A stretch of 64,000 bases of DNA from Octopus vulgaris (Eukaryota): assembly GCA_951406725.2 (NCBI GenBank), contig OX597837.1, forward strand, positions 16,988,001 to 17,052,000, read 5' to 3'. Positions 1-64,000 of the stretch are shown here, piece after piece. The notes under the pieces are model-generated. The model searched no databases. It was not told the DNA's origin and saw nothing but the letters and a program-made list of their open reading frames with translations. Positions within the stretch are counted from its first letter, which is position 1. The number at the start of each line of letters is the position of its first letter. A program made the translations under genes and the position numbers.

Positions 1-23
1 GCATTTTCGAACTTCATTTTTTG

Positions 24-26
<3 letters not shown>

Positions 27-79
<53 letters not shown>
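27..79. repeat. (TA)n microsatellite
   Basis: Perfect AT dinucleotide run. Confidence 0.95.
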
Positions 80-83
<4 letters not shown>

Positions 84-105
84 ATGTTACATTACTCGGT
101 AGTCA

Positions 106-168
106 AGATAAAACTCTGAGTTTCAGATGCCGAAGTGGAAATCCACAACACCATCTCTTCGGTTATCT
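106..168 (-). ncRNA. Candidate minimal type I hammerhead ribozyme (variant core) in a short element between two (TA)n tracts
   Basis: Minus strand reads AGATAA-CCGAAGA-GATG..(GTGGA/TCCAC)..CATC-T-GAAA-CTCAGAG-TT-TTATCT. Stem I is 6 bp, the core is CUGANGA-like with U4>C, stem II is extended, stem III is near-palindromic, and the site is GUU. Confidence 0.45.
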
Positions 169-231
169 GCCTTTCCTCTATTTACATAATATTGAGGTCT
201 CTTTCTTTCTTTTGTTATCTTACCGTTTTAT

Positions 232-233
<2 letters not shown>

Positions 234-292
<59 letters not shown>
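234..292. repeat. (TA)n microsatellite
   Basis: Perfect AT dinucleotide run. Confidence 0.95.
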
Positions 293-297
<5 letters not shown>

Positions 298-350
298 AGG
301 CTGAGAGTAACAGACGACAATTTTCAACTGGATATAAAAACTATCGTTTA

Positions 351-570
351 TGTTACACATTCATATGTATGTGTTTGCATATGCCAAACCACATCCCCAC
401 TCTTGGCACTATTTGTTAGTGAACAGTACAAACTGTGTGTAAAGTATATAATGTATTACTACGCTGGAATGTCGTCGTCCGTATAACAAGTAATGAAAAT
501 AAACACGTAAACAATAACAATGGTTTTCATTTGGTTGTCGATCCCATTAGAACCCAACACACACATCACA
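351..570 (+). repeat. 5' LTR
   Basis: TGTTACA..CATCACA; I count 4 substitutions versus 3742-3961. Confidence 0.95.
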
Positions 571-583
571 TGGTGGCAGCGGT
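571..583 (+). promoter_or_regulatory. Primer binding site, probably tRNA-Leu
   Basis: TGGTGGCAGCGGT directly after the LTR, complementary to the ..ACCGCTGCCA-CCA 3' end of animal tRNA-Leu (recalled). Confidence 0.8.
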
Positions 584-695
584 AAATAAAGAAACGGAAA
601 CTGTGCCTTTACAACAAATCTGAAACGCAACGAACCAGGAAATTAACAAACAAAACATCGCTTCGCCTTCGGACAACATAAACAACTTTTCCAAG

Positions 696-2024
696 ATGGC
701 GACCCCCGTCGCCGTACAGATGAATCTGCATCCGATTATTAATTGGGATTCTAATGATATTTTGGAGGCATTTAAAAAGTTTAAACAGAAAACTCAACTA
801 GCTTTCAAAAGTTTCCTGAAAGGCACAACTGACGATGAGAAGGTAAGCTATATCCTTCTGTGGTCAGGTAATAAAGGAATAGACTTATTCAATAGCTGGG
901 ATATGTTAGAGTCCGACTGCAACAACCCAGATACACTTCTTGAGAAATTTGAGAGGCACCTAGAGCCCAGGTCAAACCATAGAATTCACAGATACGAATT
1001 CCAGGGCCTGAAACAAGCCCCACAAGAAACAATTGACAATTTCCTGTCAAGACTGAAAAATGTTGCAGAGAAATGCAAATTCAAAGACAGGGAGGAGAGA
1101 ATTGTAGACCAATTAATATGGGGGGGTGCCCACATAGAAGTTCAGAAATCCCATATAGCGCAGGAGTGGCTGTGTGGTAAGTAACTTGTTTACCAACCAC
1201 ATGGTTCCGGGTTCAGTCCCACTGCGTGGCACCTTGGGCAAGTGTCTTCTACTATAGCCTCGGGCCGACCAAAGCCTTGTGAGTGGATTTGGTAGACGGA
1301 AACTGAAAGAAGCCTGTCGTATATATGTATATATATGTATATGTTTGTGTGTCTGTGTTTGTCCCCCTAGCATTGCTTGACAACCGAGGCTGGTGTGTTT
1401 ACGTCCCCGTTACTTAGCGGTTCGGCAAAAGAGACCGATAAAATAAGTACTGGGCTTACAAAGAATAAGTCCCGGGGTCGATTTGCTCGACTAAAGGCGG
1501 TGCTCCAGCATGGCCGCAGTCAAATGACTGAAACAAGTAAAAGAGTAAAAGAGTAAGAGAGAGGTAAGGACGCTCTCCAGTTGGTAGAAGCAGTAGACAC
1601 TGCAAGAGCATTCGAGGCCACTACCAAACAAATGGCCTCACTAAGCTTACAAACAAGCCCACTAGGTAGCAGTGTAGATACTGTATCTAGGCACAGGACA
1701 CAAACCCACAAACAAAGAACATGCCGGTACTGTGGTACAGAGCATGAATTTAATAACCGGGAAAAATGTCCTGCATTCGGTACACACTGCAAAGGATGTG
1801 GAAAACTGAACCACTGGAAAAAAATGTGTAGGATAACGAAATCCCAGAGATACAAGCCCCAATTTTCAAAGAGGAGCAGAAATAGAAGAGATATACATGC
1901 ACAACAACAGGAACAAAGCACCTCAGAGGAGGAATTCTTGGCAATCGGCATAATAAATGTTCATGAGATGGGAAAGGACGACCGGAAGAAAGAAGATGAG
2001 GCATACACGACGATAAGAATCTAA
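696..2024 (+). pseudogene. gag: Gypsy gag interrupted by a SINE
   Basis: ORFs 696-1184 and 1581-2024 join in frame once 1159-1563 is removed (..QKSHI-G-KDALQLVEAV..). Contains CRYCGTEH..C and CKGCGKLNHWKKMC Zn knuckles. Confidence 0.88.
1159..1563 (+). mobile_element. tRNA-derived SINE (octopus-like family)
   Basis: Pol III A box TGGCTGTGTGG (1167-1177), B box GGTTCAGTCCC (1210-1220), internal TA/TG microsatellite, LINE-like 3' tail and (GTAAAAGA)n end. It cleanly interrupts gag. Confidence 0.9.
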
Positions 2025-2490
2025 AAGAAGGCCGGAAGGAAAAGAACAAACATAGACTTAAGGCTGAAGATAGACACTGGGGCCCAGAGTGATATCTTGC
2101 CTGTCAGCTTATACAAGATGTTCCCAGAAAATATGACAGAAGAGGATAGGGTCAGAAAAGGAATCCTCACACCAAGTGATGTGGTCCTCACTGCGTACGG
2201 AGGTACCAGGATTCCACAACTGGGGAAAACAACGATTAAGGGGACACACAAAAGGAAAACAATCGAGATTCATCTGTACGGCGACGGGGGTCGCCATCTT
2301 GGATTCGTTGTTTATGTTGTCCGAAGGCGAAGCGATGTTTTGTTTGTTAATTTCCTGGTTCGTTGCGTTTCAGATTTGTTGTAAAGGCACAGTTTCCGTT
2401 TCTTTATTTAAGCTATATGTCACAAGAACAGAAGGCCCATCAATTCTTGGACTCGATACCTGCAGGAGGTTAAATATTGTGTCGGTCAAT
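2025..2490 (+). pseudogene. Retropepsin aspartic protease of the Gypsy element, interrupted by a 145-bp inverted insert
   Basis: LKIDTGAQSDILP..LTAYGG.. before the insert and KLYVTRTEGPSILGLDTCRRLNIV after it. Confidence 0.85.
2266..2410 (-). repeat. Inverted copy of the element's own leader and gag start (583-727)
   Basis: Reverse complement of 583-727 with about 3 clustered mismatches (TTTT vs GAAT). Confidence 0.93.
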
Positions 2491-2628
2491 GCTGAAGTGA
2501 AAGCAGCTCCAAGCAGGATTGACAGTGATATGCCTATCAAAGACCGACCACTAATCACAAACAAAAAGGAGATGGAAGGACTAAGCAGAAAGGTCCACCA
2601 CATTGTAAATGTGACAACCAATAAGCGC

Positions 2629-3630
2629 ATGTACAAAGACATAGAAAAGACAGTTTCTACATGCCGCATCTGCCAAAAGTACAAAACCTCACAACAAAAG
2701 GAGGAAATGATATCTAGTGACATCCCAAGAAGGCCATGGCAAACTATTGGAGTAGATCTATTCACAGAGGGCCAAGAATAGTATTTAATAATGGCCTGCT
2801 ACTACTCCAAATTTCCATTTGTGAGAAAAGTGAAAGACCTGACAGCCAAAACAATCACTACAGTGGCTCGAGGGCTCCTAGCAGAGCAAGGAATACCAGA
2901 GCAGATCATATGTGACAAGGGAACCCAGTTCACATCACAAGAATTCAAAAAGCTAGCCGATGAGTATGGGTTCAATATTACAACTTCATCTCCACACTAT
3001 CCCAAAGGCCATGGGTTTATAGAAAGACAGGTGCAGGCAGTGAAGAGAACACTAGTCAAATGCCGAGAGACTAAGGAAGACCCACACCTGGCACTTCTGT
3101 CCCTACGAACGACACCACTGAGAGCTGATATGAAATCCCCAGCAGAATTGCTGAATGGCAGAAAGTATAAAACTACCCTGCCAACTAAGATCCAACCTCC
3201 TATTGACCAGGAAGAGACAAGGGCAAAGCTAGCAGCCACTCAAGAACAATCACAGAGGTATTACAACAAGCATGCACAATATTTACCTGAGATGCTTGGA
3301 GGACAACATGTGCATACTCAAGATCCCATAACTAAAACATGGATCCCAGCACAGGTTGTCAGTGGAGCTGAAACTCCAAGATCATATATAATAGAAACAG
3401 AATCTGGTAGGCAGCTGAGACGCAACAGGGCCCACATCCGCCTAACACCAGAGCTGCCGAGGAAAACGTGTACAACACCTGCTGCATTGGTGACAACACC
3501 CACAGAATCATCACCCCAACGTGTACCAACCACATATCAGCAGCCCAACAACACATCTCAGACACCGGTGCGAAGCACAAGATCCACCAGATGGAGAAAG
3601 AACATTCTGCCACCGGTTCGATACCGTTAA
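2629..3630 (+). pseudogene. Gypsy integrase (partial Zn finger plus DDE core), one in-frame stop at 2779-2781
   Basis: MYKDIEKTVSTCRICQK, PWQTIGVDLF, GIPEQIICDKGTQFTSQEF, SSPHYPKGHGFIERQV. Confidence 0.9.
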
Positions 3631-3729
3631 AGAAAAGGAAAGTATCTAATTCAGCTAGACTACAATCCATGGTGCAAGGGAGACTACTCATAGTTGTCTT
3701 CACTGCCAGAAGACCCCTTTATTTTTCTC

Positions 3730-3741
3730 AAGAAGAAGGGA
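3730..3741 (+). promoter_or_regulatory. Polypurine tract
   Basis: AAGAAGAAGGGA immediately before the 3' LTR. Confidence 0.85.
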
Positions 3742-3961
3742 TGTTACACATTCATATGTATGTGTTTGCATATGCCAAACCACATCCCCACTCTTGGCAC
3801 TATTTGTTAGTGAACAGTACAAACTGTGTGTAAAGTATATAATGTATTACTACGCTGAAATGTCGTCGTCCGTGTAACAAGTAATGAAAATCAACACGTA
3901 AACAATAACAATGGTTTTCATTTGGTTGTCGATCCCATTAGAACCCAACACACACATAACA
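3742..3961 (+). repeat. 3' LTR
   Basis: TGTTA..TAACA followed by TSD GTTTA. Confidence 0.95.
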
Positions 3962-4478
3962 GTTTATAATCTATTCTGGTGTGTAGAATGTGTCTCTCGG
4001 GTCATTTCTACTTCTTTCTATATGCACACACTTATATACATACAGTCACTTTAAAATTTTTAAACATACATACGTTTATTCATTCATCTTCACACATGCA
4101 TCACGTTACACATACATACATTGAGATACATATAAATATACTTTCTCTTCATTCAAACATACATCATCACACACCCTAACCTCTAAACCACACGCTAGCA
4201 GATGCCAACTGACAATTGCATAATCTCCTCTTGTTACACAAACATACATAGATAACGTCGTACACATATACTCAAACACAGTCACATATTGTTACGTACA
4301 CATACACACAGTCTATTCATTTTATACATACACACATACATATATAAACATACACACAATTATGCACAAATATCAGCAGACTTATATTGTTACACAAACG
4401 TTATAAATTAATTATAGGCTTGTCTCATACAGTTACGTGCACACACACAAACACACAGTCTCATACAGTTACACTCAT

Positions 4479-4480
<2 letters not shown>

Positions 4481-4528
<48 letters not shown>
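4481..4528. repeat. (CA)n microsatellite at the end of a decayed CA-rich tract (~4020-4530)
   Basis: Perfect AC run. Confidence 0.9.
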
Positions 4529-4531
<3 letters not shown>

Positions 4532-4689
4532 TACCAGCAGACAATCAGCGTCATATTTTTCATTTATTTATTATTTATTGGAACGCTAAGATCTTTGTAG
4601 GGCTATTTGAGGGAGGAGGAGTGACTATAGCAGACTGACATGCACTGATCAACTGACAATTTCCAAACCAATTTTATTAATATAGAATA

Positions 4690-5203
4690 CAAGGGTCTGA
4701 AAGGGCTACTAGTAACTGAAAAAATTCAGCGATGACATCAATATGGAATTTGGCCTGTACAAGTGTGCAAAAGCTTCATTCAAATGTGGTGAACTGACAG
4801 CTAATATCATGACCCAACATGATCGTGATACATCTATCAAGAACCTGGTGCAAGAAGGTTTTTATAAGTATCTTGGGGTACACGAAGGGAAAGAGATTCA
4901 ACACAAGTCAATGAAAGAAAAGACCAGGTAAGAGACATGTCAGAATGGTCCTGAATACTGAGCTGAACTCCCAGAATAGAATTGCGGCTATAAACTTCCT
5001 TGCATTACAAGTTGTCCATTCATTAATGTCGTCAATTTGAATCTGAGTGAAATCCAGCATATGGACATAAAGTCCAGGAAACTGCTGACACCCAAAATCA
5101 GACGTCCACAGGGTCTATCTTCCATGAAAGGAAGGTAGTAGAAACTTAATCCAGCTTGAAATGTCCTATAAAACGACCACGATAGGGTTCCAAATGTACA
5201 TCC
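4690..5203 (+). mobile_element. Degenerate R4/Dong-type non-LTR retrotransposon, 5' part (RT C-terminus)
   Basis: FSDDINMEFGLYKCA..FYKYLGVHEG motifs; the frame continues after the LTR insertion. Confidence 0.75.
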
Positions 5204-5772
5204 TGTAGTGATCCTATACAACGGCGCGCGCTCGCGCACCGTCCATTTGTATTTCGCGCGTGCGGGGTTGGTGCTTTCACCACCGGAAGAAGAACCCTTT
5301 TGCCTACGTAGCAGTTAGCCGAGGCAAGGGGATCGTATGACGTTGACCACCAGCGTCCATCAAGCAGCGACTTAAGACAGCAGCGACTGAAGGCGACGGT
5401 CACGTATATTTTCTCTCCGTCCGAACTTGATTCTAGCAGCACCTTACCAAAAGGCCTTTAACCAAATTGTTGCAGACCACATCTCCCTGTTCCAGACGCC
5501 ATCTTTGACCAGTGTCGTTTTGCATTTGAACACTTTCTTATTTTACAGCGATAAGGTTCAGCACTGACACATTTATACCAAAGGGATACCAGATAACCAC
5601 TTATTGTTACTGTTACCACATTAGAGAATAAAGTAGTATATATATCTTTTACGTCTGCGTCTTGTTGTTTCTGACTGGTAGAATTCTGGATTATTAAAGC
5701 AACGAATAGTGATTGCTTTCTTGTACCCCGAAAGTACAAGAGAAGATGTTCACTCACACTAAAACCGTTACA
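5204..5772 (+). repeat. 5' LTR (569 bp)
   Basis: Direct repeat of 7316-7876. Confidence 0.93.
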
Positions 5773-5773
5773 G

Positions 5774-5792
5774 TGGTGACCCCGACGTGATT
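5774..5792 (+). promoter_or_regulatory. Primer binding site, tRNA-Trp
   Basis: TGGTGACCCCGACGTGATT is the complement of AATCACGTCGGGGTCA-CCA, the 3' end of animal tRNA-Trp. Confidence 0.9.
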
Positions 5793-6987
5793 CTGGTCTA
5801 AAACCAGAGATCACTGAACAACAACAAAAAATCCAGTTTTTCTGCGAAGTCGGAACACGATTTAACTCTACGCAGTCATCATCTTTCGACGATTTGTTTC
5901 CGGCCACCACAAACAGTTGTAGAAGGAGCCTCTTTCTTATTCTACAGCCACGATGACGAACGCCATCATATCAACGATGCCTTTTCTCCACCTTCGTCAT
6001 CGCCATCGTCGTCTTTCTACTTCACGTCGTCGTTGTCTTCGTCGCCATCACCACTAAGAACAATGTTGTCTCAAGTCCACTACAGTCGCCTTCCACCACC
6101 ACCGTCGCCTTTCAACACCGTCGACCAAGATGTACATAGCAACTCGCGGAACTTTAGCGTGCACGCTGTTTGTGCATATGCACACCAAGGATTAACAGCA
6201 CCGTCTATCTACGAGATTCTTCTGTTCCAGTTAACCTGTCACAGCATTGAAGCCACAACCGTTACACGATATGTGTCCAATCGGCATCTGCATTTGTGAT
6301 CTCAACATTCTGTTACAGAACGAACTGCTATTGTGCATCAGGCTATTACAGACTGGTAAATTAACTCCATTGTCTGAAATAGCACTGAGAGACATTTTTC
6401 CTATGCGCTGTATTATTATTTTGCTCGCATTTCGCCTTGTATGTATTTTTGTCGCACACACGTACACACACATAAATGCTATCTCTCACATACATACGTC
6501 ACACATGCTTTTCTCGCTTGATTATTCCATGCTAAATTTGCCTTTTGTGGACACACCGCATTTCTATAGACCCTAGGGGTCACGTATACATAGAGAGGGT
6601 TGTTTGTCCATTATAACGCGCCAGCATGTCATACTTTTGTTCCTGTACGAACGAGGCATATAATCGCTCAACCACTGGCATATTCATTGCTGTTTTTCGG
6701 TCTGGCAAGCTCTATTGCATTTCATGCGTCTTTGCTTCGCACGTGTATTGCCTTGTTTTTTTGCAACACGTTTGCGTTAGCTTAATTCTTTTCCCGACTC
6801 ATAGTATGTCGGATGTTCACATGCGCTGCGCCTATGTATGGGCGTAATTATTTTTCCCTGTTAGACTCCTGTTGGTCACGTAATTAACAGAGAAAATTAT
6901 CTGTGTCGCGCATCACACCAGCATGCTTGCACTTTTGCCTTTTGTGTTACTAGCGATCTATCTGTCGATTCCATTTCCTCTCCTGCA

Positions 6988-7128
6988 GCAATTGACTTAA
7001 CTGCTATTTCGCAGGATCAACTACTTTCAGAGAAGTTGGATTTAATTTCGCCTAGGTTCATTAACTGTGAGTTTGCTTTCCTCCCGCTCCCTACAGCGGA
7101 AGGCTCTATACTTTGTGACGTATCCACT
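6988..7128 (+). pseudogene. Remnant of the Gypsy pol RNaseH-integrase linker
   Basis: Open 47-codon stretch AIDLTAISQDQ..LPLPTAEGSILCDVST resembling the IDxxALAxxQ..LCDVSTG linker of Gypsy pol. Confidence 0.6.
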
Positions 7129-7315
7129 TTCATGCATGCACTTTTGAATTTTGCTCATTTTGAGTATTTTTTCCTTTTGGTGAATTTCTTATGTATGATG
7201 TAAAATTTTGCCATTTTTATTATATTGTGTGCTATTTGGTTATCTGGTGTCAACCTTGAGTTTTATAGTCACTACAGGGAATTTTGTGTCGTGCTTACGC
7301 ACTGGGGTGTAGCTC

Positions 7316-7876
7316 TGTAGTGATCCTATACAACGGCGCGCGCTCGCGCACCGTCCATTGTATTTCGCGCGTGCGGGGTTGGTGCTTTCAACACCGGAAG
7401 AAGAACCCTTTTGCCTACGTAGCAGTTAGCCGAGGCAAGAGGATCGTATGACGTTGACCACCAGCGTCCATCAAGCAGCGACTTGAGACAGCAGCGACTG
7501 AAGGCGACGGTCACGTATATTTTCTCTCCGTCCGAACTTGATTCTAGCAGCACCTTACCAAAAGGCCTTTAACCAAATTGTTGCAGACCACATCTCCCTG
7601 TTCCAGACGCCATCTTTGACCAGTGTCGTTTTGCATTTGAACACTTTCTTATTTTACAGCGATAAGGTTCAGCACTGACACATTTATACCAAAGGGATAC
7701 CAGATAACCACTTATTGTTACTGTTACCACATTAGAGAATAAAGTAGTATATATATCTTTTACGTCTGCGTCTTGTTTCTGACTGGTAGAATTCTGGATT
7801 ATTAAAGCAACGGCTAGTGATTGCTTTCTTGTACCCCGAAAGTACAAGAGAAGATATATTCACTAAGCTCGTTACA
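7316..7876 (+). repeat. 3' LTR (561 bp)
   Basis: Direct repeat of 5204-5772, followed by TSD ATCC. Confidence 0.93.
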
Positions 7877-8740
7877 ATCCAAAGTAACAATGACTGGCAA
7901 GGCAACATAAGTAAGAAACTGTACTCAATCTCAAAGAAGGGATATAAATACAGACAAGAGCTTCATCTCCCTGATTATGATAATGATAAAGAGGACACAC
8001 CACTCACTAACACAGCAAAAAGGTGTAAAGCCAAACAGGAAAGCTTGAAGGAAATATCGAGACTGTGGAAATAAAAGCCATTGCATGGGCAATATCCCAA
8101 ACGAGCTGGGAAAATTAATGTAGATAAGAAAAGAACTCATCAGTGACTGCAGATACCTGGTTTGAAAGCCGAATCAGAAGGATTTATCCTAGTAACACAA
8201 GATCAGAATCTCCCCTCTCAGAACTATCAAGCTAATGTCACACAAAATGTGGTGTAGATACAAAGTGTAGTCTATGCAATGACTAACATTGTTGCCGGTT
8301 GCTCAGTCCTTGCCCATAAAACCAGGCATGATCGAATTGGCCAATACTTACACTGGAGCGCATGCAGTCTCTATGACATCCCACACCCTAAACAATTGGT
8401 ATGGACAGCCAGTCACTGAGGGAGAGAAAGTTACCATCCTATGGGAATGTGGGATACATAGACAGACAAATGAATGGAAACCAACCAGACATCTTCATCA
8501 AAGACGTAAGACAAAAAACATGCCTATTAATTGATATAATAGTGCCTCAGCAAAGGAATTCAAAAACTATCGAAATATGAGGACCTTGGGAACGTGGCAA
8601 TTAAAAGCCAAAACCATTCCTGTTGTTTCAGGTGCCCTAGATCAAAAAAGGTAGTGACAGATTTTTTGACCAGATCCCTGGGAAACCAATCTATGGGACG
8701 CGAAATTTGTGTGAACATCAACCGTCCACATTCTCATGTG
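7877..8740 (+). mobile_element. Degenerate R4/Dong-type LINE, 3' part (CCHC finger and restriction-like endonuclease remnants)
   Basis: LWK*KPLHGQY, GLKAESEGFILVTQDQ, CSLC..IVAGC..RHD, ILW..PDIFIKD..CLLID motifs across frameshifts. Confidence 0.8.
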
Positions 8741-9369
8741 TGGATGATCGGAGCGGTGGTAGAGGTAAATGTGATATGACATGGGCTTATTAAATAACCC
8801 TGAACTATTTTGCCTCCAGAAAACTTAACTTTTGTATCCAAAAGTCCAACGCTAGTTTTTGCAAAAATAAACATAAATGTTGGGCGTAAAACCATAGTTT
8901 TTGGCACAACAGCCACATATAAAAATTCTGTACTCACCAGAAACAAAGATAATTCCTACAGTTCAACAAGTTCATATTATTAATTCCAAGTTGTCGCATA
9001 TAATTGTAGTCTTTTTACCCTGGAGTACGCATTTGAACTGGTCACTGGAAACTTTTTATTTGATCAGTCAAAAATGCCAGCACATTTAAGATTTTGCCTT
9101 GAAAACAATAAATTTGTTCCTTTCCAAAAAGTAATGACTTTTCAGATGCCTACAACAACCACAGAAGTCACTCACTTTCCAGAAATAGATTAGAAAGACG
9201 ACTAAAAATTAAGATTTTTAACGAACATTCAGAGAATTTTTTATCACCCAATAAGTTCCAAGTTTTAAGTGAAGATTTCGAGCAAAGCCCAAAAGATAGT
9301 CAGGAATCTAATGAAATTAAGACTGAAAGGCACTTGCCCAAGGAAATTCATTACACTAGAGAATAAGTC

Positions 9370-11043
9370 GGTCATAAATATATCTAAACTAAAACTTTCA
9401 CCCAACGATGTTTCAGTCTTGGATCTGGGACTGAGCACTAAGCACTAAGAATTTCGACAAGAATAAACTAGCTCAAGGGCTATTTCAGTTTGTCCGCTGT
9501 AACAAGCTGAAGGAATATGTTTATGAAAAAAATGGTAACGAAGAGTCAGAAAAACCCCCATACTGAAAAAAATGCTTACTGAAAATAAAAACGATGATGA
9601 TTGAATCTGGCATAATTTGGATTGAAAAGAATCCCAGTTGGTATCCAGATAAAGTTCGGGATGGATGTACACAAGCTATTGGAATTTATTGAATCTTTTC
9701 AGACAGGCATGAGGGAAAGCCGAGTGGAAAGAAGTCTTGGAATAACTTCACAAATTCCCAACATTACATACTCCACCGCCTAGCTAATAATTAATTGTTA
9801 TTAAAATGTTATTAAAGGAAAAGCTATCGTAATTATGGGCAAAAGAGAGTATATTTTAGCATGAGTTTTTTAAGTGACAAAATTTCATATGAAGAATTAC
9901 CTGTCGATCCAAACCTCAATCACAGAGAGGAACATGACAAAATAATTCTGGAAATGGAGGAAAACAATTTCATTAATAAGGTCAAATCCATGAGTCAGAA
10001 AGAACACCTGTATTTTATGGTCTCCCTAACATTTCCTCCAATGCGCCCAATTTGCAGCAAATATGAATTTTGTACAGTCAAAATTTCGGAGTAGCTGGAC
10101 GGCTTTCTACCCCTTGTCGCAAAAAGATCAAGTTCCTTTTGATTTTGTGTCTAAGATCAACAACGTTTTTAAGCACCGAAGCCATGTTGAAAACGGTTTT
10201 TTGGTAATCATGGATGTTTCTTCCTTATATCCCAATATTGACCACGATGAAAGGAAACAGTCAAACAAAAGTATTCCATCTAATTTTCTTTTTAGGTTTG
10301 TGTTACAAAGTAGCACAATGAAGTTCGGGTTAGATGTTCACAAGCACTATTGGTATCCCCATAACAGATAATTTCACTAATGTCTTCATGACAAAATTTG
10401 AGACACATATACTAAATACATTCAAGTCCCTACATGGTTATGAACAAATACTCTGTTGCGGGAAAATATCCTCATTTCAAACAAATATTTCCTCAGTCGC
10501 CTAGTGTAGCCTTTAGAAGCAATAAAAGTATAAGAACTATTAACCTCTACTTCTGACACTGGAGTTTCTGCACGCTATACCATGAAAAACAGCCGCAAGA
10601 GAAGTAAGCTCTGTTCATTGTACAACAGCACGAGTCAAGTGAATTCCATCAGGGATCATAACAGAAATGTTATGATTTACACAGAAGGTGGGGCATGTAG
10701 AGACTCCTATTTGGTGTATGCAGCATAATGTACCAAACACAACTTGATTTATGTTGGTTGGACAACAGAACAATTAAATAAAAGATTCGATGGGCACAGA
10801 TATGATGTCAGGCACAATAACAGTAGTTCGACAGAACTTGCCGAACATTTTCAATCGAACGACTGCGATTTTGAAAAAGACTTGAAAGTGCATATTCTCA
10901 GAAAATATTCTGAATCTGCTATATTTTCAGTACTTAAAATGCATAAGGAGAAACATATTCGCGAGTTTTTAACATCACGCCCTGGAGGAATGAATAAGAT
11001 GACAGGAGAATTTCATCATATTTACACAAAATTATTTGATTAA
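9370..11043 (+). mobile_element. Degenerate Penelope-like element (RT plus GIY-YIG endonuclease)
   Basis: VINISKLKLS..VLDLGL, PPMRPICS, LVIMDVSSLYPNID, then LVYAA*CTKHNLIYVGWT..KRFDGH..LAEHF. Many frameshifts; 5' boundary uncertain. Confidence 0.85.
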
Positions 11044-11112
11044 ATATTCGTCTTCTTTTACCTTTCCTTTTTCTTTCTTATTTTCTCTCTTTTTGCTGCC
11101 TTTTAAACTTTT

Positions 11113-14100
11113 AAAAGCCAACGACAAGAGTAAAAAGCCAACGACAAGAGTAAAAAGCTGAAGCACAAACAAGCTGAGGAACCAACAACAGTAAAAGCTG
11201 AAGAAACATCAACAACAGTAAAAGCTGAAGAACCATCTACAGCATTAAAAGACGAATAACAAACAACAGTAAAATCTGAAGAACCAATAAAACAGTAAAA
11301 GCTGAAGAACCAACAACAACAGTAAAAGCTGAAGAACCAATAACAGAAAAATCTGAACTACCAACGACAAAAGTAAAATCTAACAAACAAAAGTAATATC
11401 TGAAGAACCATCAACAAAAGTAAAATCTGCATAACCAACGACAAGAGTAAAATCTTAAAAACCAACAAAAACAGTAAAAGCTGAAGAACCAACAACAGTA
11501 AAAGCTGAAGAAGCAACAACATTAAACGCAGAAGAACCAACAACAACAGTAAAAGCTGAAGAACCAACAACAACAGTAAAAGCTGAATAACCGGCAACAA
11601 TAAAAGCTGAATAACAAACAAAAGTAATATCTGAAGAACCATCAACAACAGTAAAAGCTGAAGAATCATCAACAACAGTAAAAGCTGAATAACCAACAGA
11701 AGTAAAAGCTGAAGAACCAACGACAGTAAAAGCTGAAGAACCAACGACAACAGTAAAAGCTGAATAGCCAACAACAACAGTAAAAGCTGAATAAACAAAA
11801 ACAACAGTAAAAGCTGAAGAACCAGCAACAACATTAAAAGATGAATAACAAAGAACAACAGTAAAATCTGAAGTACCAACAACAAAAGTAAAAGTAGAAG
11901 AACCAATAACAGTAAAATCTAAACTACCAACGACAACAGTAAAAGCAGAATAACCAATAACAACAGTAAAAGCTGAAGAACCAACGACAACGGTAAAAGC
12001 TGAATAACAAATAACAACAGTAAAAGCTAAATAACCAACAACAACAGTAAAATCTGAAGAAACATCAAAAACAGTAAAATCTGAAGAACCAGCATCAAGA
12101 GTAAAAGCAGAAGATCTAACAACAGTAAAAGCCAAAGAACCAACAACAGTAAAAGCTGAAGAAGCAACAAGAACAGTAAAAGCAACAACAGTAAAAGCTG
12201 AAGAACCAACAAAAACAGTAAAAGCTGAAGAACCAACAACAACAGTAAAAGCTGAAGAACCAACAACAACAGTAAAAGCTGAAGAACCAACAAAAACAGT
12301 AAAAGCTGAAGAACCAACAACAACAGTAAAAGCTGAAGAACCAACAACAACAGTAAAATCTGAAGAAACATCAACAAAAGCTGAAGAATCAACAACAGTA
12401 GAAGCTGAAGAAACAAGAACAACAGCGGTAAAATCTGATGAACCAAGTACAACAGTACAAGGTAGAAGAGCCAACGACAAGAGTAAAAACTGAAGAAACA
12501 ACAATAACAGTAAAAGCTGAAGCACAAACAACAGTAAAAAGCAAAAGAAACAACAGCAAAAGCTCAAGAACTAACAACAACACTAAAATCTGCATAACCA
12601 ACGACAAGAGTAAAATCTTAAGAACCAACAAAAACAGTAAAAGCTGAGGAACCAACAACAGCATTAAAAGATGAATAACAAACAACAGTAAAATCTAAAG
12701 AACCAATAAAACAGTAAAAGCTGAAGAACCAACAACAACAGTAAAAGTAGAAGAACCAATAACAGTAAAATCTGAACTACCAACGACAAAAGTAAAATCT
12801 AACAAACAAAAGTAATATCTGAAGAACCATCAACAAAAGTAAAATCTGCATAACCAACGACAAGAGTAAAATCTTAAAAACCAACAAAAACAGTAAAAGC
12901 TGAAGAACCAACAACAGTAAAAGCTGAAGAAGCAACAACATTAAACGCAGAAGAACCAACAACAACAGTAAAAGCTGAAGAACCAACAACAACAGTAACA
13001 GCTGAATAACCGGCAACATTAAAAGCTGAATAACAAACAAAAGTAATATCTGAAGAACCATCAACAACAGTAAAAGCTGAAGAACCAACAACAACAGTAA
13101 AAGCTCAATAACCAACAGAAGTAAAAGCTGAAGAACCAACGACAGTAAAAGCTGAAGAACCAACGACAACAGTAAAAGCTGAATAGCCAACAACAACAGT
13201 AAAAGCTGAATAACCAAAAACAACAGTAAAAGCTGAATAGCCATCAACAAAAAAAAGCTGAAGAACCATCAACAGCATTAAAAGCCGAATAACAACAGTT
13301 AAATCTGACGAACCCATAAAACAGTAAAAGCTGAAGAACCAACAACAACAGTAAAAGCTGAAGAACCAGCAACAAAATTAAAAGATGAATAACAAAGAAC
13401 AACAGTAAAATCTGAAGTACCAACAACAAAAGTAAAAGTAGAAGAACCAATAACAGTAAAATCTGAACAACCAACGACAACAGTAAAAGCAGAATAACCA
13501 ATAACAACAACAGCAAATGCTGAAGAACTAACGACAACTGTAAAAGCTGAATAACAAATATCAACAGTAAAAGCTGAATAACCAACAACAACAGTAAAAT
13601 CTGAAGAAACATCAACAACAGTAAAATCTGAAGAACCAGCATCAAGAGTAAAAGCAGATGATCTAACAACAGTAAAAGCCAAAGAACCAACAACAGTAAA
13701 AGCTGAAGAAGCAACAAGAACATACAACAACAGTAAAAGCTGAAGAACCAACAACAACAGTAAAAGGTGAAGAACCAGCAACAACATTAAAAGATGAATA
13801 ACAAAGAACAACAGTAAAATCTGAAGAACCATCAACAAAAGTAAAAGTTGAAAACCAAACGACAACAGTAAAAGCTGAAGAACCAACAAAAACAGTAAAA
13901 GCTGAAGAACCAACAACAACAGTAAAAGCTGAAGAACCAACAACAACAGTAAAAGCTGAAGAACCAACAACAACAGTAAAAGCTGAAGAACCAACAACAG
14001 TAAAAGCTGAAGAACCAACAACAACAGTAAAATCCGAAGAAACATCAACAAAAGCTGAAGAATCAACAACAACAGTAGAAGCTGAAGAAACAAGAACAAC

Positions 14101-17100
14101 AGCGGTAAAATCTGATGAACCAAGTACAACAGTACAAGGTAGAAGAGCCAACGACAAGAGTAAAAACTGAAGAAACAACAATAACAGTAAAAGCTGAAGC
14201 ACAAACAACAGTAAAAAGCAAAAGAAACAACAGCAAAAGCTCAAGAACTAACAACACTAAAATCTGCATAACCAACGACAAGAGTAAAATCTTAAGAACC
14301 AACAAAAACAGTAAAAGCTGAGGAACCAACAACAGCATTAAAAGATGAATAACAAACAACAGTAAAATCTAAAGAACCAATAAAACAGTAAAAGCTGAAG
14401 AACCAACAACAGTAAAAGTAGAAGAACCAATAACAGTAAAATCTGAACTACCAACGACAAAAGTAAAATCTAACAAACAAAAGTAATATCTGAAGAACCA
14501 TCAACAAAAGTAAAATCTGCATAACCAACGACAAGAGTAAAATCTTAAAAACCAACAAAAACAGTAAAAGCTGAAGAACCAACAACAGTAAAAGCTGAAG
14601 AAGCAACAACATTAAACGCAGAAGAACCAACAACAGTAAAAGCTGAAGAACCAACAACAACATTAAAAGCTGAATAACAAACAAAAGTAATATCTGAAGA
14701 ACCATCAACAACAGTAAAAGCTGAAGAACCAACAACAACAGTAAAAGCTGAATAACCAACAGAAGTAAAAGCTGAAGAACCAACGACAGTAAAAGCTGAA
14801 GAACCAACGACAACAGTAACAGCTGAATAGCCAACAACAGTAAAAGCTGAATAACCAAAAACAACAGTAAAAGCTGAATAGCCATCAACAAAAAAAAGCT
14901 GAAGAACCAACAACAGCATTAAAAGCCGAATAACAAATAACAACAGTTAAATCTGACGAACCCAAAAAACAGTAAAAGCTGAAGAACCAACAACAACAGT
15001 AAAAGCGGAAGAACCAGCAACAACAGTAAAAGCTGAAAAACATACAACAACAGTAAAGCTGAAGAACCAACAACAACAGTAAAAGCTGAAGAACCAGCAA
15101 CAACATTAAAAGATGAATAACAAAGAACAACAGTAAAATCTGAAGTACCAACAACAAAAGTAAAAGTAGAAGAACCAACAACAGTAAAATCTGAAGAACC
15201 AACGACAACAGTAAAAGCTGAATAACCAACAACAACAGTAAAATCTGAAGAAACATCAAAAACAGTAAAATCTGAAGAACCAGCATCAAGAGTAAAAGCA
15301 GATGATCTAACAACAGTAAAAGCCAAAGAACCAACAACAGTAAAAGCTGAAGAAGCAACAAGAACATACAACAACAGTAAAAGCTGAAGAACCAACAACA
15401 ACAGTAAAAGGTGAAGAACCAACAACAACAGTAAAAGGTGAAGAACCAGCAACAACATTAAAAGATGAATAACAAAGAACAACAGTAAAATCTGAAGAAC
15501 CATCAACAAAAGTAAAAGTTGAAAACCAAACGACAACAGTAAAAGCTGAAGAACCAACAAAAACAGTAAAAGCTGAATAACCAACAACAACAGTAAAAGC
15601 TGAAGAACCAACAACAACAGTAAAAGCTGAAGAACCAACAAAAACAGTAAAAGCTGAAGAACCAACAACAACAGTAAAAGTTGAAGAACCAACAACAACA
15701 GTAAAATCTGAAGAAACATCAACAAAAGCTGAAGAATCAACAACAACAGTAGAAGCTGAAGAAACAAGAACAGCGGTAAAATCTGATGAACCAAGTACAA
15801 CAGTACAAGGTAGAAGAGCCAACGACAAGAGTAAAAACTGAAGAAACAACAATAACAGTAAAAGCTGAAGCACAAACAACAGTAAAAAGCAAAAGAAACA
15901 ACAGCAAAAGCTCAAGAACTAACAACAGTAAAATCTGCATAACCAACAACAGTAAAATCTTAAGAGCCAACAAAAACAGTAAAAGCTGAGAACCAACAGC
16001 AGCATTAAAAGATGAATAACAAACAACAGTAAAATCTAAAGAACCAATAAAGAACCAACAAAGAACCAGTAAAAGCTGAAGAACCAACAACAACAGTAAA
16101 AGCTGAAAAACACAACAACAGTAAAAGCTGAAGAACCAACAACAACAGTAAAAGCTGAATAACCAACAACAACAGTAAAAGCTGAATAACCAACAACAAC
16201 AGTAAAATCTGAAGAAACATCAACAACAGTAAAAGCTGAAGAACCAACAACAACAGTAAAAGCTGAAGAACCAACGACATAGCTTTTACTGTTGTTGATG
16301 GTTCTTCAGCTTTTACTGTTGTTGGTTCTTCAGCTTTTACTGTTGTTGATGGTTCTTCAGGTTTTACTGTTGTAATTGCTTCTTCAAATTTTACAGTTGT
16401 TGGTTATTCAGCTTTCACTGTTGTTAGTGGTTATTAAAAGCTGAAAAACAAACAACAACAGTAAAAGCTGAAGAGCCAACAACAATAGTAAAAGCTGGAG
16501 AACCGGCAACAACAATAAAAGCTGAAGAACCAACAACAGTAAAAGCTGAAGAACCAACAGAAGTAAAAGCTGAAGAACCAACAGTAAAAGCTGAAGAACT
16601 GTTGTTGGTTCTTCATCTTTTACTGTTGTTGTTGGTTATTCAGATTTTACTCTCGTTGGTTCTTCAGCTTTTAATGTTTTCGATGGTTCTTTAGCTTTTA
16701 CTGTTGTTGTTGGTTCTTCAGACTTTTCTGTAGTTGTTAATTCTTCAGCTTTTACTGTTATGGATAGTCTTTCTACTTCTACTGTTGTTGATGGTTCTTC
16801 AGGTTTTACTGTTGTTATTGGTTTTTCAGATTTTTCTGTTGTTGGTTGTTCAGCTTTTACTGTTTTCCTTAGTTCTTCACCTTTTAATGTTTTATTGTTG
16901 TTGGTTATTCAGCTTTCACTGTTGTTATTGGTTATTAAAAGCAGAAAAACAAACAACAGTAAAAGCTGAAGAACCAACAACAACAGTCAAAGCTGAATAA
17001 CCAGCAACAGTAAAAGCTGAAGAAGCAAGAACAAGCTGAATAACCGGCAACATTAAAAGCTGAATAACAAACAACAGTAAAACCTGAAGAACCATCAACA

Positions 17101-20100
17101 ACAGTAAAAGCTGAAGAACCAACAACAACAGTAAAAGCTGAAGAACTAACAACAACAGTAAAAGCTGAAGTACCATCAACAGCATTAAAAGCCGAATAAC
17201 AAACAACAGTAAAAATCTGAAGAGCCAAACAGTAAAAGCTGAAGAACCAACAACAACAGTAAAAGCGGAAGAACCAACAACAACAACAGCAACAGTAAAA
17301 GCTGATGAGCCAACAACAGTAAAAGATGAAGAACCAAGAACAACAGTAAAAGCCGAAGAAACAACAACAGTAAAAGCTGAAGTACCAGCGGTAAAAGCAG
17401 AATAACTGTTGTTGGTTCTTCGGCTTTTACTGTTGTTAGTTCTTGTCCTTTTACTGTGGTTGCTGGTTCTTCAGATTTTACTCTTGTTGTTGGTTATTCA
17501 GCTTTTACTGTTGTTATTGGTTATTCAGCTTTTACAGTTGTCGTTGGTTCTTCAGCTTTTACTGTTGTTGGTTCTTCAGGATTTACTGTTGTTATTGGTT
17601 GTTCTGCTTTTACTGTTGTCGTTGGTTCTTCAGCTTTTACTGTTGTTGGTACTTCAGATTTTGCTGTTGTTGTTTCTTTTGCTTTTTTACTCTTGTTGTT
17701 TGTGCTTCAGCTTTTACTTTTATTGTTGTTTCTTCAGTTTTTACTCGTGTCGTTGGAAATTCTACCTTGTACTGTTGTACTTGGTTCATCAGCTTTTACT
17801 GCTCTTGATGGTTCTTTAGGTGTTACGGTTGTTGGTTCTTCAGGTTTTACTGTTGTTCTTGGTTCTTCAGGTTTTACTGTTGTTGTTGGTTCTTCAGGTT
17901 TTACTGTTGTTGTTGTTTCTTCAGGTTTTACTGTTGTTGTGGGTTATTCAGCTTTTACTGCTCTTGATGGTTCTTTTTTGTTGTTGTTGATTCTTCATCT
18001 ATTACATTTGTTGTTGGTTATTCAGCTTTCACTGTTGTTATTGGTTATTAAAAGCTGAAAAACAAATAACAACAGTAAAAGCTAAAGAGCCAATAACAAC
18101 CGTGAAAGCTGAAGAACAAGCGACAACAGTAAAAGCTGAAAAACCAACAACAGTAAAAGCTGAAGCAGCAGGAACAACAGTAAAGCTGAATAACCGGCAA
18201 CATTAAAAGCTGGATAACAAAAAACAGTAAAATCTGAAGAACCATCAACAACAGTAAAACCTGAAGAACCAACAACAGTAAAAGCTGAATAACCAACAAC
18301 AAAAGTAAAACATGAACAAACATCAACAAAGTAAAAGCTGAAGATCTGACAACAAAAGTAAAAGCAGAAGAACCAACAACAACAGTAAAAGCCGAAGAAC
18401 CAACAACAGTAAAAGCTGAAGAACCAACAACAGTAAAACATGAAGAACGAACAACAACAGTAAAATCTGAAGAAACATCAACAACAGTAAAAGCTGAAGA
18501 ACCGGCAACATCAGTAAAAGCTGAATAACAAAGAACAACAGTAATATCTGAAGAACCAACAACAGTAAAAGCTGAAAACGCCAACAGTAAAAGCAGAAGA
18601 ACCAACAAAAACAGTAAAAGCTTAAGAACCAACAACAACAGTAAAAGCTGAAGAAACAACAACAAGAGTAAAAGCTGAATAACCAACAACAACAGTAAAA
18701 GCTGCATAACCAACAATAGTAAAAGCTGAAAACCAAACGACAAGAGTAAAACCTTAAGAACCAACAACAACAGTAAAAGTTGAAGAACCATCAAGAGCTG
18801 TAAAATCTGATGAACCAAGTACAACAGTACAAGGTAGAAGACCCAACGACAAGAGTAAAAACTGAAGAAACAACAATAACAGTAAAAGCTGAAGCACAAA
18901 CGACAACAGGAAAAAACAAAAGAAACAACAGCAAAAGCTGAAGAACTACCAACAACAGTAAAACCTGAAGAAACATCAACAACAGTAAAAGCTGAAGAAC
19001 CAACAACAAAATAAAAGCTGAAGAACCAGCAACAGCATTAATAGCCCAATAACAAACAACAACAGTAAAATCTGAAGAACCAATAAAACAGTAAAAGCTG
19101 AAGAACCAAGAACAACAGTAAAAACGGAAGCAACAACAACTGTGAAAGCTGAAAAACAAACAACAACAGTAAAAAACAAAAGAAACAACAGCAAAAGCTG
19201 AAGAACTACCAACAACAGTAAAACCTGAAGAAACATCAACAACAGTAAAAGCTAAAGAACCAACAACAGTAAAATCTGATGAACCATTAAAACAGTAAAA
19301 GCTGAAGAACCAAACAAACGGAAGAAACAACAGTGAAAGCTGAAAAAAAAACATCAGTAAAAGCAGAAGAACCAGCAACAACAGCAAGTAAAACCTGAAC
19401 AAAAATAGTAAAAGTTGGAGAACCAACAACAACAGTAAATGCTGAAGAACCAATGACAACAGTAAAAGCAGAATAACTGTTGTTAGTTCTGCTTTTAATG
19501 TGGTTGCTGTTTCTTCAGATTTTACTGTTTTATTGGTTCTTGTCCTTTTACTGTGGTTGTTGGTTATACAGCTTTTACTGTTACTGTTACTGTTGGTTCT
19601 TCAGCTTTTACTGTTATTGTTACTTCAGCTTTTACTGTTGTTTCTTTTGCTTTTTTAGTCTTGTTGTTTGTGCTTCAGCTTTTACTTTTATTGTTGTTTC
19701 TTCAGTTTTTACTCGTGTCGTTGGAAATTCTACCTTGTACTGTTGTACTTGGTTCATCAGCTTTTACTGCTCTTGATGGTTCTTTAGGTGTTACGGTTGT
19801 TGGTTCTTCAGCTTTTACTGTTGTTCTTGGTTCTTCAGGTTTTACTGTTGTTGTTGGTTCTTCAGGTTTTACTGTTGTTGTTGTTTCTTCAGGTTTTACT
19901 GTTGGTTATCCAACTTTTACTGTTATTGGTTATTCAGCTTTTACAGTTGTCGTTGGTTCTTCAGCTGTTACTGTTGGTTCTTCAGCTTTTACTGTTATTG
20001 TTACTTCAGATTTTGCTGTTGTTGTTTCTTTTGCTTTTTTAGTCTTGTTGTTTGTGCTTCAGCTTTTACTTTTATTGTTGTTTCTTCAGTTTTTACTCGT

Positions 20101-23100
20101 GTCGATGGTTCTTTAGGTGTTACGGTTGTTGGTTCTTCAGGTTTTACTGTTGTTCTTGGTTCTTCAGGTTTTACTGTTGTTGCTGGTTCTTCAGGTTTTA
20201 CTGTTGTTGTTGTTTCTTCAGGTTTTACTGTATTTGTGGGTTATTCAGCTTTTACTGCTCTTGATGGTTCTTTTTTGTTGTTGTTGATTCTTCATCTTTT
20301 ACTGTTGTTGATGGTTCTTCAGCTTTTACTGTTGTTGGTTCTTCAGCTTTTACTGTTGTTATTGGTTCTTCAGATTTTACAGTTGTTGTTGGTCATTCAG
20401 CTTTCACTGTTGTTATTGTTAATTAAAAGCTGAAAAACAAACAACGACAGTAAAAGCTGAAGAACCAACAACAACAGTAAAATCTGAAGAACCAATAACA
20501 ACAGTAAAAGCTGAAGAACCAGCAACAACAGTAAAAGCAGAAGAACCAACAACAACAGCAAAAGCTGAAGAACCAACAACAGCAAAAGCTGATGAAGCAA
20601 GAACAACAGAAAAAGTTGAATAACCGGCAACATTATAAGCTGAATAACAAACTAAAATCTAAATAACCAACAACAAAAGTAAAAGCTGAAGAACATTAAA
20701 ATCTAAAGAACCAATAAAACAGAAAAAGCTGAAGAACGAACAACAACAGTAAAAGCTGAAAAACCAACAACAAAAGTAAAAGCTGAAAAACAAACAACAA
20801 AAGTAAAAGCTGAAGAGCCAACAACAGTAAAAGGTGAAGAACCAACAACAGTAAAGCCGAAGAACCAATAAAACAATAAAAGCTGAAGAACCATTAAAAC
20901 AGTAAAAGCTGAAGAACCAACAACAATAGTAAACTCTGAAGAAACATCAACAACAGTAAAATCTGAAAAACCCTCAACAATAGTAAAAGCTAAATAACCA
21001 ACAACAACAGAAAAAGCTGAATAACCAACAACAGTAAAAGCTGAAGAAGGAAGAACAACTGTAAAAGATGAATAACCGGCAACATTAAAAGCTGAATAAC
21101 AAACAACAGTAAAATTTGAAGAACCATCAACAATAGTAAAAGCTAAATAACCTACAACAACAGTAAAAGCTGAAGAACCAACAACAGTAAAAGCTGAAGA
21201 AGCAAGAACAACTGTAAAAGATGAATAACCGGCAACATTAAAAGCTGAATAACAAACAACAGTAAAATCTGAAGAACCATCAACAACAGTAAAAGCTAAA
21301 GAAGCAACAACAACAGTAAAACCTGAAGAAACATCAACAGTAAAAGCTGAATAAATAACAACAAAAGTAAAAGCTGAAAAACCATCAACAGCATTAAAGG
21401 CCGAATAACAAACAACAACAGTAAAATCTGAAGAACCAATAAAACAGTGAATGCTGAAGAACCAGCAACAACGTTAAAATATGAATAACCAACAACAACA
21501 GTAAAAGCTGAAGAACCAACAACAGTAAGAGCTGAAGAAGCAAGAACAACTGTAAAAGATGAATAACCGGCAACATTAAAAGCTGAATAACAAACAACAG
21601 AGAAACCTGAAGAACCAATAAAACAGTAAAAGCTGAAGAACCAACAACAACAGTAAAAGCTGAAAAACAAACAACAGTAAAAGCTGAGAGCCAACAACAA
21701 CAGTAAAAGCTGAAGAACCAACAACAACAGTAAAATCTGAAGAACCAGCAACAATAATAAAAGCTAAAGAAGCAACAACAGTAAAAGCTGAAGAACCGGC
21801 AACAACAGTAAAAGCTGAATAACGAACAACAACAGCAAAATCTGAAGAACCAACAACAACAGTAAAAGTTGAAAACCAAACGACAACAGTAAAACCTTAA
21901 GTACCAACAACAACAGTAAAAGTTGATGAACTATCAAGAGCTGTAAAATCTGATGAACCAAGTACAACAGTACAAGGTAGAAGAGCCAACGACAAGAGAA
22001 AAAACTGAAGAAACAACAATAACAGTTAAAGCTTAAGCACAAACAACAACAGTAAAAGGTGAAGAACCAACAATAACAGTTAAAGCTGAAGCACAAACAA
22101 CAACAGTAAAAGCTGAAGAACCAACAACAACAGTAAAATCTGAAGAACCAATAAAACAGTAAAAGCTGAAGAACCAACAACAGTAAAACCTGAAGTACCA
22201 ACAACAATAGTAAAATCTGAAGAAACATCAACAATAGTAAAAGCTGAAGAACCGAAAACAACAGTAAAAGCTGAAGAACAACAACAGTAAAATCTGAAGA
22301 GCCAACAACAACAGTAAAAGCTGAAGAACCAACAACAACAGTAAAAGCTGAAGAACCAGCAACAATGTTAAAATATGAATAACAATCAACAACAGTAAAA
22401 TCTGAAAAACCAACAACAACAGTAAAAGCTGAATAACCAACAACAACAGTAAAAGCTGAAGAACCGGCAACATTAAAAGCTGAATAACAAACAATAGTAA
22501 AATCTGAAGAAACAACAACAACAGTAAAAGCTGAAGAAACAACAACAACAGTAAAAGAAGAAGAAACATCAACAACAGTAAAAGCTGAAGAACCAACAAC
22601 AACAGTAAAAGGTGAAGAACCATCAACAGTATTAAAGGCCGAATTACAAACAACAACAGTAAAATCTAAAGAACCAAAAAAATAGTAAAAGCTGAAGAAC
22701 CAACGACAACAGTAAAAGCAGAATAACTGTTGGTTTTTCGGCTTTTACTGTTAGTTCTGCTTTTACTGCGGTTGCTGGTTCTTCAGATTTTACTGTTGTT
22801 GATGTTTTCAGATTTTACTATTGTTCTTTGTTATTCAGCTTTTACTGAAGCGGTTGCTGCTTCTTAAGATTTTACTGTTGTTGTTGGTTCTTCAGGTTTT
22901 ACTGTTGTTGTTGTTTCTTCAGGTTTTACTGTTGTTGTTGGTTCTTCAGCTTTTACTGTTGTTATTGGTTCTTCAGCTTTTACTGTTGTTGTTGGTTGTT
23001 CAGCTTTTACTGTTGTTGTTGGTTCTTCAGCTTTTACTGTTGTTGTTGGTTCTTCATCTTTTACTGTTGTTGGTTATTCAGATTTTTCTCTTGTTTTTAG

Positions 23101-26100
23101 TTGTCAGCTTTTACTCTTGTTGTTGGTTCTTCAGCTTATAATGATTTTGATGGTTCTTCGGCTTTTACTGTTGTTGTTGCTTCTTCAGCTTTTTCTGTTA
23201 TTGATAGTTTTTCAGCTTTTACGGTTGTTGATGGTTCTTCAGGTTTTACTGTTGTTATTGGTTTTTCAGAATTTACTGTTCTTGTTTCTTCCAAAAGCCG
23301 AAGTACCCACAACAGTAAAAGCTGAAGAACCAACAACAACAGTCAAAGCTGAAGAACTAACAACAACAGTAAAATCTGAAGAACCAAGAACAACAGTTGG
23401 TTATTCAGCTTTTACTGTTGTTGTTGGTTATTCAGCTTTTACTGTTGTTATTGGTTATTAAAAGCTGAAAACAAACAACATCAGTAAAAGCTGAAGAACC
23501 AACGACAACAGTAAAAGCTGAATAACCAACAACAACAGTAAAAGCTGATGAACCAACAACAACACTAAAAGCTGAAGAACCAACAACAACAGTAAAATCT
23601 GAAGAACCAATAAAACAGTAAAACCTGAAGAACCATCAACAGTAAAATCTAAAGAACCAACAACAACAGTATTAGCTGAAAACCAAACGACAACAGTAAA
23701 AGCTGAAGAACCAACAAAAATAGTAAAAGCTGAAGAATTAACAACAATAGTAAAATAAAGTACTAACGACAAAAGTAAAAGCTGAAGAACCAACAGTAAA
23801 ATCTGATGTACCAACGGAAGCAGTAACAGCAGAATAACTGTTGTTGGTTCTTCGGCTTTTACTGTTGTTAGGGCTTCTGCTTTTACTGTGGTTGCTGGTT
23901 CTTCAGATTTTACTGTTGTTGTTGGTTATTCAGCTTTTATTGTTGTTGTTGGTTATTCAGCTTTTACTGTTGTTATTGGTTATTCAGATTTTACTGTTGT
24001 TGTTGGTTATTCAGCTTTTACTGTTGTTGTTGGTTATTCAGCTTTTACTGTTGTTGTTGGTTATTCAGCTTTTACTGTTGTTATTGGTTATTCAGATTTT
24101 ACTGTTGTTGTTGGTTATTCAGCTTTTACTGTTGTTGGTTATTCAGCTTTCACTGTTGTTGGTTATTCAGCTTTTACTGTTGTTATTGGTTCTTTAGCTT
24201 TTACTGTTGTTGTTGGTTATTCAGCTTTTATTGTTGTTGGTTTTTCAGCTTTTACTGTTGTTGTTGGTTATTCAGCTTTTACTGTTGTTATTGGTTATTC
24301 AGATTTTACAGCTGTCGTTGGTACTTCAGCTTTTACTGTTGTTAGTTCTTCAGGTTTTACTGTTGTTATTAGTTGTTCTGCTTTTACTGTTGTCGTTGGT
24401 TCTTCAGCATTTACTGTTGTTGGTACTTCAAATTTTGCTCTTGTTGTATGTGCTTTAGCTTTTACTGTTATTGTTGTTACTCTTATTGATAGTTTTTCAG
24501 GTTTTACTGTTATTGGTTTTTCAGATTTTACTGTTGTCGTTGCTTCTTCAGCTTTTAATGTTGTTGTTAGTTCTTCAACTTTTACTGTTGTTGAAGTTTC
24601 TTCAGGTTTTACTGTTTTTGTTGGTTTTCAGCTGTTACTCTTGTCGTTGGCTCTTCTACCTTGTACTGTTGTACTTGGTTTATCAGCTTTTACTGCTCTT
24701 GATGGTTCTTTTTTGTTGTTGTTCATTCTTCATTTACTTTTGTTGTTTGTTCTTCAGCTTTTACTCTTGTTGTTGGTTCTTCAGCTTTTACTGTTGTTGT
24801 TGGTTATTCAGATTTTTCTCTTGTTTTTACTTGTCAGCTTTTACTCTTGTTGGTTCTTCAGCTGTTAATGTTTTTGATGGTTCTTCAGCTTTTACTGTTG
24901 TTGTTGGTTCTTCAGCTTTTACTGTTGTCGTTGGTTCTTCAGCTTTTACTATTGTTGATTCTTCAGACTTTTCAGTTGTTGTTACTTCTTCAACTTTTAC
25001 TGTTGATGATGGTTTGTCAGCTTTTACTATTGTTGTTTGTTCTTCAGCTTTTACTGTTGTTGTTAATTCTTCAGCTTTTAATGTTTTATTGGTTCTTCAG
25101 ATTTTACTGTTGTTGTTGGTTCTTCAGCTTTTACTGTTGTTGATTCTTCAGCTTTTACTATTGTTGATTCTTCAGACTTTTCAGTCGTTTTTACTGCTTC
25201 AGCTTTTACTGTTGATGATGGTTTTTCAACTTTTACTGTTGTTATTGGTTCTTTAGCTTTTACTGTTGTTGTTGGTTCTTCAGCTTTTACAGTTGTTGTT
25301 GGGTCTTCAGGTTTTACTGTTGTTGTTGGTTCTTCAGATTTTACTGTTGTTATTGGTTCTTCAGATTTTACAGTTGTTGTTGGTTATTCAGCTTTTACTG
25401 TTGTTGGTACTTCAGATTTTTCTGTTGTTGTTTCTTTTGCTTTTTTACTCTTGTTGTTTGTTCTTCAGGTTTTACTGTTATTGTTGATTCTTCAGTTTTT
25501 AGTCTTGTCGTTGGATCTTCTACCTTGTACTGTTGTACTTGGTTCATCAATTTTTACTGTTGTTGTTGGTTCTTAAGATTTTACTGAAGAACCAACAACA
25601 GCAGTAAAATCTGAAAAACCAACAACAGTAAAAGCTGAAGAACCAATAATAACAGTAAAAGCTGAAAAACTATCAATAACAGTAAAACCGGAAGAACCAA
25701 CAACAACAGTAAAAGCTGAAGAACCATCAAAAACATTAAAAGCTGAAGAACCAACAGCAAAAGCTGAATAACCAACACAGTAAAATCTGCTGTTCTTGGT
25801 TCTTCAGCTTTTACTGTTGTTGTTGGTTCTTCAGCTTTTACTGTTGTTGTTGGTTCTTCAGCTTTTAATGTTTTTGATGGTTCTTCAGCTTTTACTGTTA
25901 TTGATAGTTTTTTAGCTTTTACTGTTGTTAATGGTTCTTCAGCTTTTAATGTTGTTGGTTTTTCAGATTTTACTGTTGTTATTAGTTGTTCAGCTTTTAC
26001 AGTTGTCGTTGGTTCTTCAGCATTTACTGTTGTTAGTACTTAAAATTTTGCTCTTGTTGTATGTGCTTCAGCTTTTACTGTTATTGTTGTTTCTTCAGTT

Positions 26101-29100
26101 TTTACTCTTGTCGTTGGATCTTCTACCTTGTACTGTTGTACTTGGTTCATCAGCTTTTACTGCTCTTAATGGTTCTTTAGCTGTTACTCTTATTGATAGT
26201 TTTTGAGGTTTTACTGTTATTGGTTTTTCAGATTTTACTGTTGTCGTTGCTTCTTCAGCTTTTACTATTGTTGATTCTTCAGACTTTTCAGTTGTTACTT
26301 CTTCAGCTTTTACTGTTGATGATGGTTTTTCAGCTTTTATTGTTGTTATTGGTTCTTTAGCTTTTACTGTTGTTGTTGGTTCTTCAGCTTTTACTGTTGT
26401 TGTTTGTTCTTCAGCTTTTAATTTTTTTTGGTTCTTCAGATTTTACTGTTGATATTGGTTTTTCAGATTTTACTGTTGTTGTTTGTTCTCAGCTTTTACT
26501 GTTGTCGTTGCTTCTTCAGCTTTTACTATTGTTGATTCTTTAGACTTTTCAGTCGTTTTTACTGCTTCAGCTTTTACTGTTGATGGTTTTTCAGCTTTTA
26601 CTGTTGTTATTGGTTCTTTAGCTTTTACTGTTGTTATTGGTTATTCAGATTTTACTCTTGTCGTTGGATCTTCTACCTTGTACTGTTGTACTTGGTTCAT
26701 CAGCTTTTACTGCTCTTGATGGTTCTTTAGGTGTTACTTTAGGTGTTTTTCAGGTTTTACTGTTGTTATTGGTTTTTCAGATTTTACTGTTGTTGTTGGT
26801 TCTTCAGCTTTTACTGTTGTCGTTGCTTCTTTAGCTTTTACTATTGTTGATTCTTCAGACTTTTCAGTCGTTGTTACTTCTTCAGCTTTTACTGTTGTTA
26901 TTGGTTCTTTAGCTTTTACTGTTGTTGTTGGTTCTTTAGCTTTTAATGTTTTTTTGGTTCCTCAGATTTTACTGTTGTTGTTTGTTATTTAACTTTTACT
27001 GTTGTTGATGGTTCTTCAGCTTTTACTGTTGTTGTTAGTTCTTCAGCTTTTACTGTTGTTGATGGTTCTTCAAGTTTTACTGTTGTTGAAGATTCTTCAG
27101 GTTCTACTGTTGTTGGTTATTCAGCTTTAACTGTTGTTGATGGTTCTTCAGGTTTTACTGTTGTTATTGGTTCTTCAGGTTTTACTGTTGTTGTTGGTTC
27201 TTCAGGTTTTACTGTTGTTATTGGTTCTTCAGCTTTTACTGTTGTTATTGGTTCTTCAGCTTTTACTGTTGTTGTTGGTTGTTCAGCTTTTACTGTTGTT
27301 GTTGGTTCTTCAGCTTTTACTGTTGTTGTTGGTTCTTCATCTTTTACTGTTGTTGGTTATTCAGATTTTTCTCTTGTTTTTAGTTGTCAGCTTTTACTCT
27401 TGTTGTTGGTTCTTCAGCTTATAATGATTTTGATGGTTCTTCGGCTTTTACTGTTGTTGTTGCTTCTTCAGCTTTTTCTGTTATTGATAGTTTTTCAGCT
27501 TTTACGGTTGTTGATGGTTCTTCAGGTTTTACTGTTGTTATTGGTTTTTCAGAATTTACTGTTCTTGTTTCTTCCAAAAGCCGAAGTACCCACAACAGTA
27601 AAAGCTGAAGAACCAACAACAACAGTCAAAGCTGAAGAACTAACAACAACAGTAAAATCTGAAGAACCAAGAACAACAGTTGGTTATTCAGCTTTTACTG
27701 TTGTTGTTGGTTATTCAGCTTTTACTGTTGTTATTGGTTATTAAAAGCTGAAAACAAACAACATCAGTAAAAGCTGAAGAACCAACGACAACAGTAAAAG
27801 CTGAATAACCAACAACAACAGTAAAAGCTGATGAACCAACAACAACACTAAAAGCTGAAGAACCAACAACAACAGTAAAATCTGAAGAACCAATAAAACA
27901 GTAAAAGCTGAAGAACCAACAAGAACAGTAAAACCTGAAGAACCATCAACAGTAAAATCTAAAGAACCAACAACAACAGTATTAGCTGAAAACCAAACGA
28001 CAACAGTAAAAGCTGAAGAACCAACAAAAATAGTAAAAGCTGAAGAATTAACAACAATAGTAAAATAAAGTACTAACGACAAAAGTAAAAGCTGAAGAAC
28101 CAACAGTAAAATCTGATGTACCAACGGAAGCAGTAACAGCAGAATAACTGTTGTTGGTTCTTCGGCTTTTACTGTTGTTAGGGCTTCTGCTTTTACTGTG
28201 GTTGCTGGTTCTTCAGATTTTACTGTTGTTATTGGTTATTCAGCTTTTATTGTTGTTGTTGGTTATTCAGCTTTTACTGTTGTTATTGGTTATTCAGATT
28301 TTACTGTTGTTGTTGGTTATTCAGCTTTTACTGTTGTTGTTGGTTATTCAGCTTTTACTGTTGTTGTTGGTTATTCAGCTTTTACTGTTGTTATTGGTTA
28401 TTCAGATTTTACTGTTGTTGTTGGTTATTCAGCTTTTACTGTTGTTGGTTATTCAGCTTTCACTGTTGTTGGTTATTCAGCTTTTACTGTTGTTATTGGT
28501 TCTTTAGCTTTTACTGTTGTTGTTGGTTATTCAGCTTTTATTGTTGTTGGTTTTTCAGCTTTTACTGTTGTTGTTGGTTATTCAGCTTTTACTGTTGTTA
28601 TTGGTTATTCAGATTTTACAGCTGTCGTTGGTACTTCAGCTTTTACTGTTGTTAGTTCTTCAGGTTTTACTGTTGTTATTAGTTGTTCTGCTTTTACTGT
28701 TGTCGTTGGTTCTTCAGCATTTACTGTTGTTGGTACTTCAAATTTTGCTCTTGTTGTATGTGCTTTAGCTTTTACTGTTATTGTTGTTACTCTTATTGAT
28801 AGTTTTTCAGGTTTTACTGTTATTGGTTTTTCAGATTTTACTGTTGTCGTTGCTTCTTCAGCTTTTAATGTTGTTGTTAGTTCTTCAACTTTTACTGTTG
28901 TTGAAGTTTCTTCAGGTTTTACTGTTTTTGTTGGTTTTCAGCTGTTACTCTTGTCGTTGGCTCTTCTACCTTGTACTGTTGTACTTGGTTTATCAGCTTT
29001 TACTGCTCTTGATGGTTCTTTTTTGTTGTTGTTGATTCTTCATTTACTTTTGTTGTTGGTTCTTCAGCTTTTACTCTTGCTGTTGGTTCTTCAGCTTTTA

Positions 29101-32100
29101 CTGTTGAAGAGCCAACAACAACAGTAAAAGCTGAAGAACCAGCAACAACATTAAAAGATGAATAACAAACAACAACAGTAAAATCTGGAGAAAGTACTAA
29201 CGACAAAAGTAAAAGCTGAAGAACCAACAGTAAAATCTGAAGTACCAACGACAGAATAACTGTTGTTTGTTCTTCGGCTTTTACTGTTGTTAGTTCTGCT
29301 TTTACTGTGGTTGCTGTTTCTTCAGATTTTACTGTTGTTGATGTTTCTTCAGGTTTTACTGTTGTTGTGGGTTATTCAGCTTTTACTGTTGTTGGTTCTT
29401 CAGGTTTTACTGTTGTTATTAGTTGTTCTGCTTTTACAGTTGTCGTTGGTTCTTTAGCATTTACTGTTGTTAGTACTTAAAATTTTGCTCTTGTTGTATG
29501 TGCTTCAGCTTTTACTGTTATTGTTGTTTCTTCAGTTTTTACTCTTGTCGTTGGATCTTCTACCTTGTACTGTTGTACTTGGTTCATCAGCTTTTACTGC
29601 TCTTAATGGTTCTTTAGCTGTTACTCTTATTGATAGTTTTTGAGGTTTTACTGTTATTGGTTTTTCAGATTTTACTGTTGTCGTTGCTTCTTCAGCTTTT
29701 ACTATTGTTGATTCTTCAGTCTTTTCAGTCGTTGTTACTTCTTCAGCTTTTACTGTTGATGATGGTTTTTCAGCTTTTACTGTTGTTATTGGTTCTTTAG
29801 CTTTTACTGTTGTTGTTAGTTCTTCAGCTTTTACTGTTGTTGTTAGTTCTTCAGCTTTTAATGTTTTTTTGGTTCCTCAGATTTTACTGTTGATATTGGT
29901 TTTTCAGATTTTACTGTTGTTGTTTGTTCTCAGCTTTTACTGTTGTCGTTGCTTCTTCAGCTTTTACTATTGTTGATTCTTTAGACTTTTCAGTCGTTTT
30001 TACTGCTTCAGCTTTTACTGTTGATGGTTTTTCAGCTTTTACTGTTGTTATTGGTTCTTTAGCTTTTACTGTTGTTATTGGTTATTCAGATTTTACTCTT
30101 GTCGTTGGATCTTCTACCTTGTACTGTTGTACTTGGTTCATCAGCTTTTACTGCTCTTGATGGTTCTTTAGGTGTTACTTTAGGTGTTTTTCAGGTTTTA
30201 CTGTTGTTATTGGTTTTTCAGATTTTACTGTTGTTGTTGGTTCTTCAGCTTTTACTGTTGTCGTTGCTTCTTTAGCTTTTACTATTGTTGATTCTTCAGA
30301 CTTTTCAGTCGTTGTTACTTCTTCAGCTTTTACTGTTGTTGTTGGTTCTTCAGCTTTTAATGTTTTTTTGGTTCTTCAGATTTTACTGTTGTTGTTTGTT
30401 ATTTAGCTTTTACTGTTGTTGACGGTTCTTCAGCTTTTACTGTTGTTGTTAGTTCTTCAGCTTTTACTGTTGTTGATGGTTCTTCAAGTTTTACTGTTGT
30501 TGAAGATTCTTCAGGTTCTACTGTTGTTGTTGGTTATTCAGCTTTAACTGTTGTTGATGGTTCTTCAGGTTTTACTGTTGTTATTGGTTCTTCAGATTTC
30601 ACAGTTGTTGTTGGTTATTCAGCTTTCACTGTTGTTATTGGTTATTAAAAGCTGAAAAACAAACAACAGTAAAAGCTGAAGCCAATAACAACAGTGAAAG
30701 CTGTGGAACCAACAACAGTAAAAGCTGAAGAAGCAAGAACAACAGTAAAAGCTGAATAACCGGCAACATTAAAAGCTGAATAACAAACAACATTAAAATC
30801 TGAAGAACCATCAACAACAGTAAAAGCTGAAGAACCAACAACAGTAAAAGCTGAAGAACCAACAGAAGTAAGAGCTGAAGAACCAACAACAGTAAAAGCT
30901 GAATAACCAACAACAACAGTAAAAGCTGCATAACCAACAACAAAAGTAAAACCTGAACAAGCATCAACAAAGTAAAAGCTGAAGATCCAACAACAACAGT
31001 AAAATCAGAAGAACCAATAAAACAGTAAAAGCTGAAGAACCAACAACAACAGTAAAAGCTGAAGAACCAACAACAACAGTAAATGCTGAAAAACAAACAA
31101 CAACAGTATAAGCTGAAGAACCAACAACAACAGTAAAAGCTGAAGAACCAACAACAACAGTAAAAGCTGAAGAACCAACAACAGTAACACCTAAAGAGCT
31201 GTAAAATCTGATGAACCAAGTACAACAGTACAAGGTAGAAGAGCCAACGACAAGAGTAAAAACTGAAGAAACAACAATAACAGTAAAAGCTGAAGCACAA
31301 ACAACAACAGTAAAAAACAAAAGAAACAACAACAGCAAAAGCTGAAGAACCAACAACGAGAGTAAAAGCTGAGGAAACATCAACAACAGTAAAAGCTGAA
31401 GAACCAACAACAACAGTAAAATCTGAAGAACCAATGAAACAGTAAAAGCTGAAGTACCAACAACAACAGTAAAAGCTGAAAAACAAGCAACAGTAAAAGC
31501 TGAAGAGCCAACAACAACAGTAAAAGCTGAAGAACCAACAACAACAGTAAAAGCTGAAAAACAAACAACAGTAAAAGCTGAAGAGCCAACAACAGTAAAA
31601 GCTGAAGAACCAGCAACAACATTAAAAGATGAATAACCAACAACATCAGTAAAATCTGAAGAACCATCAACAACAGTAAAAGCTGAATAACCAACAACAA
31701 CAGTAAAAGCTGAATAACCAACAACAACAGTAAAAGCTGAAGAACCAACAACAACAGTAAAAGCTTTTACTGCTTTTACTGTTGTCGTTGGTTCTTCAGC
31801 ATTTACTGTTGTTAGTACTTCAAATTTTGCTCTTGTTGTATGTGCTTCAGCTTTTACTGTTATTGTTGTTTCTTCAGTTTTTACTCTTGTCGTTGGATCT
31901 TCTACCTTGAACTGTTGTACTTGGTTCATCAGCTTTTACTGCTCTTGATGGTTCTTTAGGTGTTACTCTTATTGATAGTTTTTGAGGTAAATGTTATTGG
32001 TTTTTCAGATTTTACTGTTGTCGTTGCTTCTTCAGCTTTTACTATTGTTGATTCTTCAGTCTTTTCAGTCGTTGTTACTTCTTCAGCTTTTACTGTTGAT

Positions 32101-35100
32101 GGTTTTTCAGTTTTACTGTTGTTATTGGTTCTTTAGCTTTTACTGTTGTTGTTGATTCTTCAGCTTTTAATGTTGTTGTTAGTTCTTCAGCTTTTACTGT
32201 TGTTGATGGTTCTTCAGGTTTTACTGTTATTGTTGGTTCTTCAGCGTTTACTGTTGTCGTTGGTTCTTCAGCTTTTACTATTGTTGATTCTTCAGACTTT
32301 TAAGTTGTTGTTACTTCTTCAGCTTTTACTGTTGATGATGGTTTTTCAGCTTTTACTGTTGTTGTTGGTTCTTCAGCTTTTACTGTTGTTGTTTGTTCTT
32401 CAGCTTTTAATGTTTTATTGGTTCTTCAGATTTTACTGTTGTTGTTTGTTATTTAGCTTTTACTGTTGTTAATGGTTCTTCAGATTTTACAGTTGTTGGT
32501 TATTCAGCTTTCACTGATGTTATTGGTTATTAAAAGCTGAAAACAAACAACAACAGTAAAAGCTGAAGAACCAACAACAACAGCAAATGCTAAAGAACGA
32601 AAGAAGTAAAAGCCGAAGAACCAACAACAGTAAAAGCTGAAGAACCAACGACAACAGTAAAAGCAGAACAACCAATAACAACAGTAAAAGCTGAAGAACC
32701 AACAACAACAGTAAAATCTGAAGAACCAATAAAACAGTAAAAGCTGAAGAACCAACAACAACAGTAAAACCTGAAGAACCATCAACAGTAAAATCTAAAG
32801 AACCAACAACAACAGTAAAAGCTGAAAACCAAACGACAACAGTAAAAGCTGAAGAACCAACAAAAACAGTAAAAGCTGAAGAACCAACAACAACAGTAAA
32901 ATGAAGTACCAACAACAAAAGTAAAAGCTGAAGAACCAACTACAGTAAAATCTGAAGTACCAACGATAGCAGTAAAAGCAGAATAACTGTTGTTGGTTCT
33001 TCGGCGTTTACTGTTGTTAGTTCTTCTGCTATTACTATGGTTGCTGGTTCTTCAGATTTTACTGTTGTTCTTGGTTATTCAGCTTTTACTTTTGTTGTTG
33101 GTTATTTAGCTTTTACTGTTGTTATTTGTTATTCAGCTTTTACCGTTGTCGTTGGTTCTTCAGCTTTTACTGTTGTTATTGGTTATTCTGCTTTTACTGT
33201 TGTTGTTGGTTATTCAGCTTTTACTGTTGTTGTTGGTTATTCAGCTTTTACTGTTGTTATTGGTTATTCAGCTTTTACAGTTGTCGTTGGTTCTTCAGCT
33301 TTTACTGTTGTTGTTGGTTATTCATCTTTTACTGTTGTTATTGGTTATTCAGCTTTTACTTTTGTTGTTGGTTATTAAAAGCTGAAAACAAACAACAACA
33401 GTAAAAGCTGAAGAACCAACGACAACAGTAAAAGCTTTTACTGCTTTTACTGTTGTTATTGGTTATTCAGCTTTTACAGTTGTCGTTGGTTCTTCAGCTT
33501 TTACTGTTGTTGTTGGTTATTCAGCTTTTACTGTTGTTCTTGGTTATTCAGCTTTTACTTTTGTTGTTGGTTATTCATCTTTTACTGTTGTTATTGGTTA
33601 TTCAGCTTTTACAGTTGTCGTTGGTTCTTCAGCTTTTACTGTTGTTGTTGGTTATTCAGCTTTTACTGTTGTTCTTGGTTATTCAGCTTTTACTTTTGTT
33701 GTTGGTTATTCATCTTTTACTGTTGTTATTGGTTATTCAGCTTTTACAGTTGTCGTTGGTTCTTCAGCTTTTACTGTTGTTGTTGGTTATTCAGCTTTTA
33801 CTGTTGTTCTTGGTTATTCAGCTTTTACTTTTGTTGTTGGTTATTCATCTTTTACTGTTGTTATTGGTTATTCAGCTTTTACTTTTGTTGTTGGTTATTC
33901 ATCTTTTACTGTTGTTATTGGTTATTCAGCTTTTACAGTTGTCGTTGGTTCTTCAGCTTTTACTGTTGTTCTTGGTTATTCAGCTTTTACTTTTGTTGTT
34001 GGTTATTCAGCTTTTACTGTTGTTATTGGTTATTCAGATTTTACAGCTGTCGTTGGTACTTCAGCTTTTACTGTTGTTAGTTCTTCAGGTTTTACTGTTG
34101 TTATTAGTTGTTCTGCTTTTACTGTTGTCGTTGGTTCTTCAGCATTTACTGTTGTTAGTACTTCAAATTTTGCTCTTGTTGTATGTGCTTCAGCTTTTAC
34201 TGTTATTGTTGTTTCTTCAGTTTTTACTCTTGTCGTTGGATCTTCTACCTTGAACTGTTGTACTTGGTTCATCAGCTTTTACTGCTCTTGATGGTTCTTT
34301 AGGTGTTACTCTTATTGATAGTTTTTGAGGTTTTACTGTTATTGGTTTTTCAGATTTTACTGTTGTCGTTGCTTCTTCAGCTTTTACTATTGTTGATTCT
34401 TCAGTCTTTTCAGTCGTTGTTACTTCTTCAGCTTTTACTGTTGATGGTTTTTCAGTTTTACTGTTGTTATTGGTTCTTTAGCTTTTACTGTTGTTGTTGA
34501 TTCTTCAGCTTTTAATGTTGTTGTTAGTTCTTCAGCTTTTACTGTTGTTGATGTTTCTTCAGGTTTTACTGTTATTGTTGGTTCTTTAGCTTTTACTGTT
34601 GTCGTTGGTTCTTCAGCTTTTACTATTGTTGATTCTTCAGACTTTTCAGTTGTTACTTCTTCAGCTTTTACTGTTGATGATGGTTTTTCAGCTTTTACTG
34701 TTGTTGTTAATTCTTCAGCTTTGAATGTTTTATTGGTTCTTCAGATTTTACTGTTGTTTCTTGTTATTTAGCTTTTACTGTTGTTATTGGTTCTTCAGAT
34801 TTTACAGTTGTTGGTTATTCAGCTTTCACTGATGTTATTGGTTATTAAAAGCTGAAAACAAACAACAACAGTAAAAGCTGAAGAACCAACAACAACAGCA
34901 AATGCTAAAGAACGAAAGAAGTAAAAGCCGAAGAACCAACAACAGTAAAAGCTGAAGAACCAACGACAACAGTAAAAGCAGAACAACCAATAACAACAGT
35001 AAAAGCTGAAGAACCAACAACAACAGTAAAAGCTGAAGAACCAACAACAACAGTAAAATCTGAAGAACCAATAAAACAGTAAAAGCTGAAGAACCAACCA

Positions 35101-38100
35101 CAACAGTAAAACCTGAAGAACCATCAACAGTAAAATCTAAAGAACCAACAACAACAGTAATAGCTGAAAACCAAACGACAACAGTAAAAGCTGAAAACCA
35201 ACAAAAATAGTAAAAGCTGAAGAACCAACAACAACAGTAAAATGAAGTACCAACGACAAAAGTAAAAGCTGAAGAACGAACTACAGTAAAATCTGAAGTA
35301 CCAACGATAGCAGTAAAAGCAGAATAACTGTTGTTGGTTCTTCGGCGTTTACTGTTGTTAGTTCTTCTGCTATTACTATGGTTGCTGGTTCTTCAGATTT
35401 TACTGTTGTTCTTGGTTATTCAGCTTTTACTTTTGTTGTTGGTTATTCATCTTTTACTGTTGTTATTGGTTATTCAGCTTTTACAGTTGTCGTTGGTTCT
35501 TCAGCTTTTACTGTTGTTATTGGTTATTCTGCTTTTACTGTTGTCGTTGGTAGTTTAGATTTTACTGTTATTGGTTCTTCAGCTTTTACTGTTGTAATAA
35601 CAACATCTTTTACTGTTGTTCTGCTTGTACTGTTGTCGTTGTTTCTTCAGCTTTTACTGTTGTTGGTACTTCAGATTTTGCTGTTGTTTCTTTTTCTTTT
35701 TTACTCTTGTTGTATGCGCTTTAGCTTTTACTGTTGTTGTTTCTTCAGTTTTTACTCTTGTTGGATCTTCTACCTTGTACTGTTGTACTTGGTTCATCAG
35801 CTTTTACTGCTCTTGATGGTTCTTTAGGTGTTACTCTTATTGATAGTTTTTCAGGTTACTCTTTAGGTGTTACTCTTATTGATTGGTTTTTCAGATTTTA
35901 CTGTTGTCGTTGCTTCTTCAGCTTTTACTATTGTTGATTCTTCAGACTTTTCAGTTGTTACTTCTTCAGCTTTTACTGTTGATGATGGTTTTTCAGCTTT
36001 TACTGTTGTTGTTGGTTCTTCAGCTTTTACTGTTGTTGTTTGTTCTTCAGCTTTTAATTTTTTTTGGTTCTTCAGCTTTTACTGTTGTTATTGGTTTTTC
36101 AGATTTTACTGTTGTTGTTTGTTCTCAGCTTTTACTGTTGTCGTTGCTTCTTCAGCTTTTACTATTGTTGATTCTTTAGACTTTTCAGTCGTTTTTACTG
36201 CTTCAGCTTTTACTGTTGATGATGGTTTTTCAGCTTTTACTGTTGTTATTGGTTCTTTAGCTTTTACTGTTGTTGTTGGTTTTTCAGCTTTTACTGTTGT
36301 TGTTGGTTATTCAGCTTTTACTGTTGTTATTGGTTATTCAGACTTTACTTCTTGTCGTTGGATCTTCTACCTTGTACTGTTGTACTTGGTTCATCAGCTT
36401 TTACTGCTCTTGATGGTTCTTTAGGTGTTACTCTTATTGATAGTTTTTCAGGTTTTAGTTTTTCAGATTTTACTGTTGTCGTTGCTTCTTCAGCTTTTAA
36501 TGTTGTTGTTAGTTCTTCAACTTTTACTGTTGTTGATGGTTCTTCAAGTTTTACTGTTGTTGAAGTTTCTTCAGGTTTTACTGTTTTTGTTGGTTTTCAG
36601 CTGTTACTCTTGTCGTTGGCTCTTCTACCTTGTACTGTTGTACTTGGTTTATCAGCTTTTACTGCTCTTGATGGTTCTTTTTTGTTGTTGTTGATTCTTC
36701 ATCTTTTACTTTTGTTGTTGGTTCTTCAGCTTTTACTCTTGTTGTTGGTTCTTCAGCTTTTACTGTTGTTGTTGGTTATTCAGATTTTTCTCTTGTTTTT
36801 TTACTTGTCAGCTTTTATTTTGTTGTTGGTTCTTCAGCTGTTAATGTTTTTGATGGTTCTTCAGCTTTTACTGTTATTGTTGGTTCTTCAGCTTTTTACT
36901 GTTGTCGTTGGTTCTTCAGCTTTTACTATTGTTGATTCTTCAGACTTTTCAGTTGTTGTTACTTCTTCAACTTTTACTGTTGATGATGGTTTGTCAGCTT
37001 TTACTATTGTTGTTTGTTCTTCAGCTTTTACTGTTGTTGTTAATTCTTCAGCTTTTACTGTTGTTATTGGTTATTCAGATTTTACTCTTGTCGTTGGATC
37101 TTCTACCTTGTACTGTTGTATTTGGTTCATCAGCTTTTTCTGCTCTTGATGGTTCTTTAGGTGTTACTCTTATTGATAGTTTTTCAGGTTTTACTGTTGT
37201 TATTGGTTTTTCAGATTTTACTGTTGTTGTTATTCTTCAGCTTTTACTGTTGTCGTTGCTTCTTTAGTTTTTACTATTGTTGATTCTTTAGACTTTTCAG
37301 TCGTTGTTACTTCTTCAGCTTTTACTGTTGTTATTGGTTCTTTAGCTTTTACTGTTGTTGTTGGTTCTTTAGCTTTTAATTTTTTTTGGTTCTTCAGATT
37401 TTACTCTTGTTGTTTGTTATTTAGCTTTTACTGTTGTTGACGGTTCTTCAGCTTTTACTGTTGTTGTTAGTTCTTCAGCTTTTACTGTTGTTGATGGTTC
37501 TTCAAGTTTTACTGTTGTTGAAGATTCTTCAGGTTTTACTGTTGTTGTTGGTTATTCAGCTTTAACTGTTGTTGATGGTTCTTCAGGTTTTACTGTTGTT
37601 ATTGGTTCTTCAGATTTCACAGTTGTTGTTGGTTATTCAGCTTTCACTGTTGTTATTGGTTATTAAAAGCTGAAAAACAAACAACAGTAAAAGCTGAAGA
37701 GCCAATAACAACAGTGAAAGCTGTGGAACCAACAACAGTAAAAGCTGAAGAACCAGCAACAACAGTAAAAGCAGAAGAACCAGCTACAACAGCAAAAGCC
37801 AATAACAACAGTGAAAGCTGTGGAACCAACAACAGTAAAAGCTGAAGAAGCAAGAACAGTAAAAGCTGAATAACCGGCAACATTAAAAGCTGAATAACAA
37901 ACAACAGTAAAATCTGAAGAACCATCAACAACATTAAAAGCTGAAGAACCAACAACAGTAAAAGCTGAATAACCAACAACAACAGTAAAAGCTGAATAAC
38001 CAACAACAAAAGTAAAACCTGAACAAGCATCAACAAAGTAAAAGCTGAAGATCCAACAACAAAAGTAAAAGCTGAAGAACCATCAACAGCATTAAAAGCC

Positions 38101-41100
38101 GAATAACAAACAACAGTAAAAATCTGAAGAACCAAACAGTAAAAGCTGAAGAACCAACAACAACAGTAAAAGCGGAAGAACCAACAACAACAGTGAAAGC
38201 TGAAGAACCAACAACAACAGTAAAAGCTGAAGAACCAACAACAACAGTAAAAGCTGAAAAACAAACAACAACAGTAAAATCTGAAGAACCAGCAACAATA
38301 GTGAAAGCTGAAGAAGCAACAACAGTAAAAGCTGAAGAACCGGCAACAACAGTAAAAGCTGAAAACCAAACGACAACAGTAAAAGCAGAAGAACCATCAA
38401 CAACAGTAAAACCTGAAGAACCATCAAGAGCTGTAAAATCTGATGAACCAAGTACAACAGTACAAGGTAGAAGAGCCAACGACAAGAGTAAAAACTGAAG
38501 AAACAACAATAACAGTAAAAGCTGAAGCACAAACAACAACAGTAAAAAACAAAAGAAACAACAACAGCAAAAGCTGAAGAACCAACAACGAGAGTAAAAG
38601 CTGAGGAAACATCAACAACAGTAAAAGCTGAAGAACCAACAACAACAGTAAAATCTGAAGAACCAATGAAACAGTAAAAGCTGAAGTACCAACAACAACA
38701 GTAAAAGCTGAAGAACCAACAACAACAGTAAAAGCTGAAAAACAAACAACAGTAAAAGCTGAAGAGCCAACAACAACAGTAAAAACTGAAAAACCAACAA
38801 CAACAGTAAAAGCTGAAGAACCAGCAACAACATTAAAAGATGAATAACCAACAACAACAGTAAAATCTGAAGAACCATCAACAACAGTAAAAGCTGAATA
38901 ACCAACAACAACAGTAAAAGCTGAATAACCAACAACAACAGTAAAAGCTGAAGAACCAACAACAGTAAAAGCTGAAGAAGCAAGAACAACAGTAAAAGCT
39001 GAATAACCGGCAACATTAAAAGCTGAATAACAAACAACAGTAAAATCTGAAGAACCATCAACAACAGTAAAAGCTGAAGAACCAATAACAGTAAAACCTG
39101 AAGAAACATCAACAACAGTAAAAGCTGAAGGACCAATAACAAAAGTAAAAGCTGAAGAACCATCAACAGCATTAAAAGCCGAATAACAAAAAACAGCAGT
39201 AAAATCTGAAGAACCAATAAAACAGTAAAAGCTGAAAAACAAACAACAATAGTAAAAGCTGAAAACCAAACGACAACAGTAAAAGCCGAAGAACCAACAA
39301 AAATAGTAAAAGCTGGAGAACCAACAACAACAGTAAAATGAAGTACCAACGACAAAAGTAAAAGCTGAAGAACAAACAACAGTAAAATCTGAAGTACCAA
39401 CAACAGTAAAAGCTGAAGAACCAACGACAACAGTAAATGCTGAAGAACCAACGACAACAGTAAAAGCAGAATAACTGTTGTTAGTTCTTCTGCTTTTACT
39501 ATGGTTGCTGGTTCTTCAGATTTTACTGTTATTGATATTTCTTCAGATTTTACTGTTGTTCTTGGTTATTCAGCTTTTACTGTTGTTGTTGGTTATTCAG
39601 CTTTTAATGTTGTTATTGGTTATTAAAAGCTGAAGAACCAACGACAACAGTAAAAGCTGAATAACCAACAACAACAGTAAAAGCTGAAGAACCAACAACA
39701 ACAGTAAAATCTGAAGAACCAATAAAACAGTAAAAGCTGAAGAACCAACAACAACAGTAAAACCTGAAGAACCATCAACAGTAAAATCTAAAGAACCAAC
39801 AACAACAGTAATAGCTGAAAACCAAACGACAACAGTAAAAGCTGAAGAACCAACAAAAATAGGAAAAGCTGAAGAACCAACAACAACAGTAAAATGAAGT
39901 ACCAACGACAAAAGTAAAAGCTGAAGAACCAACTACAGTAAAATCTGAAGTACCAACGACAGCAGTAAAAGCAGAATAACTGTTGTTGGTTCTTCGGCTT
40001 TTACTGTTGTTAGTTCTTCTGCTTTTACTATGGTTGCTGGTTCTTCAGATTTTACTGTTGTTCTTTGTTATTCAGCTTTTACTTTTGTTGTTGGTTATTC
40101 AGCTTTTACTGTTGTTATTGGTTATTCAGCTTTTACAGTTGTCGTTGGTTCTTCAGCTTTTACTGTTGTTATTGGTTATTCTGCTTTTACTGTTGTCGTT
40201 GGTATTTCAGATTTTACTGTTGTTGGTTCTTCAGCTTTTACTGTTGTAATAACAACATCTTTTACTGTTGTTCTGCTTGTACTGTTGTTGTTTCTTCAGC
40301 TTTTACTGTTGTTGGTACTTCAGATTTTGCTGTTGTTTCTTTTGCTTTTTTACTCTTGTTGTATGCGCTTTAGTTTTTACTGTTGTCGTTGGATCTTCTA
40401 CCTTGTACTGTTGTACTTGGTTCATCAGCTTTTACTGCTCTTGATGGTTCTTTAGGTGTTACTCTTATTGATAGTTTTTCAGGTTTTACTATTGTTGTTG
40501 GTTATTCAGCTTTTACTGTTGTTGTTTCTTCAGTTTTTACTCTTGTCGTTGGATCTTCTACCTTGTACTGTTGTACTTGGTTCATCAGCTTTTTCTGCTC
40601 TTGATGGTTCTTTAGGTGTTACTGTTATTGATAGTTTTTCAGGTTTTACTGTTGTTATTGGTTTTTCAGATTTTACTGTTGTTGTTGGTTCTTCAGCTTT
40701 TACTGTTGTCGTTGCTTCTTCAGCTTTTACTATTGTTGATTCTTCAGACTTTTCAGTCGTTGTTACTTCTTCAGCTTTTAATGTTGTTATTGGTTCTTTA
40801 GCTTTTACTGTTGTTGTTGGTTATTCAGCTTTCACTGTTGTTATTGGTTATTAAAAGCTGAAAAACAAACAACAACAGTAAAAGCTGAAGAGCCAATAAC
40901 AACAGTGAAAGCTGTAGAACCAACAACAACAGTAAAAGTTGAAGAACCAGCAACAACAGTAAAAGCAGAAGAACCAGCAACAACTGCAAAAGCTGAAGAA
41001 CCAACAACAGTAAAAGCTGAAGAAGCAAGAACAACAGTAAAAGCTGAATTACCGGCAACATTAAAAGCTGAATAACAAACAGTAAAATCTGAAGAACCAT

Positions 41101-43005
41101 CAACAACAGTAAAAGCTGAAGAACCAACAACAGTAAAAGCTGAAGAACCAACAGAAGTAAGAGCTGAAGAACCAACAACAGTAAAAGCTGAATAACCAAC
41201 AACAACAGTAAAAGCTGAATAACCAACAACAAAAGTAAAACCTGAACAAACATCAACAAAGTGAAAGCTGAAGATCCAACAACAAAAGTAAAAGCTGAAG
41301 AACCATCAACAGCATTAAAAGCCGACTAACAAACAACAACAGTAAAATCTGAAGAACCAATAAAACAGTGAAAGCTGAAGAACCAACAACAACAGTAAAA
41401 GCTGAAAAACAAACAACAACAGTAAAAGCTGAAGAGCCAACAACAACAGTAAAAGCTGAAGAACCAACAACAACAGTAAAAGCCGAAGAACCAACATCAG
41501 TAAAAGCTGAAGAACCAACAACAACAGTAAAATCTGAATAACCAATAAAACAGTAAAAGCTGAAGAACCAACAACAACAGTAAAACCTGAAGAACCAGCA
41601 ACAATAGTAAAAGCTGATGAAGCAACAACAGTAAAAGCTGAAGAACCGGCAACAACAGTAAAAGCTGAAAACCAAACGACAACAGTAAAAGCAGAAGACC
41701 CATCAACAACAGTAAAACCTGAAGAACCAACAACAGTAAAATTTGAAGAACCAAGAACAAAAGTAAAAGCTGAAGAACCAACAACAGTAACAGCTAAAGA
41801 GCTGTAAAATCTGATGAACCAAGTACAACAGTACAAGGTAGAAGAGCCAACGAAAGAGTAAAAACTGAAGAAACAACAATAACAGTAAAAGCTGAAGCAC
41901 AAACAACAACAGTAAAACACAAAAGAAACAACAACAGCAAAAGCTGAAGAGCCAACAACAACAGTAAAAGCTGAAGAACCAACAACAACAGTAAAAGCCG
42001 AAGAACCAACATCAGTAAAAGCTGAAGAACCAACAACAACAGTAAAATCTGAATAACCAATAAAACAGTAAAAGCTGAATAACCGGCAACAACATTAAAA
42101 GATGAATAACAAACAACAACAGTAAAAGCCGAAGAACCAACATCAGTAAAAGCAGAAGACCCATCAACAACAGTAAAATCTGAAGAACCAATAAAACAGT
42201 AAAAGCTGAAGAACCAACAACAACAGTAAAAGCTGAATAACCAACAACAACAGTAAAAGCCGAAGAACCAACAACAGTAAAAGCTGAAGAACCAACAACA
42301 ACAGTAAAATCTGAAGAACCAATAAAACAGTAAAAGCTGAAGAACCAACAACAGTAAAAGCTGAATAACAAACAACAACAGTAAAAGCTGAAGAACCAGC
42401 AACAACATTAAAAGATGAATAACAAACAACAACAGTAAAATCTGAAGAACCAATAAAACAGTAAAAGCTGAAGAACCAACAACATTAAAAGATGAATAAC
42501 AAACAACAACAGTAAAAGCTGAATAACCAACAACAACAGTAAAAGCTGAATAACCAACAACAACAGTAAAAGCTGAATAACCAACAACAACAGTAAAAGC
42601 TGAATAACCAACAACAACAGTAAAAGCTGAATAACCAACAACAACAGTAAAAGCTGAAGAACCAACAACAGTAAAAGCTGAAGAAGCAAGAACAACAGTA
42701 AAAGCTGAATAACCGGCAACATTAAAAGCTGAATAACAAACAACAGTAATCTCTGAAGAACCATCAACAACAGTAAAAGCTGAAGAACCAACAACAGTAA
42801 AACCTGAAGAAACATCAACAACAGTAAAAGCTGAAGAACCAACAACAACAGTAAAAGCTGAAGAACCATCAACAGCATTAAAAGCCGAATAACAAACAAC
42901 AACAGTAAAATCTGAAGAACCAATAAAACAGTAAAAGCTGAAGAACCAACAACAGTAAAGTCTGAAGAACCATCAACAATAGTAACATCTGAAGAACCAA
43001 CAACA
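11113..43005. repeat. ~32-kb array of 24/27-bp repeats (KAEEPTT[T]V-reading) with alternating orientation blocks and higher-order duplications
   Basis: Unit AAAGCTGAAGAACCAACA(ACA)ACAGTA. I count 17 reverse-oriented blocks between 16281 and 40852. GAA>TAA variants and frameshifts are frequent. Confidence 0.97.
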
Positions 43006-43059
43006 AGCAGAAATGACCGTATCTTCCCTGTAACACACATAAATCACTGGTTTTATCAC

Positions 43060-43810
43060 ATTGTATTGCTGTATCAATGAGATATCTCTTAGTTTCAAAC
43101 TAACTGAATGTTTGAATGAAAGTGACTGATTCTAAGGTCGTATCGTACAGCATCCATCACTGCATCAATGACAGCCTCAGCTTCTATCTGTGGTTCTTAC
43201 AAATTGTATCAGTGACTCTATCAAATTCAGGAAGTAACTGCATCAATGATTGTATCAAACTGTATCAAATGCATTATCAAACTGACTGAATGTCCATATC
43301 AAACGGTATCAAACAAGGTGTGTATAGTTGTATTAATGGTTGTATCAGCATTACTGTCACGTGTCTCAAACACATGGCAGTAATACCTGCATCAAGAGTA
43401 TTCAATGCTGTATCAAACAGTTTGATGTATCAAACAGTAACGATGCCTCTGTTAAATAGGATCAATGCCTGTATCGAACAATAACAAAGCCTCTAAGAAC
43501 TTGTATAAAAAAATCGATGACATTATGGAACTATCAATCTATACAGCTGGTTATGTAAATCTCAGTATTCCTGACTGATTCACGCTGTATCATGTGTCCT
43601 ATCAAATTGATTTTAATGGCTAGAGGAAATCGATTCAATAGTTGAATCAACCTGATGGAAAGACTTTATCAAACTATGTAAATGATTGTAACATCAGGTT
43701 GTTTCAAAATTCTATCACTGACAGTATGAAACTGTACCAATGATTATTAATTACACGATCGAAATGGTTCAATGGCTGTCGAAAGCTGTGCTAAACTGTT
43801 TCAAACCTGC
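43060..43810 (+). repeat. Ancient degenerate short-period repeat rich in (AC)TGTATCAA
   Basis: Dozens of TGTATCAA/TATCAAA/CATCAATG variants; repeated at ~52720-53470. Confidence 0.6.
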
Positions 43811-43934
43811 ATTAATTACTGAGGCAAACTGATTCCATGGATGTGTATTTGTGTGTCAGTGTGCTTCCAGACATTTCTTTACGTATGTATTTATATATCG
43901 CGTCCAGATTGTAAAGAACTACTCACTTACGTAT

Positions 43935-44950
43935 CCAACTAATATAGGAATGGAATTTGGTCAGAAGAAATGTTTTTATTTAATTGTCAAACGGGGAGAA
44001 TCAGTCCCCCAGACACAAATCCTGTGCATCCAATTGTCTGTCTATCTCTCCTGTCCCACAGAATCAATTCTACAAGTATCTAGGCACTGATGAAAAAATA
44101 TCATACGAAGATATTGTGAATAAAGCTAGAGTGACCCAAGAATATTATACCAGAGTAAGAAAAATATGGCAGTCTGAACTCTCTTCTTACAAAAAGGCAA
44201 CATCCTACAATGCATTGGCAGTACCAGTGCTGATTCCAACATTTGGGATACTCGACTGGTTTGTAGAATGAATCCTCTCCATAAACATTAAGACCCACAA
44301 GATTCTAACATCTCCACAAAATAATAATATTGAGTAGCTCTATCTAAGAAGAGACAAAGGAAGTACGGGCTTGAGATGGGTGCAGACAGCCTTCGAATAT
44401 CAGATAGTCTCTTTGAGGCTGCACTTGCTAAACAACAGCCACAAAAATAAATGCATTTAGTTCCGAAAAGTGGAGAAAACAATATCTTATGTGATAGAAG
44501 TGAGCTCCTCAGGAACTACTCTGTACCTGATGACCTTCCATACAACTTCAAATCAGTCGGACTAGCATACCTCAAAGAATACCTCAGCATACCAAAAAAT
44601 ATCATGCATAAGTATGTTTCTTGACAACGTGAAGATAACAGTAACATTGAGATGAAGCGAAGCCTTTCTTGACCTCGTGACTGCTACATCACATCACATT
44701 TCGATGGTTATGCATTTGCAATCCAAGAACATGAGACTGCTACTAAATACCTAATTAACAGTGAAACCCTTGGAGTTCCAAGATGCAACCGTAAATGTAG
44801 ATTCATGCGGAAGATATCACACAATTATGATTAGCAGTTTCCCAAAAATGTCATCAAGGTGCTGAATTACTCACGCTATGCGACATGACGCTGTCGCAAA
44901 AACAATATACAATGTCATTCGGAAAAGAAAAAACACTATACTAGAATAAA
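43935..44950 (+). mobile_element. Degenerate R4/Dong-type LINE fragment
   Basis: IGMEFGQKKC, FYKYLGTDE, RVRKIWQSELS..NALAVPVLIPTFGILDW, GYAFAIQE, MRHDAVAK. Confidence 0.8.
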
Positions 44951-44954
44951 TATG

Positions 44955-45170
44955 GAGAATCTGCTTATTAAATTTGTACACAAATATCAATACAAGGGAA
45001 ACTGCTGGAACATTTCCCATCAACACATGCGCTAAAGACAAAAATCCCAAATTTTACATATTCCCCTTCTACCAATGTAAAGACGGAATCACCACACAAG
45101 AGAGAATTAACGAGGAGAATCTTTTTATTGAAAAATTCAAAATGCATCTTAATATGCAAACTCCTCGTTG
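44955..45170 (+). mobile_element. Penelope-like GIY-YIG C-terminal fragment
   Basis: ..FYIFPFYQC..ERINEENLFIEKFKMHLN, the usual E..FI..F..LN ending, followed ~700 bp later by a hammerhead motif. Confidence 0.55.
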
Positions 45171-45275
45171 ATCATACTTCTTTTTTCTACCTTATTCTTC
45201 ATGGATGGACTAATACAAATATATAAGGATATCATGCAGTCATCACTTCAAGCTAAAACTTATATTCTTTATTTA

Positions 45276-45311
45276 TCATTATTATTATTGTTGTAATTAT
45301 TATTATTATTA

Positions 45312-45358
<47 letters not shown>

Positions 45359-45364
45359 TTTATT
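45276..45364. repeat. (ATT)n microsatellite
   Basis: Imperfect ATT run; purer and longer in the duplicate at ~54920-55020. Confidence 0.9.
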
Positions 45365-45889
45365 ATATATGACATAACAATCTGAAATGTAATTATAAAT
45401 TATTTATGTAAATTTATATAATTAGAAAACAATATAAATTAAGTGTTAAAATCTGAATGTTAAGTTAGCAAACAATTATATATAAAAAAGATAATGCAAA
45501 TGAAGCTAAAATGATAATTTTATAATTTAAAGTTTATTAACACCCTTTATTACGAAAAATTGATAACCCCAATTAAAGAGCTTAAAACCCCACAGAGTTG
45601 TCACCCCTTACTCACAGGAACTGGATAACTACTTCCTGGTTTGACATTCATTTAACAGACATCCTAAATTAAATTAAAGAGCACATGGATTTAATCACAT
45701 GGATCTCAATCCTCCAAGGTAGTTTTTTCAAGAACTATCTTTGAACTCGGGATACACAAAAAATTTACAATGTATCGGTGTACCTATTTTTTAATTTTTG
45801 TATATGTTTATTATTATTTTTTTGCAAAAAACAATGTAATTTTCTTTTTCCCCTCCTCAATCATAAAAATGTTTTTCTTTTCACCTTAC

Positions 45890-45931
45890 AATTCTTGAAA
45901 AGTCACATTGTGACGAAAACCGGTTTGAATT
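45890..45931 (+). ncRNA. Minimal type I hammerhead ribozyme, U3-A8 core variant, palindromic stem III
   Basis: AATTC-TTGAAAA-GTCAC att GTGAC-GAAA-ACCGGT-TT-GAATT. Perfect stems I and II, compensatory C3U/G8A, and the AACCGGTT palindrome typical of Penelope-associated hammerheads. Confidence 0.75.
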
Positions 45932-46074
45932 AATATATATATATTTTGTTAATTTTTCAAAATTTTCCATACACCCATTTTCATTAAAATTTACCTTCAA
46001 TTCTGCCATTTTATAATTTTTCCTTGCCTATCATTTCTCCACGTGCGGTCAACACAACCCCATCATTTATTGAT

Positions 46075-46081
46075 TTATATA

Positions 46082-46136
<55 letters not shown>
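46075..46136. repeat. (TA)n microsatellite
   Basis: AT run; duplicate at ~55735-55805. Confidence 0.9.
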
Positions 46137-46139
<3 letters not shown>

Positions 46140-46222
46140 GGTCCCGGGTTGATTCGGGGTTAACCACAGTAAATAAGGTACTCAATACATAGCAGAGTAA
46201 AATTAATTTATTATATAGAAGG

Positions 46223-46273
46223 AGCTTCTACAGGACTAGAACTGTTTCATTCAAGAGAAATCATCAGGAAGCT
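46223..46273 (-). ncRNA. Type I hammerhead ribozyme
   Basis: Minus strand AGCTTC-CTGATGA-TTTCTCTTGAAT-GAAA-CAG ttctagtc CTG-TA-GAAGCT. Canonical core, 6-bp stem I, stem III and a GUA site; stem II is weak at its base. Confidence 0.75.
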
Positions 46274-46473
46274 AGTTAACAAGAATTGTATTGGCATTTA
46301 TACATTTAGGCAGGTTTAAAGGGGGGTGGTGGGGGACTTTTGGGGGTAGGCATAGCGCAAAAATATCATACTTGGGGGAGTGGTCAAGGAGTCAGTGGTA
46401 AAATAGATAAAAAAATAAATAAAAGAATAAATAAAATAAAAGAATAAAAAAATATATAGAAAAATATATAGAA

Positions 46474-46512
<39 letters not shown>

Positions 46513-46826
46513 CAAATTGAGATAGGGGTTGTAAATGCATGGGATAACATATATCCAATATACTGCTAGTGAAGTACTCTAACCAAGTTAATACATAAAT
46601 GTTAAGAATTGCGATGCAATTAATTCATTTATTGTATTATATGGGCAAAGGTAAAATGTTTTACCACGAATTCAAAATAAAAAATAAGAAAATGGAGAAA
46701 TACAACCAAATCAAGTATCAATTACCAGATAATACCCAATCACATACTTTATTAAACCACCACATAAGATACTTTAATGTCAAACATATAAATATATTTA
46801 TATTTACTTATATTTATATTCTCTTA

Positions 46827-47673
46827 CTAGCAGAATTGCCCGGCGTTGCTCGGGGCTGAATTACTTGAAAGTACTGTTAATGATTGCACTGAATGATGAT
46901 GATTATTCAGGCAAATATTGATATAAGTTTACGCTGGGAGATATGACTTAACGATCAAACGTGTGCCATTGCATTGTTTTGGGGGAACCAAATTTCTGAT
47001 GAGCATTATAGGGGCACCAACTTTAAGTTTGAGAATGTGTGGTGGTAGTCCGGGGTGCTCAAAGGAATTGAGTACCTCTATTGGATAGTTGATGACGTCC
47101 TCTGGGTCAGTAGTTGTATCGATAGACTGATATACATAGACTTCCCCAGGAATGAGTTTTAGCATTTCATCATTAATATGGTGAACAGTTTTATTCCTAG
47201 GGCCAGTATAGTCTTTTTGTGCGAGTTCTGTAGTCCAATCCATATTCTGATAATTAGCTTGTAGATCTTGGAACACTGCATCTCTGAGATCAGAAGGCGT
47301 CTTAACAATGGTACAAATGGAATCGATGGCAATATTACCATTTTCATCCACTGGTATTTTGCCTTCGCCAAGTGCAATGAGGGTGTGAGGAAATGCTGCT
47401 GATGTGATATTACGTCGCATATGAGCACGCATATTGGTGTGAAGTTTGAGAGTTACTCTTAATTTAAAAAATGCATTAAAATGGGAAAATGATGGTAAAT
47501 TATTTGTAAAATCGTAGACTCATCGTAGACGCGCGCTAATACCCAGAAGGCTCGATATGAATCACGACTATAAGATACTCGGTTTTGGTTAAACTGCATC
47601 GCAAAATGTGGGAGTAGTTAGGAATCTAAATCGGAGTAGACAGACACACAACCTTTCTTTTTATATATAAAGA
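46827..47673 (-). mobile_element. Non-autonomous Helitron retaining a PIF1-type helicase fragment
   Basis: Minus-strand 5' TCTTTATATATAA, 3' hairpin CCCGAGCAACGCCGGG plus CTAG, inserted between A and T. Encodes PRNKTVHHIN..GLPPHILKLKVGAPIMLIRNL..CNGTRL. Confidence 0.92.
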
Positions 47674-47876
47674 TTTTCGTCCTAAAAACTTTGTATGGAG
47701 TGAATGGTTACCTCTATGGAAATATATACACACACGTTATACATACATGTGTGCATAGATGAATATATAAATACATTTAAATATCTATATACACTTTTAA
47801 GTGATCTTTCTGCTTCTTAGAGATAACTTTAGATATTATTTTCGTCCTAAAAAACTTTGTGCGGAGTGAATGGTTA

Positions 47877-50800
47877 AAAGCTGAATAACCAACAACAAAA
47901 GTAAAACCTGAACAAGCATCAACAAAGTAAAAGCTGAAGATCCAACAACAAAAGTAAAAGCTGAAGAACCATCAACAGCATTAAAAGCCGACTAACAAAC
48001 AACAACAGTAAAATCAGAAGAACCAATAAAACAATAAAAGCTGAAGAACCAACAACAACAGTAAAAGCGGAAGAACCAACAACAACAGTGAAAGCTGAAG
48101 AACCAACAACAACAGTAAAAGCTGAAGAACCAACAACAACAGTAAAAGCTGAAAAACAAACAACAACAGTAAAATCCGAAGAACCAACAACAGTAAAAGC
48201 TGAAGAACCAACAACAGTAAAAGCTGAAGAACCGACATCAACAGCAAAAGCTGAAAACCAAACGACAACAGTAAAAGCAGAAGAACCATCAACAACAGTA
48301 AAACCTGAAGAACCATCAAGAGCTGTAAAATCTGATGAACCAAGTACAACAGTACAAGGTAGAAGAGCCAACGACAAGAGTAAAAACTGAAGAAACAACA
48401 ATAACAGTAAAAGCTGAAGCACAAACAACAACAGTAAAAAACAAGGTTGTTCTTCAGTGATTCTTCAGAGTTGTTGTTAATTTCTTCAGCTTTTACTGTC
48501 AACAACAGTAAAAGCTGAAAAACAAACAACAGTAAAAGCTGAAGAGCCAACAACAACAGTAAAACTGAAAAACCAACAACAACAGTAAAAGCTGAAGAAC
48601 CAGCAACAACATTAAAAGATGAATAACCAACAACAACAGTAAAATCTGAAGAACCATCAACAACAGTAAAAGCTGAATAACCAACAACAACAGTAAAAGC
48701 TGAATAACCAACAACAACAGTAAAAGCTGAAGAACCAACAACAGTAAAAGCTGAAGAAGCAAGAACAACAGAATAACCGGCAACATTAAAAGCTGAATAA
48801 CAACAACAGTAAAATCTGAAGAACCATCAACAACAGTAAAAGCTGAAGAACCAATAACAGCTGAAGAACCTGAAGAAACATACCAACAACAGTAAAAGCT
48901 GAAGGACCAACGACAACAGTAAAAGCTGAATAACCAACAACAACAGTCAAAGCTGAAGAACTAACAACAACAGTAAAATCTGAAGAACCAACAAAACAGT
49001 AAAAGCTGAAAACAAACGACAACAGTAAAAGCTGAAGAACCAAACGAAAAATAGTAAAAGCTGAAGAACCAACAAAAATAGTAAAAGCTGAAGAACCAAC
49101 AACAACAGTAAAATGAAGTACCAACGACAAAAGTAAAAGCTGAAGAACCAACAGTAAAATCTGAAGTACCAACGACAGCAGTAAACGCAGAATAACTGTT
49201 GTTGGTTCTTCGGCTTTACAGTTCTTCTTTTACTGTGTTGCTGGTCTTCAGATTTTACTGTTGTTGATGTTCTTCAGATTTTACTGTTGTTCTTGGTTAA
49301 GCTTTTACTGTTGTTGTTGTTATTCAGCTTTTACTGTTGTTATTGGTTATTCAGTTTTACTCTTGTCGTTGGATCTTCTACCTTGTACTGTTGTACTTGG
49401 TTCATCAGCTTTTACTGCTCTTGATGGTTCTTTAGGTGTTACTGTTATTGATAGTTTTTCAGGTTTTACTGTTGTTATTGGTTTTTCAGATTTTACTGTT
49501 GTTGTTGTTCTTCAGCTTTACTGTATGTTACTTCTTCAGCTTTTACTATTGTTGATTCTTCAGACTTTTCAGTCGTTGTTACTTCTTCAGCTTTTACTGT
49601 TGTTATTGGTTCTTTAGCTTTTACTGTTGTTGTTGGCTTTAGCTTTCACTGTTGTTATTGGTTTGTAAAAGCTGAAAAACAAACAACAACAGTAAAAGCT
49701 GAAGAGCCAATAACAACAGTGAAAGCTGTAGAACCAACAACAACAGTAAAAGCTGAAGAACCAGCAACAACAGTAAAAGCAGAAGAACCAGCAACAACAG
49801 CAAAAGCTGATGAACCAACAACAGTAAAAGCTGAAGAAGCAAGAACAACAGTAAAAGCTGAAAACCAAACGACAACATTAAAAGCTGAATAACAAACAAC
49901 AGTAAAATCTGAAGAACCATCAACAACAGTAAAAGCTGAAGAACCAACAACAGTTAAAGCTGAAGAACCAGCAGAAGTAAGAGCTGAAGAACCAACAACA
50001 ACAGTAAAAGCTGAATAACCAACAACAAAAGTTAAACCTGAACAAACATCAACAAAGTAAAAGCTGAAGAACCAACAACAAAAGTAAAAGCTGAAGAACC
50101 ATCAACAGCATTAAAAGCCGAATACAAACAACAACAGTAAAATCTGAAGAACCAATAAAACAGTAAAAGCTGAAGAACCAACAACAACAGTAAAAGCTGA
50201 AGAACCAACAACAACAGTAAAAGCTAAAAAACAAACAACAACAGTAAAAGCTGAAGAGCCAACAACAACAGTAAAAGCTGAAGAACCAACAACAACAGTA
50301 AAAGCCGAAGAACCAACAACAGTAAAAGCTGAAGAACCAGCAACAACAGTAAAATCTGAAGAACCAATAAAACAGTAAAAGCTGAAGAACCAACAACAGT
50401 AAAACCTGAAGAACCAACAACAACAGTAAAATCTGAAGAACCAGCAACAATAGTAAAAGCTGAAGAAGCAACAACAGTAAAACTGTTGTTACCGGCAACA
50501 ACAGTAAAAGCTGAAAACCAAACGACAACAGTAAAAGCAGAAGAACCATCAACAACAGTAAAACCTGAAGAACCAACAACAGTAAAATTTGAAGAACCAA
50601 GAACAAAAGTAAAAGCTGAAGAACCAACAACAGTAACACCTAAAGAACCATCAAGAGCTGTAAAATCTGATGAACCAAGTACAACAGTACAAGGTAGAAG
50701 AGCCAACGACAAGAGTAAAAACTGAAGAAACGACAATAACAGGAAAAGCTGAAGCACAAACAACAACAGTAAAAAACAAAAGAAACAACAACAGCAAAAT

Positions 50801-52654
50801 CTGAAGAACCAACAACGAGAGTAAAGGCTGATGAACCAACAAAAACAGTAAAAGCTGAAGAACCAACAACAACAGTAAAAGCTGAAGAACCAACAACAAC
50901 AGTAAAGGCTGATGAACCAACAAAAACAGTAAAAGCTGAAGAACCAACAACAACAGTAAAAGCTGAAGAACCAACAACAACAGTAAAGGCTGATGAACCA
51001 ACAATAACAGTAAAAGCTGAAGCACAAACAAGAACAGTAAAAAACAAAAGAAACAACAACAGCAAAAGCTGAAGAACCAACAACGAGAGTAAAGGCTGAT
51101 GAACCAACAAAAACAGTAAAAGCTGAAGAAGCATCAACAACAGTAAAATCTGAAGAACCAACAACAACAGTAAAAGCTGAAGAACCAACAACAACAGTAA
51201 AATCTGAAGAACCAACAACAACAGTAAAGGCTGATGAACCAACAAAAACAGTAAAAGCTGAAGAACCAACAACAACAGTAAAATCTGAAGAACCAACAAC
51301 AACAGTAAAGGCTGATGAACCAACAAAAACAGTAAAAGCTGAAGAACCAACAACAACAGTAAAAGCTGAAGAACCAACAACAACAGTAAAATCTGAAGAA
51401 CCAACAACAACAGTAAAAGCTGAAAAACAAACAACAGTAAAAGCTGAAGAGCCAACAACAACAGTAAAAGCTGAAAAACCAACAGCAACAGTAAAGGCTG
51501 ATGAACCAACAAAAACAGTAAAAGCTGAAGAAGCATCAACAACAGTAAAATCTGAAGAAACATCAACAACAGTAAAAGCTGAAGAACCAACAACAACAGT
51601 AAAATCTTAAGAGCCAACAAAAACAGTAAAAGCTGAGGAACCAACAACAACAGTAAAAGCTGAAGAACCAACAACAACAGTAAAATCTGAAGAACCAACA
51701 ACAACAGTAAAAGCTGAAGAACCAACAACAACAGTAAAAGCTGAAGAACCAACAACAACAGTAAAAGCTGAAGAACCAACAACAACAGTAAAATCTGAAG
51801 AACCAACAACAACAGTAAAAGCTGAAAAACAAACAACAGTAAAAGCTGAAGAACCAACAACAACAGTAAAATCTGAAGAACCAACAACAACAGTAAAGGC
51901 TGATGAACCAACAAAAACAGTAAAAGCTGAAGAACCAACAACAACAGTAAAATCTGAAGAACCAACAACAACAGTAAAGGCTGATGAACCAACAAAAACA
52001 GTGAAAGCTGAAGAACCAACAACAACAGTAAAAGCTGAAGAACCAACAACAACAGTAAAATCTGAAGAACCAACAACAACAGTAAAAGCTGAAAAACAAA
52101 CAACAGTAAAAGCTGAAGAGCCAACAACAACAGTAGAAGCTGAAGAATCAACAAGAACAGTAAAAGCTGAAGAACCAGCAACAACCTTAAAATATGAATA
52201 ACAAACAACAACAGTAAAATCTGAAGAACCATCAACAACAGTAAAACCTGAAGAACCATTAACAACAGTTAAAGCTGAAGAACCAACAACAACAGTAAAA
52301 CCTGAAGAAACCAACAACAGTAAAAGCTGAAGAAGCAAGAACAACAGTAAAAGCTGAATAACCGGCAACATTAAAAGCTGAATAACAAACAACAGTAAAA
52401 TCTGAAGAACCATCAACAATAGTAAAAGCTGAAGAACCAACAACAGTAAAACCTGAAGAAACATCAACAACAGTAAAAGCTGAAGAACCAACAACAAAAG
52501 TAAAAGCTGAAGTACCATCAACAGCATTAAAAGCCGAATAACAAACAACAACAGTAAAATCTGAAGAACCAATAAAACAGTAAAAGCTGAAGAACCAACA
52601 ACAGTAATGTCTGAAGAACCATGAACAATAGTAACATCTGAAGAACCAACAACA
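47877..52654. repeat. Second array of the same 24/27-bp repeat
   Basis: Same unit; reverse blocks at ~48445-48498, ~49196-49665 and ~50482-50490. Confidence 0.95.
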
Positions 52655-53594
52655 AGCAGAAATGACCGTATCGCATTGTATCTTCCACTGTAACACACAT
52701 AAATCACTGGTTTTATCACATTCTATTGCTGTATCAATGAGATATCTCTTAGTTTCAAACTAACTGAATGTTTGAATGAAACTGACTGATTCTAAGGTCG
52801 TATCGTACAGCATCCATCACTGCATCAATGACAGCCTCAGCTTCTATCTGTGGTTCTTACAAATTGTATCAGTGACTCTATCAAATTCATGAAGTAACTG
52901 CATCAATGATTGTATCAAACTGTATCAAATGCATTATCAAACTGACTGAATGTCCATATCAAACGGTATCAAACAAGGTGTGTATAGTTGTATTAATGGT
53001 TGTATCAGCATTACTGTCACGTGTCTCAAACACATGGCAGTAATACCTGCATCAAGAGTATTCAATGCTGTATCAAACAGTTTGATGTATCAAACAGTAA
53101 CGATGCCTCTGTTAAATAGGATCAATGCCTGTATCGAACAATAACAAAGCCTCTAAGAACTTGTATCAAAAAATCGATGACATTATGGAACTATCAATCT
53201 ATACAGCTGGTTATGTAAATCTCAGTATTCCTGACTGATTCACGCTGTATCATGTGTCCTATCAAATTGATTTTAATGGCTAGAGGAAATCGATTCAATA
53301 GTTGAATCAACCTGATGGAAAGACTTTATCAAACTATGTAAATGATTGTAACATCAGGTTGTTTCAAAATTCTATCACTGACAGTATGAAACTGTACCAA
53401 TGATTATTAATTACACGATCGAAATGGTTCAATGGCTGTCGAAAGCTGTGCTAAACTGTTTCAAACCTGCATTAATTACTGAGGCAAACTGATTCCATGG
53501 ATGTGTATTTGTGTGTCAGTGTGCTTCCAGACATTTCTTTACGTATGTATTTATATATCGCGTCCAGATTGTAAAGAACTACTCACTTACGTAT

Positions 53595-54600
53595 CCAACT
53601 AATATAGGAATGGAATTTGGTCAGAAGAAATGTTTTTATTTAATTGTCAAACGGGGAGAATCAGTCCCCCAGACACAAATCCTGTGCATCCAATTGTCTG
53701 TCTATCTCTCCTGTCCCACAGAATCAATTCTACAAGTATCTAGGCACTGATGAAAAAATATCATACGAAGATATTGTGAATAAAGCTAGAGTGACCCAAG
53801 AATATTATACCAGAGTAAGAAAAATATGGCAGTCTGAACTCTCTTCTTACAAAAAGGCAATATCCTACAATGCATTGGCAGTACCAGTGCTGATTCCAAC
53901 ATTTGGGATACTCGACTGGTTTGTAGAATGAATCCTCTCCATAAACATTAAAACCCACAAGATTCTAACATCTCCACAAAATAATAATATTGAGTAGCTC
54001 TATCTAAGAAGAGACAAAGGAAGTACGGGCTTGAGATGGGTGCAGACAGCCTTCGAATATCAGATAGTCTCTTTGAGGCTGCACTTGCTAAACAACAGCC
54101 ACAAAAATAAATGCATTTAGTTCCGAAAAGTGGAGAAAACAATATCTTATGTGATAGAAGTGAGCTCCTCAGGAACTACTCTGTACCTGATGACCTTCCA
54201 TACAACTTCAAATCAGTCGGACTAGCATACCTCAAAGAATACCTCAGCATACCAAAAAATATCATGCATAAGTATGTTTCTTGACAACGTGAAGATAACA
54301 GTAACATTGAGATGAAGCGAAGCCTTTCTTGACCTCGTGACTGCTACATCACATCACATTTCGATGGTTATGCATTTGCAATCCAAGAACATGAGACTGC
54401 TACTAAATACCTAATTAACAGTGAAACCCTTGGAGTTCCAAGATGCAACCGTAAATGTAGATTCATGCGGAAGATATCACACAATTATGATTAGCAGTTT
54501 CCCAAAAATGTCATCAAGGTGCTACCACGCTATGCGACATGACGCTGTCGCAAAAACAATATACAATGTCATTCGGAAAAGAAAAAACACTATACTAGAA
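53595..54600 (+). mobile_element. Duplicate of the R4/Dong-type LINE fragment
   Basis: Near-identical to 43935-44950. Confidence 0.8.
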
Positions 54601-54918
54601 TAAATATGGAGAATCTGCTTATTAAATTTGTACACAAATATCAATACAAGGGAAACTGCTGGAACATTTCCCATCAACACAGGCGCTAAAGACAAAAATC
54701 CCAAATTTTACATATTCCCCTTCTACCAATGTAAAGACGGAATCACCACACAAGAGAGAATTAACGAGGAGAATCTTTTTATTGAAAAATTCAAATATGC
54801 AAACTCCTCGTTGATCATACTTCTTTTTTCTACCTTATTCTTCATGGATGGACTAATACAAATATATAAGGATATCATGCAGTCATCACTTCAAGCTAAA
54901 ACTTATATTCTTTATTTA

Positions 54919-55013
<95 letters not shown>

Positions 55014-55548
55014 TTTATTATATATGACATAACAATCTGAAATGTAATTATAAATTGGTTTATGTAAATTTATATAATTAGAAAACAATATAAATTAAGT
55101 GTTAAAATCTGAATGTTAAGTTAGCAAACAATTATATATAAAAAAAGATAATGCAAATGAAGCTAAAATGATAATTTTATAATTTAAAGTTTATTAACAC
55201 CCTTTATTACGAAAAATTGATAACCCCAATTAAAGAGCTTAAAACCCCACAGAGTTGTCGCCCCTTACTCACAGGAACTGGATAACTACTTCCTGGTTTG
55301 ACATTCATTTAACAGACATCCTAAATTAAATTAAAGAGCACATGGATTTAATCACATGGATCTCAATCCTCCAAGGTAGTTTTTTCAAGAACTATCTTTG
55401 AACTCGGGATACACAAAAAATTTACAATGTATCGGTGTACCTATTTTTTAATTTTTGTATATGTTTATTATTATTTTTTTGCAAAAAACAATGTAATTTT
55501 CTTTTTTCCCCCTCCTCAATCATAAAAATGTTTTTCTTTTCACCTTAC

Positions 55549-55590
55549 AATTCTTGAAAAGTCACATTGTGACGAAAACCGGTTTGAATT
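55549..55590 (+). ncRNA. Duplicate minimal hammerhead (U3-A8 variant)
   Basis: Identical to 45890-45931. Confidence 0.75.
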
Positions 55591-55740
55591 AATATATATA
55601 TATTTTGTTAATTTTTCAAAATTTTCCATACACCCATTTTCATTAAAATTTACCTTCAATTCTGCCATTTTATAATTTTTCCTTGCCTATCATTTCTCCA
55701 CGTGCGGTCAACACAACCCCATCATTTATTGATTTATATA

Positions 55741-55808
<68 letters not shown>

Positions 55809-55891
55809 GGTCCCGGGTTGATTCGGGGTTAACCACAGTAAATAAGGTACTCAATACATAGCAGAGTAAAATTAATTTATTATATAGAAGG

Positions 55892-55942
55892 AGCTTCTAC
55901 AGGACTAGAACTGTTTCATTCAAGAGAAATCATCAGGAAGCT
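55892..55942 (-). ncRNA. Duplicate type I hammerhead
   Basis: Identical to 46223-46273. Confidence 0.75.
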
Positions 55943-56143
55943 AGTTAACAAGAATTGTATTGGCATTTATACATTGAGGCAGGTTTAAAGGGGGTGGGGG
56001 GGACTTTTTGGGGGTAGGCATAGCGCAAAAATATCATACTTGGGGGAGTGGTCAAGGAGTCAGTGGTAAAATAGATAAAAGAATAAATAAAAGAATAAAT
56101 AAAATAAAAGAATAAAAAAATATATAGAAAAATATATAGAAGA

Positions 56144-56174
<31 letters not shown>

Positions 56175-56487
56175 CAAATTGAGATAGGGGTTGTAAATGC
56201 ATGGGATAACATATATCCAATATACTGCTAGTGAAGTACCCAACCAAGTTAATACATAAATGTTAAGAATTGCGATGCAATTAATTCATTTATTGTATTA
56301 TATGGGCAAAGGTAAAATGTTTTACCACGAATTCAAAATAAAAAATAAGAAAATGGAGAAATACAACCAAATCAAGTATCAATTACCAGATAATACCCAA
56401 TCACATACTTTATTAAACCACCACATAAGATACTTTAATGTCAAACATATAAATATATTTATATTTACTTATATTTATATTCTCTTA

Positions 56488-57342
56488 CTAGCAGAATTGC
56501 CCGGCGTTGCTCGGGGCTGAATTACTTGAAAGTACTGTTAATGATTGCACTGAATGATGATGATTATTCAGGCAAATATTGATATAAGTTTACGCTGGGA
56601 GATAAGGACTTAACGATCAAACGTGTGCCATTGCATTGTTTTGGGGGAACCAAATTTCTGATGAGCATTATAGGGGCACCAACTTTAAGTTTGAGAATGT
56701 GTGGTGGTAGTCCGGGGTGCTCAAAGGAATTGAGTACCTCTATTGGATAGTTGATGACGTCCTCTGGGTCAGTAGTTGTATCGATAGACTGATATACATA
56801 GACTTCCCCAGGAATGAGTTTTAGCATTTCATCATTAATATGGTGAACAGTTTTATTCCTAGGGGCCAGTATAGTCTTTTTGTGCGAGTTCTGTAGTCCA
56901 ATCCATATTCTGATAATTAGCTTGTAGATCTTGGAACACTGCATCTCTGAGATCAGAAGGCGTCTTAACAATGGTACAAATGGAATCGATGGCAATATTA
57001 CCATTTTCATCCCCTGGTATTTTGCCTTCGCCAAGTGCAATGAGGGTGTGAGGAAATGCTGCTGATGTGATATTACGTCGCATATGAGCACGCATATTGG
57101 TGTGAAGTTTGAGAGTTACTTCCCTTAATTTAAAAAAATGCATTAAAATGGGAAAAAATGATGGTAAATTATTTGTAAAATCGTAGACTCATCGTAGACG
57201 CGCGCTAATACCCAGAAGGGCTCGATATGAATCACGACTATAAGATACTCGGTTTTGGTTAAACTGCATCGCAAAATGTGGGAGTAGTTAGGAATCTAAA
57301 TCGGAGTAGACAGACACACAACCTTTCTTTTATATATAAAGA
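56488..57342 (-). mobile_element. Duplicate non-autonomous Helitron with helicase fragment
   Basis: Same TC..hairpin-CTAG ends and A^T site; ORFs 56859-57143 and 56564-57091. Confidence 0.92.
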
Positions 57343-57698
57343 TTTTCGTCCTAAAAAACTTTGTATGGAGTGAATGGTTACCTCTATGGAAATATATACA
57401 CACACGTTATACATACATGTGTGCATAGATGAATATATAAATACATTTAAATATCTATATACACTTTTGGGCGATCTTTCTGCTTCTTAGAGATAACTTT
57501 AGATGTTATTTTCGTCCTAAAAACTTTGTGCGGAGTGAATGGTTACCTCTATGGAAATATATACACACACATTATACATACATGTTTGTATAGATGAATA
57601 TATAAATACATTTAAATATCTATATACACTTTTGGGCGATCTTTGTGCTTCTTAGAGATAACTTTAGATGTTATATTCGTCCTAAATAACTTTGTATG
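57343..57698 (+). repeat. ~166-bp tandem repeat, about 2.2 copies
   Basis: TTCGTCCTAAAAACTTTGT.. recurs at ~57345, ~57511 and ~57676; about 1.2 copies at 47674-47876. Confidence 0.85.
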
Positions 57699-57883
57699 AA
57701 TTGAAAAAGAAAATGAATTGAACTTCTAAAAGAAAGGAATTTGTTTACGTACATGTGTAAAATGGCAAATGTTTGTGCAATTGTCCGATGGAACTGATGT
57801 ATTATAATGAATAGTCCTTCTTCTTGTGAATATTAATTTGATTAATATGAACTGAAAACCAGTGGTGTAGCATAGGTGATCTT

Positions 57884-58653
57884 CTAGCAAAAAGGATGAC
57901 CAGTCTGAATGGGTCATCCCTGTCACACACACACACACACGCACCCTCACACACACGCACACACACACACACACACAGAGACACACACGCACACACACAC
58001 ACACACACAGAGACACACACGCACACACACACACACACGTTAGCTTACAATGTCTGTCAACAATTGACACTGTCGTATATATTAGCGTGTCTATGTGTCT
58101 AAAGAGGAAGTGGGAGTAATAGGCAGAGTAAAGGCTTCAAAGTGAAATGTTAAAATATTGAGTTTTCTCGAATTTTGTCTTAATTGGGGGTGAAATTGAA
58201 AGAAATTTTGTATGGCATGACCCAATGGAAGTTCTTTGAAAAATCATAGGTAAAGTCTAATTGAAGAAATTGTGTGAGGAGTAAATCGTTATGTATTTAT
58301 TTGTTTCTGTTTGCTGCTTTTTTTTGAGTAGTGTTGTAAGGTAGACTTGCAAAGAGAAAGTCGTAGAAATGAGAGTGATAGCGTGAGTGAATCAGATCGC
58401 TCCCTTTTTGTGTGTGTGTGTGTGCGAGTTCTGTAGCCCACACTAAGAAATGCATTTGACTTATACAACACAATGTGAGTTTTCTCTAAATTTTGCTTAA
58501 TTGGGGTTGAAATTTTAAAATCTGGACCTGGCATGACCCGATGCATTCTACTCTTAAAAATGCTAGGTAAATTGTAATTGAAGAAATCCTATATTGTAGA
58601 TTTCTATAAGATACAAAGGGAGGCAGATAAAATCTGCCTTTTATAATAAGAGA
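57884..58653 (-). mobile_element. Non-coding Helitron-like element containing a compound (CA)n microsatellite
   Basis: Minus-strand 5' A|TCTCTTATTATAAAAGG with hairpin AGGCAGAT-AAA-ATCTGCCT, and 3' hairpin GGATGACC..GGTCATCC followed by CTAG. The base after CTAG is A rather than T. Confidence 0.7.
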
Positions 58654-58821
58654 TACCTATTGTAATTATTGTATCACATTACTCCTTTATGTACACTGTT
58701 TTGTTCTACATTATTATGTTTGACATTAAAGTCTCTTATGTGGTGGTTTAATAAAGTATGTGATTGGATATTATCTGGTAATTGATATTTGATTTGGTTG
58801 TATTTCTCCATTTTCTTATTT

Positions 58822-58823
<2 letters not shown>

Positions 58824-58904
<81 letters not shown>

Positions 58905-58924
58905 GTATGTATTTATATATATAT
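58824..58924. repeat. (TA)n microsatellite
   Basis: AT run; a second run lies at ~59282-59338. Confidence 0.9.
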
Positions 58925-59196
58925 AAAATTAGAAAGAACCCCTTTTTATCAATTCAAAATGAACAATTAAATTACACCATCTAGAAAATTAAATATAGTA
59001 GAAATATTAAAATTAAAATAATAATAAAATACCAATGATACATGTTTTTATCATTTTTTTTGCAATTTACTTAATCATTTTACTTAAAAATTTATTGTTA
59101 TTTTAATTTTAATATGTCTATTATATGTAATTTTCTAGATGGTGTAATTTAATTGTTCATTTTGAATTGATAAAAGGGGGTTCTTTCTAATTTTAT
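58923..59196. repeat. Inverted repeat, ~106-bp arms and ~62-bp spacer
   Basis: 58923-59028 is the reverse complement of 59091-59196 with about 5 mismatches. Confidence 0.9.
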
Positions 59197-59277
59197 GTAT
59201 ATATATTGTGTGAAATTTGATTTAGTATTTCTAAATTGAATTTTTTCCCTGTAAGTTAGGATTAATATTCCCTCAAA

Positions 59278-59340
<63 letters not shown>

Positions 59341-59605
59341 TTTATATCATTATATTATTATATGATTGAACGCCTCGCATCCTCTTCCAAGTAAGTTTTA
59401 TATGTATATATATGCTCATGTACAAATAATATATGTATATAAAATTAAAGAATGTGAATATATATTCTTATACACATACAAATATATATATACACATATA
59501 TATTTATACCCCTCTATACATACATATCTTAATCCTTAAATCCTTTAAAATGTTTTATCCCTAAGGCCGCGGCCATGCTGGGGCACCACCGCTGAATGAG
59601 CTACA

Positions 59606-60826
59606 CTAATATGTGAATCCACCTCTGATACGTGGCACTTGATCAACAAGGGAGTTCGATGCTGCTGCCCGCATCTGCGTCTCCTGTCGTGAGGTAGGTT
59701 CATCTGGGACTCCCGACAAAAAGAGATCCAGTTTAGTTTCAAAGAAACCCACATCCACACCATGTAAGTCTCTCAGGCATTTAGGGAGGATGTTAAAGAG
59801 CTGTGGTCCTCTGAAACCCAAGCTGTTGCAGTATCTGGACCTGTATTTTGATGGTGATGTTGGAATCTTTGGCACCATGCAGTGGCGCCCCGTTCTGCGG
59901 TTGGGGTAACTTTGAATGCCAAAGTTTGGTACAAGACCCTCCAGGATTTTCCAGATGTATATCACTGTATATCTCTCCCGCTTCCGCTCTAGGGAGAAGA
60001 GGTTTAATACTTTCAGTCTTTCCCAGTAGCTGATATTTTGCATTGAGACGATTTTCTTTGTGTAGCTTCTCTGAATTGCTTCGAGTTCTGCTGTTAGTTT
60101 TATATTGTGTGGTGACCACAGTTGGGAGCAGTAGTCCAAGCGGCTGAGGACGAATGTTTTCCATAGGACCATCAGTGTCTCCTTCTCTCTTGTTCTGAAA
60201 GTTCGGAGAATCCATCCAGCTAGCCGTCTGCATTTTATCACCAGATTAGTAATATGCACTTGGAAAGATGCATCATTGCTCATGTCAATGCCCAGGTCAC
60301 GTACTGATTTTGACTCAGGGATTGCAATTCTTCCTGGGCCAGTGTATCCAGTCTGCACGTCGTTTACCTTTGTGTGCCGGTAGCGCAAGGCCTGGAACTT
60401 ACCTGCATTAAACTGCATGTTGCTGTCCCACCTGTATATTGTGTCCAACTCCTGTTGCAGATGCGCAATATTTTCAGGGTTTTGTATTGTGTGAGAGACT
60501 TTTGTGTCATCTGCATAGCTAGCAAGGGTGGCCATCGTAGCAACTGAAGGCATGTCTGAAAGGGCCACTATGAACATCAGTGGCCCCAAGACAGTGCCCT
60601 GTGGGACACCGCTTGTTATTTGTGTTTCCTTGGAGGTGCCTCCATTGCTCACAACTGCCTGTCTTCTGTCTTTTAGGAAGTTGTGCAGCCACTCTCCAAG
60701 TTTTCCGCCTATGCCGAGACCACGCAGTTTGTGACATATCATACCATGGTCGACTTTATCAAAGGTTTTTGCAAAGTCGAGATATATTACATCCACATTT
60801 GAGCCAATTAGTAGCTGTTTCAACAC
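59606..60826 (-). pseudogene. LINE ORF2 reverse transcriptase, longest open segment (406 aa)
   Basis: RT motifs as above; separated from upstream ORF2 pieces by frameshifts. Confidence 0.9.
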
Positions 60827-61061
60827 CCAGTTGCAAGAGCTGTGTTAGGCAGCCTCTACCTGGTCTAAATCCATGCTGGATGTCAGACAGCAAGTCATTT
60901 TCTTCAAGGAACATGATTGGTTTCTTACGGACTATTCGTTCCATGACTTTGCTGATGTGTGAGGTCAGAGAGATAGGCCTATAATTTTAGCATCTGCTCT
61001 GCTACCTCCCTTATGGATAGGGCATATTACCCCCTCTTTCAATTTGACTTGCAAGAAAACT

Positions 61062-62560
61062 CTAAAAAAGAAGCTGTAGCGGTTTTGCAAGGGCTCGTTT
61101 GCACGATTTGAGAAGGATCGCTGGAAATCCATCAGGTCCAGCAGTTGAGTTTGTGTCAATCTCATCTATGGCTAGTATGATATCATCATCTTCGATGTTG
61201 ATGTGCTCATATTTTGCCTCTTTGGCCGCAGGTAAAGTGGCAAAGAATTCTTCTGGGTTGTTTACTTGCCTGTGTCCTAGAGGTGTAGTGAACACACTTT
61301 GGAATTGTTCGTTCAGTATTTCACTTATCCTCGTGGGATTTCCTGTGAGAGAGCCATCTTTTTGGAAGAGAGGTCCTATTCTCTGGTGCACTGTGGCTGT
61401 CTCTTTGGCAAACTTAAAGAAAGCTTTAGGGTTTGATTTTATATTTTCTATTACCCAAGCTTCTTTATCTGCTCTCTCCTTTTCATGGGACTGATGCAGA
61501 CTTTTCTCAATTTCCATTAGCATTCTCTCGAGCCGAGACTTCTCACCACTTTTGGTGTGCTTGCTCAGGCGGTTCGCAATCCTTGTCCGTCGTCTCATAA
61601 GAATCTTCCTTTCTCTAGGGATCCTGTTTTTGTTTTTGTGTGTGCTGGCTCTGCACACTGGGACATATTTGTCACATATGGCTTGTATTATGGACATGAA
61701 GTGTTTGTGTTTCATGTTAATGTCCGGTGTGGAGAGACATTTAGGCCAATCCTGTTTCTCAATCAACTTCCAGTTTGCTTTATGAAAGTTGGAGAGATGG
61801 TGGATGCTTCGTATAGGCTGTGTGTCTACGGGGGCTTTTGGTCCATACATAGACAGCTCTGTTATGTTGTGATCCGAGATCATTGTCGGCATCACATTAA
61901 CATTATGGATAATATCCATATTGTTTGTGAAGCAGAGATCCAGTATATGATCTGCCCTTGTTGGTTGCAGAACTATTTGCTCCATGAAAGAGGCATTTGT
62001 GAGATGGAGCAGGGACTCTGCCTGTGCCTGCTGATGGTGTGTCATCCCTGAGAGCATCTGCCCCCCCCCCCCAGGCCATTCCACATTGGGGAAGTTAAAG
62101 TCACCCATGAAGAATACACTGTTGTGTTGTTAAAAGTTGGTGAGGACTTTTCCTATTTTTGTTAGGCAGTCTTCAAACATGCCTGAGTGATTTGGGGCAT
62201 CTGGTGGGCGATATGTAGTACATATGACGATATTCAGTTGTCTTATGTGTATAATTTGAGTTTCACACACTGAGTTTGAATATGACAACAGGACCTGGGG
62301 CGTGAGGTCATCTCGGAGGTACATTGCAACTCCACCATGGCTCCTCCCTTTTCTATCTGTGCGTATGACTGCATATTGTGGCATGTGTATTTCTGCATCC
62401 CCTATATCGGGTTCAAGATGTGCTTCTGTGAGTGTCATGCATATAGCTTAATTGCATGTTACAAGGTCTCTCAGGAATGAGATTTTCCTTTTACAGTTTC
62501 CGCGCAGCAGCCCTCCTACGTTCAGTAGAAATATTTTTGTGGTGTGTGTGTTGGTGTTGG
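61062..62560 (-). pseudogene. LINE ORF2 apurinic-like endonuclease and linker (fragmented)
   Basis: ORFs 62448-62669, 62130-62438 and 61062-62108 carry consecutive APE motifs. Confidence 0.88.
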
Positions 62561-62794
62561 TGTCTGTGGTGGCCATCCTGCATCTGTTGGTGGTGGCCTT
62601 ATGTGGTGGTAGTTCCAGCCTTGTGCTTGTAGCCAGGTCAGTTGCTGAACAATTTTTTGTGCCATGCACAAAAAAGATTGCTGTTCAGCTGCTGCCCTTC
62701 TCACATCTGGGTGAAGCTGGCCATTTGTTGGGTTACCGCGCACCACATCCGCACATCGTCTTTTAGGAGTGGTCAGTGCGCTTTTTTCCTTCTT

Positions 62795-63061
62795 TTATAT
62801 TTTTCTTTTTCTTTTTCTTTTTGTTCTCCCCGTGCGGTTTTGGTAGGGCCTCTGATGTGCAAAGCGACAGTTCGCACCTTCGACGCCGTACCAGCAAACC
62901 CCCTTCAGGTAGAATTTGCAGATGTTTCTTTCTTTTCCCTTATAGTTCTTGCTGGGGTTCTTTTGTTTTCTCTGAACAGGGTTTGCTTTAGCTTTGATTT
63001 TCTTGCCTTTTACCTCCTGTTTCCCATCAATTTTAGGGTGCTTTTCTTTTCTTGCGGCCAT
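62795..63061 (-). pseudogene. LINE ORF1 remnant, basic protein with a C3H1 zinc finger
   Basis: Lys-rich ORF with C-x7-C-x8-C-x3-H directly upstream of ORF2. Confidence 0.65.
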
Positions 63062-63659
63062 CGCACCTCTTTGGTCTTCAGTTGTGGTGTTGGGAGCTGG
63101 ACATGGGATACAGTGAGAGTGAAATATAGGAACAAAGAGAGAAGGAAAGATAAGATGGTTGACCGGAGAGGGAGAGGAGAAAGGAGAAAAGCCAGGGGGG
63201 ATAGAGAGAGAGTGTGGCAGATAGGAAGGACGAATCTGTAAACAAACTCGTTAAAGATAGAATAGCGCGTTTTTTTTATATATCTTTTATATCTATAATC
63301 GCGATTATATCTATGTATTATCAGGCGATCTTAGAACCGATCGTCGATTATTAATAATAATAAATAATGTTTTTTTTAAATTTTTTTTATTATCTTCTGG
63401 TTGAGAGAACACTAATAATAAATAATATTTGTCCTTACCTTACCGGCTGAGAGAACACTTACCGTGATTCCGTTTTAGAAGAAAGAAAGATAGATACTAA
63501 GACAGACCTTTGATATTCCTCACTTGTATTTTGTAAACAAAAGGAAAGAATAGCGTTCCGATTTCGTAGATGCAAAAATTAACAATATTTTCTATATTTT
63601 CTTAAGCAATTTGGTATTAGGCAGCAAATTTTCAGAGGCTTTCAAAACACGCAGATATA

Positions 63660-63885
63660 CGACATCAAAAGCGAAAATATCCTTCTCAAAAATACTGTGT
63701 CTTGTTTCACAGACAAAAATTCACTTCGATTTCAGGAAGTAACACACGTGCTTTCAACACATGTGCTCGCGAAGTATGTTCTAGTTGCAAATACTATATC
63801 AAAGGCGAAAATATTCTTCTCAAATACAGTGTCTTGTCGTACTTTCACTTATATTCGCTTTACAGATAAATTTCACTTCTGATAA
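63660..63885 (+). repeat. Diverged local direct repeat (~135-150 bp spacing)
   Basis: ATCAAAAGCGAAAATATCCTTCTCAAA..GTGTCTTGT and CAGA(C/T)AAA..TTCACTTC each occur twice. Confidence 0.6.
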
Positions 63886-64000
63886 CATCGATCTCTTGAA
63901 GGACTTCTTAAACTTTAGAAGAGACACATTAACACACATTTGTTGTTAGTTCGTTGCCATCTTGTATATATCTATGTAATAATTAATACAATTATATCAG

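Follow-up and report, generated by a model that had tools for sequence, protein, structure and literature searches.

How can a tandem repeat come to change strand some 34 times within one locus, mostly through the same two junctions? The question is raised by a 64,000-nucleotide stretch of an Octopus vulgaris contig (OX597837.1, positions 16,988,001 to 17,052,000), here called the window, whose repeat array lies at 17.0 Mb on the 48.2 Mb contig. The reading favored here, with a probability of roughly 0.6, is that one inverted duplication made by two template switches would have founded the pattern, and that the resulting junctions were then copied through direct-repeat exchange only.

The array and its mucin-like source

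The array is built of a 27-mer, nine codons long, that reads TTTVKAEEP, and the whole locus measures 37 kb (Table 1). An array 22-mer has 208 of its 210 genome matches inside the window, so this is one locus and not a set of multi-chromosome megabase arrays. The low-copy 3′ flank occurs at five places genome-wide, two in the window and three at a locus 30 Mb away (G000:C24:47.33-47.47 Mb), and nowhere else. There a SEA-domain mucin-like gene has open (TTTVTTEEP)n exons; the flank copies lie downstream of these and are oriented like the repeat coding strand. The mucin unit differs from the array unit at three of 27 bases (24/27 in common). The SEA label of the mucin locus rests on homologues: an exon neighboring the repeat exons matches two Octopus sinensis proteins (LOC115229658 and LOC118767817; Pfam SEA, PF01390) at 88–91%, and Pfam SEA was not detected in single exons or in a genome search of the locus.

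Table 1. Coordinates of the array, its flanks and its strand-switch junctions (positions in the window)
Feature	Position	Strand	Remarks
Array copy 1	11183-43002
Forward block at the 5′ end of the array	11183..16280	+	Never inverted; order from before the inversion retained
Uninverted template of junction B	11861..12149	+	Second copy ∼13483-13696
Alternating region	16281..40851		17 reverse and 16 forward blocks, 34 switches
Final forward block of array copy 1	40852..43002	+
Junction A (reverse to forward)	16427..40864	+	13 copies, single polarity; switch points near 16435, 16936, 18049, 20424, 23459, 27742, 30646, 32531, 33376, 34846, 37664, 39624, 40852
Junction B (forward to reverse)	16590..39985	+	11 copies, single polarity; switch points near 16599 (variant), 17406, 19477, 22727, 23838, 28148, 29260, 32987, 35328, 39475, 39980
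Minor junctions	16281..33434	+	Seven types, 10 switches, three types occurring twice: 16281; 23292=27575; 23397=27680; 25586; 25790; 29106; 31764~33434
Low-copy 3′ flank	43003..43903	+	90-96% identical to three mucin-locus copies
Array copy 2	47875..52655	+	Belongs to a 9.6-kb tandem duplication
Second copy of the 3′ flank	52653..53563	+

The array carries 0.16–0.24 stops per monomer, against none in 370 monomers of three mucin exons, and its synonymous to nonsynonymous ratio is 0.16–0.21, against 0.56–0.93 in those exons. Neither a SEA exon nor splice sites were found in the window copy. The longest open stretch on its coding strand is 196 aa, and a protein search with that stretch returned 48 matches, all of them compositional and mostly from metagenomes. 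Monomer lengths are multiples of 3 in 1142 of 1353 cases, which ACA slippage explains equally well. A coding exon was considered and rejected, given the frequent stops and substitutions that are not of coding type; judged by these sequence comparisons, the array is a non-coding, decayed paralogue of SEA-mucin repeat exons. No strand switch occurs in 43 kb of the mucin repeat exons. Since stop codons are present both in the uninverted 5′ block and within junction B, loss of the reading frame likely preceded the inversion.

Strand blocks and the probable copying of two junctions

The roughly 34 switches and 17 reverse blocks of the preliminary description were recovered by a two-state orientation scan of 16281-40851, the exact number and order of the blocks being those of the assembly alone. 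Reversed bases make up 14,572 of 24,634 in the alternating interval, in blocks of 62–2336 bp (forward blocks, 58–2303 bp), and the strand switches every ∼0.7 kb. The uninverted block upstream has a higher-order period of ∼1.4–1.7 kb. Array copy 2 shows two further reverse blocks in the scan, a 48-bp piece at ∼48445-48492 and one at 49196-49664, and holds one B (49196) and one A (49665).

Both strands of the window were searched for A and B with up to two substitutions allowed. Junction A was found 14 times, 13 times in 16281-40851 and once at 49658, which bears out the earlier count of 13 plus one near 49665. For B, the ten copies reported in the interval and the one near 49196 stand, but a copy with two substitutions at 16590 had gone uncounted, so that the interval holds 11 and the window 12 (the last at 49187). 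All 26 copies share a single polarity, and minus-strand copies of either junction are absent from the window at this tolerance. Together A and B account for 24 of the 34 switches, with no foreign DNA at either. The 80-mers of A are on average 94.5% alike and those of B 90% (the copy at 16599 excluded from the mean); an exact 21-mer of A has nine matches in the 2.8 Gb genome, all within the window, and its reversed control has none. The minor junctions probably arose either by deletion across A or B or by local switching at a later time; comparison of their arms with other places gave near-consensus matches, which leave a deletion origin unproven, and 31764~33434 sits where the unit has a self-complementary AGCT. 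The junctions had also been described as fold-backs, but when the 140-bp arms of 36 junctions were compared as mirror images, none scored above the 95th percentile of background (at small blocks the arms fall short of that length, which depresses some scores), and no junction is a recent fold-back palindrome.

Could the switches be an artefact of assembly or of chimeric reads? Block order does come from the assembly, and 49196-49700 contains many small indels of the kind typical of weak consensus. However, among contigs from seven of 24 listed public runs, compared over two stretches and counted as bridging where at least 31 bases lie on each side, an X1 contig (39906-40012) crosses B with 74 and 33 bases either side and an X10 contig from another study (40769-40891) crosses A with 83 and 40; thus the switches are not an assembly fold-back. 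The junction copies are moreover diverged paralogues whose arms, unlike those of fold-back read chimeras, are not mirror images, and an artefact is extremely unlikely. Three contigs below the bridging rule were not counted (X2 at A, 83/28; X4 at B, 131/13; X14 at B, 28/75). Depth in one run suggests ∼6 copies of each junction against the 12–14 assembled; this is a lower bound, and depth is not copy number. Run X10, presumed to be RNA, also covers the 3′ flank and has no one type of change in excess; it was given no weight on either side with regard to expression. Runs that bear the labels of three other organisms contain B-type joints as well.

Direct duplicates of 0.6–1.3 kb, 97–99.5% identical, span junctions, and junction copies share long variant flanks while differing by 0–21%. 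Of 4810 shared 40-mers, 3.2% cross from one orientation to the other; permutations gave 63%, and none of 1000 came out so low. At present the two sets of blocks evolve separately and scarcely exchange sequence. The duplicates and the uniform polarity support a single origin of the inversion (once or twice in the earlier proposal) and, as had been proposed, later amplification of units containing both junctions. An array that keeps flipping at A and B, by a site-specific or structure-driven process, would account for the service of two sequences at most of the switches and for the B-type joints in other organisms' runs, but the shared variant flanks are those expected of copies of one ancestor, and renewed flipping would give reverse-complement junctions and mixed orientations, neither of which is seen at the polarity and sharing just given. 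No recombinase gene or recognizable site lies within the window, and this explanation, already largely refuted, deserves hardly any credence.

Junction anatomy and a proposed origin

Junction B joins two opposite-strand sites that are 196 bp apart in the uninverted template. Its left arm ends at the 11953-type site and its right arm, as the reverse complement, at the 12149-type site 196 bp onward; the alignments of the arms stop exactly at 11953 and 12149 in all three of three copies. The left arm places the 11939/13483 site in the top three of ∼1300 positions in three of five copies tested, and the right arm places the 12125/13672 site in the top eight of ∼1265 in five of five. The B-site monomer recurs on the reverse strand 173–206 bp past B in five of 12 reverse blocks and is absent at the expected distance in the other seven, and the offset mirror is clear over 2–3 monomers only. 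Junction A is less distinct. An 18-mer variant has two contexts only, on the minus strand 6–7 bp to the left of A (seven matches) and on the plus strand 38–44 bp to its right (four matches and one local duplicate); this mirror extends over only ∼20 bp and is mismatched on either side, and the apparent spacer of ∼45 bp is that of a weak mirror. In the ranking of seven copies, the B site (ranks 1–50 over three monomers) and the mirror site (ranks 1–115) are about equally good fits for the A left arm. The inverted arms are ∼80–90% alike, and microhomology at the junctions is 1–3 bp, although old junctions may have mutated.

An alternative with the same later copying is a reciprocal cut-and-flip inversion that took in more than a single higher-order unit and left A and B at its two ends. 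In its favor, the monomer phases of A and B match reciprocally apart from a 4-bp overlap. The rejoined sequence exists uninverted at 11940 and also within three of the reverse blocks, and the A left arm ranks that site first or second of 1339 in two of seven copies. The right-hand side fails, however: the A right arm does not continue the B right-arm site (ranks 236–1221 of ∼1300 in six of six copies tested), no exact match exists for the right-hand sequence after rejoining, and the A right-arm motif occurs 20 times forward and never reversed. A clean reciprocal inversion, whose left side rejoins and whose right side does not, was rejected; by its arms, A appears not to be the reciprocal of B, and a cut-and-flip origin is rather unlikely.

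An inverted-dimer circle carrying A and B that re-entered the locus, possibly repeatedly or by rolling-circle copying (ODIRA/eccDNA), is also improbable. Its jump-ahead geometry fits both junctions, and the apparent spacer of A lies in the 40–80 bp range that, with 5–6 bp repeats, characterizes ODIRA in the accessible part of PMC10766186. By the same account ODIRA proper is not supported, as a 5–6 bp inverted repeat is absent at both junctions and the B spacer is much longer; what survives of the ODIRA-type origin first suggested is the inverted-duplication anatomy at B. Fixed-length amplification from such a circle is not supported either: A-to-A spacing ranges from 501 to 4283 bp, the array is confined to one locus, and repeated entries should yield both polarities, whereas 0 of 26 junction copies are flipped. 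A single ODIRA-type founding event is indistinguishable from the origin by template switching proposed here.

This origin would have five steps. The repeat and its flank were evidently copied from the mucin locus, and the reading frame was lost, likely before the inversion. A replicating strand would then have halted at an 11953-type site, resumed on the opposite strand from a point 196 bp farther on and run back over the stretch it had already traversed, creating B, and a return switch to the forward strand would have created A; the anatomy of this third step can be read directly, whereas its process and the two later steps we infer. Fourth, direct repeats would have undergone unequal crossing-over, slippage and conversion, by which units with both junctions were copied, shortened and lengthened. 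Direct-repeat processes cannot flip junctions, so polarity should stay fixed and forward and reverse blocks should drift apart as two interleaved lineages. Fifth, the minor junctions would stem from deletions spanning A or B or from a small number of subsequent switches. Against this reading stand the short, imperfect mirror at A and its ambiguous left arm, the scant microhomology, the seven reverse blocks without the B-site monomer where expected, the mirror at B that is clear over so few monomers, and the junction number suggested by depth. In addition, unrelated breakpoints would fall within 200 bp of each other about 1 time in 4 (a rough estimate), given a 1.5-kb higher-order period.

Selection could also have retained the alternation, if a putative read-through transcript formed long dsRNA and small RNAs against the mucin paralogue. 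Folded as DNA, the 600 bp around B reach -196 kcal/mol, compared with -29 for sequence that is forward throughout, 438 of 14,709 reverse-block 21-mers match mucin repeat exons exactly, and B occurs in several organisms. Any inverted copy of a paralogous repeat gives such folding and such matches, however, and the substitutions look unconstrained. Block lengths also turn over rapidly: between the two array copies the last reverse block has gone to 872 bp and 469 bp, respectively, with flanks that differ at only 14 of ∼3600 bases, and selection of this kind is very improbable. There is a slender chance that the locus, as a 25-kb chain of imperfect hairpins common to several octopus-related species labels, is a candidate hairpin-RNA locus whose antisense small RNAs or editing substrate might regulate the living SEA-mucin in trans. 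Function is unnecessary for explaining the array, which is a mutational fossil rather than a system.

Comparison with known systems

The octopus array resembles SEA-domain membrane mucins with Thr/Pro-rich repeat exons in its nine-codon Thr-rich unit and its 3′ flank, but the mucin exons run in one direction whereas the window copy is repeatedly inverted and stop-rich. It is thus a compact case of a coding repeat becoming satellite-like DNA, in which exchange between interleaved inverted blocks can be measured (3% against 63%). The Chio satellite of Chionographis japonica also has a short unit in mixed forward and reverse arrays, but these are centromeric and of megabase scale in the accessible part of PMC10264360, which gives no description of junction sequences; that of PMC7004042 makes no statement on strand switching.

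ODIRA products and small inverted triplications by template switching (PMC13334657), as far as the accessible text describes them, likewise have two junctions in a forward-reverse-forward order with a spacer at each, and secondary deletions create further junctions. They are single events with near-perfect arms, 5–6 bp junction repeats and 30–80 bp spacers, unlike the diverged arms, short microhomology and 196-bp B spacer here, and the octopus junction pair has been multiplied more than ten times.

The closest parallels are the satellites TfSat01, TmSat1 and TmSat2 of Tribolium, for which the accessible parts of PMC12581902 and PMC13081366 describe macro-dyad symmetries with conserved inversion sites (six junction types in T. 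freemani; INV_1a, INV_1b and INV_2 in T. madens). The preliminary description had considered the octopus array a candidate for an undescribed system, but the strand-switching pattern itself is known from these beetles, the only organisms in which macro-dyad arrays are documented according to that part of PMC13081366. In both cases tandem arrays consist of forward and reverse subarrays with few conserved junction types, at which a cut monomer is joined to a cut reverse monomer without foreign DNA; an eccDNA route was proposed for Tribolium in PMC12581902. The Tribolium arrays are megabase-sized, multi-chromosome and putatively centromeric, mostly with two subarrays each, and their junctions number thousands and are 95–99.9% alike (octopus, 90–95%). 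Their conserved inversion sites were read as a sign of function. The same hallmark in a dead gene copy, with its uninverted template and its coding source still in the genome, points to a neutral route to "conserved" junctions by one event and direct-repeat copying. What sets the octopus array apart is its confinement to a single 37-kb locus, its descent from a coding exon and the survival of the uninverted original beside it.

Layout of the array and reality of its junctions

A 27-bp unit, delimited in the window by Tandem Repeats Finder, forms the array. An orientation scan recovers the 17 reverse blocks and about 34 switches listed in the preliminary description, and two further reverse blocks in the second array copy. 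Scanning the window with up to two substitutions yields 14 copies of junction A (the recurring reverse-to-forward switch) and 12 of junction B (forward-to-reverse), all on the plus strand, and no reverse-complement copy of either. Within the alternating region, A accounts for 13 of 17 reverse-to-forward switches, as counted earlier, and B for 11 of 17 forward-to-reverse switches; the recurrence of B thus stands, with one copy more than the ten first reported. The remaining ten switches comprise seven junction types. The array is restricted to a single locus in this assembly. Across the 2.8 Gb genome a junction-A 21-mer has nine exact matches and a unit 43-mer has 30, every one of them inside the window (which spans G000:C24:16988001-17052000), as are 208 of the 210 matches of an array 22-mer with one mismatch.

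Features of the array and its surroundings (window coordinates)
Feature	Coordinates	Strand	Remarks
27-bp array	11183-43006; 47875-52655		
Never-inverted 5' block	11183-16280	+	
Alternating region	16281-40851	both	
Rare B-left-arm monomer, intact	11945; 13489	+	in 5' block
Monomer with tiny hairpin-like inversion	~35585-35610; ~40237-40262		~10 bp turned; two copies, inside reverse blocks
Reverse piece	48445-48492	-	48 bp; present in no other copy
Tandem duplication of array end and flank	~38200-47875; 47875-57545		9.6 kb; flanks ~99.6% identical
Low-copy flank	43003-43903; 52653-53563		
Small indels, many	near 46900-49700		
Broken LTR retrotransposon	339-3960		217-bp direct repeats 98.6% alike; gag-like and integrase frames; SINE within
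SINE	near 1160-1540		presumably octopus-type
Inverted copy of retrotransposon 5' part	~2268-2389		122 bp
Direct-repeat pair	5203-5700; 7315-7830		~500 bp, 99% alike, within remains of a LINE; resembles a small non-autonomous LTR element
Decayed element	9000-11110		adjoins array 5' end directly; we take it to be Penelope-like
Terminal GIY-YIG-like frame of decayed element	10729-11040		Pfam E 0.027, under cut-off
LINE-like element	59600-63100	-	endonuclease and reverse-transcriptase frames (Pfam Exo_endo_phos_2, RVT_1)

Contigs from seven of 24 listed public sequencing runs were compared with two window stretches, and bridging was counted only with at least 31 bases on each side of a junction (contigs of runs X2, X4 and X14 fall below this on one side and are excluded). 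A contig of run X1, which may be the source sample, spans B without substitutions, reaching 74 bases beyond the junction on one side and 33 on the other. Run X10, from a different study, spans A with 83 and 40 bases, and its two changes beside the junction also mark the 20424 copy of the assembly. A contig of X13 (organism C) turns from forward to reverse sequence across the ten letters of junction B, and one of X8 (organism B) spans B with a 3-base gap and contains joints of both directions. The strand-switching array is real; the number and order of its blocks rest on the assembly. Depth in X1 is 86-95 for the flank (two assembly copies), 124.5 for its paralogue (three copies) and 221 for the part they share, or about 44 per copy, so the summed depths of 258 at B and 254 at A correspond to roughly six copies each. 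Because depth does not measure copy number and diverged copies escape the sum, these values are read only as a sign that the junctions are multi-copy; they do not confirm 12-14 copies.

Within 39300-41300, summed contig depth over near-consensus monomers reaches about 1,000,000 in X8 against about 118,000 in X1, while junction-contig depths are similar (200-300 and 145). Organism B may carry a related unit in much greater abundance, although short matches to other repeats would give the same picture.

Relation to a SEA-domain mucin-like gene

On its A-rich strand the unit translates as TTTVKAEEP, and a DNA search finds a related array at 47.34-47.50 Mb on the same contig. In that array, canonical splice sites (read at stretch L002) enclose blocks built of (TTTVTTEEP)n or similar units, with open frames of 986 (L003) and 1086 (L002) codons and frameshifts in other blocks. 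A small exon beside the repeats is 88-91% identical to two Octopus sinensis proteins with a Pfam SEA domain, one of which combines a hydrophobic segment with two SEA-like stretches. This homology and the SINE near 1160-1540 suggest that the genome belongs to an octopus. The two units differ at 3 of 27 bases, and the 900 bp 3' of the array are 90-96% identical to sequence that lies, in the same orientation, downstream of mucin repeat exons at three places; this flank occurs at five places in the whole genome, none outside the window and the mucin locus. Because of the similar unit and the flank common only to these two loci, the array is, on sequence comparison, a paralogue of the mucin-like gene.

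The mucin locus (G000:C24:47330000-47500000, stretches L001-L006 and L016-L026) alternates duplicated SEA exons with repeat blocks, at least seven in number and 2.8-11 kb long, of several unit types (TTTVTTEEP, TTPKAKEPK, TTTTTEHP, QPTTPAE); two of the blocks have an uninterrupted frame, and frameshifts elsewhere are errors or decay.

Among 1380 window monomers there are 262 stop codons, the ratio of synonymous to non-synonymous changes is 0.16-0.21 and third codon positions are the least variable, whereas three mucin exons have no stops in 370 monomers, a ratio of 0.56-0.93 and most variation at third positions. These differences rule out a coding reading of the window array. The 43 kb of mucin repeat, spread over seven blocks, contain no reverse-complement 14-mers.

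Junction anatomy, turnover and mechanism

The fold-back junctions of the preliminary description do not have mirror-image arms: in a mirror test, none of 36 scores above the 95th percentile obtained for random forward-forward pairs. The never-flipped 5' block holds the template of B. The rare monomer closing B's left arm occurs 15 times: ten at B, two intact in the 5' block and three intact on the reverse strand, each of the last 204 bp past a B. When arms were placed by variant-weighted monomer scores ranked over about 1300 positions, the rare-monomer site was in the top three for the left arm of three of five copies tested (best ranks 24th and 73rd for the others), and the 12125/13672 site was within the top eight for all five right arms. 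Arm alignments stop exactly at 11953 and 12149 in three of three copies. From these rankings and ends, B unites two opposite-strand sites 196 bp apart, and the reverse block retraces the first site in 5 of 12 cases, as in an inverted duplication that includes a spacer. Less clear is the corresponding signal at A, where an 18-mer variant is confined to two settings: immediately left of A on the minus strand (seven matches) and 38-44 bp right of it on the plus strand (four matches and a local duplicate). A and B might instead be the reciprocal ends of a plain inversion, given that the two phases can be rejoined with 4 bp of overlap and the left side agrees with this. For A's right arm, however, the continuation expected of such an inversion ranks no better than 236th to 1221st, and we consider this origin unlikely.

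Spacing is 501-4283 bp from A to A and 505-4310 bp from B to B, and junction-centred 80-mers average 94.5% likeness for A (91 pairs) and 90.2% for B (55 pairs; range overall 79%-100%). The longest high-identity matches within the array are direct (for example, 23459-24796 with 27768-29106 at 98.4%); inverted ones are short and close to consensus. Across 28 blocks above 300 bp, excluding the 5' block, forward-reverse links make up 3.2% of 4810 shared 40-mers versus 63% with permuted labels (0 of 1000 as low), which shared descent explains in part. The mutually inverted blocks show little recent exchange between them, and the single polarity of 26 of 26 junctions, though these copies are not independent, says the same. 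The 9.6-kb duplication times the turnover: its flanks show 14 differences in ~3600 aligned bases, whereas between the two copies the last reverse block has gone from 872 to 469 bp, or the reverse, and the last forward block measures 2.15 in one and 2.99 kb in the other. The depth of one run agrees with two copies of this duplication, whose putative join lies at 47875.

With paralogy, frame loss, B's 196-bp geometry, fixed polarity and separate lineages established, we assign a probability of about 0.6 to the following mechanism. Frame loss would have preceded inversion, because a stop codon is present inside B and in its uninverted template; two replication template switches would have produced B and A; copying would have proceeded by unequal exchange, slippage and conversion among direct repeats; and minor junctions may stem from deletions or a few later switches. 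The locus is well explained without the dedicated, undescribed system suggested at first. Gene-copy-derived hairpin-RNA loci exist in flies and mice; that this is another seems very improbable.

Comparison with known systems

Our literature search, with subscription journals mostly outside its scope, returned no relevant title on inverted octopus satellites, mucin-derived satellites or octopus SEA mucins. Tribolium freemani and T. madens have satellites of opposed subarrays in which a few inversion sites are conserved (PMC12581902, PMC13081366), a type documented only in Tribolium according to PMC13081366; our locus resembles a small macro-dyad array of this kind but lacks its abundance. Chionographis mixes forward and reverse arrays (PMC10264360). 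ODIRA, one of the routes proposed in the preliminary description, has junction repeats that the locus lacks. Template-switch inverted triplications have junction repeats of 5-6 bp and spacers of 30-80 bp (PMC10766186, PMC13334657), and the locus works like one that was amplified afterwards. With source gene, uninverted template and product all present in one genome, it tells us more than most repeat arrays do.

Follow-up and report, generated by a model that had tools for sequence, protein, structure and literature searches.

Recurrent orientation junctions in a 27-nt Octopus vulgaris satellite array as probable reciprocal ends of one inversion

The window analysed here is a stretch of 64,000 nt from Octopus vulgaris (GenBank assembly GCA_951406725.2, contig OX597837.1, forward-strand positions 16,988,001 to 17,052,000), and all coordinates below count from its first letter. 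This repeat-rich DNA holds a satellite with a monomer of 27 nt (24-nt variants are common), which forms a main array at 11113..43006 with 34 orientation switches and a second array at 47875..52655 with four; neither array has a single strand, and the second lies within a direct duplication of about 9.7 kb. Within the 64-kb window the satellite is flanked by remnants of mobile elements. These include gag (624-1181, plus strand) and integrase (2782-3627, plus strand) remnants of an LTR retroelement, a Pif1 helicase 2B-domain fragment (46932-47519, minus strand, with a copy near 56564-57115) that we take to be probably part of a Helitron-like element, and a LINE at 59609-63247 on the minus strand, whose endonuclease and reverse transcriptase occupy 59609-62129. 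The reverse transcriptase matches a sequence from Argonauta hians at 61% identity, ranked second among the 120 matches listed and the only one of these with a species name, and the upstream frame of the LINE has a weak match to a CCCH zinc finger. A pair of direct repeats of 545 nt (5203-5747 and 7315-7855) is 98.3% identical.

Alignment of the satellite in both orientations yielded 1459 monomer pieces and 38 orientation switches; monomer positions are numbered 0 to 26. The monomers are about 84% similar to one another, and the main 32-kb array consists of 35 blocks of 58 to 5130 nt each. The uninverted block at 11150..16279 (plus strand), which carries a higher-order repeat three times, was used as the internal reference, that is, as a stand-in for the ancestral order and not as a true outgroup. 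A strongly diverged run of marker monomers marks this higher-order repeat at 12444, 14121 and 15792 and recurs at 24 other sites, with 17 occurrences on the minus strand and 10 on the plus strand. The monomer can be read as a 9-residue peptide rich in Thr, Glu and Pro, but a variant that puts a stop in that frame occurs in 250 of 1360 monomers and this coding reading was rejected. Pfam gave no family matches for the peptide, and a protein search with it, weak for low-complexity queries, gave none at E ≤ 1e-10 among 8000 candidates of 107-343 residues. A literature search in which subscription journals were sparsely covered listed no title on this satellite, on inverted satellite arrays in cephalopods or on reciprocal inversion ends within a satellite, and nothing that combines quasi-palindromes, template switching and satellite DNA.

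Two junction types cover 26 of the 38 switches, and both consist of truncated monomers without foreign DNA. Breakpoint A is common to 14 of the 19 minus-to-plus switches and breakpoint B to 12 of the 19 plus-to-minus switches; given this reuse, each junction type has a single origin and was copied many times. The copies examined most closely bound an inverted block at 39981..40852 (minus strand), between junction B at 39980/39981 and junction A at 40849-40852. The left side of B (39965..39980, plus strand) corresponds to positions 0-15 of a monomer that we call M, its last 2 nt being microhomology, and the left side of A (40836..40852, minus strand) corresponds to positions 10-26 of the same monomer. 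Microhomology amounts to 2 nt at B and to 1-2 nt at A. We looked for special conservation of the junctions and found none: identity among their copies is 91-94% across 30 nt and 82-90% across 100 nt and does not exceed that of an internal marker, which was chosen by an exact 12-mer and is thereby biased upward. Predicted hairpin energies at the switches are -30 to -48 kcal/mol, compared to -2.5 and -6.8 for head-to-tail controls, and they are not taken as evidence of mechanism because any switch between like monomers folds.

The other 12 switches resemble deletions or patches of secondary origin. The plus-to-minus switches at 31762 and 33433 are secondary, perfect palindromes without a spacer, centred on the 4-nt palindromic core of the monomer, and the join at 16280 resembles them. 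Short plus-oriented pieces with non-standard junctions lie within minus blocks at 25584-25789 and at 23292-23395 (copied at 27575-27678), and are either insertions or secondary inversions. At 48445-48499, an inverted mosaic piece of 55 nt stands in place of 167 nt of the homologous stretch 38553-38719. It was tried as a recent test case, and the search for its source gave no clear match (best score 63/110); it is either a recent event or an assembly error.

The junction ends spread by direct amplification. Comparison of the window to itself with megablast gave six long matches, all of them direct, and no inverted match of at least 250 nt at 93% identity or more in the 64 kb. Duplications of 4.3 and 9.7 kb, at 98.9% and 99.6% identity, each carry copies of A and B. 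All 29 blocks that contain at least 10 monomers find their best partner in a block of like orientation, with no preference for the neighbour beyond a switch. When segments of five monomers were matched to the other blocks, the top match ran in the same direction for 721 of 761 plus segments and for 506 of 519 minus ones. Plus and minus blocks are separate lineages. Unequal exchange or slippage between direct repeats is an established process and accounts for these same-orientation matches between blocks. The larger duplication (about 37.9-47.9 kb compared to 47.9-57.5 kb) shows 99.6% identity and 17 one-base indels in its non-array part; either it arose very recently or it is a haplotype that the assembly left uncollapsed. 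Its join at 47875 sits in a 165-nt repeat that continues at 57342-57696.

An earlier note on this DNA had described both junction types as interrupted palindromes with spacers of 40-45 nt. The arm pairs are there as it claimed: 40826..40847 (minus strand) is the exact reverse complement of 40893..40914 (plus strand), 45 nt away, at junction A, and 39964..39976 (plus strand) is that of 40017..40029 (minus strand), 40 nt away, at junction B. The same A mirroring, which it had reported at four other places, is exact at 30.6 and 37.7 kb (spacers of 40 and 42 nt) and falls short by one mismatch at 18.0 kb, in the right arm, and at 49.7 kb, in the left arm. The mirrors were not confirmed as a property of the junction types, however, as the A mirror occurs in 5 of 14 A copies and three of the 12 B copies have the exact pair, their spacers measuring 31, 16 and 40 nt. 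The spacers themselves are ordinary 27-nt monomers with the strand switch at one edge, and not unique loops. Arm length carries little meaning because the monomers are so alike; by length alone, a perfect 22-nt match was found in 38%, and a 13-nt match in 77%, of 515 random plus-strand windows. Furthermore, each junction type is one event that was copied, so the recurring mirrors are not independent evidence.

When the sharing of rare variants across the junctions was compared to that of random monomers, as the earlier note had proposed, A came out above chance and B at chance. The B left arm carries a single variant base, with an array frequency of 5.3%. In the rarity-weighted test no B copy fell below p=0.096, and with the arm anchored at the switch the offset given in the earlier note yielded p=0.81-1.0 in all 12 copies. 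The third base from the switch is a mismatch and the arm ends after 13 nt. Both B flanks align to a stretch of the uninverted block (11938..12112, plus strand) in which the two arms are present as direct repeats, at 11938 and 12100; the inversion would only have turned two existing variants face to face. The right arm holds an inherited variant and is not a copy of the left one. The B mirror is thus at chance level.

The A mirror is non-random (about p=0.014 over offsets). Its mirrored variants, at 40833 and 40843 in the left arm and at 40897 and 40907 in the right, have array frequencies of 11.3% and 2.1%. In its five copies the rarity-weighted test gave p=0.003-0.15, and with the arm anchored at the switch p was 0.0012-0.006 per offset, 0.0012 being the floor of a null built on 868 monomers, and 0.014-0.07 over 12 offsets. 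The match does not begin at the switch: in the focal copy two of the five bases between switch and arm are mismatched, and the right arm is bounded by mismatches at 40892 and 40915 and ends after 22 nt. Nine internal homologues of the A right flank, of which 41395..41475 (plus strand) is one, lie away from the A breakpoint; they share the flanking variant and carry neither of the mirrored ones (0/9). One of the two differences between switch and arm is common to all nine. At 16433, a copy of A has the flanking variant and lacks the patch. The left-flank variants are found in 13 and 10 of the 14 A copies, compared to five and five of 14 for those of the right flank. The left arm, as a nearby reverse-complement template, accounts for both changes, which lie 10 nt from each other and are absent from all nine internal homologues.

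From this pattern, the A mirror is probably a later template-switch patch of 11-22 nt, for which the left arm (40826..40847) is the probable donor and the right arm (40893..40914) the probable recipient. The phylogeny of junction copies that the earlier note had called for resolved two near-duplicate sister pairs, 30644/37662 and 40850/49664, so that the five mirrored copies amount to three lineages, and did not unite them. The tree of all 14 rows has low resolution, with two changes and the five mirrored copies outside any one clade, and a second tree of 13 rows, without 33374 (whose plus block is only 58 nt), was likewise poorly resolved. Since there is no single clade of mirrored copies, the direction of change, gain or loss, is read from the internal homologues, which are possibly themselves derived, and the A mirror may have been lost repeatedly. 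Of the mirroring that the earlier note had taken as the signature of fold-back or template-switch replication, the A mirror in five copies thus probably is the product of a template switch, and the B mirror is not distinguishable from chance.

The origin of the two junction types is better seen from monomer M. It is intact at 11939..11965 (plus strand) and at 13483 (plus) and 33171, 35512 and 40164 (minus), and appears to have been cut at B and resumed at A. Positions 0-15 are exact on the left of B in 7 of 12 copies, and positions 10-26, read in the direction of the monomer, on the left of A in 8 of 14. The two halves overlap by 4 nt, and the rejoined monomer is found intact five times, twice in the uninverted block; as a control, 25 of 878 intact monomers would have passed the same comparison. 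At the other break, phase agreement this close has p=0.065, and the joint chance of the M fit and the phase is about 0.002 in a test that was devised post hoc. When the 2-nt microhomology of B is assigned to this break, the break in M carries a net duplication of 4 nt and the other break carries none. Within the uninverted block, the left side of B ranks 1, 2 and 3 of 198 positions at the three copies of the higher-order repeat, and the right side of B aligns over 210 nt to the same higher-order-repeat segment. The match of the left side of A to this block fades past M, where its ranks at the best-matching copy are 9-28 among about 200, and anchoring the right side of A there was uninformative, gap-rich monomers scoring highest. 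The second break agrees in phase only: the rejoined sequence has at best 2 mismatches in 51 nt, with no exact or variant-level match, and none of the nine internal homologues of the right side of A follows the monomer that ends the right side of B. The shortest block from B to A is 146 nt, and in longer ones there is another intact M as well as a marker monomer of the higher-order repeat; the first inverted block would have measured about 0.2-1.9 kb. A variant monomer with a frequency of about 1% stands ahead of M-like monomers of either orientation, to the left of 19478 and 39476 and upstream of 24361, 28671, 29411 and 34096, which hints at more exchange between orientations.

We regard it as reasonably probable that A and B are the reciprocal ends of one inversion, followed by tandem copying and a later patch at A. 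In the first step, which we infer with moderate support, one inversion within a head-to-tail 27-nt satellite would have produced both junctions. One of its breaks would have cut M, so that the first half ends at B and the second starts at A with a net duplication of 4 nt, and the other would have fallen at a monomer boundary. The joins carry 1-2 nt of microhomology. Either a break with slightly staggered ends, repaired by end joining, or a template switch out and back (3-1-2-4) could have made them, and judged by sequence alone the two would fit equally well. Units of B, inverted block and A then multiplied by direct tandem duplication, and blocks grew or shrank in place, a step that the block comparisons show; this is why one breakpoint is seen 14 times and the other 12 times. 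Every junction would by then be a quasi-palindrome, and in one A lineage the right flank would have been overwritten from the left by a short template switch or hairpin-templated conversion, leaving the patch of 11-22 nt that the earlier note had seen as a mirror. The B mirror would be two variant bases, already direct repeats, that the inversion made to face each other. The coordinates, the reuse of the breakpoints, the chance level of the B mirror and the direct amplification are demonstrated here, whereas the reciprocity of A and B, the direction of the A patch and the enzymology are what we infer from these comparisons.

The claim that the interrupted palindromes record the founding event is supported in one part, as one such event probably made both junction types, and in the other it took a real structure for the wrong trace: arms, flanks and block pairing disagree with a founding fold-back. 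If both junctions were fold-backs with loops of 40-45 nt, of the ODIRA or tandem-inverted-duplication type, and their mirrors had later eroded, the A mirror would be expected to exceed chance, as it does in 5 of 14 copies, and the two-variant pattern (n=13) does always lie within about 160 nt of an A junction; the A tree is also compatible with repeated loss. However, an arm made in this way should match from the switch outward, and mismatches intervene at both junctions; for B, where the mirror is at chance and both arms pre-exist as direct repeats, the proposal is largely refuted. Inverted matches of at least 250 nt at 93% or more are missing, adjacent blocks of opposite orientation are not preferred partners, although later homogenisation could hide an old signal, and the resumption at A of the monomer cut at B goes unexplained. 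We consider this origin very unlikely. A loop of about 194 nt at B alone, with the strand folded onto the intact M of the inverted block and copied outward and A arising separately, deserves somewhat more attention but is still improbable. The stretch 40164..40217 (minus strand), which holds M and the monomer upstream of it, is a better mirror of the B left flank at 194 nt from the switch; three of the 12 copies of B have a left side that matches the monomers lying 8-9 places deep in the inverted block, with p=0.0012 for a single offset and 0.014 over all 12 offsets, the 2-nt microhomology lies where priming would need it, and a rare upstream variant occurs both to the left of B and in inverted blocks. 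Against this, the mirror lasts for 2-3 monomers and the left side of B continues to match the uninverted block for four, the inverted copy at 35512 shares five of five variants with the uninverted block and not with the left side of B, and the fit of A and B at M would again be left without a cause.

A similarly low probability attaches to independent origins of A and B, as unrelated joins or deletions, with the M fit and the A mirror as post hoc coincidences. In its favour, each junction type goes back to one event, the p-values (0.002; 0.014-0.07) are modest and come from tests chosen after the fact, no variant supports the second break, and looser two-variant patterns exist away from the junctions (21447, 41368). 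Two separate coincidences would nevertheless be needed, and all four intact monomers that have the half found on the left of B carry exactly the second half found on the left of A. Least probable of all is that the inversions are artefacts of sequencing or assembly, from fold-back reads or amplification chimeras. Such an origin could draw on the 9.7-kb duplicate, which may be an uncollapsed haplotype given its 99.6% identity outside the array and its 17 one-base indels, and on the many small deletions in the copy at 49.2-49.7 kb, but the two breakpoints are found again and again with flanks that have diverged (82-90% identity across 100 nt), long near-identical inverted arms are absent, and plus and minus blocks form separate lineages. 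The reciprocal inversion with a later patch at A is the reading that we carry forward.

A wider view, which we put forward tentatively and hold to be possible rather than probable, is that this non-Tribolium, octopod satellite acquired its dense alternation from one inversion with both ends kept, and that its junctions act as hairpin-templated bridges for variants between the orientations, the A patch being an example caught in place. If the A patch is the product of a template switch, inverted junctions would let satellites homogenise across orientations. Recurrent conserved inversion sites in satellites have been read, in the T. madens report, as a sign of structural function (PMC13081366); a neutral route, with one inversion and then direct tandem duplication of both ends, can give the same picture.

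Among known systems, ODIRA and tandem inverted duplications have junctions that keep a pre-existing short interrupted inverted repeat (Brewer et al., PMC4689423, who count repeats of 7 bp with less than 70 bp between them), whereas the microhomology here is 1-2 nt; adjacent segments there are mirror copies, and neighbours here are not. The fold-back features we tested (pre-existing repeat, arms from the switch, mirror-copy neighbours) fail here; ODIRA in addition calls for an origin of replication within the amplified segment. Inversions by staggered breaks, as in Ranz et al. (PMC1885836), share two reciprocal breakpoints with an inverted duplication at one only, but their duplications measure 46 bp to 1.9 kb compared to 4 nt here, where the event would lie within a satellite and the two ends went on to be amplified jointly. 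In the four-point template-switch model of Loytynoja and Goldman (PMC5453318), the A patch would fit 3-2-1-4, in which a near-perfect inverted repeat is made more perfect, and the founding event 3-1-2-4, which leaves a tiny inverted repeat on either side of an inverted block. That model applies to events spanning tens of bases where the sequence is unique and the reference known, in contrast to a founding block of probably about 0.2-1.9 kb and a reference that is internal only.

The closest known architecture, alike in layout, appears to be that of the macro-dyad satellites of Tribolium, TfSat01 of T. freemani (bioRxiv 10.1101/2024.12.02.626372) and TmSat1/2 of T. madens (PMC13081366), documented only in that genus according to the latter. 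The Tribolium monomers are 110-700 nt compared to 27 nt here, an array has mostly two subarrays compared to 35 blocks in one 32-kb array, and inversion sites are 95-99.9% conserved compared to 91-94% over 30 nt; macro-dyads are also megabase-sized, (peri)centromeric and present on many chromosomes, and the octopus array, which is denser and comes from another phylum, is seen within 64 kb. Both have few recurring types of orientation-change site, formed by two truncated monomers with no foreign sequence and able to fold into hairpins. The comparison of reciprocal ends used here can be carried over directly to the site types of Tribolium as well as to other satellites.
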